Assembly (NCBI RefSeq): GCF_000829235.1
Contig: NZ_AP012549.1
Coordinates: 2,010,001 to 2,042,000 of the forward strand
Length of the DNA: 32,000 nt
Reading direction: 5' to 3'
Source of the DNA: a cyanobacterium endosymbiont of Epithemia turgida isolate EtSB Lake Yunoko
GTDB taxonomy: Bacteria > Cyanobacteriota > Cyanobacteriia > Cyanobacteriales > Microcystaceae
Below, piece after piece: positions 1 to 32,000 of the stretch; positions within the stretch are counted from its first letter, which is position 1, and each line of letters begins with the position of its first letter. A program made the translations under genes and the position numbers. The notes under the pieces were generated by a model. It was not told where the DNA came from, did no database searches, and saw nothing but the letters and a program-made list of their open reading frames with translations.

Positions 1-264
1 TAACTAAAAATATTAGCTTCAGAAGATGTGATTCATCAACTAATATTTAGACTCTTTGTAGAGGAAGTCATGACATATAACTGCCGCCAAGGTTTCCATG
101 CTAACAAGCCTTTCGGTTTTTGTTATAAAATTTGCTATATTCCTTTTACCTAATAGGAATATTCTTCTGTTAAATTAACTGACAATGATTATTCTCGGGT
201 CATTTATCAACTTTGAATTGTTCCAACTAGGTTAACTTTTGCAGAATAAATTTTTAGCTTAAAT

Positions 265-1236
265 TTAATCAACTAGCTTTTTAGATTCTAACCAGTCTTG
301 ATTGTACAAACGAGATTGATATCTTGCTCCCCCATCACACAACACTGTTACAATGGTATGTCCAGGTCCCATCTCTTTGGCTAAAGCGACTGCCGCACCT
401 ACATTAATGCCAACCGACCCCCCCATGAATAAACCATCTTGGTACAGCAACTGATGGACAACTCGAAGAGCTTCACGATCATTAATTTGGATGGCATTAT
501 CGATGGGAACTCCCTCCATATTGGCCGTTATGCGACTATTACCAATTCCTTCGGTAATGGAATTTCCTTCAGGTTTAATTTCCCCAGTCTTTACATAACT
601 ATAGAGTCCGCTGCCCATAGGATCGGCAACAATACATTTGATGTTAGGATTCTGTTCTTTAAAAAATAAGGCAGACCCTGCATAAGTCCCTCCAGTTCCG
701 GTAGCAGAGACCCAAGCATCGATTTTTCCATCGGTTTGCGCCCAAATTTCAGGACCTGTTGTTTCGTAATGAGCTAAGCGATTTGCTATATTGTCGAATT
801 GATTCGCCCAGATAGCATTGCTCAGTTCTTGAGCTAGTCTTCCCGAAACTTTAATATAATTGTCAGGATCACGGTAAGGAACTGCAGGGACAGTTTTAAC
901 TTCAGCCCCCAAGGTTCTAAGAAGATCGATCTTTTCCTGGGATTGAGTTTCAGGAATCACAATTAAACATTTATACCCTTTTGCATTACAAATATGGACT
1001 AACCCTATCCCTGTATTACCGGCTGTTCCTTCAACTACCGTCCCCCCAGGTTTAAGCAAGCCTTCTTCTTCTGCGCCTTTAATAATATATAAAGCAGCTC
1101 TATCTTTAACAGAACCCCCTGGATTGAGAAATTCGGCTTTCCCTAAAATCTCGCATCCAGTTTCTTGGCTAAAACTATTTAACCGAATTAAGGGTGTATT
1201 GCCAACTGTCCCAACGAAGCCGTCTTTAATATCCAT
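265..1236 (-). CDS. PLP-dependent cysteine synthase / cystathionine beta-synthase family protein (O-acetylserine sulfhydrylase-like)
   Basis: 323-aa ORF with the PLP-lysine motif 'NPGGSVKDRAA', 'EGTAGNTGIGLV' and the 'SATGTGGTYAG' phosphate-binding loop. These are typical of fold-type II (Trp-synthase-beta-like) enzymes. Confidence 0.85.
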   Translation of the reverse strand: MDIKDGFVGTVGNTPLIRLNSFSQETGCEILGKAEFLNPGGSVKDRAALYIIKGAEEEGLLKPGGTVVEGTAGNTGIGLVHICNAKGYKCLIVIPETQSQEKIDLLRTLGAEVKTVPAVPYRDPDNYIKVSGRLAQELSNAIWANQFDNIANRLAHYETTGPEIWAQTDGKIDAWVSATGTGGTYAGSALFFKEQNPNIKCIVADPMGSGLYSYVKTGEIKPEGNSITEGIGNSRITANMEGVPIDNAIQINDREALRVVHQLLYQDGLFMGGSVGINVGAAVALAKEMGPGHTIVTVLCDGGARYQSRLYNQDWLESKKLVD

Positions 1237-1502
1237 AATCCTCTATTTTGTCAAATGACAACAGATAGCGATTTCTTTTAGTTGATTTAATCGTTATTCT
1301 CTTTTGTCTGATCCTCAACACTATCTCTGATAGTATCAGGAAATTAGTAGATAAATTGTAAGTTTTACAGGAGTCTTTGATTTTTTGTGTTACGGTAACT
1401 CAGCTACTGATTTGAGAGAAAAACAGCTACTGAAGGCGACAAATAAAATTTTATATGAGTTCAAAGTTATATCCCAACTCTGAAAAGATCCAATCTCGTA
1501 AC

Positions 1503-1542
1503 CTGCTCAAAAACGTTCTTTTAAAAGAACGTTTTTGAGCAG
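1503..1542. repeat. 40-bp perfect palindrome (ctgctcaaaaacgttctttt|aaaagaacgtttttgagcag); orphan terminator-like hairpin
   Basis: Checked base by base: every position 1503-1522 pairs with 1542-1523, and pairing breaks at 1502/1543. It lies about 270 bp upstream of the divergent cysteine synthase gene, and no intact gene ends near it. Confidence 0.7.
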
Positions 1543-2071
1543 AATAATGGCTAATTTCTTAGAATAATAGGAAACTTTGAATCTATTTGTGAGGTAAAAA
1601 TGAGATTGCATATTTATAGAAAATAAATATTGCTTAATCCTAAGTGTTTTGATTTGTTTTGAATCCCTATTGTTAGGGATTCAACTTTAATATAATTTAT
1701 CGCTCTTAATTCTTTGATTCACTACTGTTATGAAATTTTTATTGTATGTATATTGTTTAATAAATCAAAATACTTCTATTTAATCAAAATTTTGATAATC
1801 AGTAATGAAGATTGATTGTAAACTTAAAATCTTATTTGTTTAACTACGTCGAACATTTAAGTACATCAGGAAAAATCTAGTTAAAATTTTTAGTTTAGCA
1901 TGCATGGTTTAATTTGGATATAAAATCTGTTATAATACCATATAATAGCGATTATGTTTTTTTATAAGTTTATTGTTCGAGATTAAACTCTGTCTTTATA
2001 TTTTTGACTATTAGATTACAGGTTTAGTATAAACAACTTTCTTACAGTTCTATCTCAATAGAAAAACTTAA

Positions 2072-3637
2072 ATGTCCATAATTGATCAACTAGAAATACT
2101 GGATAATATTGTTGTTACGGCAGAACAAATGAGGGAAATTGAAGCCCGAATTTTTGAGAACGGAATGCCTGTAGCAGCCTTAATGGAAAAAGTAGCAATT
2201 TTATTAGCTCGTCGAATACAAGAACTTTATCCCCTGTTTCAAACCTTACGAATAGGAGTTTTAGTTGGACCTGGACATAATGGTGGAGATGCTTTAGTTA
2301 TAGCTAGAGAATTGTATTTACAAGGTTATGATATTTGTTTGTATCAGCCCTTTTCTAGGTTAAAAAAATTAACTTTGCAGCATGCAAATTATGCTCAGAG
2401 TTTAGGAATTACCTGTTATCGAGATATCGAATATATAGAAAAATGTGAGTTGATTATTGATGGCTTATTTGGGTTTGGTTTGACACGATCACTCTCAGGA
2501 AATATTGCTGAGACTGTAAATATTATTAACCAATTACCTATTCCCATCATTAGTATTGATATTCCCTCTGGCTTACATACGGATACAGGAGAAGTTTTAG
2601 GAACAGCTATCAAAGCGACCTATAGTTTTTGTTTAGGATTGTGGAAACTCATTTATTTCCAAGATCAAGCCCTAGACTATATTGGTAAAACAGAACGGAT
2701 TGATTTTGGTATTCCTCCTCAAGATATCTGGGCTATTCTACCTAAACCTGCTCCTATAAAACAGCTGACTTTAAACCTAGCACGACAATTTTTACCCTTG
2801 TGTCGTCCCTTATTAACCCATAAATACAAACAGGGACATTTGTTGCTTATTTGTGGTTCTCGTCGCTATGCAGGGGGTAGTATCTTAACAGGGTTAGGTG
2901 CGCGCAGTAGTGGTGTGGGGATGCTATCGATTGCCATTCCTGAGTCCCTAAAACCTTTGCTAGTCAGTCAGTTACCCGATGCGCTAATTATTGATTGTCC
3001 CGAAACCGAAACCGGGACAATCGCCCAATTACCCCCCCTAGCTACAGCCTTTGACAACTATGATGTCATTGCCTGTGGACCGGGGTTAACCTTGGAGGCA
3101 ACATCGGTCGTCGAACAAGTATTGACAGCACCGTGTCCTCTAGTTTTGGATGCGGATGGGTTAAATATCCTAGCTAAATTAGGAACTATTGACACTTTAT
3201 CAAAGAAAAACAGCCTAACGGTTTTAACCCCTCATCTAGGGGAATTTAAACGGCTATTTCCTTCTATTGAGCATCCTGGCGGAGATAGAATAGCGGCTGT
3301 TCAAGCTGCGGCTAAAGCAAGTGGTACAATAGTTTTATTTAAAGGAGCTAAAACAGTGATCGCTGACCCTAATGGTCATGTCTGGTTAATTTCTGAGAGC
3401 ACCCCCGCTTTAGCACGAGGAGGCAGTGGAGACATTTTAACTGGGTTGATTGGGGGGTTATTAGGGCAAACTACTTCTAGTCTCCATGAGAAAGAGATCG
3501 GCGGAGGAGGAATAGTGGCGACAGCCGCTTTGTGGCACGCTCAAGCGGCTATCTTAGCAGCAAAAGAGCGTACTGAGTTAGGGGTAGATGCTGTCACCCT
3601 GTCCAATTATCTTCACCAGGTTAATTGGAATAATTGA
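2072..3637 (+). CDS. nnr: Bifunctional NAD(P)H-hydrate repair enzyme (epimerase + ADP-dependent dehydratase), YjeF family
   Basis: 521-aa ORF. The N-terminal YjeF_N part carries 'GPGHNGGDALV'. The C-terminal carbohydrate-kinase-like part carries 'GPGL' and 'RGGSGDILTGLIGGLL'. Confidence 0.9.
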   Translation: MSIIDQLEILDNIVVTAEQMREIEARIFENGMPVAALMEKVAILLARRIQELYPLFQTLRIGVLVGPGHNGGDALVIARELYLQGYDICLYQPFSRLKKLTLQHANYAQSLGITCYRDIEYIEKCELIIDGLFGFGLTRSLSGNIAETVNIINQLPIPIISIDIPSGLHTDTGEVLGTAIKATYSFCLGLWKLIYFQDQALDYIGKTERIDFGIPPQDIWAILPKPAPIKQLTLNLARQFLPLCRPLLTHKYKQGHLLLICGSRRYAGGSILTGLGARSSGVGMLSIAIPESLKPLLVSQLPDALIIDCPETETGTIAQLPPLATAFDNYDVIACGPGLTLEATSVVEQVLTAPCPLVLDADGLNILAKLGTIDTLSKKNSLTVLTPHLGEFKRLFPSIEHPGGDRIAAVQAAAKASGTIVLFKGAKTVIADPNGHVWLISESTPALARGGSGDILTGLIGGLLGQTTSSLHEKEIGGGGIVATAALWHAQAAILAAKERTELGVDAVTLSNYLHQVNWNN

Positions 3638-3679
3638 GAAGAAACAAAATTCTATAAAGAAGACTCTATAACTAATGTA

Positions 3680-4111
3680 GTTGAAGAAATCGTTAACGCG
3701 GTTAGCCACTGGTGGTGTGAAAAGAAAAGTCATGATGACAGAACCCTCCTATTCAGATACAACACGGAAATCTCAGTTAAATTATCCTTCCAAACTTCAC
3801 TTCATGTAAAAACTCCTTCCTAGCATCACCACCGTGTCTTGATGTAGGGGGCAATTGTCTTACTAGGACTAGGTACAAGTTTAATCTCTCGATAGGTTTT
3901 CTTACAGTGGAACCTAACTCCTTGGGTAGAAACTAAACTCAGTAATTTTAAAAATCGTCCAGTTCATTTAGGAGCCCTTAAGTATTTTTCATTAGGTCAA
4001 GTGCGTTTTGGCAAAAGTCAGATTGCTAAAACTGCTGCTGATTCTGCTCAAGTTACTATGGCTGCTTTGGACGTAGCCTACGATCCTCTCACATTAGAGA
4101 TTATCGGGTAA
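3680..4111 (+). pseudogene. Possible N-terminal remnant of a TamB/DUF490-like translocation-assembly protein; the rest of the gene is missing or decayed
   Basis: A single frame reads '...GAIVLLGLGTSLISR*VFLQWNLTPWVETKLSNFKNRPVHLGALKYFSLGQVRFGKSQIAKTAADSAQVTMAALDVAYDPLTLEIIG*' and contains several in-frame stops. A hydrophobic anchor followed by an 'L.P.VE..LS....RPV.LG....FSL...RFG.S.I' pattern matches my recollection of cyanobacterial TamB-like N-termini. This has not been verified by alignment. Confidence 0.35.
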
Positions 4112-4923
4112 GTCGCCGCTTACAGGGTTAAATAACTATGACAGAACAGGATTTTTGCCAATGTCTGGAAGGACTGTTGCCTCTTTACCAACAGATTACT
4201 AAGTAAATATAACAGTGATCGCCGTGAGAAATTATGCCAATGGTCATCATTGTCGAGAGTCTAATCTTTCATTGCAACCTAAGTCTATTAGATGGAGATA
4301 ACGTTATACTCTAACTCTTTTTACTATTCCTTATGGGGCATTAATTACCTAAACTATAAAAAAATTATTAGTATGTAACAACAACATTTAATATTGCCAT
4401 ATGGCTAATAGGAGTATCTGTTTACAACCTGTTGTGATAAACTTGGGACGGGACGCAAGAATGGCAGCCACTTTATATATTGACACTTTATATATTAAGT
4501 TAAATTGTCAGCCTAGGAATGTTTTTGTTAGAGAAATTAAAGAAACATTATTAACATATTTTTTTGCTCCTCCTGGAATGATTCCTTTATTTAATTTAGT
4601 TCCTCCACATCCCCAATGGTTGTATTAGCAACAGTATTATTTAGATTATCTAGAGGATTACCTCATTACAGGGAATTATCCTTGTTCTAGTTTTGTTATT
4701 TAACCATTGTTAAATAGTCAGCTTGATCGAGTATATTTTTACCGCCATAATACTCAAAAAATTTTTTTACTATTACTGGCTCTTTCAAAAGATAAGAAAA
4801 ACTTATAAATTAATAATATTTTTCTAAAATTAATAAACAGTTAAGTAATTTTTAACCAAAAACATTATCAGTATAATGACGTTTTAATTATTCAGACAGT
4901 TGGTTACTATTATAGTAATTTTT

Positions 4924-4970
4924 TTCTATTTATTTAATTAAAATATTTAATTTTAATTAAATAAATAGAA
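4924..4970. repeat. Perfect 21-bp inverted repeat with a 5-nt spacer, composed almost entirely of A/T
   Basis: ttctatttatttaattaaaat (4924-4944), attta, then attttaattaaataaatagaa (4950-4970). The arms are exact reverse complements. It lies in a 2-kb AT-rich spacer. Confidence 0.6.
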
Positions 4971-6650
4971 GATCAAAACTAATGCTATAAAACATAGTTT
5001 TTTATTTAAAAAAGTCAAAAATATATTTAACAACCCTAACTTACTAAGTTATATAAAATATCACCTTAATTCTCAAGAGAGAAGATAACTATTAATAGGG
5101 CAACTGTTACTATTTAAACAGCTTAATTCTTCTGATTTTGGTAGTTTATACAGACATAAATGGAGTACCCAGAATAATCCTTGCATAATGAACAAGCAAA
5201 AAAGAAAAAAAAGAGAGTATATTGGCGATAATTAGTTCGGTATTGATATGTTACCTAAAGAACAAGACCATAAGTTGGTCAATATATTCAGATGAGGATA
5301 CGGTTTATTCAGACATTATTGAACTTGAAAATATTTTTTTTTAAACTGTCAAGTTGATACAATATAACCTAAAAACTGTATAAATACAATGGTATACTGA
5401 TATTCTGTAATAATTTTACAACACAGGTTAAAAACGATCCTAAGATTAAACGAACTTAAAATTAAAGGCTAGGAGTTATGTATTGAGAATACAGACTAAA
5501 TATGGGGTTTCTAGAATAGATAAGACGATTATTATATACTAGGCTCACTAAAAATTTCTCAATAATGTCAATAGTGACTAAATGTATTGCTCAATAAAAC
5601 TCTATCTAACTTAGGATAATAAAAATTAATAAAATCCTGGCATAGCCTGATCTGACAATAATTTTATAATAAATAAACTATTCCATAATAAGGTCTTTAA
5701 AAGGTTAATGCTAATAATTATCTATAAAAAAATTGATATTTTTATCAATAAAAAACAATTTTAATACTCTTAAATATAATTTAATTTAAAATTAATCTAG
5801 TCATGTTTTTAATTTAAATTACTTATTAGCCATAATTTAAAATTTTTAATCAGAGCTAATAATAGCTAAAAAAGCAAGTTAATATTACCTCATATTTTAT
5901 GGCTTAATTTTATTTTAAATACCTAATTTATTTATTATGTAGTAGCATTATTTAATAATATAAATAGTGATTTTATCTTTTAAAAATTTTTTATTTATTC
6001 CGTTTATATATTGCATTATCTCACTGAAATATAAAATCGTGCAATATTATTTTTGATTTTTTTAAGGATGTTAACTTATCCCAACTCTTTTAAATAAACA
6101 ATTTTCCTATTTTTATCGATCTCTAGGATTGCAATCACCTAGCACTCTCTTTTTTTGATTAATATTTGTTATTTTTTAGCTATTACTATCATGAAATATA
6201 AGTTATAGTCATTAGATGAATCGTCAAATATCTTGTATCAGAATAAAAATTACATTTAGTCATTGATTTATTTTTTAAAGTTTTAATAGCTATATTTTAT
6301 TCTAAAAATATTTTCTGCATTTATATTTTTTTATTTTTAGCGATAGCTTTATATTTTTAGATTTGTTATACTTAAGCTCATCTCTCAATGAGTAACTTCT
6401 AAAAACTATCAAAGCTTAATTGATTATATATTGTGAATCTATATAACCCAGCAAGTCAATAGGGAAAAATCTTCTCAAAAGTCGCAGACGTAACAAAATT
6501 ACATCACATAAAGCATCACTGAAGAAAATAATTAGCCAAAATTGCTTTATATAGAGGGGAGAGCTATCTCTAAATAAAATGGATTAATAAAAAAAGATAT
6601 GAGAGATTATTGATATATTCTCTTTTTTAATCTTTATTTTAGTCTAGTTT

Positions 6651-7298
6651 ATGAACAAATCAGATCCGAATATAACTTTACGATTACTGCCCTTTTTTGC
6701 GGGAGTACTTGGCAGTATTCTCTTATTAATTAACCGTTTTACTACATTAACCTTAACGGCATCTCAGTCTCGTTCCGATGTTGTAGGAGTTATTCTCAAT
6801 GGGGTCTTGATTTTAGTTGGGTTAATCTGGCATAAAGTTCAACCACGATCACCTGATGCTGTTACTCTTGTTGGAGAACAAGGTTTCGAATTTGCCCCCT
6901 ATTTACCAGAAGAAATCAAAAAAGAACTTGCTTGGGCCTCCTATTTAGTATTAACTAATACCGTTACCAAATCTTTGGTGGTTTACTATCAGGGAGTGGT
7001 GGTGTTGAGACGAGGGATTTTAGGCATTAACTCTCAAGTAATTCCGGGCAATATTTTAGAAAAAGTTTTGGCAAGTAAAAAGCCAGTTTATCTAGTGAAT
7101 TTGCCTCTTTATCCAGGACGCGTCGAGTTTGATTATCTCCCCGAAAATACTCAGGGAGTAATATGTCAACCTTTGGGAAACCAAGGGGTTTTGATTTTGG
7201 GGGCAAATGTCCCCCGCAGTTATACTAAACAGGACGAAAATTGGATCAAAGGAATCGCTGATAAATTAGCAGATACCTTACAAACCTATTTGCAATAG
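6651..7298 (+). CDS. Conserved cyanobacterial membrane protein, probably DUF2930 / CCB2-CCB4-like (cytochrome b6f cofactor assembly family)
   Basis: 215-aa ORF with two N-terminal hydrophobic helices. The motifs 'SQSRSDVVGV', 'ELAWASYL', 'LYPGRVEFDYLPENTQGVICQPLG' and 'LGANVPRSYTKQDENWI' match the family as I recall it. The family assignment is from memory. Confidence 0.5.
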   Translation: MNKSDPNITLRLLPFFAGVLGSILLLINRFTTLTLTASQSRSDVVGVILNGVLILVGLIWHKVQPRSPDAVTLVGEQGFEFAPYLPEEIKKELAWASYLVLTNTVTKSLVVYYQGVVVLRRGILGINSQVIPGNILEKVLASKKPVYLVNLPLYPGRVEFDYLPENTQGVICQPLGNQGVLILGANVPRSYTKQDENWIKGIADKLADTLQTYLQ

Positions 7299-7378
7299 GT
7301 CTATATTTTTATCAACCATTTTGATTAGGGAACAGTAAAGACAAGTCAACCGCTATTTATATTCTGGGAAAATATCCG

Positions 7379-7999
7379 ATGAACCTATCTCTTGACCCCT
7401 TATCCCAAGTCCGAACTCTATCAGATTTAAGAGGTTCTATGACTCATTCCTATCATCAAGGAAGTCATTGGCAACCGCAAGTATTGCCGGAAACATCATT
7501 TTATTATTTTGCCTATGGGTCTTGTATGTGTCCTGTAGACTTAAAACGAACTTTTGGCGAAAACACTTATCAATATGTGATGGGAAACGCTATCTTGAAA
7601 GGATACCGGTTAGGGTTCTATCGTCGTTCCCTACGGCGTAATTGTGGGGCATTGGATGTAGTTCGTGATCCCAATTTTTGTGTAGAAGGAGTTTTATATC
7701 ATCTTCCTTGGCGATTTAGTGCTCGCCTTGATGCTCGAGAAGAAGTTCCCCGCAATGGATATCGTCACGAATATGTTAATGTTTATAGTGAAGGAAAACT
7801 CTATAAAAATGTGCGAACTTATGTCGTTATTGACAAACTACCTCAAGAATTAGCCCCCAATGATTGGTATTTGAATGTAGTATTGCGAGGGGCGGTTACT
7901 TGTGGTTTATCAGAAGAATATTGTTGGTGGTTATTTAACCATATGCACCAACTCCAGTTACAACAAAGTCAAGAAGTTATTCTTGCAAATTGTTCGTGA
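7379..7999 (+). CDS. Gamma-glutamylcyclotransferase-like (AIG2/GGCT fold) protein
   Basis: 206-aa ORF with 'YYFAYGSCMCPVDLKR' (the YGS-x-M signature), 'VEGVLYHL' and 'LDAREEVPRNGYRH', laid out as in GGCT-like proteins. Confidence 0.6.
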   Translation: MNLSLDPLSQVRTLSDLRGSMTHSYHQGSHWQPQVLPETSFYYFAYGSCMCPVDLKRTFGENTYQYVMGNAILKGYRLGFYRRSLRRNCGALDVVRDPNFCVEGVLYHLPWRFSARLDAREEVPRNGYRHEYVNVYSEGKLYKNVRTYVVIDKLPQELAPNDWYLNVVLRGAVTCGLSEEYCWWLFNHMHQLQLQQSQEVILANCS

Positions 8000-8723
8000 G
8001 TAAAAAACTATCTCCCAAAGTTACCTTAGTGATCGGATAATTTAGTGACATAGGCAAGGCGAGCACCCATTGTTTAGTTGTTTGTGCTCGTAGTTAGGAA
8101 AAGTTATGGCAATTAGCCGAAGAATTATAAAGTTTGGGGGACGAATTTTTTTTGTAATTAGTTTATATAAGCAAAAAGTTAATATGTTACAGGTTTCTTA
8201 TAAAATCCGTTAAACCTAGAGTTTCGTAGATATATTGGTTAATAATAATGAGTTAGGACGCAAAGAATCTTTGATTAATTGAAAGACTCGATCATGTCGA
8301 GAAATATATAGATGTGAATTTATTGGTTTTGTGTATTTGCACTAGCTAATTTCCATAGAATTTATCAGTGAGGTAGCCGATTAGACAGTTTTCTTAATTT
8401 TTTATAACTAAATTACTATTCATCTCTATGAAGAATTAATAGTAATTTAGCTAATTTCGTTTGATCATACTTATAACAAGTGATTTAAACGTCAAACAGT
8501 TTATACATATCGAAGATATGTATAGTCCTTTATTTGTATTATTAGATAGACCTAAAACTTAAACAGTCTTTGCAAAATTAGTTAGAATTAAAGTCTTAAA
8601 AGGTTGCTTTTTGTTTATTAGGAGGATTAAGTAGGGTTAATTATCCTAATTGGGGGGAATAATGATATTATGTTCTTAAAACGTTTTCCTAGGAATTTAA
8701 TAAAATAGTTAAATCCTATTGTT

Positions 8724-10661
8724 ATGGTTTCTAATTCTTTTATCTTCCTTAAACTTTCTCGTCGTGCTGTCTTGAAACTTTTAGGGATTGCATTACCTGC
8801 AGCAATATTAGGCTATTCTCGTTTTAGTAAACCCCAACCTTTTATCTATCAACAAGACAGCTTAAGTTTACCTTCTCGACCAACTAAACCTAAATCTGTG
8901 GTCATAATTGGTGCAGGTTTAGCGGGATTAGCTTGTGCTTACGAATTAAGTCAACGAGGGTTTCAAGTAACTTTATTAGAGAGAGCACCCAATCTAGGAG
9001 GTAAAATTGCCAGTTGGACGGTTCAAGTAGGTAGTGAAACTTTCAAAATGGAACATGGATTTCACGGTTTTTTTCCCCAGTATTATAACCTGAATAGTAT
9101 TGCTCAAGAATTATCCATTACAAATAATTTTCAATCCTTAAAGTTTTATTCTGTTGTCTTTAAAGACAATATTTATAGACCAGAAAATTTTTATCCAAGT
9201 CACTCAACTTTTCCCTGGAATATTATTGATCTTTGGTTTTGGTCTTCTAATCGTCTTCAATGGGGAATTAACTTACTAAAACCCTCTCACTGGAAAGTTT
9301 TTAAAGCTATTACAGGAGTTCAAATTCCTAAAATTTTTACCAAATTTGACAATATCTCTGTAACTGAATGGGTAAAACAAGGTTTTCCTAAAGGAATTCA
9401 TGATTTATATTTTCTTCCCTTTGCTAAGGCTACTTTAAATGCACCTGATATTTTAAGTGCAGGAGAATTATTACAATTTTTCCATTTTTATTTTTTTGGG
9501 AATCCTGAAGGTTTAGCTTTTAGTGGAACTAAAGATGATATGGGAACCAGTTTAGTTCAACCTTTTATTAAAGCAATTCAAAAGAATGGGGGACAAGTTA
9601 TTTCTGAAGGAATTATTAATAAAATTATCTGTAACAACGAAAAAATTATTTCTTTAACTTATCAACAGGGAAACTCTCAAACTGAAGTTCCTTTTTGGGT
9701 AGAACGTAATAATTATTTGACTAATAGTCATGTAACATACTATGGTGCAGGTGATCGGGTTTTCATTGCTACTTCAAATCATCAAGAAGCAATTTCTTTA
9801 ACTTGTACTCACCAAGGTTGTACAGTAAGTAGACAAACGGATGGAACCTTTTTATGTCCCTGTCATGGAACATTATATGATGACAAAGGCAAAGTATTTG
9901 GAGGTCCTGCAAAACAAAATTTACCCCGTTATAAAATAAACCAGCAGAGGGAAACATCAATCCTGTTAATTAGTGTTTCTACTTTATCTTCAAAAAAAGA
10001 TACAATGCTGGAAGCAGATTATTATGTTATGGCTACTGATGTTCCTGGAATTAAGCAGTTATGGGAGTTGATAGAAGGAGATATTAATCCAAAAGTTACT
10101 CAACAAGTAGTAACTTTAACAACAGCTGATCCGTTTGCTGTTGGACGATTTTGGTTTGACCAAGATTTTGACTGGAACTATAGTGATTTTACCTCTGTTT
10201 CGGGATATAAACTAACCGATAGTATTACTCTTTATCACCATATTCAAAATCAGTTTATTGAGTGGTCAAAACACACAGGAGGAAGTGTAATAGAATTACA
10301 TGCTTATTGTTATAAGGAAAAGGATTTTCCAAATCAAGAATCTCTCTTGAGAGCGTTTGAACAGGAATTATATGAAATTGTTCCAAAATTAAAACAGGCT
10401 AACTGCTTAAATAAGGAATTGGTTAACCAGAATAATTTTTCAGGTTATCCTCCTAACAGTTATAATAATCGTCCAAAAACTACAACAGAAATTAAAAATT
10501 TATACTTTGCTGGAGATTGGGTTAAGATGCCTTTTCCTTGTAGTTTAATGGAACGTGCAGTCAGTAGTGGACTTTTGGCGGCTAATGAAATTTTACATCA
10601 AGAAGGGTTACAAAGACGTACATTGTTAACAGTTGCACCATCAGGGTTAGTTAAAATCTAG
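8724..10661 (+). CDS. FAD-dependent amine-oxidase/phytoene-desaturase-like oxidoreductase with an N-terminal twin-arginine signal and an internal Rieske [2Fe-2S] domain
   Basis: 645-aa ORF. It has a Tat-like 'LSRRAVLKLLG' followed by a hydrophobic stretch. The Rossmann motif is 'VVIIGAGLAGLACAYEL...LLE...GGK'. The Rieske box 'CTHQGCTVSRQTDGTFLCPCHGTLYD' (nt 9804-9881) is inserted between the two halves of the oxidase fold. The C-terminal part carries 'YFAGDW'. Confidence 0.8.
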   Translation: MVSNSFIFLKLSRRAVLKLLGIALPAAILGYSRFSKPQPFIYQQDSLSLPSRPTKPKSVVIIGAGLAGLACAYELSQRGFQVTLLERAPNLGGKIASWTVQVGSETFKMEHGFHGFFPQYYNLNSIAQELSITNNFQSLKFYSVVFKDNIYRPENFYPSHSTFPWNIIDLWFWSSNRLQWGINLLKPSHWKVFKAITGVQIPKIFTKFDNISVTEWVKQGFPKGIHDLYFLPFAKATLNAPDILSAGELLQFFHFYFFGNPEGLAFSGTKDDMGTSLVQPFIKAIQKNGGQVISEGIINKIICNNEKIISLTYQQGNSQTEVPFWVERNNYLTNSHVTYYGAGDRVFIATSNHQEAISLTCTHQGCTVSRQTDGTFLCPCHGTLYDDKGKVFGGPAKQNLPRYKINQQRETSILLISVSTLSSKKDTMLEADYYVMATDVPGIKQLWELIEGDINPKVTQQVVTLTTADPFAVGRFWFDQDFDWNYSDFTSVSGYKLTDSITLYHHIQNQFIEWSKHTGGSVIELHAYCYKEKDFPNQESLLRAFEQELYEIVPKLKQANCLNKELVNQNNFSGYPPNSYNNRPKTTTEIKNLYFAGDWVKMPFPCSLMERAVSSGLLAANEILHQEGLQRRTLLTVAPSGLVKI

Positions 10662-11383
10662 AATTTGTTATTTTTTTTATTTCTATAAAGAGAATCCATA
10701 ATAATCTTTCTGGCTAATTTAATATTTAGCCTGTTTTTCCTAAAATATTAAAACTTTTCAAGGAAAATAAATCCATCTGAATAAACTCACTAATTTAATT
10801 CCAAGATTTTATTTAGCTAAAGAGAATACTCAGCATGAATAATAAAAAATAAAATATATAATCTAGACTAAACTGTCTAACAATCTAAGTTTGAGTTAAA
10901 AATAAAATTATTATTTCTATTAGTTATATCTAATAAGTTGAGTTAAACTAATAATAATTCTTCCACACTAAAGCTAATTAAAAATTATAAGACTAAGTGA
11001 AGTTTATTAACTAAAAACCAAGTATAAAAGTATAAATATGATTAAACTAAGTTAAGAATTAGTTTGAAATTTTCCTTGATTGATATCTCTATTAATTCAT
11101 GATTCTATTTGAGTGTCTTGTACTAGTATATTTTGTAGATTTTTTAGCATGAGTTGATAGTTTATCCGTTTTCTTAAAAGTTATTAACATAGTGTTGTTT
11201 ATTTTACGTCCGACTACTGAATTTATAGAGTTTGTAGAGATCCTTACCCGGGATATCACCAGACACCATCTCCTGAATACATGGGAAGAAGCTATAGTTG
11301 ATTTAAATAGTTTTTACTTAAATTTATACCGTTCAACCTAACCTTATATCTTCCATTAAAAGGCTTTCTACAGCAAAACGGCG

Positions 11384-11427
11384 TTTAGGCACGAGGACTC
11401 TTATACAGAAGAGTCCTCGTGCCTAAA
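11384..11427. repeat. GC-rich perfect hairpin (19-bp stem, 6-nt loop); terminator-like and orphaned
   Basis: tttaggcacgaggactctt (11384-11402), atacag, aagagtcctcgtgcctaaa (11409-11427). It lies 43 nt after the stop of a start-less 62-codon open frame (11153-11341) and 90 nt before the membrane-protein pseudogene. Confidence 0.6.
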
Positions 11428-11517
11428 ATAAGATTATAGTTATCTCATTCTATCCAAAATACTATACACAAATTGTTTAACCCTGTCCAATTCGCGTTTC
11501 CATAGCCATATCTGGCT

Positions 11518-12033
11518 ATGGAAGTTATGAAGACAGTTGATTTTCTCCTAATTATTCATCTAGTGACTGCTGTTATTTTTGTTTTTCCTTTAATTGGTAT
11601 TGTGTCTTATTTTTCTGGGAAAACTTATCAAAGACGTTTACAAACTTTAAATAAGAATTCGAATAAGAAAAAAAGTAAATTTTTTCTATTAGTTGGACGA
11701 GATCATGTTTTTATGGGACGTTGGTTATCAGGTTTGGTAGTTGAAGTTAGTTTGTTAGGATTAGCATATCCCATTGGGAAAAACATTATTAACAATCGAC
11801 TTTGGTAAAATAATGTATTTTTCTTTCTTTTTATTTTAACAATGTTTGTAGTAACCATTGCTGCTTTGGTAATTCTTCAAAAAACACGACAGAAACATTA
11901 GCGAGGAGTTTTTGCAACTTTAACTGGAATAGGACTAATAATTTTAGGATTTAAAGATAGGGTATTCTGTCGAGATAATCAATGGTACATGTCTCATTTC
12001 TATTTTGGTATTTTAGCTGCTTTATTGCTCTAA
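11518..12033 (+). pseudogene. Multi-pass membrane protein interrupted by two in-frame stop codons (family not assigned; DUF4079-like layout)
   Basis: The 96-aa ORF (11518-11808) continues in the same frame through TAA 11806-11808 and TAG 11899-11901 to TAA 12031-12033. The continuation stays hydrophobic and helix-like: '...NNVFFFLFILTMFVVTIAALVILQKTRQKH*RGVFATLTGIGLIILGF...HFYFGILAALLL*'. Confidence 0.5.
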
Positions 12034-12258
12034 TGGTTGGCGGCGCAGTATTCACATTATTTTAAATTGTCTCACTTTGCTATTATTTATAGCGCAAAGC
12101 ATAACAGGGATTAGAGATTTATTAGAAATTGGTAAATATAAACTCGGAGAATAATTTTGAACTAAATTAAGAAAAATTATTCAGGACAGAACGATTTTAC
12201 GAGGTAAAAATTTAACTTAAATTCAGATATAGTTTTGGATATAAGACATTAGGTTAGA

Positions 12259-12449
12259 TCAAAAAAACTTTGAGGTAAAAACAAAGTCATCGCACGCTTT
12301 ATGAATTGTCTCAATGACTTTCTTATCTTCAATCACGCCATACATATATTATGGTCTTTGTCTCCAGAATTAAAAATTATCTCACCAGAGAAATAGATTA
12401 CTTCCGGTCAAGATTTAAAAAGTAGAACAGTTTTCACTAGATTCAACAT
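12259..12449 (-). pseudogene. Remnant of a cyclic-nucleotide-binding (cNMP/CAP-like) domain
   Basis: The minus strand reads 'MLNLVKTVLLFKS*PEVIYFSGEIIFNSGDKDHNI', then a frameshift, then 'YGVIEDKKVIETIHKACDDFVFTSKFF*'. This follows the cNMP-domain pattern 'LF..L ... GE.IF..GD..D..Y.V..G.V', but with a stop, a frameshift and an internal deletion. Confidence 0.35.
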
Positions 12450-13042
12450 AATTTTAAACTTAACTTAAACAACAAACGTCGAATTGAGAGTCAATATGAA
12501 AGTTAAAGAGAAGTTTGGTTTTATCAATAATCTCTAAGTGAATTGTGATCTAATGACCTCATATCGACCCACATTTAAACTGTATTTTACTATTTAGTTA
12601 GGTTTTTACTAAGTTGAGCAACCATTTTTTTAGCATGTAATATCGACGGTATAAATAGAGTTTTAAGAACATAAAAAAAGATTATTTCTTATCAAGATCA
12701 TAGAATTTTTCTTATAAGTACTTTACTGTGACCTTGTTAGTGCCGAATTCTGTCCCACTGACTAAATTACCACTGATTATTTTGTAATAAGACCACAAAT
12801 CTCTGAAATAGTTGTGAATTTCGATGACAATTGATTAGACTAAATAGTCTGTGATCACCAATTTTTGCCGTTTATTCTTGATACTAATCAATTTAAGTGC
12901 ATAATATAATTTACCTTAGAACATCACACCTTGCATCATATCTATATAAAAAATCATAAAAAAAATAGAAAATATTCTCTTTTTTGATGAAAAATTTTTT
13001 CCTGAAGCAAATAAAAAATACTACAAAAGCCAGTGGATTCTT

Positions 13043-13573
13043 TTAATCAAGAATCCGCACATCAATGGTACTAGTGTTAAAGTTATAATCTTTTCCTTCT
13101 AACTCAATTAACGTACCAATTTTAACTTTTTGATTTCCTAACACTGCTCCTGTCTCCGTAATTTGGGCTTCTCCTCCTAAGGTTAAAATCATATCCTTAA
13201 AAAATACTATTTCTGGTCTAGGATCGGGAAGTGCTTTAACAGATCCATCAGGTTGAGGAACTACTGTTGTACGTGGAAGGGGCTGAATCTCTTTAACATA
13301 AACTTCCCCCGCTGGTTGGTGACGAATAACAATATTAGTTTTTTTTTCGTTTTTAAATTGTTGTATCAACGACTCAGAATTGCGCACTCCTAAACCTCGA
13401 ACAATAACATCAACTTCGATAGGTTTTTTTGAGGCTTGCGCGATGGTACTCACCCCTGATTTTCCAGGAACAATAAAAATACCGATAGTCACCAGGAAAA
13501 TAACCAAGGCCGCACCAAGATCCAAAATGCTAATCTTAGAGAATAAACGTCCTTTAGAATCTAATAGCTTCAT
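13043..13573 (-). CDS. Conserved cyanobacterial hypothetical protein with an N-terminal membrane anchor (DUF4330-like)
   Basis: 176-aa ORF. The N-terminus 'MKLLDSKGRLFSKISILDLGAALVIFLVTIGIF' matches my memory of the DUF4330 family, followed by a beta-rich soluble part. The antisense ORF 13380-13583 is spurious. Confidence 0.5.
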   Translation of the reverse strand: MKLLDSKGRLFSKISILDLGAALVIFLVTIGIFIVPGKSGVSTIAQASKKPIEVDVIVRGLGVRNSESLIQQFKNEKKTNIVIRHQPAGEVYVKEIQPLPRTTVVPQPDGSVKALPDPRPEIVFFKDMILTLGGEAQITETGAVLGNQKVKIGTLIELEGKDYNFNTSTIDVRILD

Positions 13574-13792
13574 AAGAATATAGTCAATTTAAAGTTCAAT
13601 ATAGGTATAAATCAAGAATTTTTATAAAAACTTGATCTAGAATATCTAGGCTAACATGTTCCAAACCGAGGTAGTTCTACCATAGTCTTTGACTGTCTTT
13701 TACTAAGCAGACGCAACGACAGGTTGAAAGTATCCCACATTCCTTTAGGATTAATATCCTAAACAATAAGAACAAACTGTTGATTTGAATCT

Positions 13793-14431
13793 ATGCAGAA
13801 CCAATCTTCCTCTCAATCTCCCGTTTCTATTCCTTTCTCTGCTCGGAGTGCTTTCGTCAGACGCACCACCAAGGAAACCGATGTGATAGTGTCCCTAAAT
13901 TTGGATGGTCAGGGAATTTGTCATGCATCAACAGGAATTCTTTTTTTAGACCATATGATTAATCAAATTGCTTCTCATGGGTTAATTGATTTAGAGATAA
14001 AGGCTACAGGAGATTTAGGAATTGATGATCACCATACTAATGAAGATGTAGGCATTACCCTCGGTCAAGCATTAGCCGAAGCGTTAGGCGATCGCAAGGG
14101 AATAAACCGTTTTGGCCATTTTATTGCCCCTTTAGATGAAGCGTTAATTCAAGTAGCTTTAGATTTTTCAGGACGGCCTCATTTAAATTATGGGTTAGAA
14201 ATTCTCACCCAACGAGTAGGGACTTATGATACTCAACTAGTCCGTGAATTTTTTGTAGCATTGGTTAATCACAGCCAAATAACTCTACATATTCGTCAAT
14301 TAGATGGTATTAATTCTCACCATATTATCGAGGCAACTTTTAAAGCGTTTGCGCGATCAATGCGGATGGCCTTAGAAATTGATCTTCGTCGTTCCCATGC
14401 TGTTCCTAGTTCTAAGGGAATGTTAGTTTAA
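13793..14431 (+). CDS. hisB: Imidazoleglycerol-phosphate dehydratase
   Basis: 212-aa ORF with 'RTTKETDV', '[17 protein letters not shown]' and '[17 protein letters not shown]', the metal-binding histidine motifs of IGPD. Confidence 0.95.
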
Positions 14432-14437
14432 GATTTT

Positions 14438-14477
14438 ATTGCTTATCAAAAATCACTAGTGATTTTTGATAAGCAAT
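14438..14477 (+). terminator. 40-bp perfect palindrome immediately after hisB; probable intrinsic terminator
   Basis: attgcttatcaaaaatcact|agtgatttttgataagcaat starts 7 nt after the hisB stop and is followed by cccccttttt. Pairing was checked base by base and breaks at 14437/14478. Confidence 0.7.
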
Positions 14478-15298
14478 CCCCCTTTTTAAAATGACCTGAC
14501 TGCTGTTAAGTTCAAAGAAAGGTTCATCAATAATTCTTTAACGGTTGTCTTTCCATTACAACCTCGCAGGGACTAGTATTCTAAATCGGTTAAATTGACG
14601 AACTAATAATCATAATTAAGTAAACTTTTAATAGGCTAACCATAGAGATACAGATGAAGTCAAGGAATTGTGGTTAATAGTAACTTATCCTTTGACTAAT
14701 CTATTTTTATTAACGATGGCCTTCCTAAAAAAATGTGTAATGGATAATATTTTATGGAGCAAGTAATTTTGTTAATCTTTTAGTATTTTCAATTAACTTT
14801 TATAATCCCTAATGTTGAAGAATATAAAAATTAATAATTTTTAAGCTAAATGTCTAAGTCAACTAAAATAAAATGTCAATATTATAATTTATTTATTATA
14901 GATTAATGTACATATAAACAATATTTTTTTTTATTAGCTTTCTCATAACTATCGTCGCTTTTATCACTTAAAAATTCATTTATTTTATAGTAGTAACTCA
15001 AAAAGTTTTTAAATCAAACAACCTTATATTTGTAGTTTTTGGGTTTATATTCTCGCAGGAAGGCGATCATTTCTTGTATTAATTTAATTTTCCAACGTTC
15101 TAATTATTCATAAAAAAACATGCAAAATTTTTCCTGGGACAATTTTTTTAGATAGGGCTTAAATTTCAACAAGGGTATTAGGTAGGTGAATATTTAAGTC
15201 CCCCCATACAATTAATCAGAATTATTTTGGTAGTTATGCGGTATCTATTGATTTTAACTACTTAAAATTAATAAATGCTTTATTGTTAGCAGCAATTT

Positions 15299-15520
15299 TT
15301 AATAACGTTTCTGGGCAATTTGTCAGGTTTTCTTACTAAAATCAATTCCTACAATGTCAGTATCGGGGGTCAGCATAATTAAATACTCTGTTCTTACCCC
15401 TGTTCCATACCCTACATCATAAAATACAAATGTCTTGTCTAGAAGCTTTTGTTCCTGTAACAAAGTCGTAAGCTGCAGTACAATATTACCGTCAATTATA
15501 CCAAAGTGGCGGTTCATCAT
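15299..15520 (-). pseudogene. Truncated class I SAM-dependent methyltransferase
   Basis: The 65-aa ORF carries SAM motif I 'VFYDVGYGTGVRTEYL' and 'IVGIDFSKKT'. TGA then interrupts what continues as 'QIAQKRY*' (compare the usual G-I-D-x-S-x-x-M-L-x-x-A-x-x-R). No post-I motifs follow. Confidence 0.5.
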
Positions 15521-15662
15521 AATAAGAGTTTAGTAAAAAAGGGGTAGGTCTGATAAAGAAGTTAAAAAACGCAACCAACTTTCCTGAGATTACCAATAAG
15601 TCTCTTAAAGAGTAGGAAAGATGGGGTTAAAGGGAGTTGCTCTTTTACTTTTACATAGCGTT

Positions 15663-17312
15663 TTACTCCCATTCAATGGTTCCAGGGGGTTTAGAAGTAA
15701 TGTCATAAACAACACGATTAACCCCTTTAACTTCATTTACAATGCGGTTTGAGATACTTTCAAGTAAGTCGTAGGGGACCCTAGCCCAATCGGCGGTCAT
15801 CCCGTCTTCACTGGTAATCAGCCGTAAAACAATAGGATGAGCATAGGTGCGTTGATCTCCCATGACTCCTACACTTCGCACCGGTAAAAGTACAGCAAAT
15901 GCTTGCCACAACTCATGATACATCCCATTTTTAGTAATTTCATCACGCACGATGAAATCTGCATCCCGCATTAAATTAAGACTTTCAGAAGTCACTTCTC
16001 CCAGGATGCGAATGGCTAACCCAGGTCCAGGAAAGGGATGACGGCGGATAATTTCTTCAGGTAAGCCTATCACCCGGCCAAGTTTACGAACTTCATCTTT
16101 AAACAGTTTCCGCAGAGGTTCTACCAATTTAAAGCGGAGATTTTTGGGAAGTCCTCCTACATTATGATGACTTTTAATTTTAACAGCTACCCGTTCCCCC
16201 GTTTTCGGATCAACATTACTGTCAGCAGATTCAATCACATCAGGGTAAAGAGTTCCCTGGGCTAGATAATCAAAAGGTCCCAGGCGATCTGACTCTTCTT
16301 CGAAAACTTGAATAAATTCGTGTCCAATGAGACGTCGTTTGGTTTCGGGATCAGTGACATCTCTAAGTTGTGCTAAAAATCGGTCTCTGGCGTTTACATA
16401 CTCAACACTAATATGAAACTCCTTATTGAAGATGTCTACTAATCTTTCAGGTTCTCCTTTTCGCATAAACCCTTGATCAATGAACATACAAGTCAGTTTG
16501 TTTCCGATGGCACGATGGAGAAGAAAGGCTAAGGTAGAAGAATCTACTCCACCAGAGAGGGCTAATAAAACTCGTTTATCTTTGACTTTAGCGCGAATCT
16601 CTCGGATAGATTCGTCAATAAAGGCTTCGGTTGTCCAAGTCGGTTTACATTGACAAATATGATAGACAAAGTTGCGAATTAGGGCAATTCCCCCCACGGA
16701 ATGAACAACTTCTGGGTGAAATTGAACCCCAAAAAGTTTCTTGTTATTATCGGCGATCGCAGCGCAAGGAGTATTATCGGTGTGGGCTAAAATTTCAAAG
16801 CCTTCGGGGAGTTGAGTACAGGAGTCACCATGACTCATCCACATGGTCGTACCTTCTTCAACGTTAGTAAGTAAATCTATGGGATTATCTATATGTAGGG
16901 ACGCTTTGCCATATTCTCCTTTTTTTCCCCTTTCTACTTGCCCTCCCAATTGCTGAACCATAAGTTGCATTCCGTAGCAAATCCCTAGGATAGGGATACC
17001 TAGCTGAAAGACTTCGGGGTTACATTGAGGGGTGCGGCTGTCATAGACAGAATTAGGTCCTCCTGACAGAATAATTCCTTGGGGATTTAGCTGACTTATT
17101 TGTTCAACTGTAGTTCGATAAGATAGAACTTCTGAGTAAACTTCTATTTCACGAATACGACGAGCAATTAATTCTGAATATTGGGAACCAAAGTCCAGAA
17201 TAACTATGATTTGGCGATTTAGGTTTTCCTTGACGGGCTTTGTTGCCAAAGTTTTTGTAGGTTGGGTTATATCAGGCGTTTGAGTAGTCACGTTTAAGGC
17301 GATTCTGTACAA
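15663..17312 (-). CDS. guaA: GMP synthase (glutamine-hydrolysing)
   Basis: 549-aa ORF. The GATase part carries 'GICYGMQLM' and 'FHPEV', the ATP-pyrophosphatase loop is 'SGGVDSST', and the C-terminus is 'KPPGTIEWE'. The start is uncertain (TTG at 17312 or GTG at 17291) and no clear SD is present. Confidence 0.95.
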
Positions 17313-17524
17313 TAAGAACTAACAGTTGCAAGTTGCTAAAATTGACTGAAGGGTGAGCTAACAATTTGTTTGTTTTAGATGACGATAATCAAGAGTTGCA
17401 TTTTGACTGTTTCAATCATTTATTCTACCATTACAAGTTGTTTCGAACCTTGATCTTAATCGAAATCGAGAGTAGTCTTTGACTTGATGTATTACGATTA
17501 TCTAGTTGAAAATCATTTATTTTT

Positions 17525-18619
17525 TTATAGTTCGAGGCGTGCGTAATTATCGATTAAGGCAGGGGTTCCATTCTGTTTGACGGCTCCAAATCTTTGGAAA
17601 TAATGGCGAATTTCTGTAGGAAATTCAGAAAAATCAAATACGTTATCTCCTTCAGCAATATCAGCCCAGAAATATTTTAAATAAGGAACTAATTTTTCAG
17701 CTTCTTTCATAGACATTTCAAAAGGTGAAGCCATCAATAATTTTATCATAAAAGGAAAAGAGCGCTCTCCAATTAGCTGACGAGACATTGTGGTTAAATT
17801 GTCCCAACCAGTAACTCTATCGACTCGATGGGATTTAATATTAAGATTAATATTTTTTTGAGATGTTCGTTCAACTTCTATAATTCGATAGGGATGAGGA
17901 TAACTAACCAAAGAACCCGTCGTAATTTCGTAAATATTATTATGGTAAGCGATATCTTGAATGTGCAAATGACCGGTAAAAATAAGCTTACAACCTGTAT
18001 TTTTTAATATATTTAATAATAAAGAGGCATTGTCCAACATATAGCGTTTACCTAGGGGGTTATTTGCTTGTCTTGGTAAATGTTCAATAACATTATGATG
18101 AATTATTATCAAAATTAATTGGTCTTTAAGTTGAGGAAGTAATTTTTCTAACCAGGTTAATTGTTTTTCATCTAAACAACCTAATTGTTTTCCATCTTCA
18201 TTAAATTGATTAGAATTAAGGCCAATCAATTGTACCCCTGGCAAAACTTCATGAGTATAGTAACATTGATGACTATCACTGTAACCATGAGAACGATAGT
18301 ACTTGGTAAACTCTCGAAAACCAATGGTGTTCTGTGTTGAATACAAGGTAGGAATATCATGGTTACCAGGAACGACATATACGGGAAAAGGTAAGAACGC
18401 CAAACGTTGTTGCAACCAAGAATGGTTATCAGGTTCCCCATCCTGAGTTAAATCTCCTGGAATTAAGAGAAAATCCAGATCAAGTTGTTCTAAATGACTA
18501 AAGACCTTTTCTATAGCTAAAATACCAATCTCTACTATAGAAAAGTGGTTGGAGTCATGCTTTATGGTGTATGGAACTGCTAAATGGGGATCACTGATAA
18601 TGGCAAAGCGAAATTTCAT
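17525..18619 (-). CDS. Calcineurin-like metallophosphoesterase
   Basis: 364-aa ORF with the ordered motifs 'ISDPHL', 'GDLTQDG', 'GNHD', 'IIHHN' and 'GHLH'. Confidence 0.85.
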   Translation of the reverse strand: MKFRFAIISDPHLAVPYTIKHDSNHFSIVEIGILAIEKVFSHLEQLDLDFLLIPGDLTQDGEPDNHSWLQQRLAFLPFPVYVVPGNHDIPTLYSTQNTIGFREFTKYYRSHGYSDSHQCYYTHEVLPGVQLIGLNSNQFNEDGKQLGCLDEKQLTWLEKLLPQLKDQLILIIIHHNVIEHLPRQANNPLGKRYMLDNASLLLNILKNTGCKLIFTGHLHIQDIAYHNNIYEITTGSLVSYPHPYRIIEVERTSQKNINLNIKSHRVDRVTGWDNLTTMSRQLIGERSFPFMIKLLMASPFEMSMKEAEKLVPYLKYFWADIAEGDNVFDFSEFPTEIRHYFQRFGAVKQNGTPALIDNYARLEL

Positions 18620-18675
18620 ACACTATAACGATGGTAGAATCTTGTTTTTATAGAAAAGCATAGGAGGGATTTATT

Positions 18676-19332
18676 TTGGGACGAGTTCGTGTTCGTCAAC
18701 ACGTTAATCCGCTTAGTAATAAGTATCGCCAACCAATTACACTTCCTCATTGGGAAGATATTTACGGCAACCTAGCACAATCGCTTCATTTAGATATTGG
18801 ATGTGCAAGGGGAAAGTTCTTATTACAACTAGCTTCTTTGTATCCAAGGACAAACTTCTTAGGAATAGAAATTCGAGAACCGTTAGTGAAAGAAGCTAAT
18901 GAACACCGCGATCGCCTAGTACTGACAAATCTTCATTTCCTATCCTGTAATATTAACCTATTTTTGAATCATTTACTTGCTTCCTTACACCCAAATGTTC
19001 TTCAATGGGTGACAATTCAATTTCCAGATCCTTGGTTTAAACATCGTCACCTAAAACGGCGGATTGTGCAACCAGAGTTGGTCGATACTTTAGCACAATA
19101 TTTAGCCGATGGAGGAACAGTATTTTTACAATCTGATATAAAGATAGTTGCTCAAGAAATGGGTGAACGTTTTTTAGATCATCCTAATTTTGAAAAACAA
19201 CATTCAGAAAATTGGTTATCAGGAAACCCATTTTCTATTACTACAGAGAGGGAAATCGCTTCTCTTAATAAGGGGAAATCTATTTATCGATTGTTGCTAA
19301 AAAATTCAAATAAACTAGTTTCTCTTTATTAG
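18676..19332 (+). CDS. trmB: tRNA (guanine-N7)-methyltransferase
   Basis: 218-aa ORF with 'VRQHVNPL', 'DIGCARGKFLL' and 'FPDPWFKHRH'. The TTG start is supported by an AGGAGG Shine-Dalgarno at 18662-18667, 8 nt upstream. Confidence 0.9.
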   Translation: MGRVRVRQHVNPLSNKYRQPITLPHWEDIYGNLAQSLHLDIGCARGKFLLQLASLYPRTNFLGIEIREPLVKEANEHRDRLVLTNLHFLSCNINLFLNHLLASLHPNVLQWVTIQFPDPWFKHRHLKRRIVQPELVDTLAQYLADGGTVFLQSDIKIVAQEMGERFLDHPNFEKQHSENWLSGNPFSITTEREIASLNKGKSIYRLLLKNSNKLVSLY

Positions 19333-20671
19333 GTGTAGTAAAATCATTAAGCAGAATATTACAATTCTAATTTTTTCGTATATAAAAAAATTAATATTTA
19401 CTTATATTGGATAAGTAACAAATAGTCTCTTAATATAATAAAAAATTTTATCATTAAAATTAATATTTTTATTTAAATATAATTAAACTTATTACTTATT
19501 AGATGATTAATTTTGATGGTGTATAAATAGCTACTTGTTATCTTATCAGTCAAGATAAAATTTATGTCCTCATTCTTAGTGAATATGTATTAAATAAAAT
19601 TATATATAATAAAAAAATTAAACCTAAAATAAATAGTTATTAGGATTTTCACGAATTTATATAATGGACTTAAACTGCTTTTAAAAATTTGTTATACAGT
19701 AGACATATTAACAAAAATACCTAAAATTTTATCTCCCTAATAAATAGGGTAATAGATTAATTGAAAAATTAAATTAATTACGAAGATAAGCTGATAACTT
19801 AACTGACTTTGATTATTTTATAGAGGAAGTTTAATTGAACTAGTATTTGTCTGAAAATTTATAATACTTAATCCAGATAACCTAACAAACTTGAGTTTAT
19901 AAAAATTGAAACTTTAAATCTGAAATAATTATTTTCTTTTGAAAATAAAAGTAAATAATAATAGGTTTTTTAAAATACTATCTAAGCAAAAAATAGCATA
20001 AGTAAAATAATAAATTAATCAATATAAATCGAATACTTATTGTTCAAAATAATTAAGTTGTATTATACTATTTGAGGTCAATCAACATAAATTACTTTAA
20101 ATAAAGTAATACAAAAACATAATTTAAGTGGATAAATTTATCAAAATAAGTGAAAAATATATTATTTTAAGTTATTTAAATAAGGTTTAAATAATAGATA
20201 ATTAAACACGGTTTATTATATAACATAAATTATTATTATTTAATTTATATAAATAATGTTAAACTTATTTAATTTAAATTAACTTTAAGGATGATTAAAA
20301 AATAAGTGGCTTGATTTAAACAATTAATAATTTACAACGTGCTATTGCTAATTTTAAAAATGAATATTATAGCTAATAAGCCCAACATTGACTATACCAT
20401 AATTGATATAAGTACTCATCTAGTAGTAATTAGCTAAAACTTGTTGATGACCAATAATTTTTTGTTATTTTTCTTATTGAAGAGGCCATTGAAATACTTG
20501 ATTAAGTTTTATAAAGTATTTAGGTTTAAGGAATTATATTGCTGAAAAATAAAACAAAAGTGTTCTATGATAACTACAAGTAGTTTACAATAATTTCAGC
20601 CCAAATCAACGCTTTTAAAACGCCTCATAGCGATACGTTACTATACTGTTTTTAGGTTTATATTTTAGGGT

Positions 20672-21053
20672 TTATTCCTGGGCTTCTACTGCTTGATTAA
20701 TCAATTGCTTGTTCTCATAAGGATTAGCTAAATTACTGAAAGCTATCATATTTACTTTGTAAAGTAAAATTGCCTCTTTATAGTTGTAAATTACTAAGTC
20801 TATCTGCTCTTAAGTGAAATAAGCATAACCTAGGAGACTTTAAATTCAAGCATAGTTTTTAAGTTTAATTTTTGTTTATCTTTCAATATCTTTTCTTAAA
20901 GTTTTACTAACTGGATATATAACTTTTTGTCTAAGAGAAGAGTACCTAATTTATAATACTCTTGAGGAGATTAACTTTGTTTTTGCAACTTCTCTTGAAA
21001 CTTAAAAAAGTGACTATACCAAATAAATAAACTATTAGAATAATTTCATTCAT
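20672..21053 (-). pseudogene. Decayed TPR-repeat protein, Ycf37/Pyg7-like (photosystem I assembly/stability factor family)
   Basis: The minus strand starts with ATG at 21053 and an N-terminal helix 'MNEIILIVYLFGIVTF'. After a frameshift in a T-run it reads 'KFQEKLQKQS*SPQEYYKLGTLLLDKKLYIQLVKL*EKILKDK...'. After a second frameshift it reads 'LGYAYFT*EQIDLVIYNYKEAILLYKVNMIAFSNLANPYENKQLINQAVEAQE*'. There are at least 3 stops and 2 frameshifts. The TPR consensus is clear, but the Ycf37 assignment rests on recalled motifs (QEYY.LGS..L.KKLY, NALGYAYF.QEQYDLAI..YKEA). Confidence 0.55.
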
Positions 21054-21105
21054 CAGACTTAACGTGACGGATAATAGACATTGGAACAAACAAGTTTACT
21101 ATTAA

Positions 21106-21891
21106 CTATTTACTATCAACTATTGAGGGAAGTCCCCAAAATGCTGTCCGTTTTTGTAGCCAACCCGACTTTTGCCAACGAAGGATCGCTTGATTTACGC
21201 GATCGCGTAAACTACTATACTGTAAACCTTTGGGCATCACTACCGCTAAAGCTTCTGCTGACAGACGGACAGCAAATTGATGATAAGAAGGATAATCTTT
21301 TACCCACCCGGCCAAAACACTATTGTCTCCTGCAAAGGCATCGGCAGCATTAATTTCTAATAATGTTAAAGCTTCTTGATAGGAATTGACTCCAATCAAT
21401 TGTGCTTGAGGAAATTCCTCACGAATGACAGATATGGCACTAGAGGCTCTAAGAACGGCAATTTTCCCATTAGCTAATCCTTGTAACCCTTTTAGATAGG
21501 ATTGTTTTGCTACAATTCCTGTTCCATCAAGATAGTAATACGGGCTAAAGTCAACTAAACGGTTGCGAGAGGCTGTTACTGTCACCCTAGCAATCACTAA
21601 GTCAACTTTGCCATCAATTATCATTTGTAGACGTTCTTGGTTAGTAACAGGTTGTAAGATCACTGCTTGACGATCACCGAATAATTCTTCAGCTAACTCA
21701 CGAGCGACATCAATTTCAAATCCTTGAAGTTGTCCTTCTTGAGGATAAAATCCTAAAGGGCGAACATTATCTTTAACGGCAATAATTAGTTTACCTCGAC
21801 GCAAAATTTCGTCTAATTCTACTGTTCTAGCCGAACTCATTCCAAAGGTAAAAAAGAAGCTAATTAGACAAGTTAAGAAAACTTTTCTCAT
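21106..21891 (-). CDS. ABC transporter substrate-binding protein, family 3 (polar amino acid / glutamine type)
   Basis: 261-aa ORF with a signal peptide 'MRKVFLTCLISFFFTFGMSSA' and the motifs 'GKLIIAVKDNVRPLGF', 'GFEIDVARELA' and 'DLVIARVTVTASR', as in PBPb/SBP_bac_3 proteins. Confidence 0.8.
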   Translation of the reverse strand: MRKVFLTCLISFFFTFGMSSARTVELDEILRRGKLIIAVKDNVRPLGFYPQEGQLQGFEIDVARELAEELFGDRQAVILQPVTNQERLQMIIDGKVDLVIARVTVTASRNRLVDFSPYYYLDGTGIVAKQSYLKGLQGLANGKIAVLRASSAISVIREEFPQAQLIGVNSYQEALTLLEINAADAFAGDNSVLAGWVKDYPSYHQFAVRLSAEALAVVMPKGLQYSSLRDRVNQAILRWQKSGWLQKRTAFWGLPSIVDSK

Positions 21892-24172
21892 AAAAATTAA
21901 TTGAAGATAAAGGCAAGTTTTTACCTTATTTTAATCAAGCTAATTGTTTCTTTCAATTTTTTCATGGCGGTTTAATTGTCCCATAACTAGTTAATTTAAT
22001 CAGATGGTTATCTGTCTGTAGGTTGACTGAGTCGACAGTTTCATTTTGCAAAGTATAAGTAGCGACATCAACACCAATAGTGAATGTAATCTCATTTTGC
22101 CCTATCTTAGAGGTTTAGCTGTAATCACGATTCATCTGTTAACAGGTTTTAAAGCTATTTATGTATTGGTTTTAAGTACAGTAGCCATAATTTATTCTAC
22201 TCCAAATTTTACTAAACAATCAACTGTTTGTAGAAAGGTTATATCATCATTCAACCATTAGAGTAGACTTGAACATCTTTATACAGCTACGTCTTCTAAG
22301 AGCTTAGTCTCTGGTATATTTTTTTATTGTTTAATAGATGCTTAGAGTTGTGTTGGATAGATTAGTATTAAATTGAGATAAATAGATAAATTTAAATAAG
22401 GGTTTTCCTGAACAATGGTTTTTAAAGAACAATCGTTAGATACCAGATTATCTAAAAATTAGCTGACATAATTAGAAGAGTAAGAACTATCATTTACTTA
22501 TAATTTACAACTACTTTTAAATAAACTAGGAATAGTGTTTTTTTTAAAAAAAAAAGATTACCGCAATAACAATAATTATATTCTAATCAACCTCTATATT
22601 AATTACTCTAATCTAATATAAAGGTTGATTTATTTGTGTACATTTAAATCTACTTATTTAATTTTAATATAATAAAAACTAACTTATTACTCAAAACCAT
22701 TAATACAAGCAAACTAATTAATATAATTATCGACATAATAGCTAAGTGATTAATATCAATAATTTCATTTTTTCTAGACTAGCTATGGTTAATTTTTAAT
22801 AAATAAAGACTAAAACTATTATTAACTACCAATTTATAGTACTTGAGCTATAAGAGGCATAATTTCTAAATATATTTACATATAAAATAGCATAGATGCA
22901 AATGATTAACCACCATAAGAGTTTAAAATAAGGTTAACTTATTTAACGTAGAAAGACTTACTAAAAATAGATTATAGTATATATTTGTAGGTATTTATAT
23001 CAATGACTATTATTGATATTTTAATAAATTTATCCTTTTTTAAAATTATTTAATTTTAAATTTTGTAATTTTTCTTTGCCATAAGCAATAATCTGTTTTT
23101 GGTGATCTATTGAGATAGTATCAACTGTTAAAGCGGGTCAATTCTTATTGAGTAATTTGTTGGTTTTAGTTAATACAAGAAAAATATAAATAATTCCAAC
23201 AAACTTTTCCTGAAAACCATTAAAAATAAGCACTTTAATACCAGTGTTGGGAATATTAGGAACGCTATTAGAGTAAACCTCAGTTATTTTGTGATAGCGC
23301 TGATAGGTGCGTGTTTTACTATTTGAGAACTCAGTTAAATTGCTCCTCATAAGAAGCAATCCTTGATGGTTAACCTGATGATAATTTTGGATCATATTTA
23401 CCTGACTATCGGTGATGTTAACATACGAAAAGTTTAGAATAAATATATATTTAATTAGTTTATTTTTGGTTTATAGCATAGATAAATTGATATCAATTTA
23501 TTTGCTTATTTTTTGTTGAAAACCTAGAATTAAATGCCCCTAAAACTAATGTTAGATTTAGTATGGTAAAATATTTTAATATTGTTTTAATTTCGCGTTT
23601 AAACTATCATTTAAACATAATAAGCCATGTTTGTAAACTAGAAATCGGTAAAATTTAACCGTAAAATATTTCAATTGATGGAAACCAGATAAATATCAAA
23701 TACAGTCCAATACAGGCTATAAAGTATAACTAAATTAGGATAAAAACACACTAACAAAGCAAAAAAACCGTCTTTTTCGTAAAAAAGAAAAGATAATAGC
23801 ATAGGGATATTCTCACAATAGACTAAGTACAGATATTACTAATAAGTACTATGATAAGTTTTGAAAAAATACTTTAATTTTTAAGAATAGTTCAATCTGC
23901 GACTGTCTCAAGCATAAAATCTATCCACAAAAACGGTAGCTTAAAATAATTATCTAAAAATTTTACTATTAACAAGAAACCAAGACCTGAATGATACCTT
24001 CATTTAACCCTAAGTCTAGATAATTTTGTCCTAATCTCTTATAGCTAGCGCATATTTATAGTTTTTTTGTTATTTTTTAGAGGTAAATCATTGCTATCAA
24101 GAAAAAGACTGAGATCACCAATTTTTTAAACAGTCAACTTCATCCATTATTACTGGTATAAAAATTGCTAAA

Positions 24173-24727
24173 TTAAAAGGGTAGATGCGGAGTATAACTT
24201 ATTACTGCATCAATTTGCTGATAAATACCAGCCAGGCGATCTCCGTCTACATGAATTTCAGAAGTGGGGTAATTTTCTAAAATTTCGATCACTTGAATAT
24301 TACGATCAGAGAGTGCAGAAGTTACTAAAGCTCCTCTTAATGATTCCCGATCAGCCCGTCTTGAGGGAGTATGGATTACTTGGCCAACTTTATCTAATAC
24401 GAAATTCCCAGCAAAACTTTTCAGGATTTTGGATAAAAATACAGGATCGACATTCACATTTTGATTGAGAATACGGCGTAAATCTTCAGGTTGTTTATTT
24501 GCCATTTTGAGATAAGAATTTAAGGAAGAAGATATCTCACCTGTTTTAGCTAAGGTACTTAACTCAGAAATACAGACTGACTCTCGTAAAATACTATATT
24601 TTAGTATAATTTTATCAGCTGCTTCAACTGGCAGAGCAGCATAAAGTGCTCCAAAATTTCCTAAGATTAAGTTTAAGCTTAACCGATAGACTAGACTAAG
24701 TTTTATGAACTTTTTCATTACTATCAA
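24173..24727 (-). CDS. DUF1400-like secreted protein (possibly the surviving N-terminal domain of a longer alpha/beta-hydrolase-type protein)
   Basis: 184-aa ORF with a signal-like N-terminus. The pattern 'ILKYSILRESVCISELSTLAKTGEIS..L..YLKMANKQPEDLRRIL...V.VDPVFLSKIL' resembles DUF1400 as I recall it. The start may be the internal MKKF at 24718. Confidence 0.45.
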   Translation of the reverse strand: MIVMKKFIKLSLVYRLSLNLILGNFGALYAALPVEAADKIILKYSILRESVCISELSTLAKTGEISSSLNSYLKMANKQPEDLRRILNQNVNVDPVFLSKILKSFAGNFVLDKVGQVIHTPSRRADRESLRGALVTSALSDRNIQVIEILENYPTSEIHVDGDRLAGIYQQIDAVISYTPHLPF

Positions 24728-25337
24728 TTAAATTCAATAATTTCTAATATATATTCTACACCAGGTAAAAAAATATTAGTACGTTAATACTTTTTATTTT
24801 AGTGAGGTGTTAAGTTTCCTTTTGTCCTTAACTTTTAATATTCTTTATGTATAATCACCAGTCATAGTGATTACCCTCAATGGAATATAATAAAAAGTTT
24901 AGCAAAAATTATTAGTTTTTTAGCGAAATAAAACATAGTTTATCCTCCATCATTATGGTATATTAGTACTTTATTTTAACCAATAGTTATATAAGATTAA
25001 GACTTCTAGTCTAAACGTAGACTATCAGAGAGGTAACTAAGTTTCCTACTGTTTTACTTCTTTTATGACGATGTCTCCCATTGCCAAACAAAATAGTAAA
25101 TACTTTGGGTAGATCCAAGTATCTTCAGTGAAAGTGACGATACTTGTAAAATTAGCTAAATTAACGAAATGTTTATTATTAACTTTTTTAAAAAATTTAT
25201 TGCCAATGCCTAGACTTATTAGTCTAGGTTATAGATTTACACTATGCCAAGAGAAAGCCAATCTATTATTTTGCTTCCCCAAAAAATATAAAAAATAAAC
25301 CAGCTTGAGTTAGAAACCAGATCGTAACCGGATTAGG

Positions 25338-25387
25338 TTTTATGTTTAACTCCAGATAGAAATTTCTATCTGGAGTTAAACATAAAA
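25338..25387. repeat. 50-bp perfect palindrome (25-bp arms, no spacer)
   Basis: ttttatgtttaactccagatagaaa|tttctatctggagttaaacataaaa. All 25 pairs were checked and pairing breaks at 25337/25388. It lies in the decayed spacer upstream of the chlM pseudogene. Confidence 0.7.
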
Positions 25388-25783
25388 GTCTTGATAAGGC
25401 ATAGTTATGCTCTCATCAAGAGTTCTCTTTATTATGTCTGATTTAAATAAAAATAAAGTTAAATATTTTTTTTGAAAAATTGTTTTTATAGTAGCAGATT
25501 TAGTTATTTGTAGAAAGATTATTACTTTTGATAAATTTAATTAGAATTAACCTTATTGTAAATCATTGTTTAGCATCTATAACAGATTAGAGGGTGACCA
25601 CGTATCATCAACTCTTGATATCGTTGAAGAATCTGAACCGGAAAAAGAATCAGGAGAAACTCAATGAAAATTTCAAGGATTACTTCTAACTTCGTTAAAT
25701 AGTGAATAGTAAAAGCAGTTTATACCCGCACTTGCCAGTACAATAAGGGGTTCTCCTCAATAATTTTAGATTATCTCACGCCA

Positions 25784-26469
25784 ATGAACACTATCGACGA
25801 TAAAGCAATTGTTAAAAAATATTTCAATGCCATTGGGTTTGACCGTTGGCGCAGGATTTATGGAGATGGAGAGGTGAATAAAATTCAAGAGGACATTCGT
25901 CGCGTCCATCAACAAACTATTGATACTGTGGTAGACTGGCTAAAGGCTGAAGAAAATATCAGTAGTTTGTCTATTTGTGACGCGGGGTGTGGTGTGGGGA
26001 GTTTAAGCATTCCCTTAGCTCAAACAGGGGCTAGAGTCCTTGCCAGTGATATTTCCGCGAAATGATGGAAGAAGCCGCCCAAAGAGCCCCAAAATCCCTG
26101 TAAGATGCCAGTAATATTGTCTTTACAGTTCAAGACTTACAAAAATTGTAGGGTCAATATCAGACCGTCATTTGTATTAATGCTCTGATTCATTATCCTA
26201 CCGAAGATACAGCTAAAATGATTGCCCATCTTGCCTCGTTAGCAACGTCTCGTCTAATTCTTATTTTTGCTTCTAAAAACCTTTGTTTAACTATCCTTAA
26301 AAAAATCGGCGAATTCTTTCCAGAACCTGGTATAACTACCCGTGTCTCTCAGCATAAAGAAAAGGATGTCATTGCCATTCTAGAAAACAATGGTCTAAGA
26401 GTTCAACGCGAAGCTATGACCAGTACACGTTTTTATTACTCTCGAATTCTAGAGACGACCCGAAGTTAA
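25784..26469 (+). pseudogene. chlM: Mg-protoporphyrin IX methyltransferase, inactivated by one frameshift and two nonsense codons
   Basis: The N-terminal fragment (25784-26065) carries 'KKYFNAIGFDRWRRIYGDGEVN' and 'CDAGCGVGSLSIPLAQTGA'. The C-terminal fragment (26218-26469) carries 'MIAHLASLA...FASK...LKKIGEFFP...[12 protein letters not shown]'. The two are in different frames. The switch maps to the A-run at 26060-26062, and the second frame contains TAA 26101-26103 and TAG 26149-26151. Confidence 0.9.
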
Positions 26470-26510
26470 TTACTCGATCTTACTTAACTTTTAGCTCATA
26501 TTTGTTGATT

Positions 26511-27284
26511 ATGTCCATTACCCTTCAATGCCTTATTGAGGCCAAACGGCAAGGACGTCTCTTAACTGTCCTCACTGCTTGGGATTATGCCATTGCTCAA
26601 CTCTTGGACATAGCAGGGGTTGATATTATTCTAGTGGGGGACTCCCTGGCAATGGTGGCCTTGGGACATAAAACTACATTACCCTTGACCCTTGAGGAGA
26701 TATTACACCATGGAGGGGCAGTGAGGCGTGGAGTCAAACGGGCTTTCTTAGTGTGTGATTTGCCCTTTTTGAGTTATCAAGAAAGTATTAGCCAAGCTAT
26801 CCACACGGCGGGGCGAGTATTGAAAGAAACAGAGGTTCAAGCGGTGAAACTCGAAGGAGGATACCCAGCTGTGGTAGAAACGGTTGCTCAATTGACGGCT
26901 ATTGGTATTCCAGTGATGGGTCATGTGGGGTTAACTCCCCAGTCGGTACATCGCTTAGGATATCGTCAACAGGGACAAACTGAAACTGACGCGAAACGAA
27001 TTATCTCAGAAGCAATCGCCCTATCAGAGGCGGGGGCATTTGCAGTTGTTCTTGAGCATATTCCGTCTAATTTAGCAAAGATTATTACTAATAAGCTTCC
27101 TATCCCAACCATCGGTATTGGCGCAGGATCTGACTGTGATGGTCAGGTATTGGTTACTGCTGATTTACTGGGATTATCAGGAAAAAAACCCCCTTTTGCT
27201 AAATCATATACCAATTTACGGCAGATTATTACTGAAGCGGTAAAAGAGTTTTCTAGAGAAGTACGCGAGGGGAAATTTCCCTAA
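26511..27284 (+). CDS. panB: 3-methyl-2-oxobutanoate hydroxymethyltransferase (ketopantoate hydroxymethyltransferase)
   Basis: 'LTVLTAWDY', '[14 protein letters not shown]', 'AVKLEGG', '[10 protein letters not shown]' and 'LEHIPS'. I prefer the ATG at 26511 over the TTG at 26502 given by the ORF track. Confidence 0.93.
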
Positions 27285-28096
27285 TTTAATAATAATTTCT
27301 TAATCGCAATAGCAACTCCATTTTGTTCTACAGTGGGAGCTACCCATTTAGCCATCTTCTGGACTTCTATAGGTGCATTCCCCATAGCCACCCCTAACCC
27401 TACATACTCTAACATTTCAGCATCATTGAAATTATCCCCAATAGCCATTATTTGGCTGGCTTCCAATCCCAATAGTTCCTCCGCTACAAAACGAGTGGCA
27501 TTACCCTTAGTTGCTTGAGGATGGGTAGCTTCAAAATAAATTTCAGTAGACTGGGTTAAATAAAGTTGATTACGAGGGTAAACTTTTTGTAAATCTGTCA
27601 AAAGTGTATTTACTAAGTGAGGTTGACCAATAACTAAAATCTTCGTGGTTGGTAAATCAAGAATATCTCGTAAATCTTCTACTACCAAAGCTTCTATCCC
27701 TGATCGTTGTTGATAAGCTCGAGTACGAGAAGTAACATTACGCACGTACAAACGGTCATCAATATAGCAGTGAAGCTCAATTTCTTGATTCCATTGAGGT
27801 CGCTCAAAATATTCCAACAGTTGTAGAGCGACGGACGTAGATACAGGAAAATGTCTATAACGAGTTCCTGTTATAGGACACTGAACCCATGCCCCATTGT
27901 AGGCGATAATAGGTAATTGGGAACCGATAGCCTGATGAAAACGCAACGCAGAATGATACATCCGACCTGTAGCTAAAGCAACTTGAACCCCGTTAGCTTG
28001 AACTTTAGAGATCGCTTCCTTAACTGGTTCAGTAACCTCATTTGATTCACCTGCAATTGTTCCATCAATATCTAGCATCAATAAGCGAATGTTCAC
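27281..28096 (-). CDS. Cof-type HAD-IIB family hydrolase (sugar-phosphatase-like)
   Basis: 271-aa ORF with HAD motif I 'LMLDIDGT', motif II 'ALATGR' and motif IV '[10 protein letters not shown]'. It converges on panB and overlaps it by 4 nt. Confidence 0.85.
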
Positions 28097-28247
28097 AGAT
28101 TATCCCCAGTTAATTCTTGTTTTCTGAAAGAAGATTTTGCTTGGAGAATCGACATGACCATTGAGGGGCAATCTATGCATTGTTCTATAGAATAATAACA
28201 ATTGAACTCAATCAAGATCAATATTCTATTAACCTTGACTGTAGCTG

Positions 28248-28358
28248 TCAGTCCATTTTGAAGGCAAACCAAACCGCCCACAAGACAATAGACAGAAATA
28301 CCAATGTCCCGACAGTAATAGCGAAAGTGTGAAAAGCATCAGAGTCAATAAGGGTCAT
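28248..28358 (-). CDS. Candidate 36-aa single-pass membrane peptide (unassigned)
   Basis: Hand translation of the minus strand gives 'MTLIDSDAFHTFAITVGTLVFLSIVLWAVWFAFKMD*'. It has one clean hydrophobic helix and a local GC content like the intact genes. It is below the ORF-track length cut-off, has no clear SD and no family recognised. Confidence 0.3.
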   Translation of the reverse strand: MTLIDSDAFHTFAITVGTLVFLSIVLWAVWFAFKMD

Positions 28359-30054
28359 CTTGAAAAGCTTAGGGGTGTTTTGGTTTAGACAATCCAAAAG
28401 GGCATCTCAAGCTATTGTGTAGATACCTTGTATTCCTTTATTATATCCGTTGTTTCAACTATATTTCCCAAGTTACTTATTTTCTCTAGTTTTGATCGAT
28501 TGTTCGAGTTATTCTTAACCCAACTTGTAGGGTTAGTACAATAAAATGCTTCATGGAGAAGGTTTTAAAAGAGATAGTCTGATTACACCTAAATGGCTGT
28601 ATTTTATACACTCCATGTAATAAAATACAAATGAGTGAGTTGTTTGGGCTTTCCAAAATATCTGAGTCTTTCCTAATTCGGACATAGTCTGTAATTGAAT
28701 ATTTCCGAATGCCTCAAACTGCCTAGTCTTCAACCTTTTTACGAGCATAACCATCTTGCCAGTCACTGCTAATGATTTTCACCACAAATGTAGTCCAAAC
28801 TGTCTAAAGTTAAAATAGACTGGTTATTATAGTCAAACCGAAGTGCTTCTTGACTAAGTGCATCTTGATCAACAACGGCAACATCAGTCTGACATGAGTC
28901 ACAATTAAATTTGCAGAACTCAAATCAGTTTCATAAGTGTAGTAAGACTACTTTAGCATGTTTAACAAACTCTTCAGCTACAACGTCACTACCTGTCTTT
29001 ATTTCTTTCCAGAAACATATTTTAAAAGTTTAATTAACTTCATTTTTAAAGAAAAATATATTGTGATAGCTAAATTTTTTAGATAGGCTGGTATCTAATT
29101 ATCTCTTTTTTAAAACTATTTTTATATCTTACATTGACTTTAAGTTTACCTACTTAAATTCTCTTGCTTCAGTTTTGTAGATCACAATAATTTATTGCAA
29201 GTTTCTTTATATTATTCCCATTCAACTTATAATATTTTATTGATAGTTCTAATTGAATATCAATTTTTTTGAATATATAAATACTAGCTTACTAGAATTA
29301 TGGTAATTTACACTAATAGTTTAAATATTTAAACTATTGCAGTTTTTTATCAATTTAATCCTGGTTGTAAAAGAAAAATTACGTAACAATATAGTAAAAA
29401 AGTGAATAAAAATGGCATACGAAATAATTCTTTGTTTTGCGAGAAATATTTTAGACTCTCTAAGTAATATATGCTTTTCATATTATTGTTGTAGACCAAA
29501 CAAATCTTTGTGTAATGTTCTAATTTTTTCAAATTCTAATGTAGGGGTTTTAAAATATCCCGTTATGCTCCTCATGATATCAGTATTTATAAGCGTTGAT
29601 AATGCACTTGTATCACCATAATAAATTTAAATTCAATAGCACGCAGCAATTTCACTCTATATTTCCCATTTCTGTCTGTTATAGATAGTAAATATTCAGT
29701 TAACCTAAAATCTTGAACGTACGTGGTTTCTCGTCCAGTAAATTTCATAACTGTTATTTTTGCTGCCGGTAGAATGACCAAATTCCCCTTATTGTCAATA
29801 TTGCAGATCTACATATTTTTATTTAGTTGACTTTAAATTTTGAGTAAGTATTAAATGACAATCTCCTCATCCTATTCAGTCTATGTCCACTATCAGTAGA
29901 AGTTGTTATAAAATTCCCGAAGCTATTTTACAGACAGCGATATACTAGGCAATGGTGTTATAGAAAATCTTGACAAGATAGCCAGCAGACAAAGATCATC
30001 AGATACGTCAAGTATCAATCAACAGACTTAAACCTATAACTTGTATCAATCAAG

Positions 30055-31173
30055 ATGAACACAGGAATCGACCTACAAGGCAGTTTTATTCAATCTCTCA
30101 AACAAATGGGAATTTCTGATGGGCTAGCAAAAGCCTTCTGGATTCCCTTGCCCTCATTTTTAATGATTATTGGAGCTACCGTCGGCGTATTAGTGGTGGT
30201 ATGGTTAGAACGAAAAATTTCTGCCGCTGCTCAACAACGTATTGGACCTGAATATGCAGGTCCTTTAGGGGTTCTTCAACCTGTGGCTGATGGCATTAAA
30301 TTGGTATTTAAAGAAGACGTCATCCCCGCTAAAGCAGACCCCTTGTTATTTACCCTAGGTCCAGTGTTAGTGGTACTTCCAGTGTTTGTTTCTTACCTAA
30401 TTGTTCCCTTTGGGCAAAATTTGGTGATTACAGACCTAAATGTGGGTATTTTATTCTGGATTGCCTTATCCAGTATTGCCCCCATTGGCTTACTAATGTC
30501 AGGATATGCTTCTAATAACAAATATTCCCTTCTTGGAGGGTTAAGGGCAGCAGCACAGTCCATTAGTTATGAAATTCCCTTGGCTTTATCCGTTTTAGCA
30601 ATTGTCATGATGTCTAATAGTCTCAGCACTATTGACATTGTGCATCAACAGTCAGGATATGGCATTTTAGGCTGGAATATTTGGCGGCAACCTGTAGGAT
30701 GTATTGTCTTTTGGATTGCGGCGTTGGCTGAATGTGAACGACTTCCTTTTGACCTTCCTGAAGCAGAAGAAGAAATCGTAGCAGGGTATCAGACTGAATA
30801 TTCAGGGATGAAGTTTGGTTTATTCTATTTAGGCTCATACGTCAACTTAGTTTTGTCGGCCTTGGTTTTTGCTATTCTTTACTTAGGGGGGTGGGAATTT
30901 CCAGTCCCTCTTGAAAAACTGGCAGGTTGGATTGGGGTAAACGAGACAAATTCCTGGTTACAGGTAATTACCGCTTCCTTGGGAATCATGATGACCGTAC
31001 TTAAAGCCTATCTCTTGATTTTCCTCGCTGTTTTAATCCGGTGGACAGTTCCCAGGGTTCGTATTGACCAATTATTGGATTTAGGTTGGAAATTCTTACT
31101 TCCTGTTTCTTTGGTTAACCTTTTATTGACGGCAGCCCTAAAACTTACCTTTCCTGTCGCTTTTGGCGGCTAA
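30055..31173 (+). CDS. ndhA: NAD(P)H-quinone oxidoreductase subunit 1 (NDH-1 subunit A, NuoH homologue)
   Basis: 372-aa polytopic ORF with '[30 protein letters not shown]', '[27 protein letters not shown]' and '[15 protein letters not shown]', the canonical NdhA/NuoH signatures. Confidence 0.95.
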
Positions 31174-31209
31174 TCTCTTTTTTTGTTTATAACTCACCAA
31201 TCAAGTGTC

Positions 31210-31791
31210 ATGTTTAACCTACTCAAACAAGTCAGCGATTACGCTAAAGGGAGTGTTGAGGCAGCTAGATATATTGGTCAAGGGCTATCTGTTACCTTTG
31301 ACCATATGCGTCGCCGTCCAATTACGGTACAATACCCCTATGAAAAACTTATTCCCTCAGAACGATTCCGGGGAAGAATTCACTTTGAATTTGATAAGTG
31401 TATTTCCTGTGAAGTCTGTGTTCGGGTATGTCCAATTAACCTTCCGGTAGTAGATTGGGAATTTAACAAAACTGTTAAGAAGAAAGAACTCAAACACTAC
31501 AGTATAGATTTTGGAGTTTGCATTTTTTGCGGTAATTGTGTTGAGTATTGTCCCACCAATTGTTTATCCATGACGGAAGAATATGAACTAGCGGCCTACG
31601 ACCGTCACGAACTCAATTATGATAATGTTGCTCTCGGACGGTTGCCTTATAAAGTAACCCAAGATCCAATAGTAACTCCCTTACGAGAGTTAGGATACTT
31701 ACCTAAAGGGGTGTTTGAACCTCATGATTTACCCTTAGGAAGTCAACGGGCAGGAAAGCGTCCTGAAGAAATTGTAAAAGAGAGCGAGTAA
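31210..31791 (+). CDS. ndhI: NAD(P)H-quinone oxidoreductase subunit I (NDH-1, 2x[4Fe-4S])
   Basis: '[14 protein letters not shown]...[24 protein letters not shown]' and two ferredoxin boxes, '[12 protein letters not shown]' and '[12 protein letters not shown]'. The start is set at ATG 31210. The 9-codon upstream extension from 31183 in the ORF track does not match the conserved N-terminus. Confidence 0.95.
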
Positions 31792-31793
31792 AA

Positions 31794-31840
31794 TATTTGA
31801 TAGTTAATAGTGTTCTTTTTGTACTATTAACTATCAAATA
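31794..31840 (+). promoter_or_regulatory. Intercistronic hairpin (18-bp perfect stem, 11-nt loop) between ndhI and ndhG
   Basis: tatttgatagttaatagt (31794-31811), gttctttttgt, actattaactatcaaata (31823-31840). It begins 3 nt after the ndhI stop and ends 14 nt before the AAGGAG SD of ndhG (31855-31860). Confidence 0.55.
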
Positions 31841-31871
31841 AACTAAACTAAGTTAAGGAGAATTAACAGTA

Positions 31872-32000
31872 GTGAATTTAGCGGAAGGCATCCAAATTGT
31901 TTCCTTTGCTATTTTAGCAACAATGGTTATTGGGACATCTATAGGGGTTGTTTTACTGTCAAATATTGTTTACTCTGCTTTTTTGTTGGGGGGAGTTTTT
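31872..32000 (+). CDS. ndhG: NAD(P)H-quinone oxidoreductase subunit 6 (NDH-1 subunit G, NuoJ homologue), 5' partial; runs off the window
   Basis: A GTG start 11 nt after AAGGAG translates to 'VNLAEGIQIVSFAILATMVIGTSIGVVLLSNIVYSAFLLGGVF'. This matches the conserved NdhG N-terminus and the ndhA-I-G gene order. Confidence 0.85.
   Translation, partial: MNLAEGIQIVSFAILATMVIGTSIGVVLLSNIVYSAFLLGGVF

Follow-up and report, generated by a model that had tools for sequence, protein, structure and literature searches.

The 32-kb stretch of DNA that we analyzed, hereafter the window, is a piece of the chromosome of the obligate, nonphotosynthetic, nitrogen-fixing cyanobacterial spheroid body of the diatom Epithemia turgida (EtSB), and very probably a typical one, undergoing genome erosion. 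Ongoing erosion had been proposed by a first-pass annotation of this DNA, and it is supported here by dead genes that have intact counterparts, a neutral rate of substitution, a mutational bias toward AT, deletions that remove far more bases than insertions add, and a coding density well below that of free-living relatives. The observation behind the proposal, that less than 50% of the window is coding and that the remainder is AT-rich, is confirmed.

Coding fraction and base composition

Intact genes account for 15,221 bp (47.6%) of the window, at ~0.56 genes per kb, close to the ~15.1 kb given by the first-pass annotation; the set comprises 17 ORFs that are 80 aa or longer, one conserved ORF of 36 aa, and the part of ndhG inside the window, its first 144 nt. 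Some 16.8 kb is therefore nongenic. GC content is 0.391 in the intact genes (0.513, 0.373, and 0.288 at the three codon positions, and 0.326 at four-fold sites), 0.313 in the pooled recognizable remains of pseudogenes, and 0.260 in the DNA outside both, and the contrast between the intact genes and the rest of the window is very strong (z = 22). Among the long spacers, GC ranges from 0.187 (19333-20608) up to 0.300 (28359-30054), with a minimum for any 300-nt window of 0.133 near position 20000. Three spot counts of G+C made earlier proved exact (8 at 19381-19440, 10 at 19981-20040, and 26 at 16741-16800), all 10 spacers listed at that time lack an intact ORF, and the spacer boundary at 28359 rightly excludes the 36-aa ORF at 28248-28358. 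Two points require amendment: recognizable pseudogene remains, put at ~2.6 kb, amount to 5.3 kb, about double, and the supposed spacers 4629-4832, 14478-15298, and 21892-24172, while free of intact ORFs, consist partly of gene remains, which come to light when the search starts from a relative's protein.

Intact genes on the forward strand encode an NAD(P)H-hydrate repair enzyme (2072-3637; 521 aa; YjeF_N and Carb_kinase Pfam domains on an identical product), a CCB2/CCB4 protein of cytochrome b6 cofactor assembly (6651-7298; PF11152, E 1e-82), an AIG2/GGACT-like protein (7379-7999; PF13772, PF06094), a 645-aa FAD-dependent oxidoreductase with a Rieske domain (8724-10661; 100% identical to an E. 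turgida endosymbiont protein, and with a GC3 of 0.197, the minimum among the intact genes), HisB, imidazoleglycerol-phosphate dehydratase (13793-14431; PF00475 on an identical product; 89% aa identity to the free-living cyanobacterium SU2), a trmB-type methyltransferase (18676-19332; PF02390, E 5e-48), PanB (26502-27284; 260 aa; PF02548 on the R. inflata spheroid-body orthologue), NdhA (30055-31173; 372 aa; PF00146 on orthologues), NdhI (31183-31791; 202 aa; 4Fe-4S domains on orthologues), and the 5' end of ndhG, which is cut by the window edge (31857-32000; 85%-96% identity to SU2 and spheroid-body NdhG by tblastn). On the reverse strand lie genes for a cysteine synthase-like protein of the PALP family (265-1236; 323 aa; GC 0.423; R. 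gibba spheroid-body orthologue with PF00291), a DUF4330 protein (13043-13573; Pfam E 9e-60; 90% aa identity to SU2), the GMP synthase GuaA (15663-17312; 93% aa identity to SU2), a metallophosphoesterase (17525-18619; PF00149), a solute-binding protein (21106-21891; Pfam SBP_bac_3; 82% aa identity to SU2), a DUF1400 protein (24173-24727; Pfam E 3e-42), a Cof-type HAD-IIB hydrolase (27281-28096; homologues in spheroid bodies and SU2 at 83%-91% identity), and the 36-aa membrane peptide (28248-28358). The last is conserved in spheroid bodies, SU2, and Rippkaea, with changes mostly at third positions; it corresponds to NCBI WP_084220210.1, annotated there with an implausible name, and matched no Pfam or NCBIfam family.

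Comparison with free-living relatives

SU2 is reported to be the closest free-living relative (Abresch 2026, bioRxiv 10.64898/2026.03.19.712447), and the Rippkaea/SU2 lineage falls within the Crocosphaera/"Cyanothece" group, as had been guessed. Positions 13049-24478 are collinear with 14.3 kb of SU2, and the window is collinear with other spheroid bodies. Across five loci, homologous DNA is 78%-89% coding in SU2 and 86%-91% coding in Rippkaea orientalis PCC 8801, so that no free-living counterpart approaches the low density seen here, while other spheroid bodies are 51%-72% coding at homologous loci. Low coding density and AT-rich intergenic DNA might in principle be traits of the ancestral lineage, owing nothing to endosymbiosis, and intergenic GC is indeed below coding GC in SU2 and Rippkaea too (0.33-0.36 vs. 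0.38-0.41). However, the gap between coding and noncoding GC is 0.13 here versus 0.03-0.08 in those genomes, the homologous free-living loci are 78%-91% coding, and genes that are dead in the window are intact in free-living relatives, which together leave an ancestral origin of the pattern with next to no probability.

Dead genes and the gradient of decay

With proteins of SU2 and of other spheroid bodies as tblastn probes, we found the remains of eight dead genes, 5.3 kb in all: tamB, an FAD oxidoreductase, a DUF4079 protein, a SAM methyltransferase, a TPR protein, a response-regulator diguanylate cyclase, a hybrid histidine kinase, and chlM, the families being named from Pfam matches on intact copies in relatives. 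The mapping of ancestral genes onto the spacers, which the first-pass annotation had suggested, thus succeeded for about a third of the nongenic DNA.

The remains form a gradient. At its top stand chlM and the tamB stub, with GC of 0.40-0.41 and 62%-81% aa identity. The Mg-protoporphyrin IX methyltransferase gene chlM (25706-26466, forward strand) is a recent pseudogene whose halves lie in different frames, joined at ~26056, and are 73%-81% identical to the intact gene of the E. pelagica spheroid body, with GC still at 0.402. The N-terminal stub of tamB (3696-4096, forward strand) covers aa 6-137 of 1863 in two frames at 62%-77% identity to the intact E. pelagica spheroid-body TamB; its GC is still 0.406, and the other ~5.2 kb of the gene is gone. 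A junction at 4097-4101 fuses tamB codon ~137 to codon ~323 of the FAD oxidoreductase, of which a C-terminal part persists (4102-4832, forward strand; aa ~323-562 of 579; 55%-60% identity, E 3e-74 and 1e-63); the oxidoreductase is intact in spheroid-body locus L085 and in SU2 (locus L091), with PF12831 on the intact copy.

In the middle of the gradient (GC 0.31-0.33) are these oxidoreductase remains (GC 0.313) and those of the DUF4079 and GGDEF genes. The DUF4079 membrane protein gene (11506-12148, forward strand) aligns at 63%-75% identity to a 219-aa SU2 orthologue and is broken twice, by a stop that follows codon 96 in frame and by a change of frame. Its Pfam match spans only profile positions 2-71 of 141. 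The R. gibba spheroid body retains an intact copy of 222 aa. The diguanylate cyclase, a 309-aa protein with Response_reg and GGDEF domains in SU2, is represented by aa 213-300 (21980-22239, reverse strand; 37%-40% identity, E 3e-5).

Lower still (GC 0.26-0.28; 31%-62% identity) are three sets of remains, all on the reverse strand. Those of the 401-aa SAM-dependent methyltransferase (14462-15542) match the SU2 protein, which has Pfam methyltransferase domains, in two frames at 31%-36% identity (E 4e-36), and their GC is 0.279 versus 0.387 in SU2; the hisB-to-guaA interval that holds them is hardly shorter (1231 bp here, 1257 bp in SU2). The 176-aa TPR protein (20609-21053; GC 0.272) survives as three pieces at 52%-62% identity to the SU2 protein, which carries Pfam TPR. 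The 1200-aa hybrid sensor histidine kinase (23036-24008) is recognizable over aa 2-130 and 250-391 at 35%-41% identity (E 7e-22); the SU2 copy has dCache, PAS, HisKA, HATPase, and receiver domains, and an 85-aa ORF at 23138-23395 is a fragment of this gene. The gradient ends in unrecognizable spacers with GC of 0.19-0.28.

Losses differ among spheroid bodies: chlM is dead here and intact in the E. pelagica spheroid body, panB shows the opposite pattern, being broken there, and tamB is intact in two other spheroid bodies. Three SU2 intervals containing six lost genes span 8.1 kb, of which 5.3 kb is left at the same places in the window.

Sequencing or assembly errors that broke genes, or ORF criteria that missed them, could produce a falsely low density, and some other spheroid-body assemblies do look error-prone (the R. 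inflata locus, L088, contains 5004 N and several gene calls that are truncated). For EtSB, however, an independent Logan assembly (SRR29904087; L001) agrees with the window at every one of the 12,955 bp that it covers (1513-14467), so that assembly errors do not explain the broken frames of tamB, the FAD oxidoreductase, and DUF4079. Further, the dead genes are 31%-62% identical to relatives and carry many stops rather than single frameshifts, and gene calls on the same DNA in a public collection match our ORF list. An artifactual origin of the low density thus merits hardly any credence.

Spacers lacking an identified ancestor

No ancestor was identified for about 11.5 kb (36%) of the window, although ~1.6 kb of this amount is made up of window edge and of short intergenic DNA of the ordinary kind. 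Aligned to other spheroid bodies, the spacers show lower identity and patchier coverage than the genes. The spacer at 1237-2071 (GC 0.263; no Pfam match) aligns over its full length to the R. gibba spheroid body at 85% identity, compared with 95%-96% in flanking genes; that at 12149-13042 (GC 0.277; no Pfam match) is 86%, 70%, and 69% identical to three other spheroid bodies. The spacer at 8000-8723 (GC 0.286) has been shortened by deletion in this lineage: it is 724 bp long, whereas the R. gibba spheroid body has 2154 bp and L085 has 2555 bp at this place, and ~1.35 kb was scored as a deletion on the EtSB branch. The photolyase gene that adjoins AIG2 in SU2 has left no trace in any spheroid body. 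The most decayed spacer (19333-20608) contains the 0.133 minimum noted above, and the collinear SU2 interval carries Uma2 endonuclease and DUF5615 genes, remains of which were sought in the spacer and are not detectable. The gap between the diguanylate cyclase and histidine kinase remains (22240-23035) has a GC of 0.221 and no Pfam match. At 24728-25705 (GC 0.271), a perfect 50-bp palindrome (25338-25387) with fully (100%) complementary 25-nt arms and no spacer does not occur in the spheroid bodies of R. inflata and E. pelagica.

Not every spacer need be a former gene. At the position of 10662-11505 (GC 0.265), the 928 bp present in SU2 (GC 0.297) contain no ORF that reaches 45 aa, and the HAD-to-ndhA interval is ORF-free in SU2 as well; 10662-11505 and much of 28359-30054 may be ancestral noncoding DNA rather than dead genes. 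The HAD-to-ndhA interval is 1958 bp here versus 1196 bp in SU2, and the gap between the FAD oxidoreductase and CCB genes, which is the spacer at 4833-6650 (GC 0.226; no Pfam match; patchy alignment to other spheroid bodies at 67%-81%), is 1818 bp here, 1196 bp in L085, and only 133 bp in SU2.

These length differences would fit decayed mobile elements or insertions acquired by the spheroid-body ancestor, a reading aimed chiefly at 4833-6650 and at the excess length of 28511-29859 (the middle of the last spacer; no Pfam match). Free-living relatives have 61-75 transposase genes and spheroid bodies only fragments (PMC11131595), and the Rippkaea loci examined contain transposase genes. However, tblastn of those transposase-bearing loci against the window gave no match, stop-free spacer pieces carry no transposase or other Pfam signal, the window contains no dispersed or terminal inverted repeats, and deletion in SU2 accounts equally well for the differences. 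We consider it unlikely that insertions contributed part of the ownerless DNA.

Neutral evolution, mutational bias, and deletion

If the spacers had functions under selection, as long regulatory regions, unannotated small-protein genes, or noncoding RNAs, they should be conserved, and a few pieces are, out to SU2: the 36-aa ORF, ~150 nt upstream of it (28359-28510, reverse strand; at least 85% identity to the E. pelagica spheroid body and at least 80% to SU2), and ~200 nt forming a conserved leader or promoter region of ndhA (29860-30054, forward strand; ~84% identity to SU2, at least 85% to the E. pelagica spheroid body). Covariation gives no support for a structure in 28359-28510, and that stretch has no Rfam match. 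SU2 also has ORF-free stretches of 0.9-1.2 kb at two of the spacer positions. Yet the conserved pieces total <0.5 kb of the ~16.8 kb, and the only spacer blocks with at least 85% identity to the E. pelagica spheroid body belong to recent pseudogenes, to the ndhA leader, or to the region of the 36-aa gene. In the other spacer DNA, substitutions are at least as frequent as at four-fold sites (on the EtSB and sister branches, 0.117 per site in aligned noncoding DNA vs. 0.100 at four-fold sites), the share covered by other spheroid bodies drops to 9%-50%, and lengths vary up to three-fold among spheroid bodies. Rfam searches of the spacers returned hairpin noise at the palindrome and no real match, and stop-free pieces matched no Pfam family. 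Beyond the small exceptions, functional spacers are thus very improbable, and homology revealed no conserved genes or noncoding RNAs of the kind that would contradict erosion.

Polarized substitutions on the EtSB branch show a 3.3-fold bias from GC to AT (0.102 S>W vs. 0.031 W>S changes per site). The corresponding equilibrium GC is 0.235 (95% CI 0.195-0.278), a parsimony estimate from alignable, less decayed sites with a diverged, AT-rich outgroup, and it scatters from 0.20 to 0.33 over three outgroup/sister combinations. The GC of 0.19-0.28 in the spacers fits this value, in agreement with the earlier suggestion that the most decayed of them lie near mutational equilibrium. With L085 as the outgroup, 1581 bp was deleted and 36 bp inserted on the EtSB branch; only these base totals are meaningful, because alignment fragmentation inflates the number of events. 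The fusion of tamB to the FAD oxidoreductase at 4097-4101 is further evidence of deletion.

Erosion in the spheroid body and other host-restricted bacteria

Erosion in this lineage is not new, having been published in 2017, 2024, and 2026. Rhopalodiaceae spheroid-body (diazoplast) genomes include EtSB itself (Nakayama et al., cited in PMC5638926), RgSB (PMC5638926), those of the R. gibba and E. adnata spheroid bodies (PMC11131595), and 22 more (bioRxiv 10.64898/2026.03.19.712447). The gene densities given in these papers are 0.58-0.68 per kb, and the papers also describe 126-286 annotated pseudogenes, GC of 33%-35%, high synteny, no intact transposases, and noncoding regions that probably contain highly degraded gene remnants (PMC5638926; PMC11131595; bioRxiv 10.64898/2026.03.19.712447), and genome erosion is concluded in two of them (PMC11131595; bioRxiv 10.64898/2026.03.19.712447). 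The window belongs to one of the same genomes and does not differ in kind. What we add, for the window only, is a base-by-base map of ancestral genes onto spacers, a neutral-rate check, a polarized equilibrium GC, and two spacers whose origin SU2 does not explain.

Mycobacterium leprae and Sodalis glossinidius are pseudogene-rich, recently host-restricted bacteria whose genomes are about half coding. The window resembles them in being ~50% coding, in having dead genes that are intact in free-living relatives, in the drift of dead DNA to AT, and in deletion that trails inactivation. Under the staged model of McCutcheon and Moran, which Abresch et al. cite (bioRxiv 10.64898/2026.03.19.712447), a genome at this point should show a burst of mobile elements and of rearrangements. 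Unlike that expectation, the window has no repeats or transposase remains and is collinear with other spheroid bodies, as it is with SU2 for 11.4 kb, a contrast that Abresch et al. previously pointed out (bioRxiv 10.64898/2026.03.19.712447). UCYN-A serves as an outgroup in the spheroid-body phylogeny (bioRxiv 10.64898/2026.03.19.712447). This nitroplast, Candidatus Atelocyanobacterium thalassa, is a relative that also fixes nitrogen as an endosymbiont and belongs to the same group of cyanobacteria. It is likewise AT-rich and host-restricted, but its genome is compact and much smaller, its dead DNA having already been lost. The spheroid body still carries such DNA.

Under the erosion reading, genes dispensable inside the host would have been inactivated, among them those for environmental signaling (the hybrid histidine kinase and GGDEF response regulator), chlorophyll synthesis (chlM), the envelope translocation/assembly protein TamB, assorted enzymes, and endonucleases. 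The dead DNA would then evolve neutrally under mutation that favors G/C-to-A/T changes about three-fold per site, so that GC would slide from the ~0.34-0.40 of a living gene toward an equilibrium of ~0.2-0.28, and likeness to the ancestral protein would be lost over the same period; the unrecognizable spacers would be older corpses of the same process. Removal would be slow, by deletions of a few bases to several kilobases, and because it would lag behind inactivation, about half of the window would consist of dead or ownerless DNA. We infer that the inactivations resulted from relaxed selection and from drift in a population confined to its host.

Coding fraction and base composition

Less than half of the window is occupied by intact genes (15,221 bp, 47.6%; GC content 0.391), with recognisable pseudogene remains accounting for a further 5,295 bp (16.5%; GC 0.313) and everything else for 11,484 bp (35.9%; GC 0.260), the three classes being defined from the ORF listing and the base composition of the window. 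This bears out the first-pass annotation, which had described a coding fraction below 50% with an AT-rich remainder, and whose spot counts of 8, 10, and 26 G+C per 60 nt were exact on recount. The sole correction to that observation concerns the pseudogene remains, which had been put at ~2.6 kb; about twice as much, 5.3 kb, is detectable. Genes and the rest differ in GC content with z = 22. Intact genes have GC contents of 0.513, 0.373, and 0.288 at the first, second, and third codon positions and 0.326 at four-fold sites, and among long spacers GC runs from 0.187 at 19333-20608, where it drops to 0.133 in the poorest 300 nt, up to 0.300. The window holds about 0.56 genes per kb, and a search with ARAGORN found no tRNA or tmRNA in it. 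Among intact genes, the lowest third-position GC (0.197, near spacer composition) belongs to an FAD/Rieske oxidoreductase (8724-10661), a carotenoid-desaturase-like protein that is intact in all spheroid bodies (SBs) examined and whose homologues are called isorenieratene or phi-ring synthase by some sources.

Comparable sparseness in free-living relatives would speak against an interpretation as erosion, and it is not seen: homologous loci are 78-91% coding, compared with 47.6% here. Specifically, two loci of SU2, the closest free-living relative, are 78% and 80% coding by public gene calls, a third (L024) is 89% coding by our own tiling with ORFs of at least 80 aa, and two loci of Rippkaea PCC 8801 reach 86% and 91%. 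Four loci from other SBs are 51-72% coding.

Identity of the region and reliability of the sequence

The 645-aa product of the FAD/Rieske gene matched a "cyanobacterium endosymbiont of Epithemia turgida" protein at 100% identity in a protein search, placing the window in the chromosome of the E. turgida SB (EtSB), which is 2,794,318 bp long (Nakayama and Inagaki 2017, Table 1, PMC5638926). All large ORFs of the window encode cyanobacterial proteins. For comparison we used the same region from four other SB genomes, those of Rhopalodia gibba, R. inflata, and E. pelagica and a 3.10-Mb ENA assembly, and the gene orders yjeF-trmB and DUF1400-ndhG are common to all of them, in agreement with membership in this group. 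The window also displays loss of a photosynthesis gene with respiration kept: chlM is frameshifted, and ndhA, ndhI, ndhG, and CCB, a gene for cytochrome b6 assembly, are intact. An independent public assembly (Logan SRR29904087) is identical to positions 1513-14467 without a single gap, and thus the sequence of this part is reliable, including the broken frames of tamB, an FAD oxidoreductase, and a DUF4079 gene.

Two gene calls deserve comment. The mechanically defined ORF of guaA (15663-17312) has 549 aa and a TTG start; orthologues in other SBs are called at 542 aa, the alignment to SU2 GuaA begins at residue 2 of a 544-aa ORF, and the true start probably lies a few codons downstream of 17312. 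In the stretch from the R. inflata SB (CP191494), which contains 5004 N, ndhG (97 aa), trmB (124 aa), SBP (100 aa), and DUF1400 (91 aa) are called short and are full-length in other SBs, reflecting either further pseudogenisation in that lineage or masking or assembly problems.

Ancestral genes that died in the window

A scan with GuaA recovered the densely ORF-tiled SU2 locus L024 (93% amino acid identity), 14.3 kb of which is collinear with window positions 13049-24478. Pfam matches of the SU2 copies gave the families of the dead genes there, and remains were placed by tblastn with the SU2 proteins. Across the window, remains of eight genes that are intact in relatives total 5.3 kb, and ~9.9 kb of long spacers have no match to an ancestor. 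In the collinear block, tblastn placed remains of a SAM methyltransferase (401 aa in SU2) at 14462-15542, in two frames at 31-36% identity; of a TPR protein (176 aa in SU2) at 20609-21053; of a response-regulator diguanylate cyclase (309 aa in SU2) at 21980-22239; and of a hybrid sensor histidine kinase (1200 aa in SU2) at 23036-24008. Nothing is detectable of the Uma2 endonuclease and DUF5615 genes of SU2 at the matching spacer (19333-20608), the most AT-rich of all. The three SU2 intervals that hold these six lost genes span ~8.1 kb and their window counterparts ~5.3 kb, so that about two-thirds of the DNA has been kept and none of the six genes.

Other candidate ancestors left no trace. The SU2 photolyase and its neighbors downstream of AIG2, considered for spacer 8000-8723, are undetectable in any SB; SU2 genes past the collinear block (L024 14473-21639) gave no match to 11809-13042; and three Rippkaea PCC 8801 loci (L083, L090, L092), whose gene order is almost unshared with the window, mapped nothing new.

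Comparison among SBs reveals losses that differ from lineage to lineage, the pattern predicted by ongoing erosion. For instance, tamB is intact (1846-1862 aa) between yjeF and CCB in the E. pelagica SB and the ENA genome, and a 579-aa FAD oxidoreductase is intact directly upstream of CCB in the ENA genome and SU2. In EtSB, only codons 6-137 of tamB survive (3696-4096), together with codons ~323-562 of the oxidoreductase (4102-4832), and tamB codon ~137 is joined straight to oxidoreductase codon ~323 at 4097-4101, implying, by arithmetic from the coordinates of the ENA locus (L085), a loss of ~6.8 kb. In the R. gibba SB the tamB stub persists, but nothing can be traced of the oxidoreductase; the two lineages thus lost this region in different ways. 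A DUF4079 gene (11506-12148), intact in SU2 and in the R. gibba SB, is interrupted in EtSB by a stop codon following codon 96 and also changes frame. Finally, chlM and panB display reversed patterns: chlM is broken in EtSB (25706-26466), its halves lying in two frames with 73-81% identity to the E. pelagica SB gene, and panB is intact, whereas the E. pelagica SB (L089 11072-12147) has an intact chlM ORF of 228 aa and a fragmented panB. An intact chlorophyll-pathway gene is curious in an endosymbiont reported to be non-photosynthetic.

Constraint on spacer DNA

Spacers diverge faster than genes in both SB comparisons. Relative to the R. gibba SB, genes share 92-96% identity and spacers 74-90% with partial coverage; relative to the more distant E. 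pelagica SB, the corresponding values are 86-91% and 67-79%, with spacer coverage of 9-50%. With substitutions polarised by an outgroup SB, the EtSB and sister branches accumulated 0.117 substitutions per site in aligned non-coding DNA, compared with 0.100 at four-fold sites of intact genes. Thus, the spacers are at least as fast-evolving as synonymous sites.

Conserved genes or non-coding RNAs in the spacers, which the first-pass annotation had named as evidence that would count against dead DNA, are absent by homology beyond a few small elements. A scan of 80-nt non-genic windows for at least 85% identity to the E. pelagica SB returned only two young pseudogenes (the tamB stub and chlM), an intergenic region of 80 nt, 28225-28510, and the ndhA leader (29860-30054). 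With the substitution rate given above and conserved blocks limited to three small elements, the dead DNA behaves as neutrally evolving. Pfam had no match at E <= 0.1 among the 6,093 residues of stop-free sequence, in pieces of 30 aa or longer, taken from the ten unassigned regions; remains detectable by tblastn also drew a blank, and the old spacers are thus not assignable by domain models. Rfam searches found no family at gathering thresholds across the window, nothing in E-value mode at 28097-30054, and, in E-value mode across the whole window, only microRNA-hairpin noise at a palindrome and one other hairpin. Further, the spacers could have grown by repeat expansion or from recognisable mobile elements, but we reject this source since repeat and tandem-repeat searches of the window found no families, just short matches at chance level.

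One conserved block surrounds a 36-aa ORF on the reverse strand (28248-28358), encoding the hydrophobic peptide MTLIDSDAFHTFAITVGTLVFLSIVLWAVWFAFKMD, which is conserved in all SBs, SU2, and Rippkaea; in the latter two, changes fall mainly at third codon positions. The peptide belongs to no Pfam or NCBIfam family. We considered whether this was a gene overlooked by the first-pass annotation, but it is already in NCBI (WP_084220210.1) and the spacer boundary drawn there leaves the ORF out. Its NCBI name, "delta-aminolevulinic acid dehydratase," is untenable for a membrane peptide of just 36 residues. The ~150 nt upstream (28359-28510) are conserved like the ORF across SBs and SU2, not in Rippkaea. 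A structured RNA is not supported for this element: its consensus fold has 36 predicted pairs and no compensatory change.

The palindrome (25338-25387) is perfect, 50 bp long with 25-nt arms and no spacer between them, and is embedded in spacer DNA undergoing decay. Neither the R. inflata SB nor the E. pelagica SB has it, which places its origin in the E. turgida lineage; DNA that drifts freely would not be expected to contain a perfect palindrome.

Mutation pressure and deletion

Mutation on the EtSB branch is biased toward AT, with 0.102 G/C-to-A/T changes per G/C site and 0.031 A/T-to-G/C changes per A/T site (ratio 3.3). The equilibrium GC content (GC*) from these polarised substitutions is 0.235 (bootstrap 95% interval 0.195-0.278), and that of four-fold sites 0.30 (0.22-0.40); the estimate is rough, being based on parsimony and alignable sites only, and varies from 0.20 to 0.33 across three sister/outgroup combinations. 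It had been suggested from the sequence that the most decayed spacers approximate mutational equilibrium. Unassigned DNA averages a GC content of 0.26 and its most decayed tracts 0.19-0.23, values consistent with this suggestion. GC content also drops stepwise as protein similarity is lost, from 0.40-0.41 in the youngest pseudogenes (0.33-0.40 in intact relatives) to 0.31-0.33 in intermediate and 0.26-0.28 in old ones, and to 0.19-0.28 in unrecognisable spacers. The sister Rhopalodia SB branch (window compared with L084/L088) has a higher GC*, 0.33 (CI 0.29-0.39), than EtSB, a gap that may point to mutational bias differing between lineages or be an artefact of parsimony.

Deletion far outweighs insertion: in three-way alignments with the ENA locus as the outgroup, the EtSB branch lost 1581 bp by deletion and gained 36 bp by insertion, ~1.35 kb of the loss falling in spacer 8000-8723. 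Only base totals were used because alignment fragmentation inflates event counts. Both the AT-biased mutation pressure and the deletion bias are therefore apparent in the window, as rough estimates.

Spacers not explained by gene order in SU2

Some spacers may not derive from dead genes at all. In SU2, a stretch of 928 bp downstream of the FAD/Rieske gene contains no ORF longer than 44 aa, and the 1196 bp from HAD to ndhA contain no called gene; judging from these ORF-free counterparts, ancestral non-coding DNA may account for spacer 10662-11505 and for part of 28359-30054. For spacer 4833-6650 (1.8 kb, GC 0.226), the flanking genes are 133 bp apart in SU2 (L091 2090-2222), and the position holds 1.2 kb in another SB (L085 4901-6096), which reflects either a gain in the SB ancestor, for example of a since decayed mobile element, or a loss in SU2.

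Relation to known genome reduction

The window displays the erosion already described for the published genome, which the first-pass annotation correctly recognised from sequence alone; the observation is confirmed and its interpretation as reductive evolution is supported by the coding fraction (47.6% compared with 78-91%), the eight gene remains, the neutral rate, and the AT and deletion biases. Sparse coding and the persistence of dead DNA are headline features of published SB genomes, which have 0.58-0.68 genes per kb, a GC content of 33-35%, and, in EtSB, 225 annotated pseudogenes, and whose non-coding regions are viewed as containing degraded, hardly recognisable gene remnants (PMC5638926; PMC11131595; bioRxiv 10.64898/2026.03.19.712447). 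Obligate host restriction and a small effective population are taken from the literature on SBs (PMC11131595; bioRxiv 10.64898/2026.03.19.712447). The standard model of endosymbiont genome reduction also expects mobile elements to spread and genomes to rearrange frequently, whereas the window contains no repeat families or transposase domains and is collinear with its relatives. SB genomes as a whole depart from the model in the same way, with no mobile elements and stable synteny (PMC11131595; bioRxiv 10.64898/2026.03.19.712447).

SBs are a model for the early steps from bacterium to organelle. The result leaves prior knowledge of them unchanged, and its added value is local to the window: a map of ancestral genes that died there, evidence for the neutral rate of the spacers, a first rough estimate of GC* that matches the most decayed spacers, and a few spacers without explanation from the gene order of SU2. 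We think it improbable, if conceivable, that some ultra-AT-rich spacers lacking an SU2 counterpart, such as 4833-6650 and the additional ~0.75 kb separating HAD from ndhA, are fully decayed mobile elements that expanded at the onset of symbiosis. If they were, the "missing" burst of insertion sequences, which makes SBs look exceptional, would have happened and then been erased by AT drift, and most non-coding DNA would represent an ancient record, subject to slow deletion and already at mutational equilibrium (GC about 0.2-0.25).

Follow-up and report, generated by a model that had tools for sequence, protein, structure and literature searches.

A probable carotenoid chi-ring synthase (CruE) with a twin-arginine motif and an inserted Rieske domain, under purifying selection in a cyanobacterial endosymbiont without photosystems

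The locus and the architecture of its product

We analyzed a stretch of 32,000 nucleotides (hereafter the window; contig NZ_AP012549.1, positions 2,010,001 to 2,042,000) from the genome of the cyanobacterial endosymbiont, or spheroid body, of Epithemia turgida (EtSB). The gene considered here is an uninterrupted ORF with an ATG start (Table 1). Its product is 100% identical to an NCBI protein of the E. turgida endosymbiont whose record carries only the name 'FAD-dependent oxidoreductase', and homologues that are 65-68% identical to it are called 'isorenieratene synthase' and 'carotenoid phi-ring/chi-ring synthase' by JGI. The cyanobacterial homologues form a single tight cluster of at least 56% identity, the next relatives being at most 36% identical.

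Table 1 Features of the probable cruE gene and its product (coordinates are those of the window).
Feature	Residues	Coordinates	Strand	Evidence
cruE, ETSB-1389 (probable carotenoid chi-ring synthase / beta-carotene desaturase-methyltransferase)	1-645	8724..10661	+	ORF, 645 aa
Twin-arginine (Tat) consensus SRRAVLK	12-18	8757..8777	+	conserved in homologues
h-region or possible signal anchor, AVLKLLGIALPAAILGY	15-31	8766..8816	+	Kyte-Doolittle, AF2
FAD-binding Rossmann beta-alpha-beta, GxGxxG (G63-G68)	58-90	8895..8993	+	Pfam, AF2
Inserted block (Rieske domain and linkers)	~316-426	9669..10001	+	gap in Rieske-less CrtU relatives
Rieske [2Fe-2S] domain core	345-403	9756..9932	+	Pfam PF00355, 1.5e-9
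Rieske box I CTHQGC (ligands C361, H363; disulfide C366)	361-366	9804..9821	+	conservation
Rieske box II CPCHGTLYD (ligands C378, H381; disulfide C380)	378-386	9855..9881	+	conservation
C-terminal FAD-binding motif YFAGDW	594-599	10503..10520	+	conservation, alignment with 5mog

The N-terminus agrees with the Tat-substrate consensus S/T-R-R-x-F-L-K followed by a moderately hydrophobic h-region. S12, R13, R14 and K18 are invariant among 29 cyanobacterial homologues, and the arginine pair is invariant in an alignment of 52 sequences from cyanobacteria and green sulfur bacteria. An RR motif was found in 118 of 120 cyanobacterial and 117 of 119 green sulfur bacterial homologues, the exceptions being N-terminally truncated gene calls. 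The mean Kyte-Doolittle value of the h-region is 1.87 over 17 residues and 1.45 over 19, the latter below the typical transmembrane threshold, and AF2 predicted a low-confidence helix at residues 13-32. A conserved GYSRFxKPQP motif (Y31, S32, R33, and P39 invariant) follows the h-region; no AxA cleavage motif or signal-peptidase site was evident in the N-terminus.

The Rossmann motif, IIGAGLAGL (residues 61-69), lies within a region (residues 58-130) that is matched by NAD_binding_8, DAO, FAD_binding_2, and other Pfam families; AF2 modelled the beta-alpha-beta unit (residues 58-90) with pLDDT > 90. Over the whole protein, Pfam matches above the gathering scores include Amino_oxidase in two stretches (1.1e-30) and NAD_binding_8 (1.7e-17), as well as the Rieske family. 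With only the 29 close cyanobacterial homologues as input, AF2 reached a pLDDT of 56; once sequences from green sulfur bacteria were added, the value was 83 (pTM 0.85). The best structural match of this model is rice phytoene desaturase (PDS/CrtP; 5mog; Foldseek E 1e-28, target-normalised TM-score 0.81), which is also the best sequence match (E 9e-24). In the alignment with 5mog, YFAGDW falls on the C-terminal FAD segment of the rice enzyme, and its residues A596, G597, D598, and W599 are invariant in the alignments of 29 and 52 sequences; the segment ADYYVMATDVPG occupies residues 431-442. The product of the window ORF has both the FAD-binding Rossmann motif and a phytoene-desaturase/amine-oxidase fold.

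The Rieske domain interrupts this fold. Relatives of 499-513 residues (P0138, P0139, P0141, P0145, P0147, and P0165) are gapped across the inserted block, and in a representative search the Rieske-less relatives matched the protein in two stretches, residues 47-292 and 430-643. A preliminary description of the locus, made from the sequence alone, had put the insert at nucleotides 9690-9974 (residues 323-417), which is about the right position but slightly narrow, as the alignment indicates a block of ~110 residues. The best NCBIfam matches of the inserted domain are PetC, the proteobacterial bc1 Rieske protein, and the arsenite oxidase small subunit, and its best PDB sequence matches are the cytochrome b6f Rieske chains 5cxm and 3azc. 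All four cluster ligands and both disulfide cysteines of a bc1/b6f-type Rieske centre are present, with C361, H363, G365, C366, C378, P379, C380, and H381 invariant among the 52 cyanobacterial and green sulfur bacterial sequences. The combination of Tat motif, FAD fold, and inserted Rieske domain with disulfide cysteines, as first described, was thus borne out by the Pfam, NCBIfam, and PDB matches and by the alignment. A scan of a genome collection gave 80 loci, none of them from Synechocystis 6803 or Synechococcus 7002, and at every one the ORF was uninterrupted and encoded the RR motif as well as the Rieske motif.

One position of box II is peculiar to the endosymbiont lineage: all five endosymbiont sequences have Thr (Thr383) directly after CPCHG, where other homologues usually have Ala. 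Compared with the pattern CPCHGSxY, whose Ser and Tyr are hydrogen-bond donors indicative of a high midpoint potential, EtSB has CPCHGTLY, the cyanobacterial homologues mostly have Ala, with Phe in place of Tyr in some, and green sulfur bacteria have CPCHAG.

Assignment to CruE and the retained carotenoid pathway

In an orthologue table published in 2026, ETSB-1389 (645 aa) appears as cruE, 'carotenoid chi-ring synthase', together with Cyan8802-0534 (647 aa) and sll0254, and cruE is listed for all six rhopalodiacean endosymbionts. The neighbours of cruE in Rippkaea, ggt upstream and a gene for a 443-aa hypothetical protein downstream, agree with this table; a tblastn search of the window detected no remnant of either. 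The published table, the Rippkaea neighbours, and the clustering of the homologues all point to orthology with the genetically characterised Sll0254 and A1248. The family named in the preliminary description was therefore right as to Sll0254 and wrong as to 'CruH-type' enzymes: CruH is a separate EtSB gene (ETSB-0639, 357 aa; orthologue of sll1869 and A2246), whereas the 645-aa protein of the window pairs with sll0254.

Papers on the synechoxanthin pathway treat sll0254/A1248 as CruE, a beta-carotene desaturase/methyltransferase. The enzyme acts on the beta-ionone rings of beta-carotene, each of which loses four hydrogens and undergoes a methyl shift, to yield the aromatic renierapurpurin, which is then oxidised by CruH to synechoxanthin. 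As quoted in later papers, this function was assigned from gene knock-outs in Synechococcus 7002, and the cruE knock-out is reported still to make myxoxanthophyll and beta-carotene, only the chi-ring carotenoids being missing. No in-vitro reconstitution of CruE was found in the literature. Judged from orthology and domain content, the window ORF very probably encodes CruE with a role in the synechoxanthin pathway. The enzyme and the pathway are already known; the name is corrected from the generic 'FAD-dependent oxidoreductase' to CruE.

The orthologue table lists crtE, crtB, crtP, crtQ, crtH, Z-ISO, cruA, crtR, cruE, and cruH in all six endosymbionts, and in the same genomes the genes for chlorophyll, phylloquinone, phycobilisomes, and carboxysomes are broken or lost. 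By the annotation of this table, the EtSB genome encodes both the supply of substrate for CruE and its downstream partner; EtSB crtB is listed as 269 aa versus 310 aa elsewhere. The endosymbionts also keep cytochrome b6f with its PetC subunit, cytochrome oxidases, and a protein of the TatA/E family. Papers on the endosymbiont genomes do not mention carotenoids in their main texts, nor do the supplements of two endosymbiont papers.

Selection at the locus and competing readings

The gene is under purifying selection and is flanked on both sides by pseudogenes. Between endosymbionts, dN/dS of cruE is 0.18-0.28 with bootstrap upper limits no higher than 0.36, confirming the selection for which the preliminary description had proposed this check; the range for retained neighbours is 0.06-0.31. 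Within cruE, the values are 0.22-0.41 for the Rieske block taken by itself (all upper limits < 1) and 0.18-0.27 for the substrate domain (residues 51-315), which shows no accelerated change. Directly downstream of cruE lies a DUF4079 pseudogene (11527-12148) with an in-frame stop and a frameshift, remnants of TamB and of an FAD-oxidoreductase lie upstream (3732-4832), and chlM is broken into two fragments (25784-26065 and 26218-26469). Around this locus the genome is decaying and chlM is split, as had been claimed, but the dead photosystem I factor named alongside chlM was not located, ORFs of at least 40 aa in 19.3-30.1 kb giving no such hit.

In such surroundings cruE might be a functionless relic that has not yet been struck by an inactivating mutation. 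The EtSB genome is full of pseudogenes, the related RgSB genome retains unbroken ORFs of the dead chlorophyll pathway, and spheroid bodies are described as lacking prominent pigmentation. Against this stand a dN/dS that lies far below 1 for all pairs of endosymbionts and near that of retained housekeeping neighbours, an ORF that is unbroken in the six genomes of the table and in the five endosymbiont sequences read (dS up to 0.47), the conservation of every cofactor ligand, and the unbroken state of the partner gene cruH and of the entire upstream pathway. We consider a relic improbable.

The proposal of Mohamed and Vermaas that Sll0254 is 'CrtLdiox', a lycopene cyclase/dioxygenase, is slightly less probable still. 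The assignment is published, a 2015 paper still cites the lycopene cyclase/oxygenase report, and a Rieske centre is indeed present. However, the protein has no mononuclear-iron oxygenase domain, and its Rieske domain belongs to the bc1/b6f/arsenite-oxidase class and not to that of the oxygenases. One paper reports no evidence for direct formation of beta-carotene by Sll0254, the synechoxanthin-pathway papers attribute synechoxanthin synthesis to CruE and cyclisation to CruA/CruP, and cruA is retained in the endosymbionts as the cyclase. The homologues of green sulfur bacteria and of purple sulfur bacteria also carry annotations as aromatising desaturases. The statement that the reported functions of this family disagree therefore describes a historical disagreement, echoed in the 2015 citation.

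Recruitment of CruE in the endosymbiont to a different membrane substrate, for example a quinone or some other isoprenoid, so that it would serve respiration as a lumenal dehydrogenase and make no aromatic carotenoids, could be read from the lineage-specific Thr383 beside a cluster ligand and from the importance of respiration for nitrogenase protection, but it is just as improbable given the 72% identity to the free-living Rippkaea orthologue, the substrate domain without accelerated change, and the retention alongside cruE of cruH, whose only known substrate is the product of CruE.

Taken as a whole, a functional CruE in the spheroid body, with its pathway role and a putative export and electron relay, is the explanation that we regard as likely. 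The gene survives in this N2-fixing, non-photosynthetic endosymbiont of a diatom because the whole carotenoid pathway is kept. The preliminary description had allowed that a settled function of the family might account trivially for the retention of the gene, and this is largely what we found: the function accepted for the family was assigned genetically, so the retention is mostly ordinary, being explained by the kept pathway and by nothing special to cruE. The role unconnected with light harvesting that the preliminary description suggested is in keeping with a carotenoid pathway retained without photosystems. The pathway most likely supplies the retained cytochrome b6f and NDH-1 complexes with structural carotenoids and gives antioxidant or membrane protection within an illuminated, O2-producing host. 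That an endosymbiont without either photosystem, chlorophyll, or phycobilisomes maintains under selection every step towards an aromatic carotenoid speaks for functions of carotenoids outside light harvesting, and EtSB offers a natural test case for synechoxanthin function.

Predicted export and electron transfer

The twin-arginine motif suggests that CruE is Tat-exported and has a lumenal or periplasmic topology, which we consider somewhat probable. In Synechococcus 7002, labelling with PsbU-APEX2 targeted to the lumen enriched the orthologue A1248, although SignalP 5 calls no signal for it. Of the Tat machinery, the orthologue table gives for EtSB ETSB-1011, a member of the TatA/E family, and it also lists PetC, which is a Tat substrate; a second tatA copy is absent, and TatC was not found among the table rows listed. 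That the Rieske cluster forms the electron outlet of CruE has, from the domain arrangement, about an even chance. The self-contained electron relay suggested in the preliminary description is likewise hypothetical. We found no discussion in the literature of either the probable lumenal/periplasmic topology of CruE or its Rieske centre as a one-electron outlet.

Under this proposal, CruE would fold with FAD and the [2Fe-2S] cluster in the cytoplasm, be exported in the folded state by the Tat pathway via its SRRAVLK signal, and remain at the lumenal/periplasmic face of the membrane, where it would draw beta-carotene out of the bilayer. The built-in bc-type Rieske cluster would then hand on the electrons of FADH2 singly, the acceptor being either the quinone pool or, in the lumen, plastocyanin or a c-type cytochrome. 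The loss of one copy of petJ (cytochrome c6) in all endosymbionts counts against the proposed acceptor.

Known systems share parts of this arrangement. Cyanobacterial CruE (SYNPCC7002_A1248, Sll0254) is of the same length class (650 aa versus 645 aa in EtSB) and, as in EtSB, combines Tat motif, FAD fold, and inserted Rieske domain, with cruA upstream and cruH downstream in the pathway; EtSB differs in lacking photosystems and in having Thr for the usual Ala after CPCHG. The three-part architecture is also found, at ~31-34% identity, in CrtU of green sulfur bacteria (gamma-/beta-carotene desaturase, leading to chlorobactene and isorenieratene), such as the 'gamma-carotene desaturase' of Pelodictyon, and in homologues from the purple sulfur bacterium Thiohalocapsa. 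These proteins have the N-terminal RR and a Rieske motif (CTHMGC...CPCH(A/G)G) at the identical insertion point, but CrtU belongs to another clade with anaerobic hosts, has Ala or Gly instead of Thr after CPCH, and makes the phi-ring through a different methyl shift. The short CrtU-type relatives (~500 aa, JGI 'isorenieratene synthase') have homologous FAD and substrate domains at ~28-31% identity, whereas they lack the Rieske insert and, mostly, the Tat motif, and must therefore shed their electrons by another route.

PDS likewise carries out FAD-dependent carotenoid dehydrogenation at the membrane, passing electrons straight to plastoquinone; it differs from CruE in substrate and reaction and in having neither a Rieske domain nor a Tat signal. 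AioB, the small subunit of arsenite oxidase, and PetC are the nearest relatives of the inserted domain and have in common with it CxHxGC...CxCH and the disulfide cysteines. AioB and PetC each reach the periplasmic or lumenal side as a folded Fe-S protein by means of an N-terminal twin-arginine signal and transfer single electrons there; they are separate subunits of larger complexes, whereas the Rieske module of CruE is fused within a flavoprotein. The structural matches also indicate a common flavin amine-oxidase fold with the nicotine oxidoreductase NicA2 of Pseudomonas putida. NicA2, a flavoenzyme that the Tat pathway exports to the periplasm, naturally gives its electrons to a c-type cytochrome and not to O2, and it therefore provides a working precedent for the topology proposed for CruE, although it has no Rieske domain, a soluble alkaloid substrate, and a place in an unrelated pathway.

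In its widest form the proposal is tentative and, in our estimate, rather unlikely to hold in full: CruE/CrtU of phototrophs would be Tat-exported and face the lumen or periplasm, with the Rieske cluster turning the two-electron flavin chemistry of aromatisation into one-electron transfers to soluble c-type cytochromes, plastocyanin, or quinones, and the lumenal branch of spheroid bodies, in which Thr has replaced Ala next to the cluster, would be retained for synechoxanthin. If this were true, carotenoid aromatisation would be wired into the respiratory or photosynthetic chain, and the synechoxanthin of spheroid bodies would be a light-independent membrane antioxidant protecting respiration and nitrogenase in an oxygen-producing host. 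EC 1.3.99.39/40 leave the acceptor unspecified, and the Tat and Rieske architecture may suggest where this acceptor, and the membrane side of the reaction, should be sought.

A twin-arginine signal is thus joined to a built-in Rieske centre in the ring-aromatising desaturases of both cyanobacteria and green sulfur bacteria, enzymes whose products serve as geological biomarkers, as well as in the homologues from Thiohalocapsa. Among the family representatives the two features occur together (both in 10, Rieske insert only in 2, Tat motif only in 5, neither in 47; Fisher p = 1e-6).

Identity and domain organization of CruE

The cruE product is 100% identical to an NCBI protein entitled 'FAD-dependent oxidoreductase [cyanobacterium endosymbiont of Epithemia turgida]', and homologues with 61-72% identity are found throughout the cyanobacteria; those that a source names specifically appear under 'carotenoid phi-ring synthase / chi-ring synthase' or 'isorenieratene synthase'. 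When species-representative genomes were scanned, no fewer than 240 of 600 pattern matches were confirmed as relatives and, among the matches listed, all 80 of the 80 loci retained combine an intact ORF with an RR motif and a Rieske motif.

The preliminary description had read the protein as a flavoprotein with a Tat signal and an inserted Rieske domain, and each motif that it quoted is present in the intact 645-aa frame. Its proposed domain composition was borne out by Pfam, in which Amino_oxidase (1.1e-30, in two stretches), NAD_binding_8 (1.7e-17) and Rieske (1.5e-9, aa 345-403) all match above curated cut-offs. In the NCBIfam ranking, the flavoprotein part is nearest to HpnE, phytoene desaturase and zeta-carotene desaturase, and the Rieske part to cytochrome b6f PetC, the proteobacterial bc1 Rieske protein and the arsenite oxidase small subunit. 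A PDB sequence search agrees with this ranking (rice phytoene desaturase 5mog, 9e-24; b6f Rieske chains from 9e-11). An AF2 model built from 29 close homologues reached a pLDDT of 56, and one built from 52 sequences including green sulfur bacteria a pLDDT of 83 and a pTM of 0.85, with an N-terminal helix at aa 13-32 modeled at low confidence. In structure, too, rice phytoene desaturase is the best match (target-normalised TM-score 0.81), ahead of flavoenzymes of the amine-oxidase fold, NicA2 among them.

Features of cruE and of the surrounding window (nt are window positions)
Feature	Position	Strand	Remarks
TamB remnant	3732-4096	+	~120 N-terminal codons of 1846-aa gene, frameshifted; upstream of cruE
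FAD-dependent oxidoreductase remnant	4155-4832	+	~220 codons of 579-aa gene; upstream of cruE
CCB2/CCB4-family cytochrome b6f cofactor-assembly factor	6651-7298	+	intact
cruE	8724-10661	+	one unbroken ORF, ATG start, 645 aa
Tat motif SRRAVLK	aa 12-18, nt 8757-8777	+	followed by hydrophobic stretch AVLKLLGIALPAAILGY
Rossmann motif GxGxxG	aa 63-68	+	in cruE
Rieske motif CTHQGC	aa 361-366	+	in cruE
Rieske motif CPCHGTLYD	aa 378-386	+	in cruE
ADYYVMATDVPG then YFAGDW		+	C-terminal to Rieske motifs of cruE
DUF4079 pseudogene	11527-12148	+	directly downstream of cruE; in-frame stop and frameshift
chlM (Mg-protoporphyrin IX methyltransferase), N-terminal methyltransferase fragment	25784-26065	+	
chlM, C-terminal fragment (Mg-por_mtran_C)	26218-26469	+	
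NDH-1 subunits NdhA and NdhI	30055-31791	+	intact

The literature describes Sll0254 of Synechocystis as CruE 'enclosing a Rieske 2Fe-2S center', so that its combination of FAD and Rieske cofactors had been noted previously, and pairs it with a 'beta-carotene desaturase', A1248 of Synechococcus 7002. Renierapurpurin is formed from beta-carotene by CruE, a reaction reported from knock-outs in Synechococcus 7002, and CruH then turns it into synechoxanthin by hydroxylation and oxidation. The relationship to Sll0254 suspected in the preliminary description is upheld by a 2026 orthologue table (PMC12903740), where 'cruE, carotenoid chi-ring synthase' includes Cyan8802-0534 (647 aa), cce_2233, ETSB-1389 (645 aa) and sll0254 (650 aa). 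Its 'CruH-type' label was wrong: the name CruH belongs to another protein, of 357 aa (ETSB-0639 = sll1869); as EtSB has its own CruH, this identity is ruled out for the window gene. Fold, Rieske insert, orthology and pathway context all place the gene in the CruE family, with a predicted chi-ring synthase activity. The finding is therefore already known, concerning a known enzyme family and a gene previously identified through its entry in that table.

Co-occurrence of Tat signal and Rieske block in the CruE/CrtU family

When 1.84 billion cluster representatives were searched, the matches formed three groups: a single tight cyanobacterial cluster (at least 56% identity), full-length relatives at 29-36% identity in which the Rieske block is likewise present, and many ~500-aa proteins matching aa 47-292 and 430-643 only. 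In the alignment, the extra block spans aa ~316-426, between the strands '...IISLTYQQG' and 'ADYYVMATDV'; the short relatives make just a tight turn at this point. Rieske-bearing relatives include CrtU of green sulfur bacteria, e.g. a 'gamma-carotene desaturase' of Pelodictyon and an 'Amine oxidase:Rieske region' protein of Chlorobium ferrooxidans, as well as proteins of the purple sulfur bacterium Thiohalocapsa; these open with an RR motif, for instance MNRRNFLGRF or MQRRRFIRNA.

Of the 64 representatives with a single module, 10 combine a Rieske with a Tat motif, 2 carry Rieske only, 5 Tat only and 47 neither (Fisher p = 1e-6). Cyanobacterial homologues carry the RR motif in 118 of 120 cases and green sulfur bacterial ones in 117 of 119, the exceptions being truncated gene calls. 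Across the 52-sequence alignment covering both phyla, no substitution occurs at the four cluster ligands, at the two disulfide cysteines or in the RR pair.

A few relatives, among the family representatives P0160, P0175, P0195 and P0262, and P0186 and P0207, break this pairing. Some ~560-aa relatives carry a clear RR signal without the Rieske motif, two Rieske-bearing relatives start right at the Rossmann motif and have no signal, and long multi-domain relatives (780-1280 aa) also contain the Rieske motif.

Retention of cruE in a decaying genome

The window belongs to the spheroid body of Epithemia turgida (EtSB), a non-photosynthetic, N2-fixing diatom endosymbiont that retains thylakoids. Genome decay, as had been proposed, is visible locally, with pseudogenes or remnants on both sides of cruE. 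Residues 1-162 of the DUF4079 pseudogene share a frame that contains a stop (ORF end 11808), and residues 182-221 lie in another; an unbroken copy (219-222 aa) exists in the Rhopalodia gibba endosymbiont and in free-living SU2, and the copies of two fetched loci, L003 and L004, are broken as well. The interval from nnr to the CCB2/CCB4 gene contains the TamB and FAD-oxidoreductase remnants (3732-4832, forward strand), and other endosymbiont genomes keep both genes intact. Broken into two pieces, chlM is dead, as first described; a 'PSI factor' pseudogene, also claimed, was not found among ORFs of at least 40 aa at 19.3-30.1 kb of the window. Two long stretches (21900-24170 and 28100-30050; G+C ~0.26-0.31), in which no ORF has a Pfam match, are presumably fully eroded genes. 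In Rippkaea, cruE is flanked by ggt and a 443-aa hypothetical gene, as the fetched locus and the PMC12903740 table agree; no remnant of either was detected in the window.

Intact neighbours include CCB2/CCB4, hisB, guaA, panB, ndhA and ndhI, and the intact CCB2/CCB4, NdhA and NdhI are consistent with a respiratory chain retained on the thylakoids. The cytochrome b6f and NDH-1 complexes themselves bind carotenoids.

Codon alignments of cruE with three other endosymbiont genomes and with free-living SU2 and Rippkaea were analyzed by the Nei-Gojobori method. The dN/dS of 0.18-0.28 between endosymbionts (bootstrap upper limits at most 0.36) demonstrates the purifying selection that the preliminary description had anticipated; pairs with free-living relatives gave 0.14-0.17 and seven retained neighbour genes 0.06-0.31. 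The Rieske block alone (aa 316-426) gave 0.22-0.41 for endosymbiont pairs, with upper limits below 1, and 0.31 for the free-living pair. Selection on cruE is clearly purifying, with mild relaxation.

According to the PMC12903740 table, crtE, crtB, crtP, crtQ, crtH, Z-ISO, cruA, crtR, cruE and cruH are present in 6 of 6 endosymbiont genomes; cruE is therefore no isolated survivor, being retained as a single step of a wholly kept carotenoid pathway. The same source lists chlorophyll, phylloquinone, phycobilisome, carboxysome and RuBisCO genes as broken or lost in the six endosymbionts. The maintenance of an aromatic-carotenoid pathway by a non-photosynthetic organism is of modest residual interest. 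These endosymbionts fix nitrogen beside an O2-making host and have kept or gained defences against oxidants, for example Ni-SOD and an extra terminal oxidase, and it is reasonable to infer that their carotenoids may act as antioxidants or in the membrane, although prominent pigmentation is said to be lacking in spheroid bodies.

In that table, crtQ, crtH, cruA, cruE and cruH are all kept in the photosystem-less rhopalodiacean endosymbionts and are all listed as absent from UCYN-A, which keeps photosystem I. EtSB crtB is listed at 269 aa versus 310 aa in other genomes, and may therefore be truncated.

Proposed topology and electron route

CruE is placed in the thylakoid membrane of Synechocystis by the literature, and A1248 was enriched by lumen-directed APEX2, SignalP calling no signal. 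We found no literature on the Tat motif or on the role of the Rieske centre in CrtU/CruE, nor on carotenoids in spheroid bodies, which is weak evidence given that the search lacked most subscription papers. The topology and electron acceptor of CruE are also of modest interest. Cofactor-loaded CruE would be exported by Tat and then either anchored by an uncleaved signal, as PetC, or released at the lumenal/periplasmic face. Hydride equivalents of the beta-ring would go to the flavin, with four electrons for each ring and eight for each beta-carotene, and the Rieske cluster would pass single electrons to a lumenal carrier or quinone. Working precedents for such a route are arsenite oxidase, which is exported by Tat and whose Rieske centre passes electrons out to cytochrome c or azurin, and NicA2, a flavoenzyme of CruE-type fold that is likewise exported by Tat and reduces a cytochrome c. 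Against this mechanism, the h-region of CruE is only moderately hydrophobic, one tatA copy is listed as absent from EtSB, and one cytochrome c6 gene as lost from all endosymbionts.

Thr383 (codon 9864-9866) comes right after CPCHG in 5 of 5 endosymbiont CruE sequences; the same position is Ala in SU2 and Rippkaea, the nearest free-living relatives, and in most cyanobacteria. Because bc1/b6f Rieske proteins have at the equivalent position a Ser whose hydrogen bond to the cluster raises the potential, the Ala-to-Thr substitution might have shifted the cluster potential following the loss of photosynthesis.

Follow-up and report, generated by a model that had tools for sequence, protein, structure and literature searches.

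A decayed ycf37 gene, encoding a photosystem I assembly factor, in the spheroid-body genome of the diatom Epithemia turgida

The spheroid body (diazoplast) of the rhopalodiacean diatom Epithemia turgida is a cyanobacterial endosymbiont that fixes nitrogen and is not photosynthetic. A window of 32,000 bp from its genome (NZ_AP012549.1:2010001-2042000) was analysed. The question raised by this window was what the broken reading frames on the minus strand at 20672-21053 had once encoded, whether they still work and when the gene was lost. An earlier note made from the DNA alone had read them as the remains of a Ycf37-like protein, a small membrane-anchored TPR factor for photosystem I (PSI) assembly and stability. 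Orthologs of Slr0171, the Ycf37 of Synechocystis, are PYG7 in Arabidopsis (At1g22700) and CGL71 in Chlamydomonas. The Synechocystis protein associates with PsaA-D and with PSI monomers (PMC11449065, PMC9958174), and cells lacking ycf37 survive but have less PSI (PMC11449065). In the spheroid bodies of E. turgida (EtSB) and R. gibberula (RgSB), genes of photosystems I and II are missing or pseudogenised, and the chlorophyll a (Chl-a) pathway is pseudogenised in EtSB, which has a GC content of 33.4% (Nakayama and Inagaki 2017, PMC5638926). The non-coding DNA of spheroid bodies has been screened for pseudogenes by tBLASTn, giving 225-286 per genome (PMC5638926).

The GC content of the window alternates in blocks. 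Blocks of 0.36-0.43 carry intact housekeeping genes and blocks of 0.19-0.30 lack long ORFs. The intact genes include cysK, the gene for an NAD(P)H-hydrate repair enzyme, hisB, guaA, trmB, panB, ndhA/nuoH and ndhI. Only 16 ORFs of at least 100 aa were present in the 32 kb, so about half of the window consists of AT-rich DNA that is non-coding or pseudogenic. Scans of the whole 32 kb predicted no tRNA gene, and no Rfam family reached the gathering threshold. One intact ORF of 645 aa (8724-10661, plus strand) has an N-terminal half resembling FAD-dependent desaturases and amine oxidases, with weak matches to HpnE and phytoene desaturase, and a Rieske [2Fe-2S]-like segment at residues 353-416. The genome retains this ORF while shedding photosynthesis genes.

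The 176 aa ortholog from the free-living unicellular cyanobacterium SU2 was compared to the whole window by tblastn with composition-based statistics. Three colinear high-scoring segment pairs (HSPs) were obtained in three frames (Table 1) and all other matches in the 32 kb had E > 0.5. The ortholog of Rippkaea orientalis PCC 8801 gave the same picture (E 1.4e-23 and 2.35e-11). The best HSP scored 91.7 bits compared to at most 21.9 bits in shuffles of 20560-21105 (n = 500, dinucleotide-preserving). The remnant is colinear with all three TPR units of the intact ortholog. The match also takes in parts that are not TPR, namely the N-terminus (MNE..L..VYL.GIV), the KLQEKLQK linker (K.QEKLQK...PQEYY) and the C-terminal tail. 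The plus strand of the remnant had no ORF of at least 30 aa, no RNA family, no tRNA and no excess of promoter-like sites. Promoter and terminator, Rfam and tRNA scans gave nothing relevant to the remnant.

Most of the earlier description of the locus was borne out by these searches. The ATG was found on the minus strand at 21053-21051, and all three of the peptide strings that had been quoted were found on the same strand, spread over two frames. The claim that the protein can only be read by moving between three frames agrees with the HSPs, which fall in three frames, and the orthologs aligned colinearly to the remnant with scores far above the shuffles. The end of the remnant had been placed at 20672. 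This was incorrect, as homology continues for about 85 nt further, to approximately 20588, and 20672 belongs to the stop at codon 150.

Table 1. Features of the ycf37 locus, its neighbours and related sequences. Coordinates are those of the window unless another sequence is named.
Feature	Coordinates	Strand	Description
trmB	18676..19332	+	Intact; TIGR00091, 165 bits; second synteny anchor, near ycf37 in SU2 and other spheroid-body genomes
ycf37 pseudogene, whole	20588..21053	-	Ancestral codon 1 to ancestral stop position; from tblastn with the SU2 and Rippkaea orthologs and the codon map against SU2
HSP 1, SU2 ortholog	21053-21000	-	aa 1-18; E 2.4e-14 (joint with HSP 2); 10/18 residues identical
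HSP 2, SU2 ortholog	21015-20866	-	aa 36-85; E 2.4e-14 (joint with HSP 1)
HSP 3, SU2 ortholog	20935-20609	-	aa 63-171; E 8e-25
Codons 1-16	21006..21053	-	Intact; ATG and first half of ancestral membrane helix (MNEIILIVYLFGIVTF)
67-nt deletion junction, codons 17-39	21004..21005	-	Rest of helix and basic linker lost, frame shifted
Stop, codon 50	20971..20973	-	GGA to TAA; TGA at this codon in R. gibba
Stop, codon 75	20896..20898	-	TTA to TAA; window-specific
1-nt deletion, codon 84	20870..20871	-	Second frameshift; codon map against SU2
Stop, codon 92	20846..20848	-	TGA, in second TPR unit
Stop, codon 94	20840..20842	-	TAA, in second TPR unit
Stop, codon 104	20810..20812	-	TAA, in second TPR unit
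Stop, codon 150	20672..20674	-	GAA/CAA to TAA; alignment A2 columns 491-493; common to all six spheroid-body sequences
Stop, codon 169	20615..20617	-	TAA, in C-terminal tail
Stop, codon 172	20606..20608	-	TGA, in C-terminal tail
Amino-acid ABC transporter substrate-binding protein gene	21106..21891	-	Intact, 261 aa; SBP_bac_3 and TIGR01096-type matches; upstream synteny anchor
chlM pseudogene	25785..26469	+	One frameshift near 26056-26060, two in-frame stops; about 228 codons
ycf37 locus, uoEpiScrs1	L004 6787-8236		GC 0.192; nearly erased
P0125 gene call (58 aa)	L012 804-980; L013 509-685		ycf37-pseudogene ORF ending at the shared codon-150 stop
P0131 gene call (60 aa)	L015 (CP192514) 3001-3183		ORF inside ycf37 pseudogene

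The gene upstream of the remnant encodes the substrate-binding protein of an amino-acid ABC transporter. Using one genome per species, this protein was 93% identical to the window in the R. gibberula endosymbiont (L001), 91% in the R. gibba (L002) and Epithemia clementina (L003) endosymbionts, 85% in uoEpiScrs1 (L004) and 82% in SU2 (L005). The order of the binding-protein gene followed by ycf37 is kept in SU2, an uncultured relative (L006), Lusitaniella, Limnothrix and Rippkaea PCC 8801. An intact gene therefore lies directly downstream of the binding-protein gene in five free-living relatives, which is the synteny that had been proposed as a check. The intact syntenic orthologs are 175-177 aa in length, with 176 aa in SU2 and 175 aa in Lusitaniella.

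On the other side, the remnant is separated from trmB by about 1.3 kb (19333-20608) of anonymous, ORF-free debris with a GC content of 0.187. Only 19771-19904 within it could be aligned to the R. gibberula spheroid body (77%). No trace of the genes which flank ycf37 in SU2 and Rippkaea PCC 8801 was found in 19333-20608 by tblastn. In Rippkaea PCC 8801, ycf37 adjoins a gene for a 600 aa DUF1400-plus-hydrolase protein. A 184 aa ORF at 24173-24727 (minus strand) aligned to residues 33-170 only of this protein (27% identity, E 4e-11), and a similar 181 aa DUF1400 gene is called in the spheroid-body genome CP192514 (L015). The ORF looks like a truncated gene kept without its hydrolase half and now located across the binding-protein gene.

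The identity of the family was examined through the intact orthologs. Among the matches listed for the SU2 ortholog, 120 of 120 were 173-195 aa in length with coverage of 87-100% (97-100% in 119), and nearly all of those with an organism name were cyanobacterial. Two clusters carry the name Ycf37, one in UniRef for its Crocosphaera chwakensis member and one (P0086) as the NCBI "photosystem assembly related protein Ycf37". P0086 is a 90%-identity cluster which contains a Synechocystis sp. member. Its identity to SU2 was 64%, with 98% of its length aligned. In the supplement of PMC9958174, Synechocystis Ycf37/Slr0171 (Q55551) is represented by three tryptic peptides, GTAQEYYQLGSIYLDK, LYSQSINLFQK and ALETYQETLAIEPNNK. 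Although only three in number and 43 residues in total, they aligned colinearly to residues 50-65, 67-77 and 144-159 of the SU2 ortholog with 13/16, 5/11 and 10/16 identities. Against the repaired translation of the window the same peptides gave 9/16, 5/11 and 6/16 identities. The N-terminus of the SU2 ortholog is hydrophobic (Kyte-Doolittle 2.48, residues 7-25) and Pfam TPR_1 matched three stretches in the orthologs (E 1.8e-17 in SU2, 9e-19 in Lusitaniella). Based on synteny, the tight family, the Slr0171 peptides and the architecture, the classification of the remnant as a Ycf37 pseudogene is judged sound. The assignment first offered in the earlier note stands, with the remnant as the positional ortholog of an intact gene encoding a helix and three TPR units.

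Derivation from another TPR photosystem factor, for example Ycf3 or a Pitt-like protein, is very unlikely. The NCBIfam Ycf3 model NF002725 did match two intact orthologs weakly, but the scores of 16.0 and 39.2 bits are far under the cut-off of 143 bits. Ycf3 is hydrophilic, in contrast to Ycf37 with its single transmembrane helix (PMC9958174), and a helix of this kind is present in the ortholog. The ordered match of the Slr0171 peptides also argues against Ycf3 and other factors, and a 286 aa TPR protein encoded near ycf37 in Rippkaea had no match to the window.

The remnant itself was also used as a query. The repaired translation of 150 aa, with stops as X, gave nine candidates and no significant match in a word-indexed protein database. 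This is not evidence against homology because too few exact 5-mers survive in the decayed query. The longest stop-free piece (45 aa, 20675-20809) gave 17 matches when compared by HMMER to 1.84 billion representatives. The top four by E-value were proteins of 600-900 aa with 6-10 TPR repeats, each with 30-39% identity. Such a ranking does not discriminate, since long multi-TPR proteins win by summed repeat scores. The highest identities were to P0125 (67%) and P0131 (71%), both of which lie within ycf37 pseudogenes of other spheroid bodies. Searches with the remnant are therefore consistent with Ycf37 in their identities and weak in their ranking, where multi-TPR proteins come first. P0131 is located in the 3.02-Mb genome CP192514, where its neighbours are again the binding-protein gene and trmB. 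P0125 comes from metagenome scaffolds whose binding-protein gene shares 86-87% identity with that of the window. These two database "proteins" are almost certainly not real, and the public gene calls are flagged here as fragments of ycf37 pseudogenes.

There is a negligible probability that AT-rich debris coding for lysine and leucine resembles Ycf37 only by chance or as any TPR protein would, without being specifically related to it. The ranking of the 45 aa piece would fit such a reading, as would the profile searches, where Pfam-A and NCBIfam contain no Ycf37-specific model and only generic TPR models matched the orthologs and the repaired window translation. A sequence search of the PDB likewise returned only designed or consensus TPRs, OGT and similar proteins, and no Ycf37 structure. 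Against this, the consensus TPR protein CTPR3 gave no match to the remnant region at E up to 10, while the SU2 ortholog matched far above the shuffled sequences with composition taken into account. The N-terminus and linker match too, and the remnant sits exactly where the intact gene sits in relatives. The generic reading, which the earlier note had named as the outcome that would overturn its own, is refuted by synteny and colinear homology.

A codon-by-codon map against SU2 was made from DNA alignments A1 and A2 to list the lesions in the Ycf37 pseudogene. Ten disabling lesions were found over 176 codons, comprising a 67-nt deletion, a 1-nt deletion and eight stops. At least three stop codons had been reported before; stops are indeed present, but the corrected path counts eight, together with two frameshifting deletions. 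The N-terminal hydrophobic helix that had been described is there in its first half only, the rest having gone with the 67-nt deletion. The GC content of the remnant is 0.272 compared to 0.339 for the intact SU2 gene. With these lesions the locus would yield no working product.

The open frame left at the 5' end (20946-21089) would begin at the ATG at 21053 (35 aa) or at a TTG at 21089 (47 aa), and its first 19 residues are hydrophobic (Kyte-Doolittle 1.99). It is nevertheless barely conceivable that this frame has been kept for a small membrane peptide that took on another function. Past residue 16 the peptide is junk read out of frame, which arose with the 67-nt deletion specific to the window, the frame is not conserved in sister genomes, E. 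clementina has lost the start codon and has a stop at codon 3, and seven promoter-like sites were predicted where 5.4 were expected, which is no excess.

The Ycf37 pseudogene was compared to its counterparts in other spheroid bodies. The gene was a pseudogene in every spheroid-body sequence examined, each with lesions of its own. R. gibberula has a 56-nt deletion and CP192514 a 122-nt deletion. E. clementina has ATC in place of the start codon and a stop in codon 3. At codon 84, TAA is found in R. gibberula, E. clementina and L012, a 1-nt deletion in two sequences and an intact CAA in CP192514. Codon 150 was TAA in six of six sequences (the window, R. gibberula, R. gibba, E. clementina, L012 and L015), and is GAA in SU2 and CAA in Rippkaea. 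In Cyanobacterium sp. uoEpiScrs1, a smaller (2.48 Mb) and more divergent genome, only about 210 nt of the 5' part could be detected (nhmmer E 1e-11 and 1e-4). This nearly erased locus indicates a gradient of decay among the lineages.

As all six sequences carry TAA at codon 150, the inactivation of ycf37 would predate the split of the six lineages. Most simply, their common ancestor would already have carried the nonsense mutation. Codon 150 was probably the first lesion. The balance tips slightly towards this TAA having been the mutation that first inactivated ycf37, in the last ancestor shared by the sequenced diazoplasts, and so an early event, open to dating, in the loss of photosynthesis. 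If true, the PSI-assembly machinery was abandoned before the radiation, and genes for chlorophyll synthesis such as chlM stayed intact in some lineages. A concrete sequence of dismantling would follow, to which further genes could be added one by one.

The mode of evolution was assessed from pairwise divergence among four spheroid-body sequences, scored per ancestral codon position. In the ycf37 remnant the divergence at positions 1, 2 and 3 was 0.22-0.28, 0.12-0.20 and 0.12-0.18. In the intact binding-protein gene it was 0.03-0.08, 0.01-0.03 and 0.12-0.14, a pattern of purifying selection (0.07/0.02/0.12). Second positions therefore change approximately 10 times faster in the remnant than in its neighbour, and the excess at third positions is absent. 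Together these are a signature of neutral evolution. The direction of substitution was scored at sites where SU2 and Rippkaea agree. In all six remnants GC-to-AT changes (0.29-0.38 per GC site) were about three times as frequent as AT-to-GC changes (0.10-0.13 per AT site). These rates give an equilibrium GC content near 0.26, about the present value of the remnant. That the gene is still functional, with its lesions due to sequencing or assembly errors or bypassed by programmed frameshifting or stop read-through, can be set aside with near certainty, as nothing beyond the retained ATG and recognisable motifs speaks for it, and against it are the eight stops and two deletions, the loss of half of the membrane helix, the second-position rate, and five other independently assembled spheroid-body sequences which have their own lesions and all share the codon-150 stop.

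A second photosynthesis-related pseudogene, chlM, is present in the window. It was located with a probe and then confirmed by the profile TIGR02021 (ChlM/BchM), on which the repaired translation scored 224.5 bits compared to a cut-off of 158.9. The three lesions in chlM compare to ten in ycf37, and its GC content is 0.405, similar to that of intact genes here (approximately 0.40). The GC content and profile score suggest that chlM was inactivated recently. The earlier observation that the ycf37 remnant is the more decayed of the two was correct, with two frameshifts and eight stops in ycf37 compared to one frameshift and two stops in chlM, and the lower GC content in ycf37.

Lesion counts alone are weak evidence for timing. 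The published record allows a second comparison. Nine Chl-a genes, chlM among them, are reported to be intact in the spheroid body of R. gibberula but pseudogenised in that of E. turgida, where chlM is listed as "S, F" (stops, frameshift) (PMC5638926, text and Table S3). The state of chlM in the window matches its published status in EtSB exactly. As ycf37 is dead in R. gibberula too, where chlM is reported intact, ycf37 would have been lost before the split and chlM later in only some lineages. The loss of ycf37 first and chlM afterwards is supported, and the order of loss that had been suggested from the degree of decay is upheld by the stop common to six of six sequences.

We consider it very probable that the locus is a non-functional ycf37 pseudogene in the spheroid body, produced by disuse of PSI, a nonsense mutation at codon 150 and subsequent neutral, AT-biased decay. 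Ycf37 would have acted as a thylakoid-anchored TPR chaperone for the assembly and stability of PSI. When the ancestor of the endosymbiont stopped using PSI, which is the presumed cause, Ycf37 would have become superfluous. Selection on ycf37 would then have ended because a PSI assembly factor has no target without functional photosystem I or II genes. The nonsense mutation at codon 150 would have arisen before the sequenced spheroid-body lineages diverged and been followed by neutral drift under AT-biased mutation and deletion. The EtSB lineage would have added the 67-nt deletion, the 1-nt deletion and seven more stops.

The phenomenon, the gene family and the genome type are already known, and this is an ordinary, expected pseudogene. 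A single relic matters little, being one more remnant of photosynthesis in an endosymbiont known to have lost it. It has modest value as a marker, as the mapping of shared lesions can order the steps by which a cyanobacterium giving up photosynthesis becomes a nitrogen-fixing organelle. ycf37 was not named in the text and supplements of PMC5638926 that were searched, and a literature search found no paper combining ycf37 with the spheroid body or with UCYN-A. The common stop and the resulting order of loss may be an unreported detail, one that adds to the published picture and does not change it.

The ancestral gene of this locus was like that of Synechocystis sp. PCC 6803 Ycf37 (Slr0171, UniProt Q55551), having approximately 175 aa, a single membrane helix at the N-terminus and three TPR units. 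In contrast to Slr0171, the window copy is dead, with half of the helix deleted, two frameshifts and eight stops, and no product would be possible. In algal plastids ycf37 is also reported to have been lost or pseudogenised, for example in kelp (PMC6686309), so that the same gene appears dispensable in some lineages. Those lineages are still photosynthetic, whereas here the loss accompanies the complete loss of photosynthesis. A further parallel is with the spheroid-body pseudogenes of PMC5638926, which are of the same genome type and arose by the same process. They differ in that the Chl-a genes are intact in RgSB, while ycf37 is dead in all of the spheroid-body sequences examined, with one stop in common.

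Follow-up and report, generated by a model that had tools for sequence, protein, structure and literature searches.

The window, a stretch of 32,000 nucleotides from the genome of EtSB, has a G+C content of 33.1%, compared with a published value of 33.4% for EtSB. Six of the intact proteins encoded by the window are identical to EtSB entries in the range BAP18130–BAP18150, and the chromosome is AP012549. EtSB is the spheroid body (diazoplast) of Epithemia turgida, an obligate, non-photosynthetic, N2-fixing endosymbiont. Reading frames and codon alignment place a full-length chlM locus at positions 25784–26469 of the forward strand, collinear with its orthologues and interrupted by three lesions. 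The N-terminal part (25784–26061, +) comprises codons 1–92 and the first two bases of codon 93, and retains both the ATG at 25784 and an intact SAM-binding motif, ICDAGCGVG. From this ATG the frame ends '...gcg aaa tga', with the premature TGA (26063–26065, +) being met in the shifted frame right after the first lesion; the resulting ORF of 93 amino acids matches positions 2–87 of the TIGR02021 profile with 97.9 bits. The C-terminal part (26062–26469, +) comprises codons 94–228 and the original TAA stop, in a frame displaced by +1 base relative to the start frame. This second frame reads MMEEAAQRAPKSL, stop, DASNIVFTVQDLQKL, stop, GQYQTVICINALIHYP...RILETTRS, stop, with GQYQ... following the second stop and the end lying at 26469. 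Its tail is open as an ORF of 83 amino acids (26218–26469) that corresponds to TIGR02021 positions 139–217.

After restoration of one base and masking of the two internal stops, the locus yields a product of 228 amino acids that scored 228.4 bits (E = 6e-68) over positions 2–217 of the 218 in the profile TIGR02021 BchM-ChlM, an NCBIfam equivalog with a curated cut-off of 158.9 bits. Taken singly, the two fragments fall below this cut-off, at 97.9 and 60.8 bits. PF07109 (Mg-por_mtran_C) was assigned to the C-terminal fragment in a contig of the public assembly SRR29904087. The alignment to Synechocystis ChlM that the earlier note had suggested as a check was run against PDB 4qdj and was gapless, query residues 3–228 pairing with chain residues 5–230 (E = 4e-88). 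Judged by these matches, which are far beyond chance, the repaired product would clearly be ChlM, the Mg-protoporphyrin IX methyltransferase, and the two ORFs are its N- and C-terminal halves, as the earlier note had held.

The family is characterised by one uninterrupted frame, and the copy in the window is broken by a 1-bp deletion, a TAA and a TAG. With a frameshift and two stops, it represents a relic of the family and no functional member. The 93 translated residues extend through SAM motif I and the helices at the N-terminus only; they include neither the remainder of the Rossmann fold nor the C-terminal Mg-protoporphyrin domain. A functional methyltransferase product is predicted to be impossible, since translation from the native ATG stops after 93 residues.

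An intact panB (26511–27284, +) lies downstream and encodes a protein identical to BAP18147.1 of EtSB. Its start is annotated at the ATG of 26511; an exact protein look-up of PanB read from the TTG at 26502 returned no match. chlM is also found directly upstream of panB in the endosymbionts of E. clementina (EcSB) and R. gibberula (RgSB), in the cyanobacterial genome SU2 and in Crocosphaera, so that the pair is kept in free-living relatives too, and this conserved neighbour places the pseudogene at the orthologous chlM locus. Gene order is shared more widely with EcSB and RgSB, running guaA, metallophosphoesterase, trmB, solute-binding protein, DUF1400, chlM, panB, Cof-type HAD hydrolase and ndhA/I/G. 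In a genome collection that did not contain EtSB, the closest chlM loci were those of diatom spheroid bodies (80–86% protein identity), with Cyanothece and Crocosphaera next (72–74%). A protein search with ChlM, for which the 120 best matches were listed (67–86% identity), included none labelled E. turgida among these matches. That EtSB has neither a second chlM nor psa and psb genes is taken from published analyses and from this search.

Elsewhere in the window, ORFs of at least 80 amino acids cover approximately 49% of the sequence. Positions 11506–12151 (+) have the appearance of a second pseudogene, in which a membrane-protein domain, DUF4079 (PF13301, E = 6e-23), is broken into four stop-free pieces that lie in different frames; an ORF survives in the first piece alone, of 96 amino acids. 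This domain was the sole match in a six-frame Pfam scan of the gene-free tracts of the window; the same scan revealed no recognisable domain in the AT-rich tracts at 3638–6650, 21892–24172 and 28097–30054. Two pieces, at 28536–28779 and 29420–29805 (-), are still similar to short fragments of ORFs in the endosymbiont of R. gibberula. The AT-rich tracts are probably heavily eroded pseudogenes common to spheroid bodies. The gene-free interval that separates hisB from guaA contains a stop-free stretch on the reverse strand (15326–15529), which reads ...VFYDVGYGTGVRTEYLIMLTPDTDIVGIDFS... and resembles motif I of a SAM-dependent methyltransferase; the stretch gave no Pfam match at E ≤ 0.01 and may be another gene remnant. 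Neither a tRNA scan nor an Rfam scan at the gathering threshold identified any tRNA gene or Rfam family in the 32 kb window. Genes retained at 6651–7298, 8724–10661 and 30055–32000 comprise one of the CCB2/CCB4 family of cytochrome b6f cofactor-assembly proteins, a Rieske/FAD gene whose annotation is carotenoid ring synthase-like, and ndhA, ndhI and the beginning of ndhG. In cytochrome b6f, each monomer normally has a single bound chlorophyll a.

Lesions and substitution pattern

The lesions were traced by codon-by-codon alignment with six orthologues: those of EcSB, RgSB and the endosymbiont of R. gibba, of the cobiont genome uoEpiScrs1, and of the cyanobacterial genomes SU2 and Cyanothece UBA12306. 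The spheroid body of Epithemia adnata (EaSB) provided a second relic for comparison. The frameshift results from a 1-bp deletion in an AAAA run at 26060–26062 (+; alignment column 277), where the orthologues read CCG AAA ATG (A4) and the window reads GCG AAA TG (A3). At the same site EaSB has a 5-bp deletion that overlaps the 1-bp deletion of EtSB. The latter is either ancestral or specific to EtSB, since a nested and an independent scenario each entail two events. The second lesion, a TAA at codon 107 (26101–26103, +), derives by one substitution from a codon that is GAA or AAA in the relatives; it is specific to EtSB, GAA being retained in EaSB. The third, a TAG at codon 123 (26149–26151, +), also arose by one substitution, from the TCG found in EcSB, RgSB and the R. 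gibba spheroid body, and is common to EtSB and EaSB. Every coordinate that the earlier note had given for the end of the first frame, the TAA and the TAG was confirmed on reading the window. Its proposal that one A restored at 26060–26062 would join the fragments agrees with the A4 of the orthologues and the 228-residue product, and its count of three independent lesions corresponds in the codon alignment to one deletion and two separate substitutions.

Point changes accompany these lesions. EtSB and EaSB have in common 29 derived base changes that are missing from the three nearest outgroups and comprise, by codon, 19 missense, 1 nonsense and 4 silent changes. Among the missense changes is D133N (GAT to AAT; 26179–26181, +) in the CxDVLIHYP block, again common to EtSB and EaSB. 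Residues that are invariant in the six relatives were affected by 14 of the 19 shared missense changes, namely D12K, G41V, V112I, E120Q, D133N, V134A, A143T, S161I, P164S, G181E, S183G, K184I, A188V and Y189S. Since the split of EtSB and EaSB, 2 unambiguous point changes have occurred in EtSB and 5 in EaSB; the substitution counts are small and were obtained by simple parsimony rather than a likelihood model. On the same shared branch, panB acquired 5 missense and 6 silent changes, compared with 20 non-silent and 4 silent changes in chlM (Fisher p = 0.04). Between EtSB and EaSB, dN/dS was 0.72 for chlM and 0.22 for panB, again from small counts. These values suggest that chlM evolved in an about neutral manner on the shared EtSB/EaSB branch and since the split, small as the counts are.

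Alternatives to a decayed gene

The breaks might be errors of sequencing or assembly, such as a homopolymer miscall, in a gene that is otherwise intact, and the first lesion does lie in a homopolymer A-run, a classic site of 454-type errors. The other two of the three lesions are substitutions and not homopolymer indels. The Logan contig SRR29904087_10518 (53.8 kb), retrieved through an exact PanB protein match, was 100% identical to window positions 25358–31284, with 0 mismatches in 5927 bases, all three lesions included, and gene calling on this contig returned chlM fragments of 93 and 83 amino acids, as in the window. SRR29904087 is a separate short-read public assembly whose independence from the 2014 data is deduced from the accession series. 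In the E. adnata spheroid body, the TAG and the radical replacements occur as well; the relic was found there at the same locus both in the CP076462 chromosome and in a Logan assembly, both of which derive from read set SRR25945676. The identity of the SRR29904087 assembly and the TAG common to the sister species establish that the disruptions are real, as the earlier note had argued; sequencing error is excluded on these grounds and retains next to no probability.

Two further explanations accept the lesions and would have the locus remain useful. In one, a full-length enzyme would be produced by recoding, through a programmed +1/-1 frameshift at the A-run and, at the TAA and the TAG, read-through or reassignment. 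The site of the frameshift, a run rich in A, does look slippery, but the three lesions are missing from the orthologues, so that there is no conserved recoding signal, and the sister genome EaSB has a different indel at this very run. Furthermore, among 16 conserved intact genes in the window, 9 end in TAA, 5 in TAG and 2 in TGA, and the protein that recoding would restore carries the 14 replacements at invariant residues and shows an about neutral dN/dS. Recoding and stop reassignment were consequently rejected as vanishingly improbable, given that all three stops end neighbouring intact genes, that the lesions are not conserved and that two further stops follow the frameshift. The other explanation, that the N-terminal ORF of 93 residues (25784–26065) or the C-terminal ORF of 83 residues (26218–26469) is kept as a small protein in a new role, accords with the calling of both ORFs as genes by automatic predictors and with the intact start codon and SAM motif of the N-terminal piece in EtSB. 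Against it, the N-terminal piece of EaSB is of a different length (108 amino acids) and carries D66N in the SAM motif, the replacements of the shared branch occur throughout both pieces and give no hint of constraint, and a third of a Rossmann fold would not be expected to fold alone. Retention of a fragment is therefore regarded as highly improbable. The locus is almost certainly a real, decayed chlM, and probably a unitary pseudogene, formed by reductive evolution in a non-photosynthetic, N2-fixing diatom endosymbiont.

Age and course of the decay

The earlier note had described chlM as freshly broken and its inactivation as fairly recent. This description holds relative to the age of the symbiosis, which has been quoted as at least 34 My in one preprint, and only in that relative sense. 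The TAG and the 29 derived base changes common to EtSB and EaSB indicate that the inactivation is older than the split of E. turgida and E. adnata, so that chlM is read from its sequence as having been already dead and drifting before these species diverged. The TAG and most of the missense decay preceded the split and the TAA followed it.

A stepwise course of events explains the locus best. The endosymbiont lineage lost both photosystems and came to depend on host carbon, a step taken from the literature, after which selection on chlorophyll synthesis relaxed. chlM turned neutral in the ancestor from which the endosymbionts of E. turgida and E. adnata both descend, and gained there the TCG to TAG change together with many radical replacements, and EtSB later gained the GAA to TAA nonsense change; the relaxation and these two steps are shown by the present alignments. 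The 1-bp deletion in the A-run could belong either to the ancestral or to the EtSB-specific phase. The DNA of chlM would persist because deletion is slow in gene-poor, pseudogene-rich genomes.

The earlier note had concluded that chlorophyll synthesis was lost, and this agrees with the published finding that all Chl-a genes of EtSB are pseudogenised or undetected (PMC5638926). It had further reasoned from the loss of chlM to an organism that cannot be photosynthetic and to an obligately heterotrophic or endosymbiotic lifestyle. The non-photosynthetic endosymbiont is established, and one broken gene sufficed for its correct inference, but the causal direction is reversed: EcSB and RgSB are equally non-photosynthetic and keep an intact chlM, which argues that decay of chlM follows the loss of photosynthesis and is not its cause.

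Comparison with known spheroid bodies and Synechocystis

The EtSB chlM pseudogene is already known, having been described in EtSB genome papers since 2014–2017, and is said to have been catalogued by Nakayama et al. in 2014. Table S3 of Nakayama & Inagaki 2017 (Sci Rep 7:13075, PMC5638926) lists EtSB chlM as a pseudogene with an in-frame stop (S) and a frameshift (F), and RgSB chlM as intact (RGRSB_1609). The catalogued pseudogene and the one described here are a single locus of one genome and differ in nothing of substance. The same study found every Chl-a gene of EtSB to be dysfunctional, and PMC12903740, in agreement, states the loss of Chl-a genes for both EtSB and EaSB. The genome literature also reports that EtSB has lost most genes of photosystems I and II and that its rbcL and rbcS are pseudogenes. 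The base-level account of the three lesions, with their relative order obtained by way of EaSB, represents a modest addition to these reports.

The relic in the spheroid body of E. adnata 19Bon2 (EaSB, CP076462; Abresch et al. 2024) lies at 4278–4960 of the extracted locus. It is orthologous to and syntenic with the EtSB copy, with which it has the codon-123 TAG in common as well as each of the 19 missense changes of the stem. It differs in retaining GAA at codon 107 and in having 5 bp rather than 1 bp deleted from the A-run, and has its own changes in D66N, which falls within the DAGCGxG SAM motif, A55T, I159L and Y218D.

The chlM genes of EcSB, RgSB (RGRSB_1609) and uoEpiScrs1 are orthologous to that of EtSB (80–86% protein identity) and likewise linked to panB. 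Each has an open frame and an intact ORF, at 10001–10687 of the respective extracted locus, and both photosystems are reported missing from these lineages (PMC12903740). Between EcSB and RgSB, dN/dS was 0.18 for chlM as against 0.016 for panB; the value for chlM between SU2 and UBA12306 was 0.054. The EcSB–RgSB value accords with a published elevation of dN in the Chl-a genes of RgSB (PMC5638926). On these figures, chlM in EcSB and RgSB is apparently relaxed and not neutral, with some constraint left after photosynthesis was lost. A tentative reading of these live genes, though one less probable than not, is that a Mg-tetrapyrrole past the ChlM step keeps a non-photosynthetic role in diazoplasts, a role that the E. 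turgida/E. adnata lineage and, independently, R. gibba would later have abandoned. The retained Mg-tetrapyrrole could be a regulator of chlorophyllide type that acts on tetrapyrrole flux, or else the one pigment of cytochrome b6f. A residual regulatory role of chlorophyllide, or a chlorophyllide-type intermediate, has been proposed (PMC12903740). The dN/dS of chlM in EcSB and RgSB is compatible with that proposal, which concerns the relatives and had already been made. Were a retained role of this kind correct, the informative contrast would lie in the live orthologues and not in the dead gene, and the losses in E. turgida/E. adnata and in R. gibba would represent a second, later step.

In the spheroid body of R. 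gibba 17Bon1 (CP067995), also a non-photosynthetic endosymbiont, chlM is inactivated as well. The gene, at 10001–10687 of the extracted locus, has one lesion of its own, in which TGG at codon 22 has become TGA, and shares no lesion with EtSB or EaSB. Several odd replacements were also observed in this copy, for example C130W. As its lesion is distinct from those of EtSB and EaSB, chlM has been lost independently at least twice. The gene thus offers a small worked example of the parallel, stepwise erosion of a pathway in a young, nitrogen-fixing, organelle-like symbiont.

The functional counterpart is ChlM of Synechocystis sp. PCC 6803 (slr0525; PDB 4qdj/4qdk), with which the repaired EtSB product aligns without a gap. 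The EtSB copy differs from it in the frameshift, in the two stops and in replacements at residues conserved in both Synechocystis and the six relatives, among them D133N, G41V, P164S and Y189S.
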